From NCBI GenBank assembly GCA_963575745.1, contig CAUYUJ010000281.1:620001-662615 (forward strand): 42,615 bases of DNA, given 5' to 3'. Below the pieces are notes generated by a model. That model did no database searches. It worked only from the letters and a program-made list of their open reading frames with translations, and was not told where the DNA came from. The DNA is from Prorocentrum cordatum. Lineage: Eukaryota. This document shows, piece after piece, positions 1 to 42,615 of the stretch (positions within the stretch are counted from its first letter, which is position 1; the number at the start of each line of letters is the position of its first letter). Both the position numbers and the translations under genes were made by a program.

Positions 1-279
1 TGAAGTGGTGCAATTAGTGGGTCTTCGCAGTAAACTCTCGAATCCACTGCTCGCGAAATCATCCCACCCACCCACCAGGGTGCAAAATGAGTGGTGCAAG
101 CTACGTGGTGCAACATATGTCATTGATTCTATGTGGTCCAACCTACGTAGTGCAAGGTGCAAGCCATGTGGCGCCATCTATGTGGTGCAGATGATTTTAA
201 CCCATGATGTGACACATCCTACCCTCTTGCAAACATCCGACCCACCCACCCGCAACTTGGTTTGCAAAACCTTTTAAGA

Positions 280-770
280 CCGACTGCGACGACACCGACG
301 AAAACGACTACGACGACACCGACGACGTCTCCGACGACTTCGACGACGACAACGACGCCGACGACGAAGAAGACGACGACGACGACGCCAACGAAGACGA
401 CGACGAGGGAGGAGGAGGGACGACAACGGCGACAACGACGACAACGACGACAACGACGAGGGAGGAGGGAGGACGGCGACGACGCGAACGACGAAGAAGG
501 AGGAAGGACGGCGACGCCGACGACGACAACGACGAGGGATGAGGGAAGACGACGACGACAACGACAACGACGACGACGGCGACGAAACGACGACGACGAC
601 GACGGAGGAGGAGGAAGGACGACCACGGCGACAACGACGGAAACGACCACGACGCCAAAGAGGACGACGACGACGAACACGAGGAAAGACAGAGGACGAC
701 GTAGGCGACGACGACGACGACGACGCGGGAGGAGGGAGGACGGCGACGACGACGACGACGACGACGCAAG
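280..770. repeat. Degenerate (ACG/GAC)n trinucleotide low-complexity tract
   Basis: Runs of gacgacgac/acaacgacg; the overlapping ORFs are poly-T/R/D/V/S artefacts. Confidence 0.9.
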
Positions 771-1235
771 AGCGCGCGCGCACGCTTTTGTTGATAATCC
801 GTGTTGCGAAACCTTATGTTTTTGAAGGTTTTTTGGACACACGATTTTGAAATCCTTTCGGAACCGATGGGTTCTGAAGGTTTTCGGGGTACGCGCGCGA
901 CGACGCGCGCGTCTGCACTTCGTCTCATTTTTTGCAGAGGATTCTCGCGACGGTACACGCGCAAGGGCGTTCGACAGATTTCGACATGCGCGCGCGCGCG
1001 AAACCCGTTTAATAGCATGTTGTAAAAATCCTGAAAAAAAACAATGGTTTTCTCAAGATTTCGCAAGAGCTCGCGCGGAAGCTTTCTTAGCAAATCAGTG
1101 TTGCGAAACTCTGTGTTTTTGTTTGTTTTTTGGGAACTCGATTGCGAAATCCTTCCGGCACCGAAGGTTTTTGGAGGATTTCGGCATGCGCGCGCGACGA
1201 CGCGCGCGTGTGCACTTCGTCCCATTTGTTGACAG
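770..1235. repeat. Diverged ~297-bp tandem duplication (about 1.5 units)
   Basis: gtgttgcgaaac at ~801 and ~1097; gcgcgcgacgacgcgcgcgt.tgcacttcgtc at ~893 and ~1190. Confidence 0.7.
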
Positions 1236-1759
1236 GGATTCGTGGACAAGTGTTATGTTAGAACAAAAAATTTCACCGCACAGTGTTTTTTACCAGGGAA
1301 CCTCACGGGGGGGGCACCCGCTGGCCTGGGACATTGTGATTTCATACTTAGGATGGACATGTGGTCAGAATCATGTACGATTTACATACCCGAAAGGGGG
1401 ACCGAGGACGCCGGGGGGGGAGAGTCTTTTCAGAGAGGAGAACCAACGGCCGGCAGCGACGAGGCGGCGACGTAGCGGCGACGGCAACAACAAGGCGGTG
1501 GATCCGGCACTGGAGCCCAGACGATGGACCCGACACTGGAGCCCAAACGACGGGCGGCGACGAGGCGGCGACAGGGCGGCAACGGCGCCAACAAGGCAGC
1601 GACAGGGAGCCCAGTTGCTTAGGAAATTAACCTGGCGAAGGGCCCAACCATGTGCAGTTGTGCATGCGATCCTTGCTGGTATCGCCATAGGGGGAATCTC
1701 CTCATGGGGCCATGACGCATGCGAAGTGTGTGTGTGTGTGTGTGTGTGCCGATGCGCGG

Positions 1760-2830
1760 GGCGCTGCTACTGGGGCTTTACGCGGAAACCACTGTTGGGC
1801 CGCGAAGCGTGTGAAGTGTGCCGCAATGAGGCGGGGCAGCCACTGGGGCCTTTCGCGGAGCTCCTGATGAGGCCACGGAGCGCTGTGGTGGGTGGGGGGG
1901 AACACATGCGGACACCGCCACTGGGGCCTTCGATGGAGCTCCCGAAGGGGCCACGAAACGTGGTTCAAGGCTAAGGGTGCGCATGCGAATGCAGCACATG
2001 GGGCATTCGGTGGAGCTCCCTATGGGGCCACGGCGCGCTGAGATGGGTGGGGGAAACGCATGCGGACACCGCCACTGGGGCCTTCGGTGGAATTCAATAT
2101 GGGGCCACAGAACGGCTGTGCTGGGTGGGGGAACCGGATGCGAGGGCAGCCACAATGGCCTTCGGTGGAGCTTCCGATGGGGCCACGAAGCGCTGTACTG
2201 GGTGGGGGAAGCGGATGCGCCTTCGGTGGAGCTGCCTATGGGGCCACGAAGCGCTATACTTGGTCGGATAACCGCCTGCGAGTGAAGCCACTGTGGCCTT
2301 CGGTGGAGCTCCCAAATGGGGCCACGAAGCGCTGCACAGTTTGGGGGTCCCTCAGGCGAGAGCAGCCACTGGGGCCTTCGGTGGAGCTCCCTATGGGGCC
2401 ACGAAGCGATGTACTGGGCGGGGGTACCGCATGCGAGAGCAGCCATTGGGGCCTTCGGTGGAGCTCCCGATGGGGCCACGAAGAGCTGTACAGCGTGTGG
2501 GTCCCACATGCGACAGCAACCACTGGGGCCTTCGGTGGAGCTCCCTATGGGGCCACGAAGCGTGTACTGAATGGGATTCCCGCGTGCGAGAGCAGCCACT
2601 GGGGCCTTCGGTGGGACTCCCTGTGGGGTCACGAAACGCTGGTACTGGGTGGGGGAGACGCGTACTGATGAGGACAAGGCAAGGTGGGAAGCTCCCTATG
2701 GGGCCACGAACCGCTGTACAGCGTGGGGGTCCCGCATGCGAGTGAAGCCACTGTGGCCTTCGGTGGAGCTCCCTATGGGGCCACGATGCGCTGTACAGCG
2801 TGGGAGTCCCGCATGCGAGAGCAGCCACGT
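1760..2830. repeat. GC-rich minisatellite, unit ~60-75 bp
   Basis: Recurrent gcagccactggggccttcggtggagctccctatggggccacgaagcgctgtac...cgcatgcga; a partial copy lies at ~3661-3700. Confidence 0.9.
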
Positions 2831-3868
2831 GCGGGTACATCTGATATGTGGTTTCCATAATTTTGTCGCCCCTCTGTGCGCACGCAGAGACGTGATCTTC
2901 TGACCCTGGTCAATCCAGACCCGGGTCAGCAAGAAACCAAAAACTGCAATGCAAGAAAAAAACTGCAACGCAGGTCTTCGCAAACCCGGGTCAGCCAAAT
3001 GCACGGCCGCCTCGCGGCCACGAGCGGCTCGCTAACCCGGGTCAGCCAGAGAGGGTCTTCGCAGGATCCTGCAGGATCCGGTGCCCTGGCTGACCCCCGT
3101 TTGCACTGACCCCCGTCTCTCATAGGCCCCGATCGGTCTCATTTACGCATGGCTCCGGCTTGTTATAACGAGTTGTTTTGTTTAAGTTGACGCAGCTCCT
3201 CGTCCTCAGCATGCGTCTCGTCGTTACTTTCGTCATCTTGTTGGTCCCTGCCCAGCCTGGGCTCCAGATTATGTTTTTGGTTAGGCGGTGCTCGTTTATG
3301 TAATTTGCTGCCAGACAGTGTCGCTCGAGCGCCTGATGTGCATGAGCTCCAAAGCTTAATGTCTGAGCTTCTGCGGCACAGGTCTGGTCGTTCCGTCCTG
3401 GCCGCTGTTTTTTCGTGCGTGCCGCTTGCCTTTCACGACTTGCGCCATTTTCGAAATTGGCATCCAGCTGCCTAGTGCTGTCTCCTTGTCGTCGTATTGT
3501 CTCGTTCCGTGTTTCAGTCCTCTTTTTTTGTTGTTGTTCCTTTCTTTTTTCATGGTTTTCGGTATCTTTCTTGCCTGTTGTTTTTTGGTTTAACACATCA
3601 CACGCCTTGCTACATTGCGTTTCTCACGACCTGTGAACTGTCAGAGGAGACTGAACAACTGGACCTATGGGGCCACGAAGCGCTGGGCAGCGTGGGGGTT
3701 CACGAAACGTGTGAGGCGTGTGCCAAAATGAAGGAGGCGGGGGAGAAGGACAGAGGAGGGGAGAGGAGGAGACACGGGGCGCCGCCTCTGCAAAACGAGG
3801 GCCCAAAGTCCACATGATGGCTGGGGAATAAGCCCAAGTACAAGCAGTGGCTGTGCATCTCACCAATA

Positions 3869-4030
3869 TGAAGGGGCCCTGAGATACACAAATAAATACA
3901 CACAAATAAAAAGATCCCCCGTATTTTCCCATATGTTCTGGGTTTTCGTCTTCCCCCCCACTTCCCATATTTTCCATATTATTCTGGGGAATCGGCGATT
4001 CATTGTGTCTGTGTGTTTTTCCCTACCTAG
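3869..4030. repeat. ~160-bp dispersed element, copy 1
   Basis: aaggggccc..acacaaataaatacacacaaat...cttcccatatt...attgtgtctgtgtgtttt, shared with ~4898-5057 and 39771-39934. Confidence 0.8.
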
Positions 4031-4138
4031 GCTCTGCCTAGAAGGGTTCCTACTCTCTTTGCTTAAAGGGCCGGGCAGTGCTAACCGCCCCGGGCGGTTC
4101 CCCCAGTCCCCGCCCCGCGGTTCCCCCGGTCCCCTGGG

Positions 4139-4615
4139 AGCTTTAGCTTTAGCTTTAGCTTAGCTGTGACTTTAGCTTTAGCTTTAGCTTAGCTTTAGCT
4201 TAGCTTTAGCTCAGCTTTAGCTTAGCTTTGGCTTAGCTTTAGCTTAGCTTTAGCTTAGCTTTAGCTTAGCTTTGGCTTAGCTTTAGCTTAGTTTTAGCTT
4301 AGCTTCAGCTTAGCTTTAGCTTAGCCTTAGCTTAGCTTCAGCTTAGCTTCAGCTTAGCTTTAGCTTAGCTTTAGCTTAGCTTTAGCTTAGCTTTAGCTTA
4401 GCTTCAGCTTAGCTTTAGCTTAGCTTTAGCTTAGCTTTAGCTTAGCTTTAGCTTAGCCTTAGCTTAGCTTTAGCATATATATATTTAGCTTTAGCTTTAG
4501 CTTTAGCTTAGCTTTAGCTTAGCTTTAGCTTAGCTTTAGCTTAGCTTCAGCTTAGCTTTAGCTTAGATGTAGCTTAGCTTTAGCTTAGCTTCAGCTTAGC
4601 TTCAGCTTAGCTTCA
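4139..4615. repeat. (TTAGCTTTAGC)n 11-bp satellite
   Basis: Alternating TTAGC/TTTAGC units over ~475 bp. Confidence 0.95.
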
Positions 4616-4897
4616 CTGCTACTACTAGTGCTGCTTTCCTAGGGGCTCCAACTCCTGGGTAGGGTCGCACTGGGAGAATTTCCCTCCTGACAACAGACAC
4701 AGGGAACCAGAAAGACCATCAGATAACAACCGTGGGGCCTCCCCTGGGGGAGGCACGCGCCGGGCACGGGGCAACCACGCGGAGCGACCGCGAGACCACC
4801 CTGACGGCACGTACCGGCCCCCCCGCGCGCGGGGCGGGGGGGGGGCGCAGACAGTCTGACGCAGATGTGCAAGGGGCCCCCCTCGCACTCGCAGAGC

Positions 4898-5057
4898 TCA
4901 AGGGGCCCCAGGACACACAAAGAAATACACACAAATGAAGAGATTCCGCATATGTTCACATAGTTTCGGAGTTTTGGTCTTCCCCCCACTTCCCATATTT
5001 TCCAATATTTTCCTGGGGATCGTCGATTGATTATGTCTGTGTTTTTTTCTCTCCTGA
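4898..5057. repeat. ~160-bp dispersed element, copy 2
   Basis: aaggggccccaggacacacaa...tcttccccccacttcccatattttcc...tgtctgtgtttttttctctcctga. Confidence 0.8.
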
Positions 5058-6240
5058 ATAGCGTTGCCTCGCTCAAATGCGCGAGCCGAACGAAGACCAG
5101 AATGGCTTCAAGTCTCTGTCACGTCTGGTTCGCCTTCCCATCTGACGTGATTCTTGCGGGTTTCTGGGGGGGGGCTCTTCAAAGCTCAGGGGGAGTGGCG
5201 AAGGGGGCCGGGAGGAGGCTTCAGTGGCGTGCTTGTTTCTTACATTCGCGAACTTCGGGAAGTGTTTTGGGGGGTCTCTGTCGGAGGGTTGAGAGGAAGG
5301 AGGATGAACCTTGAGAGATTCTAGAGGCTTCGAAAATGTCCTGGGGGATTAGAAGTGCCCTAGGGGGAGCAATCAAGCAGAACCCTCCCTCCCAAATAAA
5401 CACAAAATATTCCACATATCAACTATTGTTTTAGGGAAAGAAAAAGAAGCCTCCGGTGCAGGGTACTCCATGGCCTCGACGACCTAAGAAAATCAAAGGC
5501 AGCCAGGGGACAACTTCTGTGAAATCCAGACATTAAGAGAGCCGCCCCACTCGCAGGAAAATCCTGGGCAACGCCCCCCCGAGAGGCCCGTTGGCCGCGA
5601 AGCCCTCTGGGATCCCACGGCGAGACGGACGCCTGGTCATCTTGAAGGTCTGCTTGGGTGTTCCTGAGGCCCTGGCCCTCATGGTGGCCACGGCGGCCGA
5701 CCGCGGCTCTGGCGTCGTATCCGAAACCGGGGTTGTCGTTGAGGTCCTGCGCCGGGTTCGTGAACCTGGGCGGCGCGCGCGGGGGGGCAAGGCCTCCTCC
5801 CGCGGCTTCGACCCATGCGACTTTGACGCGTATCGCCCTTGTTGGGCATCCTGCAGGGTCCTCGCGCCCAAGGCTGGGCGCAGCTCGAGAATCGGGGCTA
5901 GGACGAGGGGGGGCGTTCATTCAGGGGGGGCCTGGCTCAGAGGGGGAGGCATCGAGCTGGAATCGGCGATGCGCTGCCGACAGATCGGCGATGGGCCCCC
6001 AATAGCGAATCCTCACGCTCCTGAGCAGGGTGGGCTCAATCTGGACCATTTCGGCGATGGTTGGTCGATTGTGGGTCGATGCGCCCCCCCCGTCGATCTC
6101 CCCCCTCTGACGTTGCCCATGACAGGAAGGGCCCCCCCTCGACGGGTCCTGAGGCCAGTCTCCAGCGGACCTTGTTCGGCTTCCAGGCGAGCCCGGGCGG
6201 GCCTTCTGATAATTGAGCAGGGACCGACCGTCCCGGCATT

Positions 6241-6418
6241 CCTATAGCCCTACCACGACATGTTCTTAGAACCCAAAAATGTTCGAAACACAAAGACAAT
6301 GTTCTTAGAACATAAACCCGATGTGCTAAAACAAGACCATCTAAACCGGAAATGTTCTAAGAACGTTTCGTGGAAACCACAAAAAGGTTCTTAGAACAGT
6401 GCTTGGCAGGGCTATAGG
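6241..6418. mobile_element. MITE-like element with ~33-bp imperfect terminal inverted repeats
   Basis: cctatagccctacca...gttcttagaacc at the left end matches the reverse complement of ggttcttagaac...tggcagggctatagg at the right end (outer 15 bp match 14/15). Four GTTCTWAGAAC palindromes are present. No clear TSD. Confidence 0.55.
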
Positions 6419-6723
6419 CTATCGGCGAGCCAGGACGCTTCGCCACTGCTTGAGAGAGGAGGCCGGGGGGGCGGGCCTCTGCAGAGCAGGCCCCCCTCTG
6501 TGGGGGGCCGGCGGCGGTGCCCCGAGAGGCCCCGGCGCCTGCGCAGATGATGGGGGCGGTGCGCGCGGCAGACCCACGAGCGCCCGCGCCGACCCTGGCC
6601 GCGCCCCTCTTGGGCCCAGCCTCGGCTGCCGCGCGGCCTCCCTGCGCTGGGCCAGGGCGGCGCGCGCGCCGACCCCGCAGCCCAGGCGCTCGGCTCTCGC
6701 GCCCGTGCTGGGCCCAGGAGAGG

Positions 6724-6960
6724 GGCCTCCCAGATGGGGTCGGGGTAGATGGGGTCGGAGGATCGCGCCGCCTCGCCGATACATCGACGATGCATCGGCG
6801 ATGCATCGGCGATGCACTGGCGATGTATCGTCGACGCCGACGATGCATTGGCGACGTCGAGGTGAAGCAAATCAGGCTCCACATCGAGCCGCATCGGCGA
6901 TGCATCGGCGATGCGGCGCGATCCTCCGACCCCATCTACCCCGACCCCATCCAGGAGGCC
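6724..6960. mobile_element. Foldback/MITE-like element with ~70-bp inverted arms
   Basis: gatggggtcggggtagatggggtcggaggatcgcgccg (6733-6770) is the exact reverse complement of 6914-6951. The interior is catcggcgatg-type repeats. Confidence 0.65.
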
Positions 6961-7279
6961 TAGACAGGAGCGGCTCCTGCCGCGCTCTGGCCGGGGCGGC
7001 ACGGGCACCGCTGCTGCAACCCAGGCTCGGCCCGGCCGGGATCGGTGCAGGCGCGCACGCCCAGTAGGGAGAAGCATGAGGCAGGAAGGCGTTGGAAGTA
7101 GGTTGAGTTCCGTCCGCCCCCTAGGGAGGACGGGAATTGCATGAAGCCACTCGACCGTTGAAGTAGGAAGGCGCTTAAAGTAGATTGGAATATGGGGCTC
7201 CAGAAATCAGAGTGACGGGGCCGAACGGTCATCCATTGTCCCTGGGTGCGTGGCTGACTTGAGAATATGTGGTGAGGAT

Positions 7280-7400
7280 TATGCTTGTTGCGTTGTTGTT
7301 GGTGTTGTTGTTGGTGTTGTTGTGGATGTTGTTGTTGATATTGTTGTTGTTGGTGTTGTTGCTGCTGTTGTTGTTGGTGTTGTTGTTTGTTGTCGTCGTC
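7280..7400. repeat. (GTT)n microsatellite
   Basis: Direct inspection. Confidence 0.9.
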
Positions 7401-8340
7401 CCCCCCGCGACCCATCCCGCAACCCATCCCGTGACCCACCCAGCGACCCACCCCGCGGCCCACCCCGCGACCCAACCCAAGACCCACCCGCGACTCAACC
7501 GGCGACCCACCCAGCGACCCGCCAACGACCCACCCGCGACCCACCCGGCGACCCACCCGAGACCTAACCCGCGACCCATCCGCGACCCACCCGCGACCCA
7601 CCCGCGACACACTTGCGACCCACCCGCGACCCACCCCGCGACCCACCCCGCAACCCACCTGCGACCCACCCGCGACCCAGCCCGCGACCCACCCCGCAAC
7701 CCATCCCGCGACCACCACGCGACCCATCCCGCGACCCACCCCGCGGCCCACCCCGCGACCCAACGCACGACCAACCAGCGACTCACCCCGCGACCCACCC
7801 GGCGACCCGCCAACGATCCACCGCGACCATCCGGCGACCCACCCGAGACCACCCCGCGACCACACCCGGCGACCCAACGCGCACCCCCCCGCGACACATC
7901 CGCGACCCACCCGCGACCACCCGGACGCACACACTTGCGACCCACCCGCGGACCACCCCGCGACCCCCGCGACCACTGCGACCCACTCGCGGGATCACCC
8001 GCGACGCTTCGCGCACACCAGCGACCCATCCGACCAACTCGCGACGCCACCCGCGACCCACCCCGGACCATCCGCGACCCACCCGCGACCCGCACGCGAC
8101 TTCACCCGCGACCCCCCCACCGGCCACCCGCGACCCCACTTGCGACCACCCGCGGCCCACCCCGCGACCCACCTGCGACCCACCCCGCGACCCACCCGCG
8201 ACCCACTCGCGACCGATCCACATTGGTTTGAAGAAAAAATCGGCGCCTGCGGCGGGCTCGTTGTATAATTCATTAGCGTAACTTTGGCGCCTGCGGCGGG
8301 CTTCCCCAGAGTCCAGAGTCTCGCAGACTGCCGCCCTCAC
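7400..8340. repeat. (CCCGCGACCCA)n 11-12-bp satellite with conserved tail
   Basis: Tandem cccgcgaccca units followed by catt...aaatcggcgcctgcggcgggc; the same satellite-plus-tail recurs at ~10740-10980. Confidence 0.85.
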
Positions 8341-8729
8341 CGCCCCCTCACTCTTATCCGCATCTGCGGGGTGCTACGGTACCTACTTTCAACGACCGAT
8401 GGGTAATTGACGACCTCCAAGCAGGAGGCAGCCTCTCCGCGCACACCCCTCCTTGGAGGAGCAAGGAGCTGAATAACCCTAGCTTCTGCGAGCTCCGTGC
8501 GGAGTCCTTTTGATCGGCGCGGAGCCCCCTTCCCTGGCGCGCGGGGCGCGCCAGGGACGGCGCTGGAGGCGCAGCCAGTGGTGCCCAGCGCGGCCCCTAA
8601 ACGATGCACAGACACACCTAACCTATAGAAACATAAGAGTCGGCATACCAATAATAATACTAACTGGAAGCATCCTATTCAAATCATAATAGTACTTCAA
8701 ACGGAAGAATACGAATCATGCTATTACTG

Positions 8730-8799
8730 CTTAAATATTACTACCCCTACTACTACGACTACTACTACTGCTGCTACTACTACTGCTACTACGACTACA

Positions 8800-8836
<37 letters not shown>
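8730..8836. repeat. (CTA)n microsatellite running into the gap
   Basis: Direct inspection. Confidence 0.9.
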
Positions 8837-8936
8837 NNNNNNNNNNNNNNNNNNNNNNNNNNNNNNNNNNNNNNNNNNNNNNNNNNNNNNNNNNNNNNNN
8901 NNNNNNNNNNNNNNNNNNNNNNNNNNNNNNNNNNNN
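8837..8936. other. Assembly gap (100 N)
   Basis: Run of n characters. Confidence 1.
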
Positions 8937-9792
8937 CACGAGGTCATAGGTCGTAGGTCGACGGCCGACCGCCGACGCGCGAGGGCGTCGATTTGACAGA
9001 TAGCTACGTATCGGACACGGCTCTTCTGAAGTATCCTAGGGCGCCTCCGCGGACGAATTCGACACAATGCCGCGCTCAAAACCATGCACTTACCCCGACG
9101 ATTCCCAAGAAGCCCCCAAGAACCCCCGGGAGCCCCAAAAACACCCAGGAGCTCTGAACAGGATCTAAGAGGATATTCCCACAGTCCTCAAAAAGCCCGC
9201 AAGAAGCCCGCCAAACAGACGCGGAGGAAGAAGAACACGCATCAACAGAAACCGGCACGCAAGTGACACGTGTAGAATGGGGGCAAGCGACCCGGAAGCT
9301 GAACACGTTCTTTTCCTGCGGTCGGTGGAATGTCGTAAATACATGATAAAACATGTCAGCATGCCGTTCGCCGTGTTGTGCGATAGCTCATCGAACACAA
9401 ACTGACGTGTGAGGGTATGCTTATTCACTGTCCCTGGGCGCGTGGCTGGAGTGAGGTTCTGCGGTACGGATTGTTGATGTTGTTGATTGTCGATGGTGGT
9501 GAGGATGGTGATGATGTTAGTGCTATGTGTGTTGTTGGTGGTGGTCTTGGTGTTGTTGCTGCTGTTGTTGTTGTTGTGGTTGTTAGTATTGTTGTTCTTG
9601 CTGTTGCTCGCGGAAAGAATATTTGCCTGTCCTTCCGTTTTGTGGAACCCAATGGTTGCACCTTGTCCGCGGCGTTCACTTCCAGGGACGCGCCCTATAT
9701 CGCAAAATCGTCGGGCGTGCCACGCGGTACAACTACCTTCAATTGCGCATCAGACGCGCGCCACACCAGTATCAAAACCGCACGGTTGTTTG

Positions 9793-9936
9793 AATATATA
9801 TATATATAATTGTGTATATATATATATATCGATTTATGCGTATACATGTGTGTATATAATTCTATGCACATGCACATTCAATATACATACATATGAAGAT
9901 ATGTACATACATAGCTACATACACGTATACACACGC

Positions 9937-9975
<39 letters not shown>
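9793..9975. repeat. (AT)n/(AC)n-rich microsatellite
   Basis: Direct inspection. Confidence 0.9.
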
Positions 9976-9977
<2 letters not shown>

Positions 9978-10739
9978 CACAACAAATGGATCAGCACGGA
10001 GCGAACTAAAACGCGAGCGCTGCTCGATGATAGCCAACCCAGGACGCGGGGAAGGTCAGGCCAAGGATGGAGCAGGTTGAGGAAAGGGGGAAGCAACAGG
10101 AGGAACAGGCGTTTGGGAGGATGTAGAGGCGAGGGAGACAGGCGGGCCCTCTGAGCACGGCCGCAGGGCGTGGACTGCACATCGCGGCGGGGCAATGTCC
10201 CAGCAGGGGCGGTGGGTATTTTCATGGGGCCCTGGGAGGAATCAACATACCCACCAGGTTTCCCTGAATGACTTCGCGCTCCCAAGCTTATTGTTGCGGT
10301 TGCCTGTCGGACTGCTCATTCTTCTGTTTCTCCCACGCTTGCTCTTTGCCCCGGTTCATCCTTGTCCTTCCTATCCACCTCGTTCCGCCTTCCCTTGTCG
10401 TTCCCCTTTTTCGTTCCTCCTCCCGCCATCTCTCTCTCTCTCTCTCTCTGCTCAAGCAAAAAGTACTTGGGACAGGCCACGGTATTTTGACAGGACGTGC
10501 GACCTCCGCATTCCGCACTCCCGATCTGGGCCGTCGATCGCCCCCTGCGGCGGAGCGATGCGCGGTCCTTCTTCGCGGCGGCCCACCGAACGGGATCGTC
10601 CACTGGTGGCGCATGTCTGCCATGTATCGCACCGTGTTTTCTTTTGTTGGGGGCGTTCGCCTTTTCGGTGGTGGGCGAAAAACCGTTGCGGAGTTGTTGT
10701 CATTGTGGTTGTTAATGTAGTTTTCAATTAAAGTCGCCC

Positions 10740-10980
10740 CCCTCGCGGCCCACCCCGTGACCGGCCCGTGACCTGCCCGCGACCCACCCGCGACCCACCC
10801 CGCGAACTGCCCGCGACCCACCCCACGACCCACCCGCGACCCACCCCGCGACCCACCCTCATTGTTTTAATGAAAAGATCGGCGCCCGCGGCGGGCGCAC
10901 TGCATGATCTATAAAAGTTAAGCGACTGCGGCGGGCTTCTTCAGAGCCTCGCAAACTGCCGACGTCCTCGCCGCCCACAA
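10740..10980. repeat. Second copy of CCCGCGACCCA satellite plus tail
   Basis: cattgttttaatgaaaagatcggcgcccgcggcgggc resembles 8221-8258. Confidence 0.75.
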
Positions 10981-11221
10981 ACTTGTATCTGCAAGTGTGG
11001 GGCGATGCGAATTCGCCACCCCCTCCGAAGCAAGCGGCCCAAAACACGTTTTTGGACATGAGCTAATAAGATTATCCGGCAACGCAACTCTAGCGATTGT
11101 AGAAGCATATCCTGAAAGGCATTCCCTTAAGATTTCAAAATGAAAATCTGTTGTAGATTCGTTGTACTGCGTGTAGTCGCATTCGCGTGGACAGTCGCAA
11201 GCGGCAACGGCAGTCGCCGTC

Positions 11222-11525
11222 ACAGCTCAGCAAGTCAGCCTCAGCCTCAGTCTGCCTTCAGCCTCGCCTCAGCCTCAGGCTGCCTCAGCCTCGGCCTGCA
11301 TCAGCCTCAGCCTCAGCCTCAGCCTGCCTCAGCATCAGCCTGCCTCAGCCTCAGCCTCAGCCTGCCTCAGCCTCAGCCTCAGCCTGCTTCAGCCTCAGCC
11401 TCAGCCTACCAGCCTCAGCTCAGTCTGCTTCAGCCTCAAGCTTCAGGATTTGCTTTCAGCTCGGGCTCAGCTCTCTGCTCAGCCTCAGCCTTGCCTCGGC
11501 ACGCTGCATCAGCCTGCCTCAGCAT
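11222..11525. repeat. (CTCAGC)n hexamer satellite
   Basis: Direct inspection. Confidence 0.9.
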
Positions 11526-11529
11526 TCTC

Positions 11530-12180
11530 GAAGTGCCAGGAGAGGGTTTCTGGGAACTTAGAAGCACGAGTGGCCTACAGCGGCTGGGCATTCAACAATC
11601 ATACCCAGGCGGGAGTTCTGGGGAACTCGAAGACCAACGCAGTGGCCTACATTGGCTCCGGGATTTCAAAAATTCTCTGCCTGGCCTGGAGTTCTGGGGA
11701 ACTTGAAGAGCACAAGTGGCCTTCAAAATCATGCCCAGGAATGGAGTTCTGGGAACTTGAAGAGCACGAAGTGGCCTACAGTTGGCTCCGGGCATCCAAA
11801 ATGTGGCCCGGGAATGGAGTTCCGGGAAGGCGAAGAGCACGAAGTGGCCTACAGTTGGTTCCGGGCATTCAAAATGTGGCCCGGGAATGGAGTTCTAGCA
11901 GCGCCAAGAGCGATTTTGCGAGGATGTCCCAAGCGATTTCGGCTTCGGCGGCAGCCGCTCCGGGTCCCGCCCAGACCCCCCTGTGGAGTCATCTGCTGCT
12001 CTCTTTTGAAACCAGTAGAAACATCAGCAAGAGCTGTTAGGTAAAAAAGACAATCGTTTCTGGAAGCTCGTATTTCCCGCGGTGTTGAGCGTCTCATGGA
12101 CAGATTATCCCGGCAATGCAACCTAACAGCCATGTGTGGGAGCATCTCTGGGTCGAACAGCATCTCGACGAAAAGGCCGC
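11530..12180. repeat. Composite repeat copy 1: 73-bp minisatellite plus unique tail
   Basis: Unit aaaatgtggcccgggaatggagttctgggaactcgaagagcacgaagtggcctacagttggctccgggcattc, then tail cccgcccagacccccctgtggagtcatctgctg...gagcatctctgggtcgaacagcatctcgacgaaaagg. Confidence 0.85.
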
Positions 12181-12499
12181 GACAAAAAAGGTGACGTCGA
12201 CGACGGCGGTGGCGGCGGCGACGGCGGCGGCGGCGGCGCCCCCCCCGCCGCCATCCGCAGAGGTGGCTCGTTCGTGTTCTTCGTGGCCCGCCATACCCGG
12301 GCCACATTTTTTGCTTGTTGATAGCAGTGTCTCGTTTCCAGATATGCTTCCAGCATGTGTAGAAGCATATATGGGAGCATTCCCCTTGAGATTCAGATGA
12401 GAATCCAGTTGTCGAATCGAAATAGGAAAGCCAAGACGTGTCCGTACTGGTGGGAACGACAGTACCTGCAGTAACAATAGTAGTGGCATTGGCAGTAGC

Positions 12500-13492
12500 T
12501 GCAATAACAGCTATCAAACGAGACACTGCTATCAACGCTGGCAGCGTGTCAAACAAAACTTTGCTATCAATTTTGGGATTCGTGTAAAAAGGAAACGCTG
12601 CTATCAACGCTGGAAGTGTGTCAAAACGAGACACTGCTATCAATAATGGAAGTCGTGTACAAACGAGACACTGCTATCAACGCTGGAAGTGTGTCAAAAC
12701 AAAACTTTGCTATCAATATTCGGATTCGTCTAAAAAGGAGACACTGCTATCAACGCTGGAAGTGTGTCAAAACGAAACTTTTCTATCACTAGTGAGAGTC
12801 GTGTAAAAAACGAGACCCTGCTATCAACGCTGGAACTGTGTGAAAACGAAACTTTGCTATGAATATTGGGAGTCGCGTAAAAAGGAGACACTACGATCAA
12901 CGCTGGGAGTGTGTCAAAACGAATCACTGCTATGAATGGGGAGAGTCGTGTAAGAAGGAGACGCTGCTATCAACGCTGGAAGTGTTTCCGAACGAAACTC
13001 TGCTATGAATTTTGGGAGTCGTGTAAAAAGGAGACACTGCTATCAACGCTGGAAGTGTGTCAAAACGAGACACTGCTATCGATAGTGGCAGTCGTGTGAA
13101 AAGGAGACACTGCTATCAACGCTCGCAGTGTGTCAAAACAAAACTTTGTTGTGGATTCTGGGAGTCGTGTGAAAAGGAGACACTGCTATCAACGCTGGCA
13201 GTGTGTCAAAACGAAACTTTGCAGTGAATTTTGGGAGTCGTGTAAAAAGGAGACACTGCTATCAACGCTGGAAGTGTGTCAAAACGAGACACTGCTATCA
13301 TTAGTGGCAGTCGTGTAAAAAGGAGACGCTGCTAGCAACGCTCGCAGTGTGTCAAAACGAAACTTTGCTGTGAATTCTGGGAGTCGTGTAAATAGGAGAC
13401 ACTGCTATCAACGCTGGAAGTGTGTCAAAACGAGACACTGCTATCAATAGTGGGAGTCGTGTAAAAACGAGACACTGCTATCAACGCTGGCA
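12500..13492. repeat. Minisatellite of alternating 36- and 37-bp monomers (73-bp dimer)
   Basis: gagacactgctatcaacgctggaagtgtgtcaaaac alternates with gaaactttgctatgaattttgggagtcgtgtaaaaag-like units. Confidence 0.9.
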
Positions 13493-13814
13493 ATGAATGA
13501 TGATGATGAGTGCGATGATGAGTGCGACGATGAGATGACGACTGTCCTTTTTTCACAGGACCGCGCTGAGGAGCGGCGTGCGAAGCGGAGAAGCGGCCGA
13601 AGGCCATCAGATATGCAAGTACAACAGTTCATGCAGGAATCTCTTGTGCATGTGCTGGTGCCTCTGCTGCGAGCAGGCAGTGGAACGAGCGAGGAGGGGG
13701 TATCAACCTTGACCGCCCGCCCCCGCCCCCTTCCCTTGACCGCGCTCCGCGGCCGGGCGCAAGCGCGGCCGGTCGGGGCAGCCGGCCGGGGCAGCCGGCC
13801 GGGGCAGCCGGCCG

Positions 13815-14780
13815 CCCTCCCCTCCTGCTCGTCCTCCTCCTCCTCCTCCTGCTCGTCCTCGTGCTCCTCCTGCTCGTCCTCTTTCTCCTGCTCCTCCTCC
13901 TCCTCCTCCTCCTCCTCTTTCTCCTGCTCCTCCTCCTCCTCCTCCTCCTCCTCCTCCTCCTCCTCTTCCTCCTGCTCGTCCTCGTTCTCGTCCTCCTCGT
14001 CTTGCTCGTCCTCCTCCTCCGGGTGCTCTCTCCTCCTCCTCCTCCTCCTCCTCCTCCTCCTCCTCCTCCTCCTCCTGGTGGTCCTCGTTCTCCTCCTCCT
14101 GGTGCTCTCCCCCCCCCTCCTCCTCCTCGTCCTCCTCCTCCTCCTCCTCCTCGTCCTCCTCCTCCTCTTCCTCCTCCTCCTCCTCCTCCTCCTCCTCCTC
14201 CTCCTCCTGGTAGTCCTCCCCCTCCTGGTAGTCCTCCCCTCCAATCCTACTCCTCCTCCTCCGCCTCTTCCTGGCGCCTCGATCTCCTCCTACTCGTCTT
14301 GCTCGTCTCCTCCTCCGGTGCTCTCTCTCCTCCTCCTCCTACTCTTTCCTCCTCCTCCTCCTCGTTCCTCCTCCTCCTCCTGTGGTCCTCTTTCTCCTCC
14401 TCCTGGTGCTTCCCCCCCCCCCCTCCTCTCCTCCTCCGCCTCGTCCCTCCTTCGTACTCCTCCTCCTCCTCCTCGCCTCCTCCTCCTCCACCTCCTCCTC
14501 TCTCCTCCTCCGCCTCTTCCTCCTCCTCTTCCTCCTCCTCTCGTCCTCCTCTCCTTCTCCTCCTCCTCCTCTGGTAGTCCTCCCCCTCCTCCTCCTCCTC
14601 CTCCTCCTCCTCCTCCTCCTCTTCCTGGTCGTCCTCCTCCTCCTGGTCGTCCTCCTCCTCCTGCTCGTCCTCCTCCTCCTCCTGCTCGTCCTTCTTCTCC
14701 TGCTCCTCCTGTTCCTCGTCCTGCTCCTGCTCGTCCTCGTCCTCCTGGTCTTGCTCGTCCTCCTCCTCGTCGTGCTCTTG
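13815..14780. repeat. (CCT)n polypyrimidine tract
   Basis: ~1 kb of cct/cgt/gct triplets. Confidence 0.95.
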
Positions 14781-15420
14781 CCCCTGCTGAAAATGTGGCC
14801 CAGGAGTGGGAGTTCTGGGAAGTCGAAAAGCACGAAGTTGCCTACAGTTGGCTACGGGCATTCAAAATGTGGCCCGGGAATGGGGTTCTGGGAACTCGAA
14901 GAGCACGAAGTGGCCTAGAGTTGGCTCCGGGCATTCAAAATGTGGCCCGGGAATGGAGTTCTGGGAACTCGAAGATCACGAAGTGGCCTACAGTTGGCTC
15001 CGGGCATTCAAAATGTGGCCCGGGAATGGAGTTCTGGGGACTCGAAGACCACGAAATGGCTTACAGTTGGCTCCGGGCATTCAAAATGTGGCCCGGGAAT
15101 GGAGTTCTGGGAAGTCGACGAGCACGAAGTGGCCTACGGTTGGCTCCGGGCATTCAGAATGTGGCCCGGGAATGGAGTTCTGGGAGGTCGAAGAGCACGA
15201 AGTGTGTGACTGTAGGCTTAAAGCGACTTCTGCGGCACCCTGTCCGGCACCCGCCCAGACCCCCCTGTGGAGTCATCTGCTGCTTTCTTTTGACACCACT
15301 AGAAACATATCAGAACAAGCTGTTAGGTAAAAAGAATGGAATTATCCCGGCAAAGCAAACCTAACAGCCATGTGTAGGAGCATCTCTGGGTCGAACAGCA
15401 TCTCGACGAAAAGGCAGCTC
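14781..15420. repeat. Composite repeat copy 2 (73-bp minisatellite plus tail)
   Basis: caaaatgtggcc at 14863 and 14936 (period 73); same tail as copy 1. Confidence 0.9.
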
Positions 15421-16295
15421 TCCCCCCCCTCCTCCTCCTCCTCCTCGTCCTCCTCCTCCTCCTCCTCCTCCTCCTCTTCCTCCTCCTCCTCCTCCTCCTC
15501 CTCCTCCTCCTCCTCCTCCTCCTCCTCCTCCTCCTCCTCCTCCTCCTCCTGGTAGTCCTCCCCCTCCCCTCCTCCTCCTCCTCCTCTTCCTGGTCGTCCT
15601 TCTCCTCCTGGTCGTCCTCCTCCTCCTGCTCGTCCTCCTCCTCCTCCTGCTCGTCCTTCTTCTCCTGCTCCTCCTGCTCCTCGTCCTGCTCCTGGTCGTC
15701 CTCGTCCTCCTGGTCTTGCTCGTCCTCCTCCTCGTCGTGCTCTTGCCCCTGCTGAAAATGTTGCCCAGGAATGGGAGTTCTGGGAAGTCGAAGAGCACGA
15801 AATTGCCTACAGTTGGCTACGGGCATTCAAAATGTGGCCCGGGAGTTGAGTTCTGGGAACTCGAAGAGCACGAAGTGGCCTACAGTTGGCTCCGGGCATT
15901 CAAAATGTGGCCCGGGAATGGAATTCTGGGAACTCGAAGAGCACGAAGTGGCCTACAGTTAGCTCCGGGCATTCAAAATGTGGCCCGGGAATGGGGTTCT
16001 GGGGACTCGAAGACCACGAAGTGGCCTACAGTTGGCTCCGAGCATTCAAAATGTGGCCCGGGAATGGAGTTCTGGGAAGTCGAAGAGCACGAAGTGGCCT
16101 ACGGTTGGCTCCGGGCATTCAGAATGTGGCCCGGGAATGGAGTTCTGGGAGGTCGAAGAGCACGAAGTGTGCGACTGTTGGCTTAAAACGATTTCTGCGG
16201 CACCCTGTCCGGCACCCGCCCAGACCCCCCTGTGGAGTCATCTGCTGCTCTCTTTTGACCCTACTAGAAACCTATCAGAACAAGCTGTTAGGTAA
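15421..16295. repeat. (CCT)n tract plus composite repeat copy 3, forming a tandem duplicate of ~14570-15330
   Basis: Same junction cgtgctcttgcccctgctgaaaatgt at ~14771 and ~15735; same 73-bp units and tail. Confidence 0.9.
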
Positions 16296-17211
16296 TAACA
16301 CTTCGGGGACCCCGGGGCTCAACGCGGAACTGCCTGACGCGCGGAAGGCCTCAACTGAACGTTTGTGGTCGAGACGCGCCCCGAATCGAATCCGATTCCG
16401 CTGTGTCCTGACCAAGGCACGGTGCAAAGAAGATGCCTATCCTCAGCCGCATCCGCATCTTAATCCGACCAGCTCTTTCGAGCGTCCGTTCACGCCCCGA
16501 TTGCAGGGATTGCGTTACTCATTGCGCGCAACTCCTCATATGCACATTCATTTGAATGGACTGTTCTCCCGTGCGCGTCTAGACGCAAGATAGCGCGAGT
16601 ATAAACGGGTTTGAGTATTGACCGGTTGGGAGTGAGGTCTCACGGTGAGCGAGTTCAAGCGCGATGGGGTCTCGATGATACGAGTGGGTCTATGCGCATG
16701 AGACTCGCATGGTGCCCATGTGAGATTCCGTGCAAGACCCTTCCCCTCGGCTAGCTGGCGCACAAGACCTTACGCAATGGATCACGCAAGCACCTCGCGC
16801 GACACGCCAAGTGGAAGAGAGAGGGTCTGCTCACGTGTTTACGCTGGTAGCTCTGGCGACCACCCAGGCAAGAGCATATGGCGCGAAGGGGTGGCTAGCT
16901 CCGCAAGCGGCAAAGAAAACAAAAGTCCAGACAAACGGCGCCGTCGGCAGATGCCGACTGGGCCAGGCCGTCTGCACTCGGCGGCGGGCCGAGGGTCCAT
17001 GCGATGATATACGCTTGGCATCGAGCAGAGCGCGGCTGGTTGCGCGGGGAAATTCGAGAGTCGGTCGTCAGCACTTGGCGTCGGGCCAGCAGCTTGGCCA
17101 TGCACGCAATGGCCATGACAGACTGATCGGGTTGCTGGGCCGAGTCCTGCAAGACTGCTCGCGAACTTCCTCTGGCAGCGTCATCCCGTAATTCTCGGCA
17201 AGCAGAACAGC

Positions 17212-17560
17212 TCACTCCACCGTTGAACCCTCCTTCTTCTCGAAGCGTTTGAGAGCCTCCTTCGCCGACTGCGGTGGACCTCTTTCCAGCAGCCAGCGAG
17301 TGGGCGGCCTCCCCTGCAGCATGTCCACCATCTGGGTTGCGCTGGAGAACATCACGCAAATCTTCAGCCACCATGCGTCGTCGTCGGCGCCGCGCCGACC
17401 CTCGGGTTTCTGGCGCGAGCAGTCGACGGCCACTGCGCCGCCCATGGTCTGCCCATGCAAAGCCGTCGCCGCCAGGTAGTTGGCGCGCGAACGCATGGGG
17501 CCGAAGCGTTTCACGCTGTGCGCCACGGGCGACGCCTCCCTGGTGAAGGTGGCCTCCACC
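17212..17560 (-). pseudogene. Degenerate C-terminal fragment of a Pif1-like SF1B helicase (Helitron-type remnant)
   Basis: TALHGQTMGGAVAVD resembles motif V (TxHxxQGxT...D) and WWLKICVMFSSAT resembles motif VI (YVMLSR), followed by LLERGPP. Key residues have decayed and no upstream motifs were found. Confidence 0.45.
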
Positions 17561-18644
17561 AGAAGATACAGAACAGGCCACGAGCAGGTTTATGTTTTAC
17601 ATCCTGCGTTTCGTTGTCCACGTAGTTTATGTACTTTTTTTCCACGTGGGACGCTGAATGAAGCTGTCGACCTGCAGCCGAATACCCGTCGGGGAACTGC
17701 GCGGCCTGAAAATCTCGCCCGGGCGCGTGTTGTCGTAGTTAATCTAGTGGTCCGTGTTGAACACGAAGTCAACGATGGTGGACCGCTGCTCCGAGACGAG
17801 GCCCTATGCTACATTATGTTACATTGAACTTGCCAGCGAAGCGAGCTCGCATTCCCACGCGAGCAGGGAGCACGCCGTGGATCCTGCCTGCGCGGTAAAT
17901 GTTGGCCACCGTCAGTATCCTGGGGTACGTCCCCCCCCCTTGGCTGGGAGTGCTGGAGCCAGCGCGCAGATAAATGTGGCCCCCGGACCAGGCAAATCGC
18001 CTAAGGCATCCTCGCGATCTGGGCCCGCTGGGGGCGTTGCTCTAAACGCAAACAATATGGCCACCAACACGCGCAACCCGCCCGACACAGCCTTGCAATC
18101 TGACTCCCTGGCAGTACCGAAGCCAGTGCCTCATCCGAGACATCCTCAGACTCTGCTCTGAACGCAAAAAAGTCTGGCCACCAAGACAAGTACAGCGCCC
18201 GAAACATCCGTGCAATCTGCTCCGGAAGCGGAGGATGTTTCGCTGGTATGCAGACACACCGCTCGAATCATCCCCCGCAATCTGGGCGAGAACGGAAGAG
18301 TGCCATACCCCCTGGCGGCCTCCCTTTGGGGTAATGAAACCAGCGCCTCGCCCGAGAAGTCCTCAAAATCTGTTTCGGATGCAGACGAGTCTGGCCACCA
18401 ACATAAGCAAATCGCTCGAGATGTCCTTGCAATCTGGGCCCCCTGGGGTGCGAAAGCCAGCGCCTCGCCCGAAACATTCTCAAGATGTGTTCCGAAAGCG
18501 GTGGAGGTTGGGTCGGTGAGCAGGCAAACCACTCGAGTCATCCCTGCAATCTGGGCGCACACGGTAGAATGCACTACTCCTTTACGCCCCACCCCCCTGG
18601 GGGGCTGAGACCTGCGCCTCCCCCGAGACATCCTCAAAACCTGT

Positions 18645-18705
<61 letters not shown>

Positions 18706-18910
18706 GCAGCATCCTCATCATCAGCAGCATCATCAGTATCATCAGCATCATCATCAGCATCATCATCATCATCGCCACCACTTTCATCGTCATTATCATC
18801 ATCATCATCATAATCAGCATCGGCACCATCATCATCACAATCAGCATCAGCATCAGCATCATCATCAACATTGGCATCGCCATCATCACCATCATCACCG
18901 TCATCATCAT
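18645..18910. repeat. (CAT)n microsatellite
   Basis: Direct inspection. Confidence 0.95.
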
Positions 18911-19139
18911 ACCATAACCTGCTTAGTGACCCTGGGTGCGAAGCACAGTATGAGTATCTCTGCTGATGACCTGGCGCCGTCAGAGTAATGTCAAGAACCC
19001 AATCCTTAGGACAGGGAGAATAAAGGCCCTCTCCTCCAGGCGACTCCTTGGGGCAAAAACTTGGACCATGCTCGTGGGCTCCGCGACCACTGTGTAGTAA
19101 TATCGTTTGACCGGGACGGTACCCTCATATCGGCTGCTC

Positions 19140-20591
19140 CGCGCAAGGCCGCCATCCCTGTCGAAAAAAACATGCAACCACTTCGCGGCTAAATCTTGAT
19201 TATGCGCGGCCACCCCCCGATCACTAAACATTAAAAGTTGACAAGGACCGCGGGGGTGCTGGCACATTGCCTCCTGTGCGCAAGCCCACCAGACACCATG
19301 ATGGCCTCCCCGCCGCAATCGTGTATTGATTTTCGACAAGGATGGTGGCGGCCGACATGTTTCCCGATGTGCGTTGTCACGTGCGCGGGCGCATCTGGGA
19401 CACTTTGCGCAAGCCCCAGACGTGGCGCACCTAGCGCGGCTGGACCACACGGCACACCTGGCGCACGTGGAGCACGTGGCGCTCTGGCGCACGAGGCCTG
19501 ACACGCTTGGGCCCCAGGGGTGCCTGGCGCCTTTGGAGCGCCTGGCATGTGTGGCGCACCTCACCCCCATCGCGCACATGGGGTCTGCCCTGGTTCCCAG
19601 TAGCTGCCTATCAAAAGACGACCGCTGAACATGCTGACCCCCGGAGTTATTTATGTGTTGGGAAGGAGGATGGGAGTGAGCGAGACAGTATACGGGCGGG
19701 GAGGGTGTCTCGATCATTGTTCCTTATTCGTATACACCCCTTCCCCCACCCGGCCGGTGGCCAACCCGGAACTATGCCGACTCCATGCGGGCCCGCCCCC
19801 CGCCATCCCTGTCAGAAAACAAGACAAATCACTCTGCCTGCACATTTGGAATTTGCGCGGCCAACCCGATGCGCCCCCACCCCACCATCCAGGTCAAAAA
19901 TAATGCAAAGTACACTTTGTGGCAAAGTGTTGGGTCATGTTCGTGAGCCCCGCGAGCACTTTGTATTTTTGTTGTCAGGGATGGCGGGGGTGTCAGCATA
20001 TTCCCTGCTGTGCGCAAGGCCACCATCCCCGACAAAAAAACAACACAACATGCACCTGGCGGCTAAATCTGGACCATGCGCGGCCATCCCGCGATCACTG
20101 TCTCAAGTAGTTTTTGACAGGGACGGCGGGGGTCGTGTCGCGTGGCCTGCTGTGCGCAGGCCCACCAGTCACAATGACGGGCATGGGTTTTCGACAAGGA
20201 TGGCGGGGGCCGACATGTTTCCCGATGTGTGCTGCCACGTGCGCAGGCGCACCTGACGCATTCTGCACGTGCCCCGAGAAGGGGCGCACCTGGCGCGGCT
20301 GGAGTGTGCGGCGCACCTGGCGCACTCGGAGCACGTGGCCCATCTGGCGCACGTGTGCCTGGCACGGTCGGGCCCCTGGGGTGCCTGGCGTGCGTGGCGC
20401 CCGTGGCACGCGTGGCGCACCTCGCCCAAACGTCGCGCACCTGGGGTCGGCGTTGGTTCCCAGTGGGTTCCCATCCAAAGACGATTGCTGAACATGCTCA
20501 GGCTCGGGTGCTACTTACTTGTGTGTTGGGAGGGCGGGTGGGCGTGAGCTAAACGGCTTGCGGGCCGGTGGGTAGCTTGACCCCTCCCCTC
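19140..20591. repeat. Diverged ~870-bp tandem duplication with internal ggcgcacct/ggcgcacgt repeats; second unit ends at the LTR
   Basis: gcgcaaggcc.ccatccc at 19141 and ~20012; ccgacatgtttcccgatgtg at ~19352 and ~20210; gctgaacatgct at ~19624 and ~20487. Confidence 0.8.
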
Positions 20592-20852
20592 AGTCGAAAG
20601 TGAGCCTGGTAACTCAAATAGCATCCGATTCCATGATAGACATCGGATGGCAAATAGCGTCCATCGCTCTGCTGTGATAGTTCAGTATGAGGAATTGGCG
20701 GATAAGATAGGATAAGATCGATGTATCGGTATTTCCAGCACATAGCGAACACTCGCGGTGTCCGGGCAAATAGGGCGCGCGTGCCTTGAGCCAAAGGCAA
20801 CGGCGCGCGAGCTATGCTCCCGATACTATAACATCTCCCAAAGAGCTACCCT
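20592..20852 (-). repeat. 3' LTR (261 bp)
   Basis: agtcgaaagtgagcc...aagagctaccct; 7 substitutions and no indels versus 36316-36576 by manual alignment (~97% identity). Confidence 0.95.
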
Positions 20853-21225
20853 TAAAGTCGGGAGGGGAGGAGACGGAGAGCATAGTCGCACGCAAAGGTT
20901 GCGCGCACGACTGTTTGCAAAAAAGGAAAACAGTGCGTACAGTCTGGCCTAACACCAGACTGTAAGGCGAGTTCCCTCGCAAAACATTTCACGCAAATGC
21001 AAGATAGCCCCTTCGAACGATGAAGGGCTATCGGCTCAGTTAGAGGTAGGCCAAACAGGCCATACCTCACCAAGCAAATCTGTATTAAGGCAAAGAGCCT
21101 GAGTTGTACAAAGCCGGCTCGTTGCCAGGCGTGAAATATATGGCTCGTTTCCGAGCAACTAGAAGGGCGCCTTTGTAGTGGGCGCCCGTGCTGGCAAATG
21201 GGACCGCGAGGACAACAAGGACCGA
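20853..21225 (-). other. 3' untranslated region of the element, hairpin-rich
   Basis: Lies between the pol stop and the 3' LTR. Inverted repeats: cagtctgg/ccagactg (20940-20962), gatagcccttc/gaagggctatc (~21003-21032), gggcgcc/ggcgccc (~21165-21187), plus GNRA hairpins. Confidence 0.7.
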
Positions 21226-24200
21226 CTAAAATTGATTAGACTTGGGTTTGTCTCTGTCCTCGGGGCCCCGAAAGGGAACAAACTGCTTAACGTCATACTT
21301 GAATGACTGGGTGCCTGACATCACTTCCAGAAGCAGCTCCCGATCGATGCTTCCCTTTGTATGTCCGTCTGCGGTCATATCCCTAGTATCACACCACTGC
21401 ACGTTATGTACTATACCTATATCCATAAGCTCACGTATCCAACTGATGTGTCCAAGCAGAGTCCGTTCTGTCGGGATCTTAAGATCCTTGCTTGATAATG
21501 ATTTATAAACGGACTCAGCGTCTATGGTGAGAGATACTTTGATGGCTAGACCTCCAACTTCACGCATATCTCGTAGTTGTCGTGGAGCCAGAGCTCCTGC
21601 CTTGAGCTCGTGGAGAGTGATGAGCGTAGGATAACACTCATCGAGGTTATGCGCCGCTGCGAGTGCCTCCGCAGCATAGCTGGACCTCACCTGCAGTCGG
21701 TGTGATTTGCATAGTCCGCCACAGAGGTGAACAACGGACTTGCCTTGAGGCGAGTTTCCTCGCCGTAGTGCATTTGCCCCGCGTATGCCGTAGCCCTTGG
21801 TCTCATCATCCTCCTCCCCGGTAAGCTTCCGATACCCCGAATCGCTGTGGATGTCAACTTCATTCGTCGGCTTCATCCGAGGGAAGGTGATGCGTTTCGG
21901 GCTGCTGATCAGCTTTCGCGTCACAGCATTCAGGCGTCTGACTTGCAGATTGGTGGGCTCTTGGATTTTCTGGAGAGAGACCACGTATACCATGAGCCAG
22001 ATTTGAGTAAGAAGGGCATAGGCGAGGGCTCCTCGCAAGCTGACGAACATGTCGGTAATGAGTTTCGTGGCTTTGGCATCGGCCGCCGCTCCTGTAAGTT
22101 CTGGGTGTGTGATAGGACGTAGTTGTTTGATATACTCGTCCTGATCCATAATCACATCCCCTTGGTCATTCTTAGTGTAGCGAACGGCGCAGTTCGTATA
22201 TGTGTGTTTGTTTAGCTTGCATTTGCCAAACACCTTTTCAACGCGCTGGACGTAGTCGTCTATATTTTTCTCTAGGCCAGTCATGTTAATATCATCGACA
22301 TGTTTTGCCGTTAGCAGATCTTGGCTGAATTCAAATTCAGGGTCATAACTGGTCGGTGTAAGACCCATAGCTCGTGTGGTCGTACGAAGTTTGAGAGAGA
22401 ACGCTCTTGGAGCATCCTTTGTACCCGTTCCTGGTTTGAGGCATATGAGGCAGTGTCGGCTTTCGTCATAAGATGAGAAGCCAGGTAGCGCACGAAGTAC
22501 CTGGGCACTTCCCGGTGGAAGAGTGAAGCAGACCATGCGAGTTTCCTCGCCCGTGGCATGGGCAAGTTCCTCACAGGTCAAGCCCTTGAGGAACGCCTTG
22601 TCGATATCCATGGATGCTAAGATCCACTCTGGATGACATGCCGCCTCACTTGCCAGGAGTCTTTGGGACTGCCTTCGGGCGGCTCCCGAGAATGTTTCCA
22701 CATCGAAAGCCTCAGTCACCATAAGTCCGCGAAGGACAAGTCTGAGACGAATGGTTTTAACGTTCTCGGTACCCATCTTTACAAACTTCCACTTGTATAC
22801 ATACCTGGATGTCATGATGTTGGAAGCTTTGGATAGACCATACATCTCACAGCATCGGTTGTCAATCCAGGTTTTGAGCTCAGTATACAAAGCTTCACTA
22901 ACCTCCTTTGGGTGTGCTGCTATGTCGGCTTTGGTCAGTAGATCATCTTCTTTAACGACCACAGCACGTTTAGCAGCAGAGGATACATATACTCTCATCG
23001 TTGCGACCATATCGGTGTCGAGCTGTGCAAGTTGAGTCTGATCCAACACTATTTTTGACATTTCTGATGTAAAACATAACTCAACGTAAGGACCATATTC
23101 ATCACTGTCAAGAGAGTAGCTCTCGTCAGGTGTGGTTGAGCATAGAGAGACTATACAGGACTCTCGTGGTTCAGGCTCGTCTCCGAGCGTGACCGGTGAT
23201 ATGGTATCTTCTTCGTCCACAGATGCTGAAACCAAAACACATTGGTCAGGCAGCATGGTTGTTGGGACGCAGTAAAGATAATCGTCGGTAGTCGTCGTAG
23301 GATGAAGGTCCATACGTAGTTCGTCGTACCATTCTTCCAGCATCGTAGCTTCGATATTATTTTCCTCATTTTCCTCATAGATTGTCGACAGACGGCCTTC
23401 GCTCGGCGATGAAGCACCCGGGGTGTCTGGAGGAGGCCTGTTGCCAGGCGAATCGTGTTCTCCAGACGTGTTGCTTGAGTGCTGATATTTAGCCAGGTCG
23501 TCATGAAATCCGAAGGAAGGGACACGTGAAGTCAAGCATTGGATGAGTCTGGAATGAGTGCTACCAGTGATCTGAGAAATGTTTAGGCCGGTGCCCACAC
23601 ACTCGTAGTAGTGGAAAGCCGGGCTGATATCGTTGTCATAGTGGATCAGCGTAGACCCGGTGGCGTACTTTACTGCAGGTAGGATTGACACACTTTTGGC
23701 CAATCTAACTGCCACTACATGTTCTACTCGGAAGTAGTTGCGTACGAGATACTGTAGTGCTAGATGTACGCGCGGGTGAAACTTGCTGTTGTCTGAAAGA
23801 TTAAGGTTTCCCTTGTAATCGGGGGTATAGCCGAAATCTTTGGCGGGTTTCCCTGCGCCGAGGTGTGCCACATATGTAAGGACGGTTTGCATGGCCATAG
23901 TATCCATGCCAAGTTCCCGTGTGAGGAGGCATTCAATGTATAGTGTGTGACGAGCATCAGGATACATCACAATTACCTCACGAGATCCTGCCTTGACAAC
24001 AATATGTCCTCTTTCAGGCACATTACGGATCACCGGGAAGGGGCCATTCCAGCCTCCATGGTCGTCCTTGGTGGCAGTGGGTCGGTGGTAATCGACCAAA
24101 TCCCCCGCAGAATAAAGGCGAGCACCATCAGGAGTCGTTTTAGCCCTAAGAGCCCGATTTGTCTTGGCCACAGCAGTGGCCTGAGTTATAGCCTCTAGGC

Positions 24201-24840
24201 TGACTTCCCGTACACGACGTTCTCGTTCGTGTCCTGAAGTCTCGGGTCCCTTGGGAAAGTCAAGGGTATCGAGATCGGGAAGGAAGGAAGGCTGACGTCC
24301 TGCATGTGCTTGGTATGGCGATACTCCGTTATAAAACGTAAAAGCATTAGTAACGAAGATGCCTTCCGCCAATACTCTAGTGAATACAACAGGGATGTTG
24401 TGTCTATTCAGTTCTTCCTCAATCATGTGGAAGACGCCTCTGAGGATGCCGCTCCGTGACTCAATTGAAGTCGCGTGTTGGCCAGGTGCTCGGATACGAA
24501 GTTCCGTGCCATTGTTGGCCATCATGGTTTTAGCGGCATCGTTATTCAGGGCACCTTCTCCGTCTGAGTATAAGACTTTGAAGGGTCCGTGATAGGCAAT
24601 CCAGCAGTAGTGGTAGGCATCAATGATAGTGTCACGTTCTCTGTCGGAAATTTCTAGGCCCGCTGTCAGGCGTATACAGCGATCCATAATATGAAATATG
24701 GTCCGCTTTTTGTAGAACATGAGGTCCATTTCACCTTCGTCAAGCCAGTTACCAGGAAGGCTCACCGAGGGTAGTGTTGAGTTTCCTGGACGTTCCCATG
24801 CTCTGCATTCCCGACAGGTATCGCAAACTTCCTTGATCAT
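21226..24840 (-). CDS. pol: Pol C-terminal part: integrase core, Copia-type reverse transcriptase, RNase H
   Basis: Integrase CDTCREC, DLMF, YSDGEG, IESRSG and an SH3-like WNGPFPVI; RT SRYVYKWK, RLRLVLRG, DIDKAFL, GTKDAPRAF, KHVDD; RNase H HSDSG, SSYAAEALA, IDAES, MTADGHTKG. Confidence 0.95.
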   Translation of the reverse strand: MIKEVCDTCRECRAWERPGNSTLPSVSLPGNWLDEGEMDLMFYKKRTIFHIMDRCIRLTAGLEISDRERDTIIDAYHYCWIAYHGPFKVLYSDGEGALNNDAAKTMMANNGTELRIRAPGQHATSIESRSGILRGVFHMIEEELNRHNIPVVFTRVLAEGIFVTNAFTFYNGVSPYQAHAGRQPSFLPDLDTLDFPKGPETSGHERERRVREVSLEAITQATAVAKTNRALRAKTTPDGARLYSAGDLVDYHRPTATKDDHGGWNGPFPVIRNVPERGHIVVKAGSREVIVMYPDARHTLYIECLLTRELGMDTMAMQTVLTYVAHLGAGKPAKDFGYTPDYKGNLNLSDNSKFHPRVHLALQYLVRNYFRVEHVVAVRLAKSVSILPAVKYATGSTLIHYDNDISPAFHYYECVGTGLNISQITGSTHSRLIQCLTSRVPSFGFHDDLAKYQHSSNTSGEHDSPGNRPPPDTPGASSPSEGRLSTIYEENEENNIEATMLEEWYDELRMDLHPTTTTDDYLYCVPTTMLPDQCVLVSASVDEEDTISPVTLGDEPEPRESCIVSLCSTTPDESYSLDSDEYGPYVELCFTSEMSKIVLDQTQLAQLDTDMVATMRVYVSSAAKRAVVVKEDDLLTKADIAAHPKEVSEALYTELKTWIDNRCCEMYGLSKASNIMTSRYVYKWKFVKMGTENVKTIRLRLVLRGLMVTEAFDVETFSGAARRQSQRLLASEAACHPEWILASMDIDKAFLKGLTCEELAHATGEETRMVCFTLPPGSAQVLRALPGFSSYDESRHCLICLKPGTGTKDAPRAFSLKLRTTTRAMGLTPTSYDPEFEFSQDLLTAKHVDDINMTGLEKNIDDYVQRVEKVFGKCKLNKHTYTNCAVRYTKNDQGDVIMDQDEYIKQLRPITHPELTGAAADAKATKLITDMFVSLRGALAYALLTQIWLMVYVVSLQKIQEPTNLQVRRLNAVTRKLISSPKRITFPRMKPTNEVDIHSDSGYRKLTGEEDDETKGYGIRGANALRRGNSPQGKSVVHLCGGLCKSHRLQVRSSYAAEALAAAHNLDECYPTLITLHELKAGALAPRQLRDMREVGGLAIKVSLTIDAESVYKSLSSKDLKIPTERTLLGHISWIRELMDIGIVHNVQWCDTRDMTADGHTKGSIDRELLLEVMSGTQSFKYDVKQFVPFRGPEDRDKPKSNQF

Positions 24841-24846
24841 GTTCAG

Positions 24847-27690
24847 TCAAACGTTATCAAGCCCCACTTTGTCGAGGATTAGCCTCATCTTTGGTTCCTT
24901 CGCATGATACCATCGCAGATGTAGTTTTCGGAGTTCCTTTTTCACGACGTGAAGTTCGTGACTACGGAGACTCTGTAGACTGTGTTGGATGTCGAATCTA
25001 GTCCAGTCGGGTAGTCGAGGAGCCCCAGAGCCGGTGGAGGCAAGAGGGTTCCTTGTAGCTCTTCGTAGTTGGTCCCCTGTGTTGACTGCATCTGGAGGTG
25101 GTGGTACGCCTTGTAGGCGGCCCCGACGGGCCGCTACCTGTGGCGTTTCGCTAGAGGACGCAGAAGGCGTGTTTCCACGCTCGGGGGCGTCTTGTAGCAT
25201 GTCGTAACTGCTGGCACCAGATGTCGGATCGACGTTACCGAAGGATCGTGGCCGTGGTGGCCTGGCGTGTGCGCCTTGGCGGCCACCTGAAGCTGAAGCT
25301 TGGCCCTCACCCGGTTTAGGTAAGGGTTTCCACCAAGCTGGCACGGTTTTGCCTTCGGGGTCGCGATCGTCTGGACGTTTAAATGGTTCAGCAAAACGAC
25401 ATTTACCAGGTTCGGTATCGAGGTGGTTCTTAACACCCTTGCTTCTCGTAAGATCCCTCTGGCATGCCGGACATGGCCAGTATACAGAGATAGAATCATG
25501 ATATTTACACTGTGTAGGGTCTCTGTTATGGCTAGGACTGTCCTTTCGGACGTTGTCGACGCATGCCGGGCAAGTGGCCACCTTTGGGATGATACGATCA
25601 CCGATGCGTCTCATACCTTCGCCTGGTTCAGCTTGATCGGGAAGGTCTGCAGGGTAAGCATGCGCGGTACTTATAGGCGCGTTTCCGCGCGTAGTGTCAA
25701 TGGCTTTCGCCAGATAGACGGCTTCCACGAAGGCAGACTGCAGTCGTCGAGTATATTTTTGTGCCAGTGAAAGCTCTTTATTGCACGGTTGTGCGCGCAC
25801 ATGCTGACCGTTGCACTTGAGTCGCTCAAAGGGTTTAAGAATTGTCTCGTCGTTGCTGGTGATGTCTGTCGGCTTCTTAATATAGTCACCAGCTGTGTCT
25901 TTGAGTCCCGTAGCACATTGGTCAATGCGTACGGTTGTAATGCGCGGTCGGTTGGCAAGTTTCTTCCATGGGGAAATATCATCCACCCATGTTCCTGTAG
26001 GTTGTTCGCGTATAAACCACCTCAGAGCGTCATCTTGGGTTACAGCAATTTTACCACAATAAGTTATGTGTGGTAAATCTTCTCTGCGGTGCTGTTCCCA
26101 AGTGTTGTAGTTGACTTTGTAGTTGTAGTAGGATGGTGGTCCTGCGGTGCGGCAACTGGGTTGTAGCATGGCAACTCGTACGTAGCATATAGCGAAGTAA
26201 TGATCTATAACCCGCTGCACCGAGGGGTCTCCCATATCGACATATGCAGTCTTGTCTCGGTTGCCTCCTGAGGAGAGTCCCCTTGAGAAGGCAAGCTCTG
26301 AGATACCACCCTCACCGCCACAAAGCTCCAACATGTCCACGCAGTTGTTATGTCCATAGCATAGTGTAGCAACTATGCTGTATATGTTAGCGCGTGTGTC
26401 GGGCATAGATGTGGGGAGGGTAAGGAACAGGTCATCGTCCTCATCGGAGCTTATCAGCTCAAGAGGGGCGTCAGTACTCCAGGTTGCCATAAGATCCTGT
26501 CCGAGTCCTGATAAATCGTCGCCGCAATCATCGTTTCCGTCTTCAACGTGCTTTTTTATGCGGCGAGGCTTGATGCCTGCTTCCTTTTCGGCTTTGAGCC
26601 TTTCCTTCTGCTTGATACGCGATTCTGTGGGTAGAACTTGCTCATCTTGTTCGCCGGTCTGCGTGCCCATTGTCGTGGTTGAGTGGGTACATGCGTCAAC
26701 CGCCAGAGTCGGGAGGGGGAGGCAACAGTCATCTATGATGACGCGTCGAGGTTTCTGTGGTGATTGAATAGGCTCGTTTCCGAGCAAGACCGGTTCTTCG
26801 GGTTGCCAATACAGCCGAGTGCTGATGTTGGCAACCCCTGCAGGTAGTGGTGCATGCCAATCATATCCTGTTGGTTGATCGGTAACTGAGATATCCTGAA
26901 TAACCGCATTGGTATCCAGGTTAATTGTTACACGTCGGATAACTTCAGACCATTTCGGTCCTCCCTTATTGGTCGTCACGTAGTGACGGATGTTGTGGTC
27001 TGTACGTGTATAGGTGTTTAAATATATAGGCACGTTTCCGTGCGTGGTGGTGCTCCCCAGGATGTTGTCGTTCAGATGACGGATGAGTGTAGTACGTGTC
27101 TGAGCTCGCCATTCAGCATGCCGTACTGCATGGCCGTACCAATCCAATACATGTTGTGGTATAGCCTGTTTGCATGTACATGCCCACGGCTTCGAGCTAA
27201 TCGGTATTGATGACGCTACCTGCATATAAGTACCACTCGGTGTACTGTCTTGCATATTGAACCGAATACCGAAATGACACAAACGCATCCGTATTACTGA
27301 CAACTTAAGATCTTCCAGGGTATCACGTACTGGAGACAACTTCCAAACATATCCTGGGGGACCAAATATTATGATTTTCATACGGAGTTTCTTGGCTTTT
27401 ATCAACAGGTTCTGGATACGTGACCAATGCGGGGCCACTCTCTTTCCTGGAGCTCGTACATACCAGTCACCCGGGGTACTAATCCATATGAGAGTATAAT
27501 CTCCACTGATCACCGCACCCAGGTAATCTGTGCCCACGCTTGTCATAAGCTCATTGTGGGAAATACGATCACAGATATAACCTCGGGTGCGGAGGTCGGC
27601 GCAAGCCTCTCTCGTATCCTCAATGACAAAAGCCCTCTTACTAAGGCAGGTTACCCCGCTGTCCTTGTTACCCCCCGGCTTTTCGGCCAA
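24847..27690 (-). CDS. Polyprotein segment: two C5-cytosine-methyltransferase-like domains, tandem C2HC fingers and the His-His half of the integrase zinc finger
   Basis: MLELCGGEGG (motif I-like), LQPSCR (IV-like), IREQP (VI-like), IDQCATGL...KKPT. An earlier degenerate copy has LIWISTP, IFGPPGYVW, LCHFG. CPAC..H..C occurs twice. LRKLHLRWYH is in frame with the downstream ORF across one TGA. Confidence 0.75.
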   Translation of the reverse strand: MAEKPGGNKDSGVTCLSKRAFVIEDTREACADLRTRGYICDRISHNELMTSVGTDYLGAVISGDYTLIWISTPGDWYVRAPGKRVAPHWSRIQNLLIKAKKLRMKIIIFGPPGYVWKLSPVRDTLEDLKLSVIRMRLCHFGIRFNMQDSTPSGTYMQVASSIPISSKPWACTCKQAIPQHVLDWYGHAVRHAEWRAQTRTTLIRHLNDNILGSTTTHGNVPIYLNTYTRTDHNIRHYVTTNKGGPKWSEVIRRVTINLDTNAVIQDISVTDQPTGYDWHAPLPAGVANISTRLYWQPEEPVLLGNEPIQSPQKPRRVIIDDCCLPLPTLAVDACTHSTTTMGTQTGEQDEQVLPTESRIKQKERLKAEKEAGIKPRRIKKHVEDGNDDCGDDLSGLGQDLMATWSTDAPLELISSDEDDDLFLTLPTSMPDTRANIYSIVATLCYGHNNCVDMLELCGGEGGISELAFSRGLSSGGNRDKTAYVDMGDPSVQRVIDHYFAICYVRVAMLQPSCRTAGPPSYYNYKVNYNTWEQHRREDLPHITYCGKIAVTQDDALRWFIREQPTGTWVDDISPWKKLANRPRITTVRIDQCATGLKDTAGDYIKKPTDITSNDETILKPFERLKCNGQHVRAQPCNKELSLAQKYTRRLQSAFVEAVYLAKAIDTTRGNAPISTAHAYPADLPDQAEPGEGMRRIGDRIIPKVATCPACVDNVRKDSPSHNRDPTQCKYHDSISVYWPCPACQRDLTRSKGVKNHLDTEPGKCRFAEPFKRPDDRDPEGKTVPAWWKPLPKPGEGQASASGGRQGAHARPPRPRSFGNVDPTSGASSYDMLQDAPERGNTPSASSSETPQVAARRGRLQGVPPPPDAVNTGDQLRRATRNPLASTGSGAPRLPDWTRFDIQHSLQSLRSHELHVVKKELRKLHLRWYHAKEPKMRLILDKVGLDNV

Positions 27691-30613
27691 CAGGCAAGAC
27701 GACGAGGGGGCGACGTCGCCCTGCCATCTTCAAGATAAAGAAGATGTGCCTGCAATGTCTGCCAGCATCTGGGCCCCTCAGATGCTGGAGCTCAGCACTG
27801 CAGCGCGCCGTGGCCTCAGAGGCGGATTGCTCCGCAAATGCTGTCAGCATGGGTGGATTATCCATCAGCTGTTTCAGCACGCCTTTGGACCTAGCGTCAC
27901 TGACCGTCTGCAGCTCACGGTTAGTGTATCCCATCACTATCTTCCGGCGGGACTGTACGGCGTCCACGGGTACACTTCCACCATGCTGGGCCAGTGTCCT
28001 GGCAACAAAGCAATCGAACGTCTCAAGATCGTCGATGCTGTCGCCTCGCATAGTGGCCTTGGCGAGCGTCTCCATCAACCCCTGAGGCAGGTTTCCCTGC
28101 AATTGCTCGCGCTCCTGCGCCGGGGCCGGCTCGCCCGTCAGCGCTGTCTGAAATGACGTGCTGCTTGAGCTCGAGGCGGGTTGCCCCGCAGCTCCAAAAC
28201 AATCACACCTGATCGACAGATGCCCTGACGGCAACTTCGTCGTTGGCATGATTTTGGAGCCCTCAGGGAGCTCCATTTTGACCTGCCCCTTACCAGGGAA
28301 TATCAGCTTCTCCTGGCCTCGTTCAAGCACGATGATCGTGCGTTTGTCCTGCATACTATCGAGGCCTAGGATGGCTGGCAGGTCCTTGCCACAGCCTGAC
28401 ACAATGTTCGTCTTGTATGAATCGAGTTGGGCCGACCCCTGGTACTCGCAGGCAATACTGAATGTGCCTACGGTATCCGCTGGGGCCGACCCTTCTCCCA
28501 CTCCGTTGATATTCAAACGAGAGCGGGGCTCGAACGTACAAGTACGGCCATGTGCCTCGGCAGCCTGGACGAACTTGCGGCTCGTGTTCTCGCCCATGAT
28601 GTTGATCTTCGAACCGACATCGATGAGGATGGAATTTCCACCATCATCCAAGAACGTCTTACTCGGCTGCTTGATGTGCACCGTTTCTGAAGTGTCGGCT
28701 GTGATGTTAGGCGGGTTTCCCCGCAGCCCAGTCGCACTCCCTGGCGGGCTGCCCCGCGTGACACTGGCATGCGACCTGCTTTCGGCCATGCGCGCCAGGT
28801 CGATGTACTGGAAGTACGACACTTGCTGGGCGTGGTCGCCACGTTCCTCCCGCCAGTTGGCATACTCATCACGTATGCTCTTATACTGTTCGCGGGTCGT
28901 GCGCCTCGTCAGCGTCAGGTACGAGTGAAGGGCAATGTCCTGCAGCCCCTCATTCGTGATGTGATCCCGGTATTGCAGCCACTCCTCGAACTCCTCGTTC
29001 GTCGCTGTGATGTTGGCGGCCCTGGCTGCCGTTGCTGCTGTTGCCACTGAGGAGTCTGATATGTCAAGCGACGGACTATCAGTCTCAGGATTGTCGGCAT
29101 CCAGCATAAATGTTGTGTGCGCATTATCCATCTGATTCTGGAAATGTCGAACACGCAACTCACGCAGCTGGTCAGGGTCCAGTGCCATCTCGGCCCCGCC
29201 TCCACTCTGGGGAGACATCTGAGGAGTATTAGGCAGGTTTCCCTGCTGAAGCGCCGTCATCGGGATAAGCTGATCAAAATATCCCGTCTCCATCGGCGGC
29301 CTTACCTCCTCTGGCAGGTTTCCCTGCTGTTGGGGCTGAGCTGTCGGCATGTCTAGCATCCTGGCCGTCATCTCCTCCACCATGCTCCTCAACTCCCGCA
29401 GCTCCCTCGCTGCTTGCTCAGGAGTCTGAATGAAGGAGCCGGTCCAAGGAAATGATGACGCTATAATGCCAGGTGCTCGGCAGATAGCACATGGTGGCTG
29501 CTGAGGATCTCCCTCACGCTGATTCGTGACATGGCCCACCACATTTGAATTCCAGCATCCCTCATGGAACAAGTGATTACACCTCAAACGGTAAACACTC
29601 TCTCTGGGCTGAAATTCTTCGAGGCATACCGCACAGGTATCTTCCATCCCAGTGAAAACCTCAATGTCTGCTGCCCTGGGATATACTCGCCGCTGTCTCT
29701 CCAATACCGTCTCGGAGGGCATGAAGGCTGCTGGGGGAGTCCCCGTTGGGTCCAGCACCTCCGGCACTCCGGCATTTGGCATGGAGGTGGTGGGAGTCAC
29801 ATCGGGCGAGTTCCCTCGCAAAGGTGAGCCCCTGTTTCTCACCACATCAAGTGCAGCTGCACGTGACTGATCCCGTACACTTTGCACAGCCTGCCTTCTC
29901 CTGAAGCATGCCTGCTGAGTGTGGTAAGTCTGCCTGATGTAGTCAGGCACGCCCCTACTGCCAGACGATATTGAACGGGCAGTGGGCTGGACAACCACCT
30001 CTGGTGATGTCGGTGAAGGCATGAAGGCCATGTGCGGGTACATGGATTGGTCACTGCAGCGCACATTAGTGAGGTTATGCATCTGATCCGCCAATTCGCG
30101 AACAAATTTGTTCGGAACCCTTGACCCATCAGGGTATAATGGCGGGTTCATCTGCGCTGGTGGTGGCCTCTGGCCCTGAGACATGCTCGGATGGGCATTG
30201 AACGCCGGGATGAAGGCTCGTTGCCGAGCAGGATCCCTTGGGTTGGGACCCTCAGGTTCCCAGGACCAGGCCGGCCTCCACCTCTGCCCGCTTGGGTGAG
30301 GCAGATTATGGCTCTGCACCTGCTGCACCGCGGCCGCCACTCTTGCACGGTAGTCGTCAGGCACACTAGCCCGATGGTGGCTTGGTGTGCCAGGCAGGTT
30401 TCCCTGCTGACTCGTTGGCGTGCCGGGCGGCATCATGTTCAGGAGAGCTGAGCTGTGCTCAGCCCTAGCCGCAGCTATCCTCTCCATGAGAGTGCCGTTT
30501 GTGGCAGGGCGGACAGGAGTCCCGAACGGAGACTGTGCAGGTGGCGTGGCCATTGGAGTCATGCCCCTTCGGAGTGCGCATGCTCTGTGAGGGGCTTCCC
30601 TGCATTTGTTCAA
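27668..30613 (-). CDS. Polyprotein segment: RING-H2 finger and retropepsin-like aspartic protease
   Basis: C-x2-C-x14-C-x-H-x2-H-x2-C-x21-C-x2-C (CAVCLEEF...CNHLFHEGCW...CAIC, ~29478-29637); ILIDVGSKINIMG, flap-like INGVGEG and AILGLD (~28350-28635). Confidence 0.85.
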   Translation of the reverse strand: MNKCREAPHRACALRRGMTPMATPPAQSPFGTPVRPATNGTLMERIAAARAEHSSALLNMMPPGTPTSQQGNLPGTPSHHRASVPDDYRARVAAAVQQVQSHNLPHPSGQRWRPAWSWEPEGPNPRDPARQRAFIPAFNAHPSMSQGQRPPPAQMNPPLYPDGSRVPNKFVRELADQMHNLTNVRCSDQSMYPHMAFMPSPTSPEVVVQPTARSISSGSRGVPDYIRQTYHTQQACFRRRQAVQSVRDQSRAAALDVVRNRGSPLRGNSPDVTPTTSMPNAGVPEVLDPTGTPPAAFMPSETVLERQRRVYPRAADIEVFTGMEDTCAVCLEEFQPRESVYRLRCNHLFHEGCWNSNVVGHVTNQREGDPQQPPCAICRAPGIIASSFPWTGSFIQTPEQAARELRELRSMVEEMTARMLDMPTAQPQQQGNLPEEVRPPMETGYFDQLIPMTALQQGNLPNTPQMSPQSGGGAEMALDPDQLRELRVRHFQNQMDNAHTTFMLDADNPETDSPSLDISDSSVATAATAARAANITATNEEFEEWLQYRDHITNEGLQDIALHSYLTLTRRTTREQYKSIRDEYANWREERGDHAQQVSYFQYIDLARMAESRSHASVTRGSPPGSATGLRGNPPNITADTSETVHIKQPSKTFLDDGGNSILIDVGSKINIMGENTSRKFVQAAEAHGRTCTFEPRSRLNINGVGEGSAPADTVGTFSIACEYQGSAQLDSYKTNIVSGCGKDLPAILGLDSMQDKRTIIVLERGQEKLIFPGKGQVKMELPEGSKIMPTTKLPSGHLSIRCDCFGAAGQPASSSSSTSFQTALTGEPAPAQEREQLQGNLPQGLMETLAKATMRGDSIDDLETFDCFVARTLAQHGGSVPVDAVQSRRKIVMGYTNRELQTVSDARSKGVLKQLMDNPPMLTAFAEQSASEATARCSAELQHLRGPDAGRHCRHIFFILKMAGRRRPLVVLPVGRKAGG

Positions 30614-32225
30614 ACCGAGCAGGTCCGTTTATAGGCAGGTTTCCCTGCACGGCCCGACGATTTCGCAGTGCCATGGCGGACATTGCTCCCTGGCCTGCGG
30701 CCCAGGGGTCCTGCTGATATAACCTGTTCGCCAGTTGCTCTACCTGGTCAGGGTTCAGCGCGGCTGCTATCTGATCCAGGTCCGAGGTGCTGATGGCCTG
30801 CCAAGACACGGCACTGGGCCCTTGGCTTGGGGCACGGCTTGGAGCCGCGCTCCCGGCCTCACTCTCGGTGATCATGAAGATCCGGTGGATCTCAGGCTGG
30901 TTTCCCAGCTTGGTGGGGCTATAATGGTCCCCAACTTCCCTGTGGGGGTAGACCATGGGAGGGTCGGTGCCCTCTTGGTCTCGGGACCACTGGTATTTAA
31001 CGCTAGCACTGCCAACGTTAGCCCACCTGTCAGGAGCAGACATTATGGCGACGGGGACTCGCGCCCGGCGATTCCCCAGATACTCTGGATCACGCCAGTG
31101 CTTTCCCGTGGCAAGGTCCTCTACATGAGAGATGTAGTACGGTTCAATAATACCGTTGTTTCCCTCAGACAAGAGGACTCCGTTATCGGACCAACAGAAC
31201 TTCATTCCATCTTGTATGGCCTTGTGCCAATCCACGAAGATGATGATGTCGGAGTCTGGGTCCCACCCACTGTTCACGGCACGGCGGCGGACCGCCGGCG
31301 CGAAGTGGATGTGCGACCGACCTGTCCCCTGTTTCTTCGTATTGTGTTCAGGTCTACAGGACAGGCCGTGCCACATAATGCCTTCGAAGGCATGCCACCG
31401 AGTGCCATGCTTGGCGACTTCGGGGTATGGGGCCGGTCTCCCGGCAGGTTGGTCGCACAGTACAATGTAGTTGTACAGCGACCATGGCGCTCTCAATGTC
31501 CATGAATGCCCCTGAGAGGCGCGGGTGAAGATAGCGGGCTCACCGGAGTCCCGCACCAACACCTTGAACTGAAGGCGCTGTTTTTCTTCTCCGTCTGGTT
31601 CACGGACATGAACAACTTCCATCATGATGGCTGCCAATTGGTCAACCGAGCGAGCAACTAGCTGCTCATTGATGACTTTGGCCTCGTCATATCTTGGATT
31701 ATACCCATCGTGTCTCGATTTTCCTGTGTTCCACGGATATTCATTCACGAGCTCTACGAGGTTAAGCCAACCATCATGATCATCGAAGGAGTCCAAGCCC
31801 CACACGGGATTGTGAGGTTTGTCTGGCGCATGTCTGCATATCCTGCTGAGAGCTTTACTCAGCTGTTTGAGAGTGTGATTGGATGTAGGAAGGATTTTGT
31901 CTTGCCTGCACTTCCTCATGAATGCCTCGTCCACCGAACGTATCGGTGGGAGCTTCCGCAGGGCAAGTCTATCCCTGATCACACTCGGACTCCCACTAGT
32001 GAAGGACGTGTCGCCTGGGTGGTGCAGCTGAACCACGGGCGGGTTTCCCCGCATCGGAACCTCTGTTGCTGACGAGGCTGCGGCTCCTGAAGAGGAGGAA
32101 GCTGCAGCAGCAGCGCCTGGCGGGTTTCCCCGCGGTGATACGCGACTGGCGCTACCCCTAATCGTCGGCACCCAGGTACCCCTAGACATAGCACCTTCAT
32201 CGGACCTCTTGGAACGGGCCGCCAC
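30465..32225 (-). CDS. tpt1: Polyprotein segment containing a Tpt1/KptA NAD-dependent RNA 2'-phosphotransferase domain (~31130-31865)
   Basis: LSKALSRICRH, KQRLQF, RASQGHS, KHGT, IMWHGLS, RSHIHFA, IIFVDWHKAIQDGMKF, SDNGVLLSEGNNGIIEPYY: the Tpt1 motif series in the expected order. Confidence 0.88.
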   Translation of the reverse strand: MAARSKRSDEGAMSRGTWVPTIRGSASRVSPRGNPPGAAAAASSSSGAAASSATEVPMRGNPPVVQLHHPGDTSFTSGSPSVIRDRLALRKLPPIRSVDEAFMRKCRQDKILPTSNHTLKQLSKALSRICRHAPDKPHNPVWGLDSFDDHDGWLNLVELVNEYPWNTGKSRHDGYNPRYDEAKVINEQLVARSVDQLAAIMMEVVHVREPDGEEKQRLQFKVLVRDSGEPAIFTRASQGHSWTLRAPWSLYNYIVLCDQPAGRPAPYPEVAKHGTRWHAFEGIMWHGLSCRPEHNTKKQGTGRSHIHFAPAVRRRAVNSGWDPDSDIIIFVDWHKAIQDGMKFCWSDNGVLLSEGNNGIIEPYYISHVEDLATGKHWRDPEYLGNRRARVPVAIMSAPDRWANVGSASVKYQWSRDQEGTDPPMVYPHREVGDHYSPTKLGNQPEIHRIFMITESEAGSAAPSRAPSQGPSAVSWQAISTSDLDQIAAALNPDQVEQLANRLYQQDPWAAGQGAMSAMALRNRRAVQGNLPINGPARFEQMQGSPSQSMRTPKGHDSNGHATCTVSVRDSCPPCHKRHSHGEDSCG

Positions 32226-33960
32226 TGGCGACGCTGGCGCAGGGGCATACCCGGTGCGCTCGAAAGCTGCGGCCCTTTCGCAATGGAGCTGCTGCGACTG
32301 GGCGGACGTCTCCGTTCCTCCACAGGGTCCTGAGATTGCTGCTTGGGCTCAGACGCTTGTGCAGGAGTTGCGCCAATCGGCGGCCTCGGAGTTGCAGACC
32401 GAGGCACCTCCATCTGCACATCTGGCCCAGGGTCCTGAGAGTGCGCCTTCGGTTTCGCCTTCGAAGACGGCTTCGGTGCAGGGGTTTCACTCTTAGCCTT
32501 CGACAGTAGTGGGAGGGGGGGTTCCTAACCCCCTTCATGTAATTTTTGTTGGAATCCTCCAACATCTGGCGAGTTGCCTCGCGTGCGCGTTCGTCTGCTA
32601 TTCGCATGCGTTCCTCGTCCTCCGCAACTCGTTGGGCCTTCTGTTCATCCTTGGATGTCAGTTCTGGTTGCTGGGACCGACTTGAAACTCCAGGCGAGTT
32701 TCCTCGCATTCCAGGAAGACTAAAGAGCGCGTCTTTTTCTTCCTGGGTCATGGGCACCAGCCCCCTTGGAGCCGTGGGAGGTTTATCCTCTTCGGCTTTC
32801 GGATCCAAGTGGCTCAAGATCCCGAGACGTTGACTCACTTCTGCGATCTCGTCCTGTGTCATCGGGATAAGTTGCGGATGGCCCTCTTTATGAAGGGTTT
32901 TGCCCCTGTTGGGGCTCAGGCCTTCATTGTTTCCAACGGGGCATCCCGGCCTGTGGTTCTGGAACGGCTCGGAACAAGGTCCGCAAGCTGCTTGGGGCCT
33001 ATACTGCTTGCGAGCTGCGATGATGTCTCGCAGCTGAGTCCGCGCTTCTTGAATTTCAGGGCGGCGGATGTTTGTTGCAAGCTGATATCCTCCGCGGATA
33101 GCCTTGCCCTCAGTGTCCCTATAGGCAGGGCTGTCCTTGCCGAAGGCCGAGTGTTCCCCTTTTCGGCGTCTTGGGTCATTATGCGGAAGCAGCTGGCCAC
33201 CTCTCCTGAGAGCGTGTTCTTTCGGGCCAGCTTGCCTCCATTCACGAGGAAGCCGAGCCTGTGGATGTGGCTCTCCTCTGACGCGCGTATGGGAACGAGA
33301 CCTTCTGGTGTTCTCATCAGAAGAGGCTGCCGAAGCAGCCTGAGCGGCCACCGGTGGAGGCGCCTGCGGAGGCTCCTGTGCGATCCCAGGTGGATCGCCC
33401 GTCAGAGGCAGGTTTCCCTGCTGGCTGGAGCTCGGCGCAAATGGCGCCTGTGCCGATGGTGATGATGGTTCAGACTCGTCGGGATCGAAGTCAACCTCTT
33501 CCTCACCATTAACATCCATCATGAGGATTGTAACTTCATCCTCATCTAGTCCGCAACCATCGCCTTCTTCTTCTTCTGATGTAGAACTACCGATAATGAT
33601 GGCCATTGGCGTATCAGGTACTGGCAAATTTCCCTGCATGGCCGGCGTCTGTGCGTCGCTCGGCTGCCCCGGGGTAGGAGGCGCTGTTGTCGGCTCAGGC
33701 TCGTTGCCGAGCACGGGCTGCCCGGCAATGTTGCGCATGGCCGTATGGTTTGGCCACATTCCCACCGCCTGGAGACCCCATCCTGGCGGAGGAAGATCAT
33801 GACCGCGCATGGCGATAGCCATTTCCAGAGCATTGCGCCATCTACCTCGGGAATATATCAGGTGTCTCTGCACGTCCTCTGGATGTACGCTGTCAATGAG
33901 AGTCAGAGCTGCCAACAGCAACTCCGAGCTACCGCAGGCGTCGGTATCCTGCAGTATCAT
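32197..33960 (-). CDS. Polyprotein segment of unknown function (acidic/proline-rich, one CxxC-H-C motif)
   Basis: 587-aa non-repetitive ORF between Gag and Tpt1; CGPCSEPFQNHRPGC at 32941-32985. It probably frameshifts near 32515. Confidence 0.65.
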   Translation of the reverse strand: MILQDTDACGSSELLLAALTLIDSVHPEDVQRHLIYSRGRWRNALEMAIAMRGHDLPPPGWGLQAVGMWPNHTAMRNIAGQPVLGNEPEPTTAPPTPGQPSDAQTPAMQGNLPVPDTPMAIIIGSSTSEEEEGDGCGLDEDEVTILMMDVNGEEEVDFDPDESEPSSPSAQAPFAPSSSQQGNLPLTGDPPGIAQEPPQAPPPVAAQAASAASSDENTRRSRSHTRVRGEPHPQARLPREWRQAGPKEHALRRGGQLLPHNDPRRRKGEHSAFGKDSPAYRDTEGKAIRGGYQLATNIRRPEIQEARTQLRDIIAARKQYRPQAACGPCSEPFQNHRPGCPVGNNEGLSPNRGKTLHKEGHPQLIPMTQDEIAEVSQRLGILSHLDPKAEEDKPPTAPRGLVPMTQEEKDALFSLPGMRGNSPGVSSRSQQPELTSKDEQKAQRVAEDEERMRIADERAREATRQMLEDSNKNYMKGVRNPPSHYCRRLRVKPLHRSRLRRRNRRRTLRTLGQMCRWRCLGLQLRGRRLAQLLHKRLSPSSNLRTLWRNGDVRPVAAAPLRKGRSFRAHRVCPCASVASGGPFQEVR

Positions 33961-36467
33961 GCTGTCAGCTTCGATGTGCTCTTGACTCTCGGGAACGCGG
34001 TGATAAGTATCTCATGCGTCCTCATGAGGGTCTGCAGAAGAGTACGTGGTCCGTATTCGCCTGGAGCAAGCGAACCAGGGGGTACAAATGGGGTCTCTGG
34101 TTCACCTGTAATGAAAGCTTGTGCGAATGCCTGAGACTCCATTTCTATCAAGTCTTCAGTAGTTTGGGGATATTCTCCCATCAAAGAAGGCCTGCTTCCA
34201 GGCGGGATTTCGGGGGGAGGTTGGAGGTGGCGTTCAACCTCAGAAGGCGAGGCCTCTACAGTGATGTCCTCGTCACTGCTTTCGTAGGCCATGATGTTAC
34301 CTGGGTTCCCGAACATCCAGCCGAAGAAAGAAAGAGGCTGGTTTCCCAGCGTACCGTGATCCACGGGAGTGAGCTCGTTATTGCCCATAACGAACCGGCG
34401 GACGTACTCGAGGTAGTACGCGTACAATCCATGACCATACGCCTCGAGCTCGTCGACGTTGCCCATGCAACTGACCCAAGTGTAAAATATCTGCTCCATG
34501 GCTTCAAAATCCTGGAGGCTCAGATACTCAATGAATGGTTCACTTGAGCCAAAATGGACTTCGGTCGACCTGCCCTTTCCATTTCCCTTCGCTGGACAAT
34601 CTCGCACAAGATGGTCGGTACTATCACATTCATGGCATTTAAGAACCTGGCCGTCTCTACCTCGCGGGTTTCCCCGCCTACCCTTGCCTTTTCCTGAGGT
34701 CTCTCTACGGCCCTTGCCACGGCCCTTTCCCCCAAAGAAGATCTCATCATATTGTTCATCTGAGAGCCTCTGGAGAAATGCCGCGATGCCTCGTCCGTTC
34801 AACCTCCGACGACCACGCTTACCTTTACCTTTTCCCTTAAAACTCCTCCGTATCCTCCTTCTAACACGACGCACTGGTTTTCGTGTGAACCTCCTCCACC
34901 TTCGTTTGGCCTGTTGTAATAACCAGAACAGATGTTCAGCGCGCTGATTGTCATTATCCATATTCATAATATCTGACCAATCTAAAGCTTCAACACCATC
35001 TGATGATACAGTATCTGTGTCGGTGCCGGAGTCGAAATCCTCGTCTCCCAAGTAGGTGGATACACCGTCGGTTAGGGGGTTTGATTCGCCCCATAAGGAG
35101 CGGTGTGGTTGCGGTTCTCTGGAAGGAGGGCTGGTTGCCCAGCTTGGTTGTGATCGATCTCCTGCTAGTAAAGCAGTGGATTCTCCAGGATCATCAGCCC
35201 ATATGCTTGAGGGCCCGTTCCCAGGCTGGGCTTCAGTAGTCAGGGTAGTGTAGAAATTTCCACTACCAGATCCCCTTCCCCTTCCAAACACAGATCCTAT
35301 ATTACCAGGAGACCGTTCGGATAGGTGGCCTATCGAACGCATCCTCTCCAGCAACTCATCATACTGTTGTTGTGTTCGGGGCATTTGGTGATTAAGTGGC
35401 TGTAAGAGTCGCATGGCTCGCTGGTTGCCGACGCCTAAGGCGCGGAACAAGATCGCGGTTAGTAGTTGGAAGTTGGGAAGGTCAAATCCCACCGACTGTG
35501 CCTCAAGACGGGCCATTTCGAATCGGGTGAGGGTGACATCGATTCGCTCCCCGTGAGGCACGTGAAAGTCGATGAGTTGTGTGCCGGAAGTGAGCTGGCG
35601 CTCATCTTCCAGGCGTTCGAACTTCATGCTTAGGAGGAACATGATGTAGGTCACTGGGTCAGTATGGACCCCATCGATGTCAGCACCATAATTTATGATG
35701 TCAGGCGGTACCCTCATGGCGAGTGTCCTCGCTAGGCCACCTAGGCCGCGTTGTATTGCGGCCGCTTGGGCCTGTGGCGTCATACGTCCGCTTGTGACGT
35801 TGAGCCATTCGTTGACCTCATAAACGTACTCCCGGAAAGGTACGTTGCTTTGAGGGTCCCAATATGGGCCATGTGTTTGCCCATCGGTGCTGCTGTCTCC
35901 ACGACGCATGTGCCCGATTGCTGCCCCCAGCGCGAACCATATGATAGCGAAGATAACCAGCCCAAGGCTATGTAGATAAGGGCGGTTATTAGGCGCGTTT
36001 CCGCGCTGGGGTAGCGCCTTGTCGAGTCTTCGAGGCGCTCTATCTGGCGGATCTCTCCGCCCCTGCTTCACGTATTGCGTTTTTGGCTCGTTGCCGAGCG
36101 GTTGGTGGTAGCGCAATGATGAAGCGTATATGGTACCAATGTCGTTGTCTAGACGTCGTACCTCTCGTGTCGCTTCTTGCTCTTGGATAGATCCTCGTAA
36201 ACGTACTGGGAGTAATAGCGCAGGGTGGTAGGTGGTCACGAAGATCGTACCGAAGAGTATGAGGCTAAGAAGAGCAAGAGCTGACCACACGAGAGTGCGG
36301 CCAGCTCCGCTACCAAGTCGAAAGTGAGCCTGGTAACTCAAATAGCATCCGATTCCATGATAGACATCGGATAGCAAATAGCGTCCATCGCTCTGCTGTG
36401 ATAGTTCAATATGAGGAATGGGCGGATAAAACAGGATAAGATCGATGTATCGGTCTTTCCAGCACAT
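33957..36467 (-). CDS. gag: Gag-like protein with N-terminal hydrophobic segments and CCHC zinc knuckle
   Basis: CHECDSTDHLVRDC (C-x2-C-x4-H-x4-C) in a KGKGK/RG-rich nucleocapsid-like region; capsid-like PYWDP...FREY...W. The start is uncertain: the first ATG at 36467 is inside the LTR and the next is at 35909. Confidence 0.85.
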   Translation of the reverse strand: MCWKDRYIDLILFYPPIPHIELSQQSDGRYLLSDVYHGIGCYLSYQAHFRLGSGAGRTLVWSALALLSLILFGTIFVTTYHPALLLPVRLRGSIQEQEATREVRRLDNDIGTIYASSLRYHQPLGNEPKTQYVKQGRRDPPDRAPRRLDKALPQRGNAPNNRPYLHSLGLVIFAIIWFALGAAIGHMRRGDSSTDGQTHGPYWDPQSNVPFREYVYEVNEWLNVTSGRMTPQAQAAAIQRGLGGLARTLAMRVPPDIINYGADIDGVHTDPVTYIMFLLSMKFERLEDERQLTSGTQLIDFHVPHGERIDVTLTRFEMARLEAQSVGFDLPNFQLLTAILFRALGVGNQRAMRLLQPLNHQMPRTQQQYDELLERMRSIGHLSERSPGNIGSVFGRGRGSGSGNFYTTLTTEAQPGNGPSSIWADDPGESTALLAGDRSQPSWATSPPSREPQPHRSLWGESNPLTDGVSTYLGDEDFDSGTDTDTVSSDGVEALDWSDIMNMDNDNQRAEHLFWLLQQAKRRWRRFTRKPVRRVRRRIRRSFKGKGKGKRGRRRLNGRGIAAFLQRLSDEQYDEIFFGGKGRGKGRRETSGKGKGRRGNPRGRDGQVLKCHECDSTDHLVRDCPAKGNGKGRSTEVHFGSSEPFIEYLSLQDFEAMEQIFYTWVSCMGNVDELEAYGHGLYAYYLEYVRRFVMGNNELTPVDHGTLGNQPLSFFGWMFGNPGNIMAYESSDEDITVEASPSEVERHLQPPPEIPPGSRPSLMGEYPQTTEDLIEMESQAFAQAFITGEPETPFVPPGSLAPGEYGPRTLLQTLMRTHEILITAFPRVKSTSKLTA
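36301..36315 (-). promoter_or_regulatory. tRNA primer-binding site (probably initiator tRNA-Met)
   Basis: Minus strand TGGTAGCGGAGCTGG directly abuts the 5' LTR. The TGGTAGC start matches the ..GCUACCA 3' end typical of eukaryotic initiator tRNAs. Confidence 0.8.
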
Positions 36468-36576
36468 AGCGAACACTCGCGGTGTCCGGGCAAATAGGGC
36501 GCGCGTGCCTTGAGCCAAAGGCAACGGCGCGCGAACTATGCTCCCGATACTATAACATCTCCCAAAGAGCTACCCT
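36316..36576 (-). repeat. 5' LTR (261 bp)
   Basis: Direct repeat of 20592-20852. Confidence 0.95.
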
Positions 36577-36714
36577 GGACGGAGTGACGGCGGGAGCGTC
36601 CAAAATGGCCTCGGCAAGCAGGCCCAAATCATTGATTTCTGCCACGGCCTCTTGGGAAGAGCGCAATCCCCCCCCCCCGCCCCCCCGTCCTCCCTACCCC
36701 CTTCTTTGATCGAT

Positions 36715-36870
36715 CACCTTGAAGATGGCCCCAAGATGGCCCCCGAGGCTCCCAAGAGTGCCCCAAGAGGCGCCCAGGAGGCCCCAAGAGGCCAAGAGAC
36801 CCCCAAGAGGCCCCCTCCCAAGGCACCGAAGACGCTTCAAGAGGCCTTGAGGGCCGCCGCGAGGCCCCAA
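36715..36870. repeat. Degenerate (CCCAAGAGGCC)-like 11-bp repeats
   Basis: Direct inspection. Confidence 0.7.
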
Positions 36871-37764
36871 CACGCCGCAACAAGCCGACAACAAGCTCCC
36901 GAGGACGAGGACGAGGACGACGACGAAGAGAAAGACGGCAACACCACAGGCACCGCCCCGCAATTCCACAAAACACGAAAACGCAGTCGGGGGGAGGGGG
37001 TAGCTTCGGAAGCCACCCCCCGCAACCGGAAGCCAAGGCTCACCCTCAGCCCCGAGAAAGAGGGGGGGGATCTTCGATCCCCCCACCTAGGGGCCCGGCA
37101 ACGGCAACCTCCAGCTTTGCAAAGGGGGGAGAAAGCGGGGGAGAAGGGTAGCTTCGGAAGCTTGCCTCCTCCTCCTCCTCCTCCTCCTCCTCCTCCTCCT
37201 CCTCCTCCTCCTCCTCCTCCTCCTCCTCCTCCCCAAAGCGGGGAGGGGCGGAACTTCGGAAGCCCCCACCCCGTACAGCAGGGGGGGGGGAGCAGCTTCC
37301 CCCTCCAGCCTCGACAAGGGCAGCACAAGCTTACCCCGACACCCAGAAGGAGGGGGAGGGGTTCTGAAGCCCCCCCATGAGTGTCCCAGCGGAGGGAGGA
37401 GGGGGAGGGAGTAGCTTCGAAAGCCCCCTCTCCCCTGGTGGAAGAAGGGGGGAGCTTGAAGCTGGGCCCCCGCAGCGCGCTCTTTCATACTTACATCTCT
37501 CTTTCTCTATATATATATAAAGAGATATCGGAGGTTGGGTGAGATCGCAGTGAAACGGAGACCCCCAAACGGGACATCGTGTCGTTTCGGTCGTGTTGTG
37601 CGTGCGTGCGGGCGAGGCGAATCTGCCTGGACGCGCGAGAGGAATGAACCCGCCGTTGCTAGGGCGAAATCAAGGCAAATGCTGTTTCTCGCCTTCCGTC
37701 CGTCCGCCTTCCGTCCTGCACAAATGTTGCGCCTCCGCCTTCCGTCCGTCCGTCCGTCCGTCTG

Positions 37765-38835
37765 GCGGTGGCCCGCGGTGTCCCGTGGTGTCCCATTGAG
37801 TGAGATCGATAGTGATCGATGGTGAGATCGATACTAAGATCGATGTGGTGCCTCGAGGTATCCCGTGGTGTCCCAACAGGTGAGACCGATAGTGCGATCG
37901 ATAATGGGATCGACAGGTGTCCCGTGGTGTCCCGTGGAATCCCGTGGTGTCCTGTGAGTGAGATCGATAGTGAGATCGATACTGAGATCGATGAGGTGCC
38001 CGGAGGTGTCCCATGGTGTCCCAAAAAGTGAGATCTATAGTGAAATGGATAGTGAGATCGGCAGGTGTCCCGTGGTGCCCCGTGGTGCCCGTTGAATGAG
38101 ATCTCTAGTGGGATTGATGTGGTGTCCCGAGGTGTCCCGCGTTGTCCCGTGGTGCCCCGGGGTGTCTGGTTGAGTGAGATCGATACTGAGATCGATAACG
38201 ATATCGACAATTGTCCCGGGGTGTCCCGTGGTGTTCCGTTGGGCGAGAACGATAGTGAGATCGATCGTGAGATCGATACTGAGATCGATAGTGAGATCGA
38301 TAGTGAATTCAATACAGAGATCGATTTGGTGCCCCGAGGTGTCCCGTGGTGTCCCAACAAGTGAGACCGATAGTGAGTTTTGTGAGATGGACAGGTGTCC
38401 CGTGGTAACCCGTGGTGTCCGGTGGTGTCCCATGGGGTCACGTTGAGTGAGATCAATAGTGAGATCGATGTGGAGCCCGGAGGTGTCCCGTGGTGTCTCA
38501 AAAAGGGAGATCTATAGTGAGATCGTTAGTGAGATCGACAGGTGTCCAGTGGTGTCCCGTGGTGTCCCGTGGTGTCCCGTTGCGCCCCGTTGAGTGAGAG
38601 TGGTGTCCCGAGGTGTCCCGTGGTGTCTGTCCTATGGTGTCCCGTTGAGAGTGAGATCGATCGTGAGATCGGAAGTGAATCCCACCGTGAGATCGAGAAG
38701 TGTCCCGCGGTGTCCCGTGGTGTCCCGTGGTGGCCCGCGGTGTCCCGAGGTGAGTGAGATCTTTAGTGAGATCGATAGCGAGATCGACAAGTGTCCCGTG
38801 GTGTCCGGTTGGGTGAGATCTATAGTGTGATCGAT
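37765..38835. repeat. Interleaved satellite of 10-bp (GTGTCCCGTG) and 12-bp (GAGATCGATAGT) units
   Basis: Alternating blocks of the two motifs over ~1 kb. Confidence 0.9.
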
Positions 38836-39240
38836 TCAGTCAGACGTTGGTCCCCCCCTCTCCCCCCCACAGCCTCCTTATCACCCGAGAGGTGGTCGCA
38901 TAGGTACGTGTTTATGCAAAGATACATAGACAGATACACAGATACGTATACCTACGCAGCACGCAGCCCGCCCACGCAGCTTCGCCTCGCCCGCACGCAC
39001 GGCACGCACGAAGACGACACCGAAACCGATTTCCCAGTAGGGGGGCTCTCCGTTCCACTTCGATCTCGCCCCCAACCTCCGCCCTACATCTTCCACGCCA
39101 ATCCCTCGACAGGCGCTACGCATCTCTCGCTCTCGCTCTCGCTCTCGCTCTCTCTCTCTCTCTCTCGACGGCGGCGCGCGCGCTAGCGTCGGCGGCGGGC
39201 CCGCCGACACGCTCGGCGGGGGCCGGTGGCGGCCTTATAT

Positions 39241-39596
39241 CCTCCTGCTCCTCCTCCTCCTCCTCCTCCTCCTCCTCCTCCTCCCTCCTTCCTCTCCTCG
39301 CTCTCCTCCTCCCCCCTCCTCCTCCTTCTCCTCCTCCTCCTGCTCCCCTCCTCCGCCTCATCCTCCCCCTCCTCCTCCTCCTCCTTCCTCCTCCTCCTCC
39401 TTCCTTCACCTCCCCTCTCCGCCTCCCTCCTCCTCCTCCTCTCCTCCTCCTCCTCCTCCTCCTCCGCCTCTCTCCTCCTCCTCCTCCTCCCCTCCTCCTC
39501 CTCCTCCTCCTCCTCCTCCTCCTCCTCCCTCCTCCTATCCTCCTCCTCCTCCTCCTCCTCCTCCTCCTCCCTGCTCCTCCCCCTGCTCCTCCTCCC
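39241..39596. repeat. (CCT)n tract
   Basis: Direct inspection. Confidence 0.95.
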
Positions 39597-39770
39597 ACGC
39601 GTCCCTGCGCCCGCGGGTCTCCAGGGGTCTGCGGCCCTGCCGAGGCCGAGGGGGCGGGGCGCGGCGCGCGGTGCGCCGCGAGGATATCGGCCAATGGGCC
39701 AGTGGGGCTTATAGTCGGGGGGTCTGGCACCCAGCAGCGGCGCTCAGCTTTCACCTCCTCCTCTCACGTT

Positions 39771-39934
39771 TGAAGGGGCCCCAGGACACACAAATAAATA
39801 CACACAAATCAAATTAGTCCCCATATTTTCCCATATTTTCTGGGGTTTTGTCTTCTCCCCCAATTCCCATATTTTCCTATATTTTCCTGGGAATCGAGGA
39901 TTAATTGTGTCTGTGTGTTTTTTCCCCTCCTGAT
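39771..39934. mobile_element. ~164-bp dispersed element, copy 3, flanked by a 28-bp direct repeat
   Basis: ctcagctttcacctcctcctctcacgtt (39743-39770) versus ctcaactttcacctcctcctctcacgtt (39935-39962), one mismatch. Confidence 0.75.
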
Positions 39935-41760
39935 CTCAACTTTCACCTCCTCCTCTCACGTTGGCGAGGCTCTGATCGACGGGGTTCGCGGCGTTCTGGC
40001 GGAAACAAAACAGTGGCGGCGTGCCGGCATCAGAAATCGCCTTGGGCGCCGTGGCCGACAGGTGGGAGCTGGGTAAGCGCAGCAGGAGCAAGGACAGGCA
40101 AAACAAGTGATCAAGTATACAGCGGAGTCCAGTCCACAAGGAACCTTGCACAAGAAACCCAACCCTGAGACCCCAGGACGTCCATTGACTCATGGCTTGG
40201 GGACGTCGCGCTTTCCATCGCAAAATCATCGAAGCCCAAGAAGCCAGGGCACCCTTGAGGCAAGCATGGTGTTTCTTGGCATGGGTATTCACTGTAGGTG
40301 AGCCCAGCAGGAACAAGGACAGGCAACAAAAAGTGATCAATAACAATACGACTAGGCCCGATAGGACATGGAGTGTGCGCCCACCTGGTCGGGGAGGGGG
40401 TGAACGAAATGAACACAATCCCCAGATGGTACGTAACATGGTCATTCGAATGTAAACCGCAACAAGAGTGAAGGACATCGAACAACTTGTCGAAATGCTG
40501 CGGGCAGTCGCTGGTTCTGCTCCTTGTTGTGTTCTCTCCGACTCGAGGCTGGCGTAAGTTGCTGCTGCTCGGAAGCCCACACTGAGGGTCTCAAACCAAA
40601 GGTAAGGCTCACCCCCTGCCGAGGGCTAAACTGGCCGCAGTAGCAAGTGGTTTGGTGTGTGCTGCCGCTGGGCCTGGGTATGCCTGGCTTGAGTGGGGCG
40701 AGCAAGGCTGCGTGGCAGACTCTGTGAACGTGGAGCAGGTCGACTTTGTGAGGCGGTGAAGAAAGTGAAAAGGGGGACTCTTACAGACTGCACGGGTAGT
40801 AAGGTCAGCGTGGGTAACTGGTGCCAACGCGCTCGGTTCGCTCGGCAAGCGTGTAGGATGATCGAAAAGCGTCATGCCCCATCCCCTGGACGGAAGACTC
40901 TAGAAGGTTGGCTGTCCTCCCCTCCCTGTGTAGAACGTTGTTGAACGCCTGGGCAGCAGACTGCAAGTGAGAAAGTAGAAAGTGGCAAGAGGTCAGGAAA
41001 AGAGTTGGAACTGGTGAATGGCTGAACAGGTGGTAATTTAGTGGGGAACGCTCCCACGCTTCTGGCTGCAGCTACTGGCATGCAGATAACAGGTTGATAA
41101 TGAGTATGCAGTTCGCTGGATCCTGAGGGGAGCACCACCGTCCTCCTGGAGGGAGGCATCAGCAGAAGGTTGGGATCGAGGTGAGAGGTACCAAGGATGG
41201 TCCTCAGGTCGTCAGCCGAGCGGGAGCGATCGGGGGGAGGTTCGGCTCCGGCAGAGAAAACGACCTGGAATCGGCGATGCACCGCCGATGCACCGGCGAC
41301 AGCTCCCGCTAGTGAAACCGACGGCTCCTGGGAGGCACTGGGCTACCGGGCCCTTGCCTGCGATGCAGGGGCGGCCCGGGGTCGACGTGCGCCCCCCCCC
41401 CCCCCCCCCCCTGTAGCCTATTCAAAACGATAAACGCGAGGATCGGGACAAAGTCGGATCGGGATAACTCGAAATCTCTGAGGATCGGCGGGTTTGGAGG
41501 ATGTATTGGGCGCCCGCGGCCGCTCCAGAGCGTTCCGGAACGCTCTGAGAGCTCTCCGGAACGCTCTGGAGCGATCTATCCCGATCCTAGCCCTGTTTTA
41601 CTATCCCCCCCGAGCGTTGCCCCGGCGTGGCGTCCAGCCTCCGTCGCCGGGTCGAGGTAGTAGCAGTACGCGCTCACGGGCGACAGCGTCAGGCGCAGGT
41701 GCCGGAGCGTGATGAGTTCGTCCTTGTCGGGGCCGCTGCGGCCAGCGACGACGGCGGCCT

Positions 41761-41761
<1 letters not shown>

Positions 41762-41820
<59 letters not shown>
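41762..41820. repeat. (GAC)n perfect microsatellite
   Basis: Direct inspection. Confidence 0.95.

Positions 41821-41822
<2 letters not shown>

Positions 41823-42615: not shown

What the first reader, a model, noticed from the sequence alone, without database searches (positions are those of the whole stretch)
20966..36099. About 30 covarying GNRA-tetraloop hairpins spread along the retroelement sense strand
Seen: the minus strand repeatedly carries 5'-GC-NN-G-[GAAA/GCAA/GGAA/GTAA]-C-N'N'-GC-C-3', where NN varies but stays paired. Approximate plus-strand starts by stem type are as follows. CAGG/CCTG: 28086, 29232, 29313, 30393, 30634, 33407. CTCG/CGAG: 21142, 26771, 30215, 33698, 36085. CGGG/CCCG: 28710, 32038, 32119, 34664. 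CGAG/CTCG: 20966, 21749, 22537, 29805, 32693. CGCG/CGCG: 25676, 35992. CTGG/CCAG: 30895, 34336. CGTG/CACG: 25166. CACG/CGTG: 27029. CCTG/CAGG: 23435. G-U wobble variants sit at 27645 and 33623, and mismatch variants at 21116 and 23842. That is nine different compensatory stems, all with the GNRA loop on the sense strand. Most read as the peptide xGNxP (QGNLP, LGNEP, RGNPP, RGNSP, RGNAP, HGNVP), but copies at 30215, 27645, 23842 and 22537 are in other frames and three lie in the 3' UTR, so the constraint is on the nucleic acid. Established: GNRA tetraloops are stable RNA folds and protein or tertiary docking sites. Inference: these are distributed packaging or compaction signals for an unusually long genomic RNA, or binding sites for Gag or a cargo domain. 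I know of no description of this in LTR retrotransposons, but I could not search.
Basis: partly seen in the sequence, partly recalled or inferred. Interest (0 to 1): 0.93.

Follow-up and report, generated by a model that had tools for sequence, protein, structure and literature searches.

The report
Sense-strand GNRA hairpin array in retrotransposon
A 16-kb LTR retrotransposon, probably from a dinoflagellate, carries about 40 small, strand-specific GNRA-tetraloop RNA hairpins written through its protein-coding sequence, relatives carry them too, and they most likely act as repeated docking sites on the element's genomic RNA.

Summary
The minus strand of 20967-36099 holds 36 strict GC-NN-G-GNRA-C-N'N'-GC sites. 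Of these, 32 are fully Watson-Crick. There are none on the plus strand and none in 26.9 kb of flanks. Shuffles give 0.2 (dinucleotide) or 3.6 (synonymous codons).

All sites lie between two 261-bp LTRs (20592-20852, 36316-36576). The element encodes a Gag with an Arg-rich stretch and a CCHC knuckle, a Tpt1/KptA domain, a RING finger and a weak RVT_2 match.

In 26 related metagenome loci (35-75% Pol identity) the motif is again sense-specific (48 versus 4). G·U pairs outnumber A·C. Some orthologous sites change compensatorily. One lineage uses a different stem (TCACG...CGTGA). Another reads the same hairpin in a different frame (AGQPA instead of xGNxP). The constraint is therefore on the nucleic acid, not the peptide.

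Positions turn over quickly, and some relatives have few or imperfect hairpins.

Function is inferred, not shown. My best guess (about 0.45) is dispersed binding and packaging sites for the element's own Gag. No Rfam family matched, and five full-text searches found no description of such hairpins.

The parts
36316..36576 (-). 5' LTR (261 bp). The gag reading frame already opens inside it.
   Evidence: blastn self-match to 20592-20852 at 97.3% identity; sequence read
20592..20852 (-). 3' LTR
   Evidence: sequence read
36301..36315 (-). PBS-like TGGTAGCGGAGCTGG directly 3' of the 5' LTR
   Evidence: read; its likeness to tRNA primer-binding sites is recalled, not tested
33957..36524 (-). ORF1, Gag-like. 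It has an Arg-rich stretch (KRRWRRFTRKPVRRVRRRIRR), GKGKG/RR repeats and one CCHC knuckle.
   Evidence: translation; weak zf-CCHC Pfam hits; the Arg-rich stretch is conserved in L016 Gag
32197..33960 (-). ORF2, no known domain
30465..32225 (-). ORF3 with an RNA 2'-phosphotransferase Tpt1/KptA domain
   Evidence: PF01885, E 9e-23
27668..30613 (-). ORF4 with a RING finger
   Evidence: PF17123/PF13639
24847..27690 (-). ORF5, no known domain
21226..24840 (-). ORF6, Pol-like, with a weak RVT_2 match
   Evidence: PF07727, E 3.8e-6, 27.1 bits, below the 31.6-bit cut-off
20853..21225 (-). 3' UTR, strongly structured, holding three of the hairpins
   Evidence: MFE -150.1 kcal/mol, z -6.57. The hairpins at 21143 and 20967 form in the MFE; 21117 does not.
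36086..36099 (-). hairpin GCTCG-GCAA-CGAGC, phase 2 (LGNEP)
   Evidence: local pair probability 0.96
35993..36006 (-). hairpin GCGCG-GAAA-CGCGC, phase 2 (RGNAP)
   Evidence: probability 0.37
35719..35732 (-). hairpin GCGAG-GACA-CTCGC, phase 0, GACA loop
   Evidence: probability 0.96
35213..35226 (-). hairpin GCCTG-GGAA-CGGGC (one U·G), phase 2
   Evidence: an L016 hairpin lies within 12 nt of the aligned position
35130..35143 (-). hairpin GCTGG-GCAA-CCAGC, phase 1
   Evidence: an L011 hairpin lies within 12 nt of the aligned position
34664..34677 (-). hairpin GCGGG-GAAA-CCCGC, phase 2, inside the basic region of Gag
34337..34350 (-). hairpin GCTGG-GAAA-CCAGC, phase 2
33699..33712 (-). hairpin GCTCG-GCAA-CGAGC, phase 2
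   Evidence: low local probability 0.08
33408..33421 (-). hairpin GCAGG-GAAA-CCTGC, phase 2
32694..32707 (-). hairpin GCGAG-GAAA-CTCGC, phase 2
32569..32582 (-). hairpin GCGAG-GCAA-CTCGC, phase 1
32120..32133 (-). hairpin GCGGG-GAAA-CCCGC, phase 2
32039..32052 (-). hairpin GCGGG-GAAA-CCCGC, phase 2
31432..31445 (-). hairpin GCCGG-GAGA-CCGGC, phase 0, inside the Tpt1 domain
30896..30909 (-). hairpin GCTGG-GAAA-CCAGC, phase 2
30635..30648 (-). hairpin GCAGG-GAAA-CCTGC, phase 2
30394..30407 (-). hairpin GCAGG-GAAA-CCTGC, phase 2
30216..30229 (-). hairpin GCTCG-GCAA-CGAGC, phase 0
29806..29819 (-). hairpin GCGAG-GGAA-CTCGC, phase 2
   Evidence: aligns exactly with L016 7053 GCGGG-GCAA-CCTGC
29314..29327 (-). 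hairpin GCAGG-GAAA-CCTGC, phase 2
29233..29246 (-). hairpin GCAGG-GAAA-CCTGC, phase 2
28711..28724 (-). hairpin GCGGG-GAAA-CCCGC, phase 2
28176..28189 (-). hairpin GCGGG-GCAA-CCCGC, phase 0
28087..28100 (-). hairpin GCAGG-GAAA-CCTGC, phase 2
27990..28003 (-). hairpin GCCAG-GACA-CTGGC, phase 0, GACA loop
27646..27659 (-). hairpin GCGGG-GTAA-CCTGC (one G·U), phase 1
27030..27043 (-). hairpin GCACG-GAAA-CGTGC, phase 2 (HGNVP)
   Evidence: P0002 has HGSVP here plus an extra HGDVP in a 5-aa insertion
26772..26785 (-). hairpin GCTCG-GAAA-CGAGC, phase 2 (LGNEP)
   Evidence: P0002 has LGDEP
25677..25690 (-). hairpin GCGCG-GAAA-CGCGC, phase 2 (RGNAP)
   Evidence: P0002 has RGDTP
25167..25180 (-). hairpin GCGTG-GAAA-CACGC, phase 2 (RGNTP)
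   Evidence: P0002 has HGDVP plus an extra RGDAP in a 4-aa insertion
23843..23856 (-). hairpin GCAGG-GAAA-CCCGC (one A·C mismatch), phase 0
   Evidence: orthologous L007 1858 is GCGGG-GAAA-CCTGC with a G·U
23436..23449 (-). hairpin GCCTG-GCAA-CAGGC, phase 2
   Evidence: aligns with TCACG-GAAA-CGTGA hairpins in L020 (exactly) and L019 (9 nt away)
23175..23188 (-). hairpin GCTCG-GAGA-CGAGC, phase 2 (LGDEP)
   Evidence: aligns exactly with L019 1669 and L020 825 TCACG...CGTGA
22537..22550 (-). hairpin GCGAG-GAAA-CTCGC, phase 1, inside the RT-like domain
   Evidence: none of the 14 aligned relatives has a hairpin here
21750..21763 (-). hairpin GCGAG-GAAA-CTCGC, phase 2
   Evidence: orthologous GCGTG-GMAA-CACGC in L006, L007 and L016, an A-U to U-A swap
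21143..21156 (-). hairpin GCTCG-GAAA-CGAGC, 3' UTR
21117..21130 (-). degenerate site GCCTG-GCAA-CGAGC, 3' UTR; predicted not to form
   Evidence: probability 0.0
20967..20980 (-). hairpin GCGAG-GGAA-CTCGC, 3' UTR
27822..27835 (-). variant hairpin GCGGA-GCAA-TCCGC (A-U closing pair)
   Evidence: covariance-model hit, 18.0 bits; sequence
28744..28757 (-). variant hairpin GCGGG-GCAG-CCCGC (GCAG loop)
   Evidence: covariance-model hit, 17.4 bits
33624..33637 (-). variant GCAGG-GAAA-TTTGC (two G·U)
   Evidence: covariance-model hit, 13.5 bits, E 0.93

Best explanation
Statement. The hairpins are selected cis-acting RNA structures on the element's genomic and messenger RNA. Each has a 5-bp stem and a GNRA tetraloop closed by G-C, and in this copy each is followed by an unpaired C. 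About 40 of them lie roughly every 400 nt between the LTRs. Most sit in poorly conserved linker segments of a giant polyprotein, and three sit in the 3' UTR.

Most likely function. They are repeated docking sites for an element-encoded RNA-binding module. The candidate is the conserved Arg-rich stretch plus CCHC knuckle of Gag. Many Gag copies would then bind the 16-kb RNA cooperatively and selectively, condensing and packaging it. This is the logic of dispersed packaging signals in ssRNA viruses and of arginine-rich peptides binding GNRA-like hairpins.

Shown versus inferred.
- Shown: the motif exists, is strand-specific, covaries, recurs in relatives, and does not depend on the encoded peptide.
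For: Window counts. There are 36 strict sites on the sense strand against 0 on the antisense strand and 0 in the flanks. Dinucleotide shuffles give 0.2 and synonymous shuffles 3.6. 188 of 190 pair cells are standard pairs, the two middle pairs covary freely, and 0 of 500 shuffles reach the observed score.

Predicted folding and spacing. The hairpins are predicted to form locally, with mean pair probability 0.74 and 31 of 38 at 0.5 or higher. Spacing is more even than random placement (CV 0.69 against 0.96; 1.3% of random placements are as even).

Relatives.
- Strict motif in 26 loci (90.6 kb): 48 sense, 4 antisense.
- All 58 covariance-model hits with E<0.1 are on the sense strand.
- With only the G-GNRA-C core required, sense has 37 fully paired and 27 with one G·U; antisense has 2 and 1.
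- G·U against A·C is 27:16 overall and 10:1 in L016, which has a 7,959-nt open frame. That points to the sense strand as the folding strand.

Orthologous sites with compensatory change. 21750 GCGAG/CTCGC matches GCGTG/CACGC in L006, L007 and L016. 29806 matches L016 7053. 23436 and 23175 match TCACG/CGTGA hairpins in L019 and L020.

Independence from the peptide. L016 reads the hairpin nine times as AGQPA, in phase 0. L019 and L020 read it as SHGNVN.

Close relatives. In the 78%-identical protein P0002, 7 of 7 xG[ND]xP motifs are complement-compatible. Between close relatives, all 4 changes in 171 hairpin nt keep GNRA or create a wobble.

Placement. Flanks of the hairpins are 52% identical to P0002, against 75% elsewhere.

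Candidate reader. Gag carries KRRWRRF.RKPVR..RR.IRR plus a CCHC knuckle. This stretch is almost unchanged in L016 Gag, although Gag overall is 43% identical.
Against: No binding, structure-probing or expression data exist. No RNA run holds the element.

Positions are poorly conserved. Only 12 of 93 aligned site-by-locus comparisons have a hairpin within 12 nt.

Some relatives have few or no hairpins (L001, L002, L005, L012, L022). Several of these loci cover only the hairpin-poor Pol end.

In L009, 0 of 9 strict sites are fully Watson-Crick and 6 carry an A·C mismatch, although the locus has a 6,147-nt open frame.

In L019, L020 and L008 the hairpins sit in longer repeated units. New ones in P0002 lie in 4-5-aa insertions next to old ones. 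Part of the array therefore spreads by local duplication rather than by independent selection.

The lower substitution rate in hairpins (4/171 against 361/8540 in independent pairs) is not significant on its own.

Nothing links the hairpins to Gag rather than to a host protein or to another element protein.
Confidence: 0.45

Rival explanations
1. The hairpins are binding sites for a host RNA-binding protein, for example one acting in nuclear export, RNA stability, localisation or translation of a very long unspliced RNA. They are not sites for the element's own Gag.
For: The same sequence evidence for a sense-strand RNA hairpin applies. Multiple copies of a small hairpin are a common way to recruit a host factor. 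Hairpins also occur in the 3' UTR.
Against: 27 kb of host flanks hold none, though this is a small sample. Stem consensus differs by element lineage (GC..GC, TCACG..CGTGA, GCAYG), which fits an element-encoded reader better, but the hosts of the loci are unknown.
Confidence: 0.2
2. The hairpins play a purely architectural RNA role. Many stable local hairpins keep a 16-kb RNA from misfolding over long range, or compact it through tetraloop docking, with no specific protein reader.
For: Spacing is more even than random and local formation probability is high. GNRA loops are classic tertiary docking modules (established knowledge).
Against: The canonical 11-nt GAAA receptor is essentially absent: 1 CCTAAG on the sense strand. 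A generic structural role does not explain the invariant outer G-C/C-G pairs, the G-C closing pair, the 3' C, or lineage-specific stems.
Confidence: 0.12
3. The structure acts in single-stranded plus-strand DNA, or on the RNA template, during reverse transcription. Possible roles are pausing, strand-transfer or recombination points, or internal priming for a very long element.
For: Strand specificity and G·T tolerance also fit plus-strand DNA. GNRA-type mini-hairpins are also stable in DNA (recalled knowledge). New hairpins appear as short insertions beside old ones, as slippage at hairpins during copying would give.
Against: The purine runs in the hairpins are only 5-7 nt, too short to resemble polypurine tracts. 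No known step of reverse transcription needs about 40 dispersed hairpins. Nothing here tests this reading.
Confidence: 0.08
4. The hairpins are substrates or marks for another element-encoded enzyme, such as the Tpt1/KptA RNA 2'-phosphotransferase or ADP-ribosyltransferase domain or one of the unannotated ORFs, which modifies the genomic RNA at these sites.
For: A Tpt1 domain is encoded in the window (E 9e-23). A Tpt1-like segment also lies in hairpin-rich L016 (27.9% identity, E 7e-20).
Against: Known Tpt1 substrates are internal 2'-phosphates or 5'-phosphate ends, not tetraloops (recalled knowledge). Whether other hairpin-bearing lineages encode Tpt1 is unknown because the loci are partial.
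Confidence: 0.05
5. There is no RNA function. The array is a by-product: a short palindromic module that multiplies by slippage or duplication, or a repeated peptide (for example a linker or protease site) whose coding sequence happens to be palindromic.
For: Repeated longer units occur in L008, L019 and L020, and new hairpins arise as 4-5-aa insertions beside old ones. One reading phase dominates within each lineage. Positions turn over quickly.
Against: A peptide motif cannot explain complementarity between codons 1 and 4, the UTR copies, or the same hairpin being read as xGNxP, AGQPA or SHGNVN. At site 21750 relatives align without a gap, so that hairpin arose in place. Flanks of window hairpins share no similarity while stems stay paired with 10 different middle-pair combinations. 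Changes between close relatives keep the fold.
Confidence: 0.07

Closest known systems
Dispersed packaging signals of ssRNA viruses (MS2, STNV, parechovirus, enterovirus-E; PMC7793301, abstract seen in the listing; the other examples are recalled)
   Same: Many short stem-loops are spread over the whole genomic RNA, including coding regions. They share a loop motif, have variable stems, and lie on the packaged strand only.
   Different: Those are RNA viruses with coat proteins. Their motifs are degenerate and were found by SELEX or CLIP. Here the element is an LTR retrotransposon, the motif is a near-invariant 15-mer with a true GNRA loop and fixed outer pairs, and no binding has been shown.
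Lambda/P22 N peptide with boxB (arginine-rich motif bound to a GNRA-like hairpin; recalled knowledge)
   Same: A 5-bp stem capped by a GNRA-type fold. The candidate reader is a Trp-containing Arg-rich stretch (KRRWRRF...), seen.
   Different: boxB has a pentaloop, occurs once or twice per transcript, and serves antitermination. Here there is a tetraloop in about 40 copies. Binding by the Gag stretch is only inferred.
Retroviral and Ty1 packaging signals (Psi; e.g. the tetraloop stem-loops of the MLV and HIV-1 leaders; reviews PMC7599994 and PMC13736810 seen only in the listing)
   Same: cis-acting stem-loops on the genomic RNA of a reverse-transcribing element, read by a Gag NC domain with a CCHC knuckle.
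   Different: Psi is one compact region in the 5' leader and the start of gag. Here there is no cluster in the leader, and the sites are spread over 15 kb down to the 3' UTR.
In-frame palindromic mobile insertions (Rickettsia palindromic elements; recalled knowledge)
   Same: Palindromic sequence that sits in-frame inside protein-coding genes and is tolerated as extra peptide.
   Different: RPEs are about 100-150 bp, spread over many unrelated genes, and are similar in sequence. These hairpins are 14-15 nt, confined to one retroelement family, vary in stem, and at least one arose in place without an indel.

Membership tests
GNRA tetraloop hairpin (RNA structural motif) | Four-nucleotide loop with G at position 1, R at position 3 and A at position 4 | tested here: met
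   36 of 38 window sites are GNRA: GAAA 22, GCAA 8, GGAA 3, GAGA 2, GTAA 1. The other 2 are GACA.
GNRA tetraloop hairpin (RNA structural motif) | Loop closed by a Watson-Crick helix that is kept through covariation | tested here: met
   188 of 190 pair cells are paired. The two middle pairs show 5 pair types each, and 0 of 500 shuffles reach the score. Orthologous compensatory changes are seen.
GNRA tetraloop hairpin (RNA structural motif) | Sheared G·A pair and the tetraloop fold in the actual RNA | not testable with these tools
   Needs chemical probing or NMR. Only thermodynamic prediction is available.
Dispersed packaging signals (PS-mediated assembly) | Multiple stem-loops with a common loop motif dispersed along the packaged RNA, on that strand only | tested here: met
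   38-41 sites over 15.1 kb, mean spacing 409 nt, and 0 on the other strand.
Dispersed packaging signals (PS-mediated assembly) | Conserved as a set in related genomes | tested here: inconclusive
   The set is present in most related lineages. However, only 12 of 93 aligned comparisons keep the position, and some relatives have few, none or mismatched sites.
Dispersed packaging signals (PS-mediated assembly) | Sequence-specific binding by the capsid protein, with an effect on assembly or packaging | not testable with these tools
   No RNA-protein prediction or experiment was available. A candidate Arg-rich plus CCHC region was seen.
Retroviral-type Psi packaging signal | A single structured region in the 5' leader or the start of gag | tested here: not met
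   The first hairpin lies 217 nt 3' of the 5' LTR. The sites then run to the 3' UTR with no leader cluster.
Ty1/Copia LTR retrotransposon | Direct long terminal repeats flanking an internal gag-pol region | tested here: met
   261-bp repeats at 97.3% identity. ORFs on one strand lie between them.
Ty1/Copia LTR retrotransposon | Copia-type reverse transcriptase (RVT_2) passing the family threshold, with integrase upstream of RT | tested here: inconclusive
   RVT_2 scores 27.1 bits, below the 31.6-bit cut-off. No rve or protease hit was found in the window ORFs. Precomputed PF07727 is listed on relative P0002, and PF00665 on the distant P0005.
In-frame palindromic mobile elements (RPE-like) | Copies inserted (indel against homologues) in many unrelated genes of the genome | tested here: not met
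   There are none in 26.9 kb of flanks. Site 21750 aligns without a gap to relatives that lack the hairpin. Two extra hairpins in P0002 do lie in 4-5-aa insertions.

The most novel reading that the evidence does not exclude
A clade of giant, cargo-carrying LTR retrotransposons of marine protists has written a 'barcode' of about 40 GNRA hairpins through its own polyprotein gene. An arginine-rich and zinc-knuckle module of its Gag reads that barcode to pick out and condense a 16-kb RNA. This would be the first packaging-signal-mediated assembly system in a retroelement. The stem consensus would co-evolve with the element lineage, and the encoded peptide (xGNxP, AGQPA, SHGNVN) would be a mere passenger.
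Probability: 0.35. Interest if true: 0.88.

Novelty: new variant of a known kind. Interest (0 to 1): 0.8.

Why it matters
How very long retroelement RNAs are recognised and packaged is poorly understood. Known retroviral and Ty packaging signals are single leader structures.

An array of about 40 near-identical, covarying tetraloop hairpins embedded in-frame in a coding sequence would be an unusually clean natural case of overlapping RNA-structure and protein codes. It would also make a packaging-signal model directly testable with simple hairpin mutants.

The 15-nt motif and covariance model also give a cheap marker for this abundant element family in dinoflagellate-type genomes and marine metagenomes.

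Tried and rejected
- Whole genome: none is held, so host-wide motif density could not be measured.
- Earlier scan notes: none.
- RNA evidence: no RNA holder was listed among 24 runs, so this says nothing about expression.
- Read laying on 4 runs: it showed a very high-copy family. Only 40 of 2,715 differences were printed, and none of those falls in a hairpin, which is too few to use.
- Viral contig scans with Pol and with Gag: no relatives.
- Rfam at gathering thresholds over the whole window: 0 families.
- PDB sequence search with ORF2, ORF5 and ORF6: 0 hits. ESM Atlas with ORF5: no usable hit.
- Canonical 11-nt tetraloop receptor: 1 CCTAAG on the sense strand, so no support.
- Alternative hairpin types in relatives that lack the motif (loops of 3-7 nt, repeated 10-mers): none found in L001, L002, L005, L012, L014 or L022.
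- Peptide-only reading (protease or linker motif xGNxP): rejected on the synonymous shuffles, the UTR copies and the AGQPA reading in L016.
- Palindromic double-stranded DNA protein site: rejected by reasoning. A dimer reading two half-sites gives no reason for the unread NN to stay complementary, nor for the spacer to keep one orientation.
- Literature: full-text searches for GNRA/hairpins/retrotransposon/dinoflagellate, packaging signals/stem-loops/retrotransposon/Gag/tetraloop, Tpt1/KptA/retrotransposon/Copia and dinoflagellate/LTR retrotransposon/copia/polyprotein found no description of such hairpins. PMC5890265 has 0 occurrences of 'hairpin' or 'stem-loop'. Subscription journals are not covered by these searches.

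Full report
**1. The observation**

A strict search for GC-NN-G-GNRA-C-NN-GC did not require NN to pair. It finds 36 sites on the minus strand and none on the plus strand. All lie between 20967 and 36099. The 26,915 nt outside the element have none on either strand.

32 of the 36 sites are fully Watson-Crick.
- 27646 and 35213 each have one G·U.
- 23843 has one A·C.
- 21117 has one C·A plus one U·G.

Allowing any G-N-N-A loop adds two perfectly paired GACA-loop sites, at 27990 and 35719. The covariance model adds three weaker variants, at 27822, 28744 and 33624.

An unbiased list of all perfect 5-bp/4-nt-loop hairpins read on the minus strand gives 62 inside the element. Their loops include GAAA 21, GCAA 8, GAGA 3, GACA 2 and GGAA 2. 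Outside the element there are 70, with no GNRA excess.

**2. Chance and coding**

300 dinucleotide shuffles of the element give a mean of 0.20 sites (maximum 2). 300 synonymous-codon shuffles of the six ORFs give 3.6 sites and 1.5 paired (maxima 8 and 5). The ORFs hold 33 sites with 30 paired.

On the 38-row alignment, 188 of 190 pair cells are standard pairs. The outer two pairs and the closing G-C never vary. The two middle pairs show GC, CG, AU, UA and a few GU. No shuffle out of 500 reaches the observed covariation score, and sliding the 3' arm destroys pairing.

The base after the stem is C in 36 of 38 sites, in all reading phases and in the UTR. The unit is therefore a 15-mer.

**3. Context**

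The sites lie inside an LTR element on the minus strand. The 261-bp direct repeats at 20592-20852 and 36316-36576 are 97.3% identical. A PBS-like TGGTAGCGGAGC follows the 5' LTR.

Six large minus-strand ORFs are separated by frame changes and one in-frame stop. They encode:
- a Gag-like protein with a long Arg-rich stretch and one CCHC knuckle;
- a Tpt1/KptA domain (E 9e-23);
- a RING finger;
- a weak RVT_2 match, below the Pfam threshold.

35 hairpins are in ORFs: 25 in the phase that reads xGNxP, 6 in phase 0 and 4 in phase 1. Three are in the 373-nt 3' UTR, and none is in the LTRs.

The two hairpins that sit inside recognised domains (31432 in Tpt1, 22537 in the RT-like region) use the other phases.

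Against the 78%-identical protein P0002, the 12 residues on each side of a hairpin are 52% identical, compared with 75% elsewhere. The hairpins therefore sit mostly in variable linkers.

**4. Predicted folding**

In a local partition-function fold the five pairs have mean probability 0.74, and 31 of 38 reach 0.5 or more. Mean spacing is 409 nt with CV 0.69, against 0.96 for random placement. Only 1.3% of random placements are as even.

The 3' UTR folds far better than shuffles (z -6.57). Two of its three sites form hairpins in the minimum-energy structure.

**5. Relatives**

The family is very abundant in public runs, with 864 to 30,015 contigs laid per run at 80% likeness or more.

A metagenome scan with Pol returned 26 loci (90,591 nt) at 35-75% amino-acid identity. 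In these loci:
- the strict motif occurs 48 times on the sense strand and 4 times on the antisense strand;
- all 58 covariance-model hits with E<0.1 are sense, and 9 of the 100 hits at E up to 10 are antisense or outside an element, all with E of 0.6 or more;
- requiring only G-GNRA-C, sense has 37 fully paired, 27 with one G·U and 16 with one A·C;
- on the same test, antisense has 2, 1 and 4.

L016 has a 7,959-nt open frame and the same gag-Tpt1-RING order. It has 10 G·U against 1 A·C. G·U would be C·A on the other strand, so this points to the sense strand as the one that folds.

**6. Independence from the peptide, and lineage-specific versions**

- L016 reads the same hairpin mostly in phase 0, nine times as AGQPA.
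- L019 and L020 carry 10 and 8 copies of a different stem, TCACG-GRRA-CGTGA, read as SHGNVN.
- L008 uses GCAYG...CGTGC.
- In P0002 all 7 xG[ND]xP motifs are xGDxP with codon-complement-compatible first and fourth residues (HGDVP, LGDEP, RGDTP, RGDAP, PGDRP). This implies GNGA loops at sites orthologous to the window's xGNxP. It is inferred from protein only.

**7. Orthology and turnover**

Some sites are shared with compensatory change.
- 21750 GCGAG/CTCGC matches GCGTG/CACGC in L006, L007 and L016.
- 29806 matches L016 7053.
- 23436 and 23175 match TCACG/CGTGA hairpins of L019 and L020.
- 23843 (A·C) matches L007 (G·U).

Most sites are not shared. Only 12 of 93 aligned site-by-locus comparisons have a hairpin within 12 nt.

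At 21750 many relatives align without a gap and without a hairpin, so that hairpin arose in place. In P0002 two extra hairpins lie in 5- and 4-aa insertions beside old ones. In L008, L019 and L020 the hairpins sit in 22-35-nt repeated units, so local duplication also makes new ones.

Between close relatives, taking independent pairs, 4 of 171 hairpin nucleotides differ against 361 of 8,540 elsewhere. That difference is not significant by itself. All four changes fall on loop N/R positions or create a U·G.

**8. Results against a simple picture**

- L009 has 9 strict sites, none fully Watson-Crick, and 6 with A·C at the third pair.
- L001, L002, L005, L012, L014 and L022 have few or none, and no alternative repeated hairpin. 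Several of these loci cover only the Pol end.
- The Pol tree is largely unresolved, so gains and losses cannot be ordered.

**9. Mechanism**

The data show a selected, sense-strand, single-stranded nucleic-acid hairpin kept as a set. Function is inferred.

The reading I favour (about 0.45) is repeated docking sites for the element's Gag. Gag carries KRRWRRF.RKPVR..RR.IRR plus GKGKG/RR repeats and a CCHC knuckle. This stretch is nearly unchanged in L016 and P0007, although Gag overall is 43-47% identical.

The rivals are:
- a host RNA-binding protein;
- a purely architectural role, for which the canonical tetraloop receptor is absent;
- a role in plus-strand DNA during reverse transcription;
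- a substrate for the encoded Tpt1 or another enzyme;
- a functionless duplicating module.

**10. What is known**

No Rfam family matches. Four topical full-text searches and one targeted paper found no description of such hairpins in retroelements.

The nearest concepts are dispersed packaging signals of ssRNA viruses (PMC7793301, abstract seen in the listing), arginine-rich peptide with boxB (recalled), and retroviral Psi. The array differs from Psi in being dispersed.

I rate it a new variant of a known kind of cis-element, with interest 0.8.

Noticed in passing
window 34543-34557 (minus strand, in gag just after the CCHC knuckle); also 20785-20794 and 36509-36518 in the LTRs: CCATTTTGGCTCAAG equals the last 15 nt of the dinoflagellate spliced-leader 21-mer. 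I recalled that 21-mer, and it occurs in 28 dinoflagellate papers (listing). Both LTRs carry a degenerate copy ending in TTGGCTCAAG (3 hits against 0.06 expected). The full 21-mer with up to 3 mismatches is absent. This suggests a dinoflagellate host and past capture of trans-spliced RNA.
   Followed up: partly
window 30465-32225 and 27668-30613 (minus strand); L016 4960-5748 and 6229-7506: The retroelement carries a Tpt1/KptA RNA 2'-phosphotransferase domain and a RING finger as cargo. The distant relative L016 has them in the same order. Searches found no paper linking Tpt1 to retrotransposons.
   Followed up: partly
window 20853-20880 and 20580-20591 (minus strand): The sequence just upstream of the 3' LTR is pyrimidine-rich (CTCCTCCCCTCCC) rather than a polypurine tract. 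Its purine complement GAGGGGAGGGG lies just outside the 3' LTR. The LTR ends are not the usual TG...CA.
   Followed up: no
window 36465-36524 (minus strand): The gag reading frame opens inside the 5' LTR. Homology to L016 Gag starts at residue 55, which is still within the LTR.
   Followed up: no
window 30570, 27774 and other indel sites: Most laid contigs of runs X2, X9 and X3 lack one base at 30570, which lies in the ORF3/ORF4 overlap. At least this ORF break may therefore be private to this copy rather than programmed.
   Followed up: no
protein P0002 (78% identical relative): All phase-2 hairpin peptides are xGDxP or xGSxP instead of xGNxP. This is a concerted A-to-G difference in the loop across sites. 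It is inferred from protein only.
   Followed up: partly
L008 3692-3730, 5960-5998 and 7994-8032; L019 and L020 hairpin pairs 33-39 nt apart: In these relatives the hairpin sits in a longer conserved unit (about 35 nt in L008, about 22 nt in L019/L020). The unit is repeated at distant places in the polyprotein gene.
   Followed up: partly
window 1-20500 and 36600-42615: The flanks are dominated by tandem and low-complexity repeats. These include an 11-nt array at 4090-4624, 73-nt arrays at 11585-16280, 77-78-nt arrays at 1807-2830, triplet-type runs at 13741-14900 and 39240-39600, and a 12-nt GAGATCGATAGT-type array at 37760-38850. A 100-N gap lies at 8837-8936.
   Followed up: no
window 20400-36800: The element family is extremely abundant in public runs: 30,015, 12,564, 2,691 and 864 contigs were laid at 80% likeness or more. 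It is held in part by 20 runs from 15 studies, mostly marine and some freshwater metagenomes.
   Followed up: partly

What the first reader, a model, noticed from the sequence alone, without database searches (positions are those of the whole stretch)
31130..31865. Tpt1/KptA RNA 2'-phosphotransferase domain inside a retrotransposon polyprotein
Seen: an ordered Tpt1 motif set with candidates for the Arg-His-Arg-Arg catalytic tetrad (CRH, KQR, GRSHIH) plus SQGHS and HGT. It lies between Gag and the protease, within the LTRs and among the element's hairpins. Established: Tpt1 uses NAD+ to remove the 2'-phosphate left at tRNA splice junctions, and some homologues ADP-ribosylate 5'-phosphate ends of RNA and DNA. 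Inference: the element may use it to process its tRNA primer, to cap or protect RNA/cDNA ends, or to counter host RNA cleavage. It is not a standard Copia domain.
Basis: partly seen in the sequence, partly recalled or inferred. Interest (0 to 1): 0.88.

Follow-up and report, generated by a model that had tools for sequence, protein, structure and literature searches.

The report
Tpt1 enzyme domain in giant retrotransposon
A 16-kb Copia-like jumping gene carries a well-preserved copy of the RNA-repair enzyme Tpt1 inside its own polyprotein, which suggests the element mends or marks its own RNA; the papers searched describe no such accessory domain for these elements.

Summary
Minus-strand ORF 30465-32348 holds a full-length Tpt1/KptA domain at 31161-31868 (Pfam PF01885, E 1.1e-22). 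The AlphaFold model (pLDDT 83) matches only Tpt1/KptA structures, best human and mouse TRPT1. [quoted passage not shown] One conserved donor-loop Arg is Asp here and is absent in all 5 element relatives that cover the site.

The domain lies in a 16-kb LTR element (261-nt LTRs, 97% identical; tRNA-type primer site) ordered knuckle, Tpt1, RING, protease-like motif, unknown region, integrase, RT, RNase H.

It is not a one-off capture. A metagenome relative about 40% identical encodes Tpt1, RING and the protease start in one open frame. Contigs from four sequencing studies cover the region thousands of times. Differences between copies are enriched for synonymous changes. The window copy itself is broken by frame shifts and a TGA in the integrase.

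The most likely role is an active NAD+-dependent 2'-phosphotransferase packaged with Gag-Pol; the activity and its target are inferred. No paper searched reports Tpt1 in a retrotransposon; it is known in a few RNA-virus polyproteins. Side finding: 34 sense-strand GNRA hairpins, mostly in frame.

The parts
36316..36576 (-). 5' LTR (261 nt)
   Evidence: Direct repeat D8, given as 94% over 281 nt. I read about 97% over the 261-nt core from the alignment. Ends read.
36304..36315 (-). Primer-binding-site candidate, TGG-initiated, directly after the 5' LTR
   Evidence: Sequence read. No tRNA gene in the window to compare it with.
34596..34637 (-). Gag-type CX2CX4HX4C zinc knuckle
   Evidence: Motif located. 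Pfam zf-CCHC E 0.019, below its cut-off.
31161..31868 (-). Tpt1/KptA RNA 2'-phosphotransferase domain. The fold extends to about 31089-31931.
   Evidence: Pfam PF01885 E 1.1e-22. AF2 pLDDT 83.2. Foldseek best hits 7yw3 and 7yw2, E about 1e-13.
31830..31835 (-). Arg-His of the catalytic tetrad. The Ser-Lys pair lies just upstream in LSKAL.
   Evidence: Tetrad definition from PMC10622864 and PMC10415124.
31575..31583 (-). Lys-Gln-Arg, holding the third tetrad residue (step-2 Arg)
31305..31322 (-). GRSHIH, holding the fourth tetrad Arg
31260..31274 (-). Donor loop N-S-G-W-D. Ser-Gly is kept, but the conserved Arg is replaced by Asp.
   Evidence: The column is Arg in 50 of 58 sequences. All 5 element-clade sequences covering it lack Arg.
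29471..29635 (-). RING finger
   Evidence: Pfam zf-RING_11 E 1.5e-8 and zf-RING_2 E 9.7e-7. Also in relatives P0153 and P0156.
28358..28627 (-). Protease-like motifs LIDVGS ... AILGLD (candidate retropepsin; D-V-G instead of D-S/T-G)
   Evidence: Motif level only. The first motif is conserved in P0153. No Pfam match.
24847..27729 (-). 960-aa stretch of unknown function between protease and integrase
   Evidence: No Pfam, NCBIfam, PHROG or PDB match. Atlas score 0.77 only.
24451..24921 (-). Integrase: HHCC finger interrupted by an in-frame TGA at 24847-24849, then D, D, E core motifs
22228..22830 (-). Reverse transcriptase, Copia type (HVDD at 22291-22302)
   Evidence: Pfam RVT_2 E 3.8e-6, 27.1 bits, below the cut-off of 31.6. 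All 10 best Atlas clusters with a family share a family or clan with RVT_2.
21355..21852 (-). RNase H-like motifs
   Evidence: Motif level only.
20592..20852 (-). 3' LTR
20967..36099 (-). 34 hairpins GCNNG-GNRA-CNNGC(C) spread over the element's sense strand
   Evidence: 34 observed against 0.56 expected (maximum 4 in 300 simulations), with 1 on the antisense strand.

Best explanation
The stretch encodes a complete Tpt1/KptA module with all its catalytic residues. It is an integral, long-conserved part of the polyprotein of a multi-copy, roughly 16-kb Ty1/Copia-ordered LTR retrotransposon family (knuckle, Tpt1, RING, protease, unknown region, integrase, RT, RNase H). Shown here: the family, the fold, the catalytic residues, the position in the polyprotein, the conservation in relatives, and the many copies. 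Inferred: because it is made as part of Gag-Pol, it would be carried into the particle. There it would most likely run the classical NAD+-dependent reaction, removing 2'-phosphate groups from RNA. Such groups are the marks left at junctions sealed by tRNA-ligase-type repair, or terminal 2'-phosphates. Removing them from the RNAs used in reverse transcription, chiefly the 16-kb genomic RNA, would keep template and primer usable. My rough odds: integral conserved domain 0.9; catalytically active 0.6-0.7; 2'-phosphate removal as the main activity 0.4; the element's own RNA as the target 0.3. The overall confidence given (0.55) is for the statement as a whole, weighted towards the shown parts.
For: Identity: Pfam E 1.1e-22 over the whole profile. 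phmmer against PDB finds only human and mouse TRPT1 (E 2.4e-11 and 1.4e-9). AF2 gives pLDDT 83.2 and pTM 0.75. All listed Foldseek PDB rows with E<=0.001 (ranks 1-22) are Tpt1/KptA.

Catalysis: the tetrad R-H-R-R, Lys117, the Ser-Lys pair, HGT and Ser-Gly are present. They are the residues named essential in PMC10622864 and PMC10415124. The step-2 Arg is dispensable for mere 5'-capping (R81A keeps 20-50% of that activity), yet it is invariant in the window, P0002 and P0003.

Integration: P0153 (1379 aa, metagenome contig) reads Tpt1, RING and the protease start in one ORF, collinear with window ORFs C and A at 33-35% identity. The Tpt1 part is 41% identical, within the range of the other parts (29-63%).

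Many copies: contigs from 4 runs of 4 studies cover all 30 bins of 27000-36600 (13478, 5044, 1269 and 1299 contigs laid). Other copies carry indels at 33994, 32275 and 30570, inside the overlaps of the window's open frames and of the size that equals the frame offset.

Selection: 22 of the 40 listed window-versus-others differences are synonymous, against 30% expected (P 8e-4).
Against: No activity, packaging or target has been measured. The conserved donor-loop Arg (Pho Arg133/Ape Arg134) contacts the 2'-phosphate and the NAD phosphates. Its alanine mutant is deleterious in Runella though inessential in yeast. Here it is Asp, and it is Asp or Val in 5 of 5 element-clade sequences, so the substrate or chemistry may have shifted.

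The window copy is defective: at least 4 frame changes and a TGA in the integrase finger. Continuity is not shown at two junctions. No indel is listed for D to the third frame. At 27774 the indel gives the right frame class, but the window has a stop at 27730-27732.

Co-occurrence in relatives rests on two lineages only: P0153/P0003 and the EukProt fragments. P0156 is too short to tell. No relative was seen with Tpt1 and RT on one contig. RVT_2 is below Pfam's cut-off, and no polypurine tract or target-site duplication was found. The synonymous test uses only 40 of 1022 variable sites, those the tool chose to list. No source of 2'-phosphorylated RNA is identified: no ligase, kinase or phosphodiesterase domain and no ribozyme was found in the element.
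Confidence: 0.55

Rival explanations
1. The domain is active but works mainly as a nucleic-acid ADP-ribosyltransferase. It would cap 5'-phosphate ends of the element's RNA or of the cDNA (for example the 5'-phosphate ends left by RNase H) with ADP-ribose, protecting them from exonucleases, ligation or sensing.
For: By sequence and fold the domain is closest to human and mouse TRPT1, enzymes shown to ADP-ribosylate 5'-phosphate ssRNA and ssDNA (PMC10415124; PMC6182162, abstract seen in the listing). Loss of the donor-loop Arg that cages the 2'-phosphate could favour another phosphate acceptor.
Against: Residues needed specifically for full 2'-phosphate transfer, namely the step-2 Arg and the Ser-Lys pair, are kept across the clade. 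Capping is a side activity of only some Tpt1 enzymes. No test was done.
Confidence: 0.2
2. The fold has been re-purposed. It could be an RNA-binding or NAD-binding module, or an ADP-ribosyltransferase acting on a protein or small molecule (such as NADP(H) dephosphorylation or host-factor modification), rather than on the element's nucleic acids.
For: Arg to Asp or Val in the donor loop in 5 of 5 clade members. The RNA lobe carries a long insertion modelled at low confidence (model residues 39-50 and 73-75). Tpt1 also acts on NADP(H) (PMC10622864, title and abstract in the listing; passages). A RING finger sits next door.
Against: The whole nucleic-acid-binding and catalytic set (Ser-Lys, Arg-His, Lys-x-Arg, Arg) is conserved.
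Confidence: 0.15
3. It is a passenger: a host Tpt1 fragment transduced once and decaying neutrally, or an assembly or nesting artefact that merely places a host gene between two LTR-like repeats.
For: The window copy is broken in several places. No target-site duplication was found.
Against: The same Tpt1-RING-protease order occurs in a single ORF of a relative only 33-41% identical. Fragments at 54-76% identity occur in another data set. The region is covered in four runs at depths like its neighbours. Catalytic residues are all kept, and there is an excess of synonymous differences.
Confidence: 0.05

Closest known systems
Cellular Tpt1/TRPT1/KptA (PF01885), e.g. human TRPT1 7yw3 and mouse 7yw2
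   Same: Full-length two-lobe fold. R-H-R-R tetrad, Ser-Lys, HGT and Ser-Gly motifs are present. The best sequence and fold matches are the eukaryotic enzymes. The named near hits are fungal Tpt1s.
   Different: It is embedded in a polyprotein of several thousand residues instead of a free protein of about 200-250 aa. The RNA lobe has an insertion of about 25 aa. The donor-loop Arg is replaced by Asp. It is only 24-26% identical to TRPT1 in the fold alignment. In a quick tree, the element sequences fall outside the 51-row clade holding both named fungal enzymes (SH-aLRT 99).
KptA/Tpt1 domains embedded in RNA-virus polyproteins (Botrylloides leachii nidovirus, Beihai picorna-like virus, other nidoviruses, dicistro-like viruses EPlV2 and PVLADV1)
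   Same: A Tpt1 domain made as part of a replicative polyprotein of a selfish RNA-based replicator. There is a fold match to the nidovirus pp1ab segment, E 3.4e-11. Literature: PMC9503650, PMC11848433, PMC11316551, passages read.
   Different: Those are RNA viruses with RdRp. This is a reverse-transcribing, integrating LTR element with integrase, RT and RNase H. None of the passages read mentions a retrotransposon.
LTR and other retrotransposons that captured host enzyme domains (DNMT in dinoflagellate and charophyte retrotransposons, PMC5890265; m6A demethylase domain in orchid Ty3/Gypsy, PMC9289625)
   Same: The same kind of event: a cellular nucleic-acid-modifying enzyme is fixed inside a retrotransposon coding region and kept in many copies.
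   Different: A different enzyme class (NAD+-dependent ADP-ribosyltransferase fold acting on RNA phosphates). PMC5890265 has no mention of Tpt1 and states that Symbiodinium Copia elements lack DNMT (passages). For PMC9289625 only the listing abstract was seen.

Membership tests
Tpt1/KptA RNA 2'-phosphotransferase (PF01885) | Profile match above the curated cut-off over the whole domain | tested here: met
   81.3 bits against 26, E 1.1e-22, profile positions 4-177 of 177. Bacterial NCBIfam equivalogs match only weakly: 30.6 bits against a cut-off of 239.
Tpt1/KptA RNA 2'-phosphotransferase (PF01885) | Two-lobe fold (RNA lobe plus ADP-ribosyltransferase-type NAD+ lobe) | tested here: met
   AF2 pLDDT 83.2. 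Foldseek: all listed rows with E<=0.001 are Tpt1/KptA, TM (target) 0.70-0.75 for TRPT1.
Tpt1/KptA RNA 2'-phosphotransferase (PF01885) | [quoted passage not shown] | tested here: met
   R33, H34, R119 and R205 of the 281-aa segment fall on the conserved columns. They align to human R40, H41, R86 and R150 (numbering from PMC10415124).
Tpt1/KptA RNA 2'-phosphotransferase (PF01885) | HGT motif, Ser-Lys RNA-binding pair, Ser-Gly of the donor loop | tested here: met
   H175-G-T177, LSKAL and S221-G222. Their roles are described.
Tpt1/KptA RNA 2'-phosphotransferase (PF01885) | Conserved donor-loop Arg (Ape Arg134/Pho Arg133) contacting the 2'-phosphate and NAD phosphates | tested here: not met
   It is Asp224 here, while the column is Arg in 50 of 58 sequences. 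It is Asp or Val in 5 of 5 clade members. It is not part of the essential tetrad: inessential in yeast, deleterious in Runella.
Tpt1/KptA RNA 2'-phosphotransferase (PF01885) | NAD+-dependent transfer of an RNA 2'-phosphate | not testable with these tools
   Needs enzyme assays or yeast tpt1-delta complementation.
Ty1/Copia LTR retrotransposon | Long terminal direct repeats flanking the coding region | tested here: met
   261 nt, about 97% identical, 15,724 nt apart.
Ty1/Copia LTR retrotransposon | Primer-binding site complementary to a tRNA 3' end next to the 5' LTR | tested here: inconclusive
   A TGG-initiated 12-mer follows the LTR directly. No host tRNA was available to pair it with.
Ty1/Copia LTR retrotransposon | Polypurine tract upstream of the 3' LTR and a target-site duplication | tested here: not met
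   The sense strand upstream of the 3' LTR is pyrimidine-rich, and the 5-nt flanks differ.
Ty1/Copia LTR retrotransposon | RVT_2-type reverse transcriptase | tested here: inconclusive
   E 3.8e-6 but 27.1 bits, below the cut-off of 31.6. An HVDD motif is present. All 10 best Atlas clusters with a family share a family or clan with RVT_2, top score 0.90.
Ty1/Copia LTR retrotransposon | Domain order protease, integrase, RT, RNase H | tested here: met
   HHCC and D, D, E motifs at 24451-24921 lie upstream of the RT at 22228-22830 and the RNase H motifs at 21355-21852. This is motif-level evidence.
RNA-virus polyproteins with embedded KptA | RNA-dependent RNA polymerase replicase context | tested here: not met
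   The polyprotein carries integrase, RT and RNase H, with no RdRp family hit. It is analogous to these viruses, not a member.

The most novel reading that the evidence does not exclude
The Tpt1 module and the 34 sense-strand GNRA hairpins are two halves of one element-encoded RNA-handling system. The hairpins, conserved with compensatory stem changes in relatives only 35-40% identical, would be sites where the 16-kb genomic RNA is recognised, cut and resealed, or chemically marked. Tpt1, carried in the particle, would clear or install the phosphate-linked marks so that reverse transcription can proceed. That would be the first retroelement with its own NAD+-dependent RNA repair or marking pathway.
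Probability: 0.08. Interest if true: 0.92.

Novelty: new variant of a known kind. Interest (0 to 1): 0.7.

Why it matters
Retrotransposons rarely fix extra enzyme domains, and each such case has revealed a pressure on the element's life cycle. Examples are DNA methyltransferases and an RNA demethylase domain. A conserved Tpt1 with all its catalytic residues in a Copia-type polyprotein would link NAD+-dependent RNA 2'-phosphate and ADP-ribose chemistry to reverse transcription for the first time. It also parallels the scattered KptA domains in RNA-virus polyproteins. It points to RNA breakage and repair, or end marking, as a limiting step for very long (16 kb) retroelement RNAs. The enzyme can be assayed with standard tests. 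The element also carries a RING finger, a 960-aa unknown region and a dense set of in-frame GNRA hairpins, so the family as a whole looks like an undescribed lineage of giant LTR elements in marine plankton eukaryotes.

Tried and rejected
- Own-genome census: no genome is held for the window. Copy counts with and without the domain, and RT/Tpt1 co-phylogeny, could therefore not be done.
- Word-index protein searches: 'near' gave one fragment (P0002). 'Longer' gave none, which is weak evidence. ORF A gave one relative, P0156, too short to show Tpt1.
- The search for related loci with A3 failed for lack of conserved columns. With A4 it found no relative in JGI metagenome contigs or IMG/VR. A degenerate DNA pattern for the RING-adjacent peptide found 0 loci in metagenome contigs. 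No DNA of relatives was obtained, so no codon-based dN/dS could be run.
- Sequencing runs: no RNA holder is listed. Expression is therefore untested.
- Rfam, E<=1, on 20000-37200: no ribozyme and no known RNA family. The only hits are sub-threshold miRNA-like matches, mostly in a low-complexity stretch.
- tRNA scan of the window: none.
- Other ORFs: nothing in Pfam at E<=5 beyond the RING, knuckle and RVT_2 hits, nothing usable in NCBIfam or PHROGs, no PDB sequence hits. Atlas for the 960-aa ORF scored only 0.77. The single-sequence AF2 model of its residues 455-770 was useless (pLDDT 31.9). My recalled impression of methyltransferase-like motifs there is therefore untested.
- Earlier findings of this scan: nothing for this genome or sequence. 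Only phage Tpt1-like modules and bacterial hairpin repeats came up, and none bears on this element.
- Tree: the careful search did not finish, so only a quick tree was obtained. Monophyly of the three element sequences is neither shown nor rejected.
- Rejected idea: healing of a cleaved tRNA-half primer, because the primer site is TGG-initiated at the LTR edge.
Full report
**The observation.** The feature is on the minus strand. The stop-to-stop ORF 30465-32348 (627 aa) matches Pfam PTS_2-RNA (Tpt1/KptA, PF01885) at E 1.1e-22, 81.3 bits against a cut-off of 26. The match covers residues 161-396 and profile positions 4-177 of 177, which is window 31161-31868. The printed alignment pairs the window's LSKALSRICRH, KQR and GRSHIH with the corresponding TRPT1 stretches.

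An AlphaFold2 model built on a 58-sequence alignment has mean pLDDT 83.2 and pTM 0.75. In Foldseek against the PDB, every listed row with E<=0.001 (ranks 1-22) is a Tpt1/KptA structure. The best are human 7yw3 (E 2.4e-13) and mouse 7yw2. Against viral models the best rows are giant-virus Tpt1s and the Botrylloides leachii nidovirus replicase.

**Catalytic equipment.** Papers read in passages define the essential Arg-His-Arg-Arg tetrad as yeast R23, H24, R71, R138, equal to human R40, H41, R86, R150 (PMC10622864; PMC10415124). The same passages name a Ser-Lys RNA-binding pair, the HGT motif and a Ser-Gly-x-Arg donor loop.

In my alignment the window has the family residue at each of these columns (numbering of the 281-aa segment 31089-31931):
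- R33 (R in 41 of 45 filled cells) and H34 (42 of 44)
- K117 and R119 (57 of 57 each)
- Q140-G-H-S143
- H175 (58 of 58), G176, T177
- R205 and H209 (58 of 58 each)
- S221-G222, S248 and N250

There is one departure. The donor-loop Arg (Arg in 50 of 58 sequences) is Asp224. All five element-clade sequences covering the site lack Arg: Asp in the window, P0002 and P0005, and Val in P0003 and P0153. That Arg contacts the 2'-phosphate and the NAD phosphates. Its alanine mutant is deleterious in Runella but inessential in yeast. The essential set is therefore intact, with one clade-wide change in the phosphate cage.

**Context.**
- Two 261-nt direct repeats, 20592-20852 and 36316-36576, about 97% identical, bracket 16 kb.
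- Directly after the upstream repeat on the sense strand comes a TGG-initiated 12-mer, the usual form of a tRNA 3'-end primer site.
- The sense strand then carries six long open frames. In order they hold a CX2CX4HX4C knuckle (34596-34637); the Tpt1 domain; a RING finger (29471-29635, Pfam E 1.5e-8); protease-like motifs LIDVGS...AILGLD (28358-28627); 960 aa with no match to anything; an integrase HHCC finger and D, D, E core (24451-24921); an RT (RVT_2 E 3.8e-6, 27.1 bits, below the cut-off of 31.6, with an HVDD motif); and RNase H motifs.
- All ten best Atlas clusters with a family share a family or clan with RVT_2, top score 0.90.
- Integrase lies before RT, which is the Copia order.
- Missing features: no polypurine run on the sense strand before the 3' LTR, and no target-site duplication.

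**Is the window copy intact?** No. The frames change four or more times, and a TGA sits inside the integrase finger at 24847-24849.

Contigs of four public runs from four studies were laid on 27000-36600. They cover all 30 bins in every run, with 13478, 5044, 1269 and 1299 contigs laid, so this is a highly repeated family. Those other copies carry small indels at 33994, 32275 and 30570. Each lies inside the overlap of the two window frames it separates, and each has the size that equals the frame offset. In those copies the frame therefore runs on from the knuckle ORF into the next, from a third-frame ORF (31979-32524) into the Tpt1 ORF, and from the Tpt1 ORF into the RING/protease ORF.

Two junctions remain unexplained. 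No listed indel joins ORF D to the third frame; 6 indel rows were not shown. At 27774 the indel gives the right frame class, but the window has a stop at 27730-27732 in that frame. That stop may be a natural boundary before the integrase/RT part.

**Is the domain a one-off?** No.
- The exhaustive HMMER search gave 870 hits at E<=1e-3, 24 at E<=1e-10 and 3 at E<=1e-30.
- The closest hits are short fragments at 59-88% identity. Five of them were looked up (P0004-P0007, P0011), and all five are labelled Pyramimonas sp. CCMP1952 in EukProt.
- Next is P0003 (44% identity), whose 90% cluster also holds P0153, a 1379-aa protein from a 4295-nt metagenome contig.
- P0153 has Tpt1 (Pfam E 1.7e-13), RING and the protease start in one uninterrupted ORF. 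It is collinear with window ORFs C and A at 33-35% identity over 659 and 714 columns.
- By region, the Tpt1 part is 41% identical, within the range of its neighbours (29-63%).
- One EukProt fragment (P0007) joins an integrase-region peptide to a Tpt1 peptide. It is either a rearranged copy or an assembly chimera.
- Of the 40 best-supported sites where the window differs from nearly all laid contigs, 22 are synonymous, against 30% expected from the observed mutation spectrum (binomial P 8e-4). The caveat is that only 40 of 1022 variable sites were listed, and within the domain there are just 3 (2 synonymous).
- The quick tree puts the three element sequences outside a 51-row clade (SH-aLRT 99) that holds both named fungal Tpt1s. 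It does not resolve whether the three are one clade.
- The named nearest cellular hits are fungal Tpt1s, and bacterial KptA equivalog models match only weakly. The donor was probably a eukaryote-type Tpt1.

**How it most likely works.**

Shown: a complete Tpt1 module with all its catalytic residues, translated as part of the element's polyprotein and conserved since the split of lineages now about 40% identical.

Inferred: as part of Gag-Pol it would enter the particle and act on nucleic acids there. I favour the classical reaction, NAD+-dependent removal of RNA 2'-phosphates. The step-2 arginine and the Ser-Lys pair are conserved across the clade. Both are essential for 2'-phosphotransferase function but only partly needed for 5'-capping.

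A 2'-phosphate is what tRNA-ligase-type sealing leaves behind. A 16-kb genomic RNA that is cut and resealed, or RNA ends bearing 2'-phosphates, would be plausible substrates. This step is inference, and no ligase, kinase, phosphodiesterase or ribozyme was found in the element.

The main rival is 5'-phosphate ADP-ribose capping of RNA or cDNA ends. The loss of the donor-loop Arg could point that way, or to a re-purposed substrate. Primer healing is unlikely given the TGG-initiated primer site.

**Comparison with what is known.** KptA/Tpt1 domains are reported in phages, giant viruses and a few RNA-virus polyproteins (PMC9503650, PMC11848433, PMC11316551; passages). Retrotransposons are known to capture other enzymes: DNMT (PMC5890265, passages) and an m6A demethylase domain (PMC9289625, listing abstract only).

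Four full-text searches found no paper describing this domain in a retrotransposon:
- Tpt1 / retrotransposon / phosphotransferase / polyprotein (35 papers held at least 3 of the 4 terms; I read the 15 listed titles and abstracts and passages of two)
- KptA with 'LTR retrotransposon' (0 papers)
- PTS_2-RNA or PF01885 (11 papers; two were checked)
- the dinoflagellate / Copia / captured-domain search

Papers outside the held library were not searched. I therefore rate it a new variant of a known kind.

**Side finding.** The sense strand of the element holds 34 perfect hairpins of the form GCNNG-GNRA-CNNGC. First-order Markov simulations expect 0.56, with a maximum of 4 in 300. There is 1 on the antisense strand of the element, and 3 in the rest of the window, both strands together.
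- The stems covary while the loop stays GNRA.
- 25 of the 32 hairpins inside the listed ORFs sit in one codon phase, giving x-G-N-x-P peptides. Two lie in the 3' untranslated part.
- They flank the Tpt1 module rather than interrupt it, apart from one off-phase case at 31445.
- In the relatives P0153 and P0156, all 14 x-G-[N/D]-x-P motifs have flanking residue pairs that a base-paired stem allows. Only 14 codon-pair classes allow this. At the three positions I matched by hand to window ORF A (from the offsets), the pairs differ in a compensatory way.
- No Rfam family matches the hairpins.

This points to a conserved RNA-level (or single-stranded DNA-level) signal. Whether it is linked to Tpt1 is open.

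Noticed in passing
window 20967-36099, minus strand: There are 34 perfect hairpins GCNNG-GNRA-CNNGC(C) on the element's sense strand, against 0.56 expected. Stems covary. 25 of the 32 inside ORFs sit in one codon phase and encode x-G-N-x-P. Two lie in the 3' UTR. Relatives P0153 and P0156 show 14 of 14 peptide motifs compatible with the same stem rule, often with a GAGA-type loop (G-D). They match no Rfam family.
   Followed up: partly
window 29471-29635, minus strand: A RING finger (Pfam E 1.5e-8) sits inside the polyprotein between Tpt1 and the protease-like motif. It is conserved in P0153 and P0156. I do not recall RING as a usual Copia domain (not checked in the literature).
   Followed up: partly
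window 24847-27729, minus strand: A 960-aa open stretch between protease and integrase has no match in Pfam, NCBIfam, PHROGs or PDB sequences. From memory, some motifs (G-x-G-rich strand, P-S-C, R-L-Q-S-x-F) resemble SAM-dependent or C5 methyltransferases. The single-sequence AF2 model was unusable (pLDDT 31.9), so this is untested.
   Followed up: partly
window 24847-24849; 27730-27732; frame changes near 33994, 32275-32524, 30570, 27774: The window copy is defective. It has an in-frame TGA inside the integrase HHCC finger and several frame changes. Other copies in four runs carry small indels at the frame changes. The stop at 27730-27732 may be a natural boundary between the Gag-to-protease part and the integrase/RT part.
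   Followed up: partly
window 20853-20885 and LTR flanks 20587-20591 and 36577-36581: There is no polypurine tract on the sense strand before the 3' LTR; the stretch is pyrimidine-rich instead. No target-site duplication is present. LTR ends read AG...CT rather than TG...CA.
   Followed up: no
protein P0007 (EukProt fragment): One 102-aa predicted protein joins a peptide matching the window's integrase-region ORF (76% identity over 34 aa) to a Tpt1 peptide (69% over 75 aa). It is either a rearranged element copy or a transcript or assembly chimera.
   Followed up: no
window 15357-16264, 18581-18943, 37167-37282, 39231-39573; 37809-38849: Outside the element there are long arrays of 9-nt-period tandem repeats and a set of repeats spaced about 146-148 nt apart containing GTGTCCCGTGG-type units. 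A pure CT/GA low-complexity tract lies near 37120-37200.
   Followed up: no
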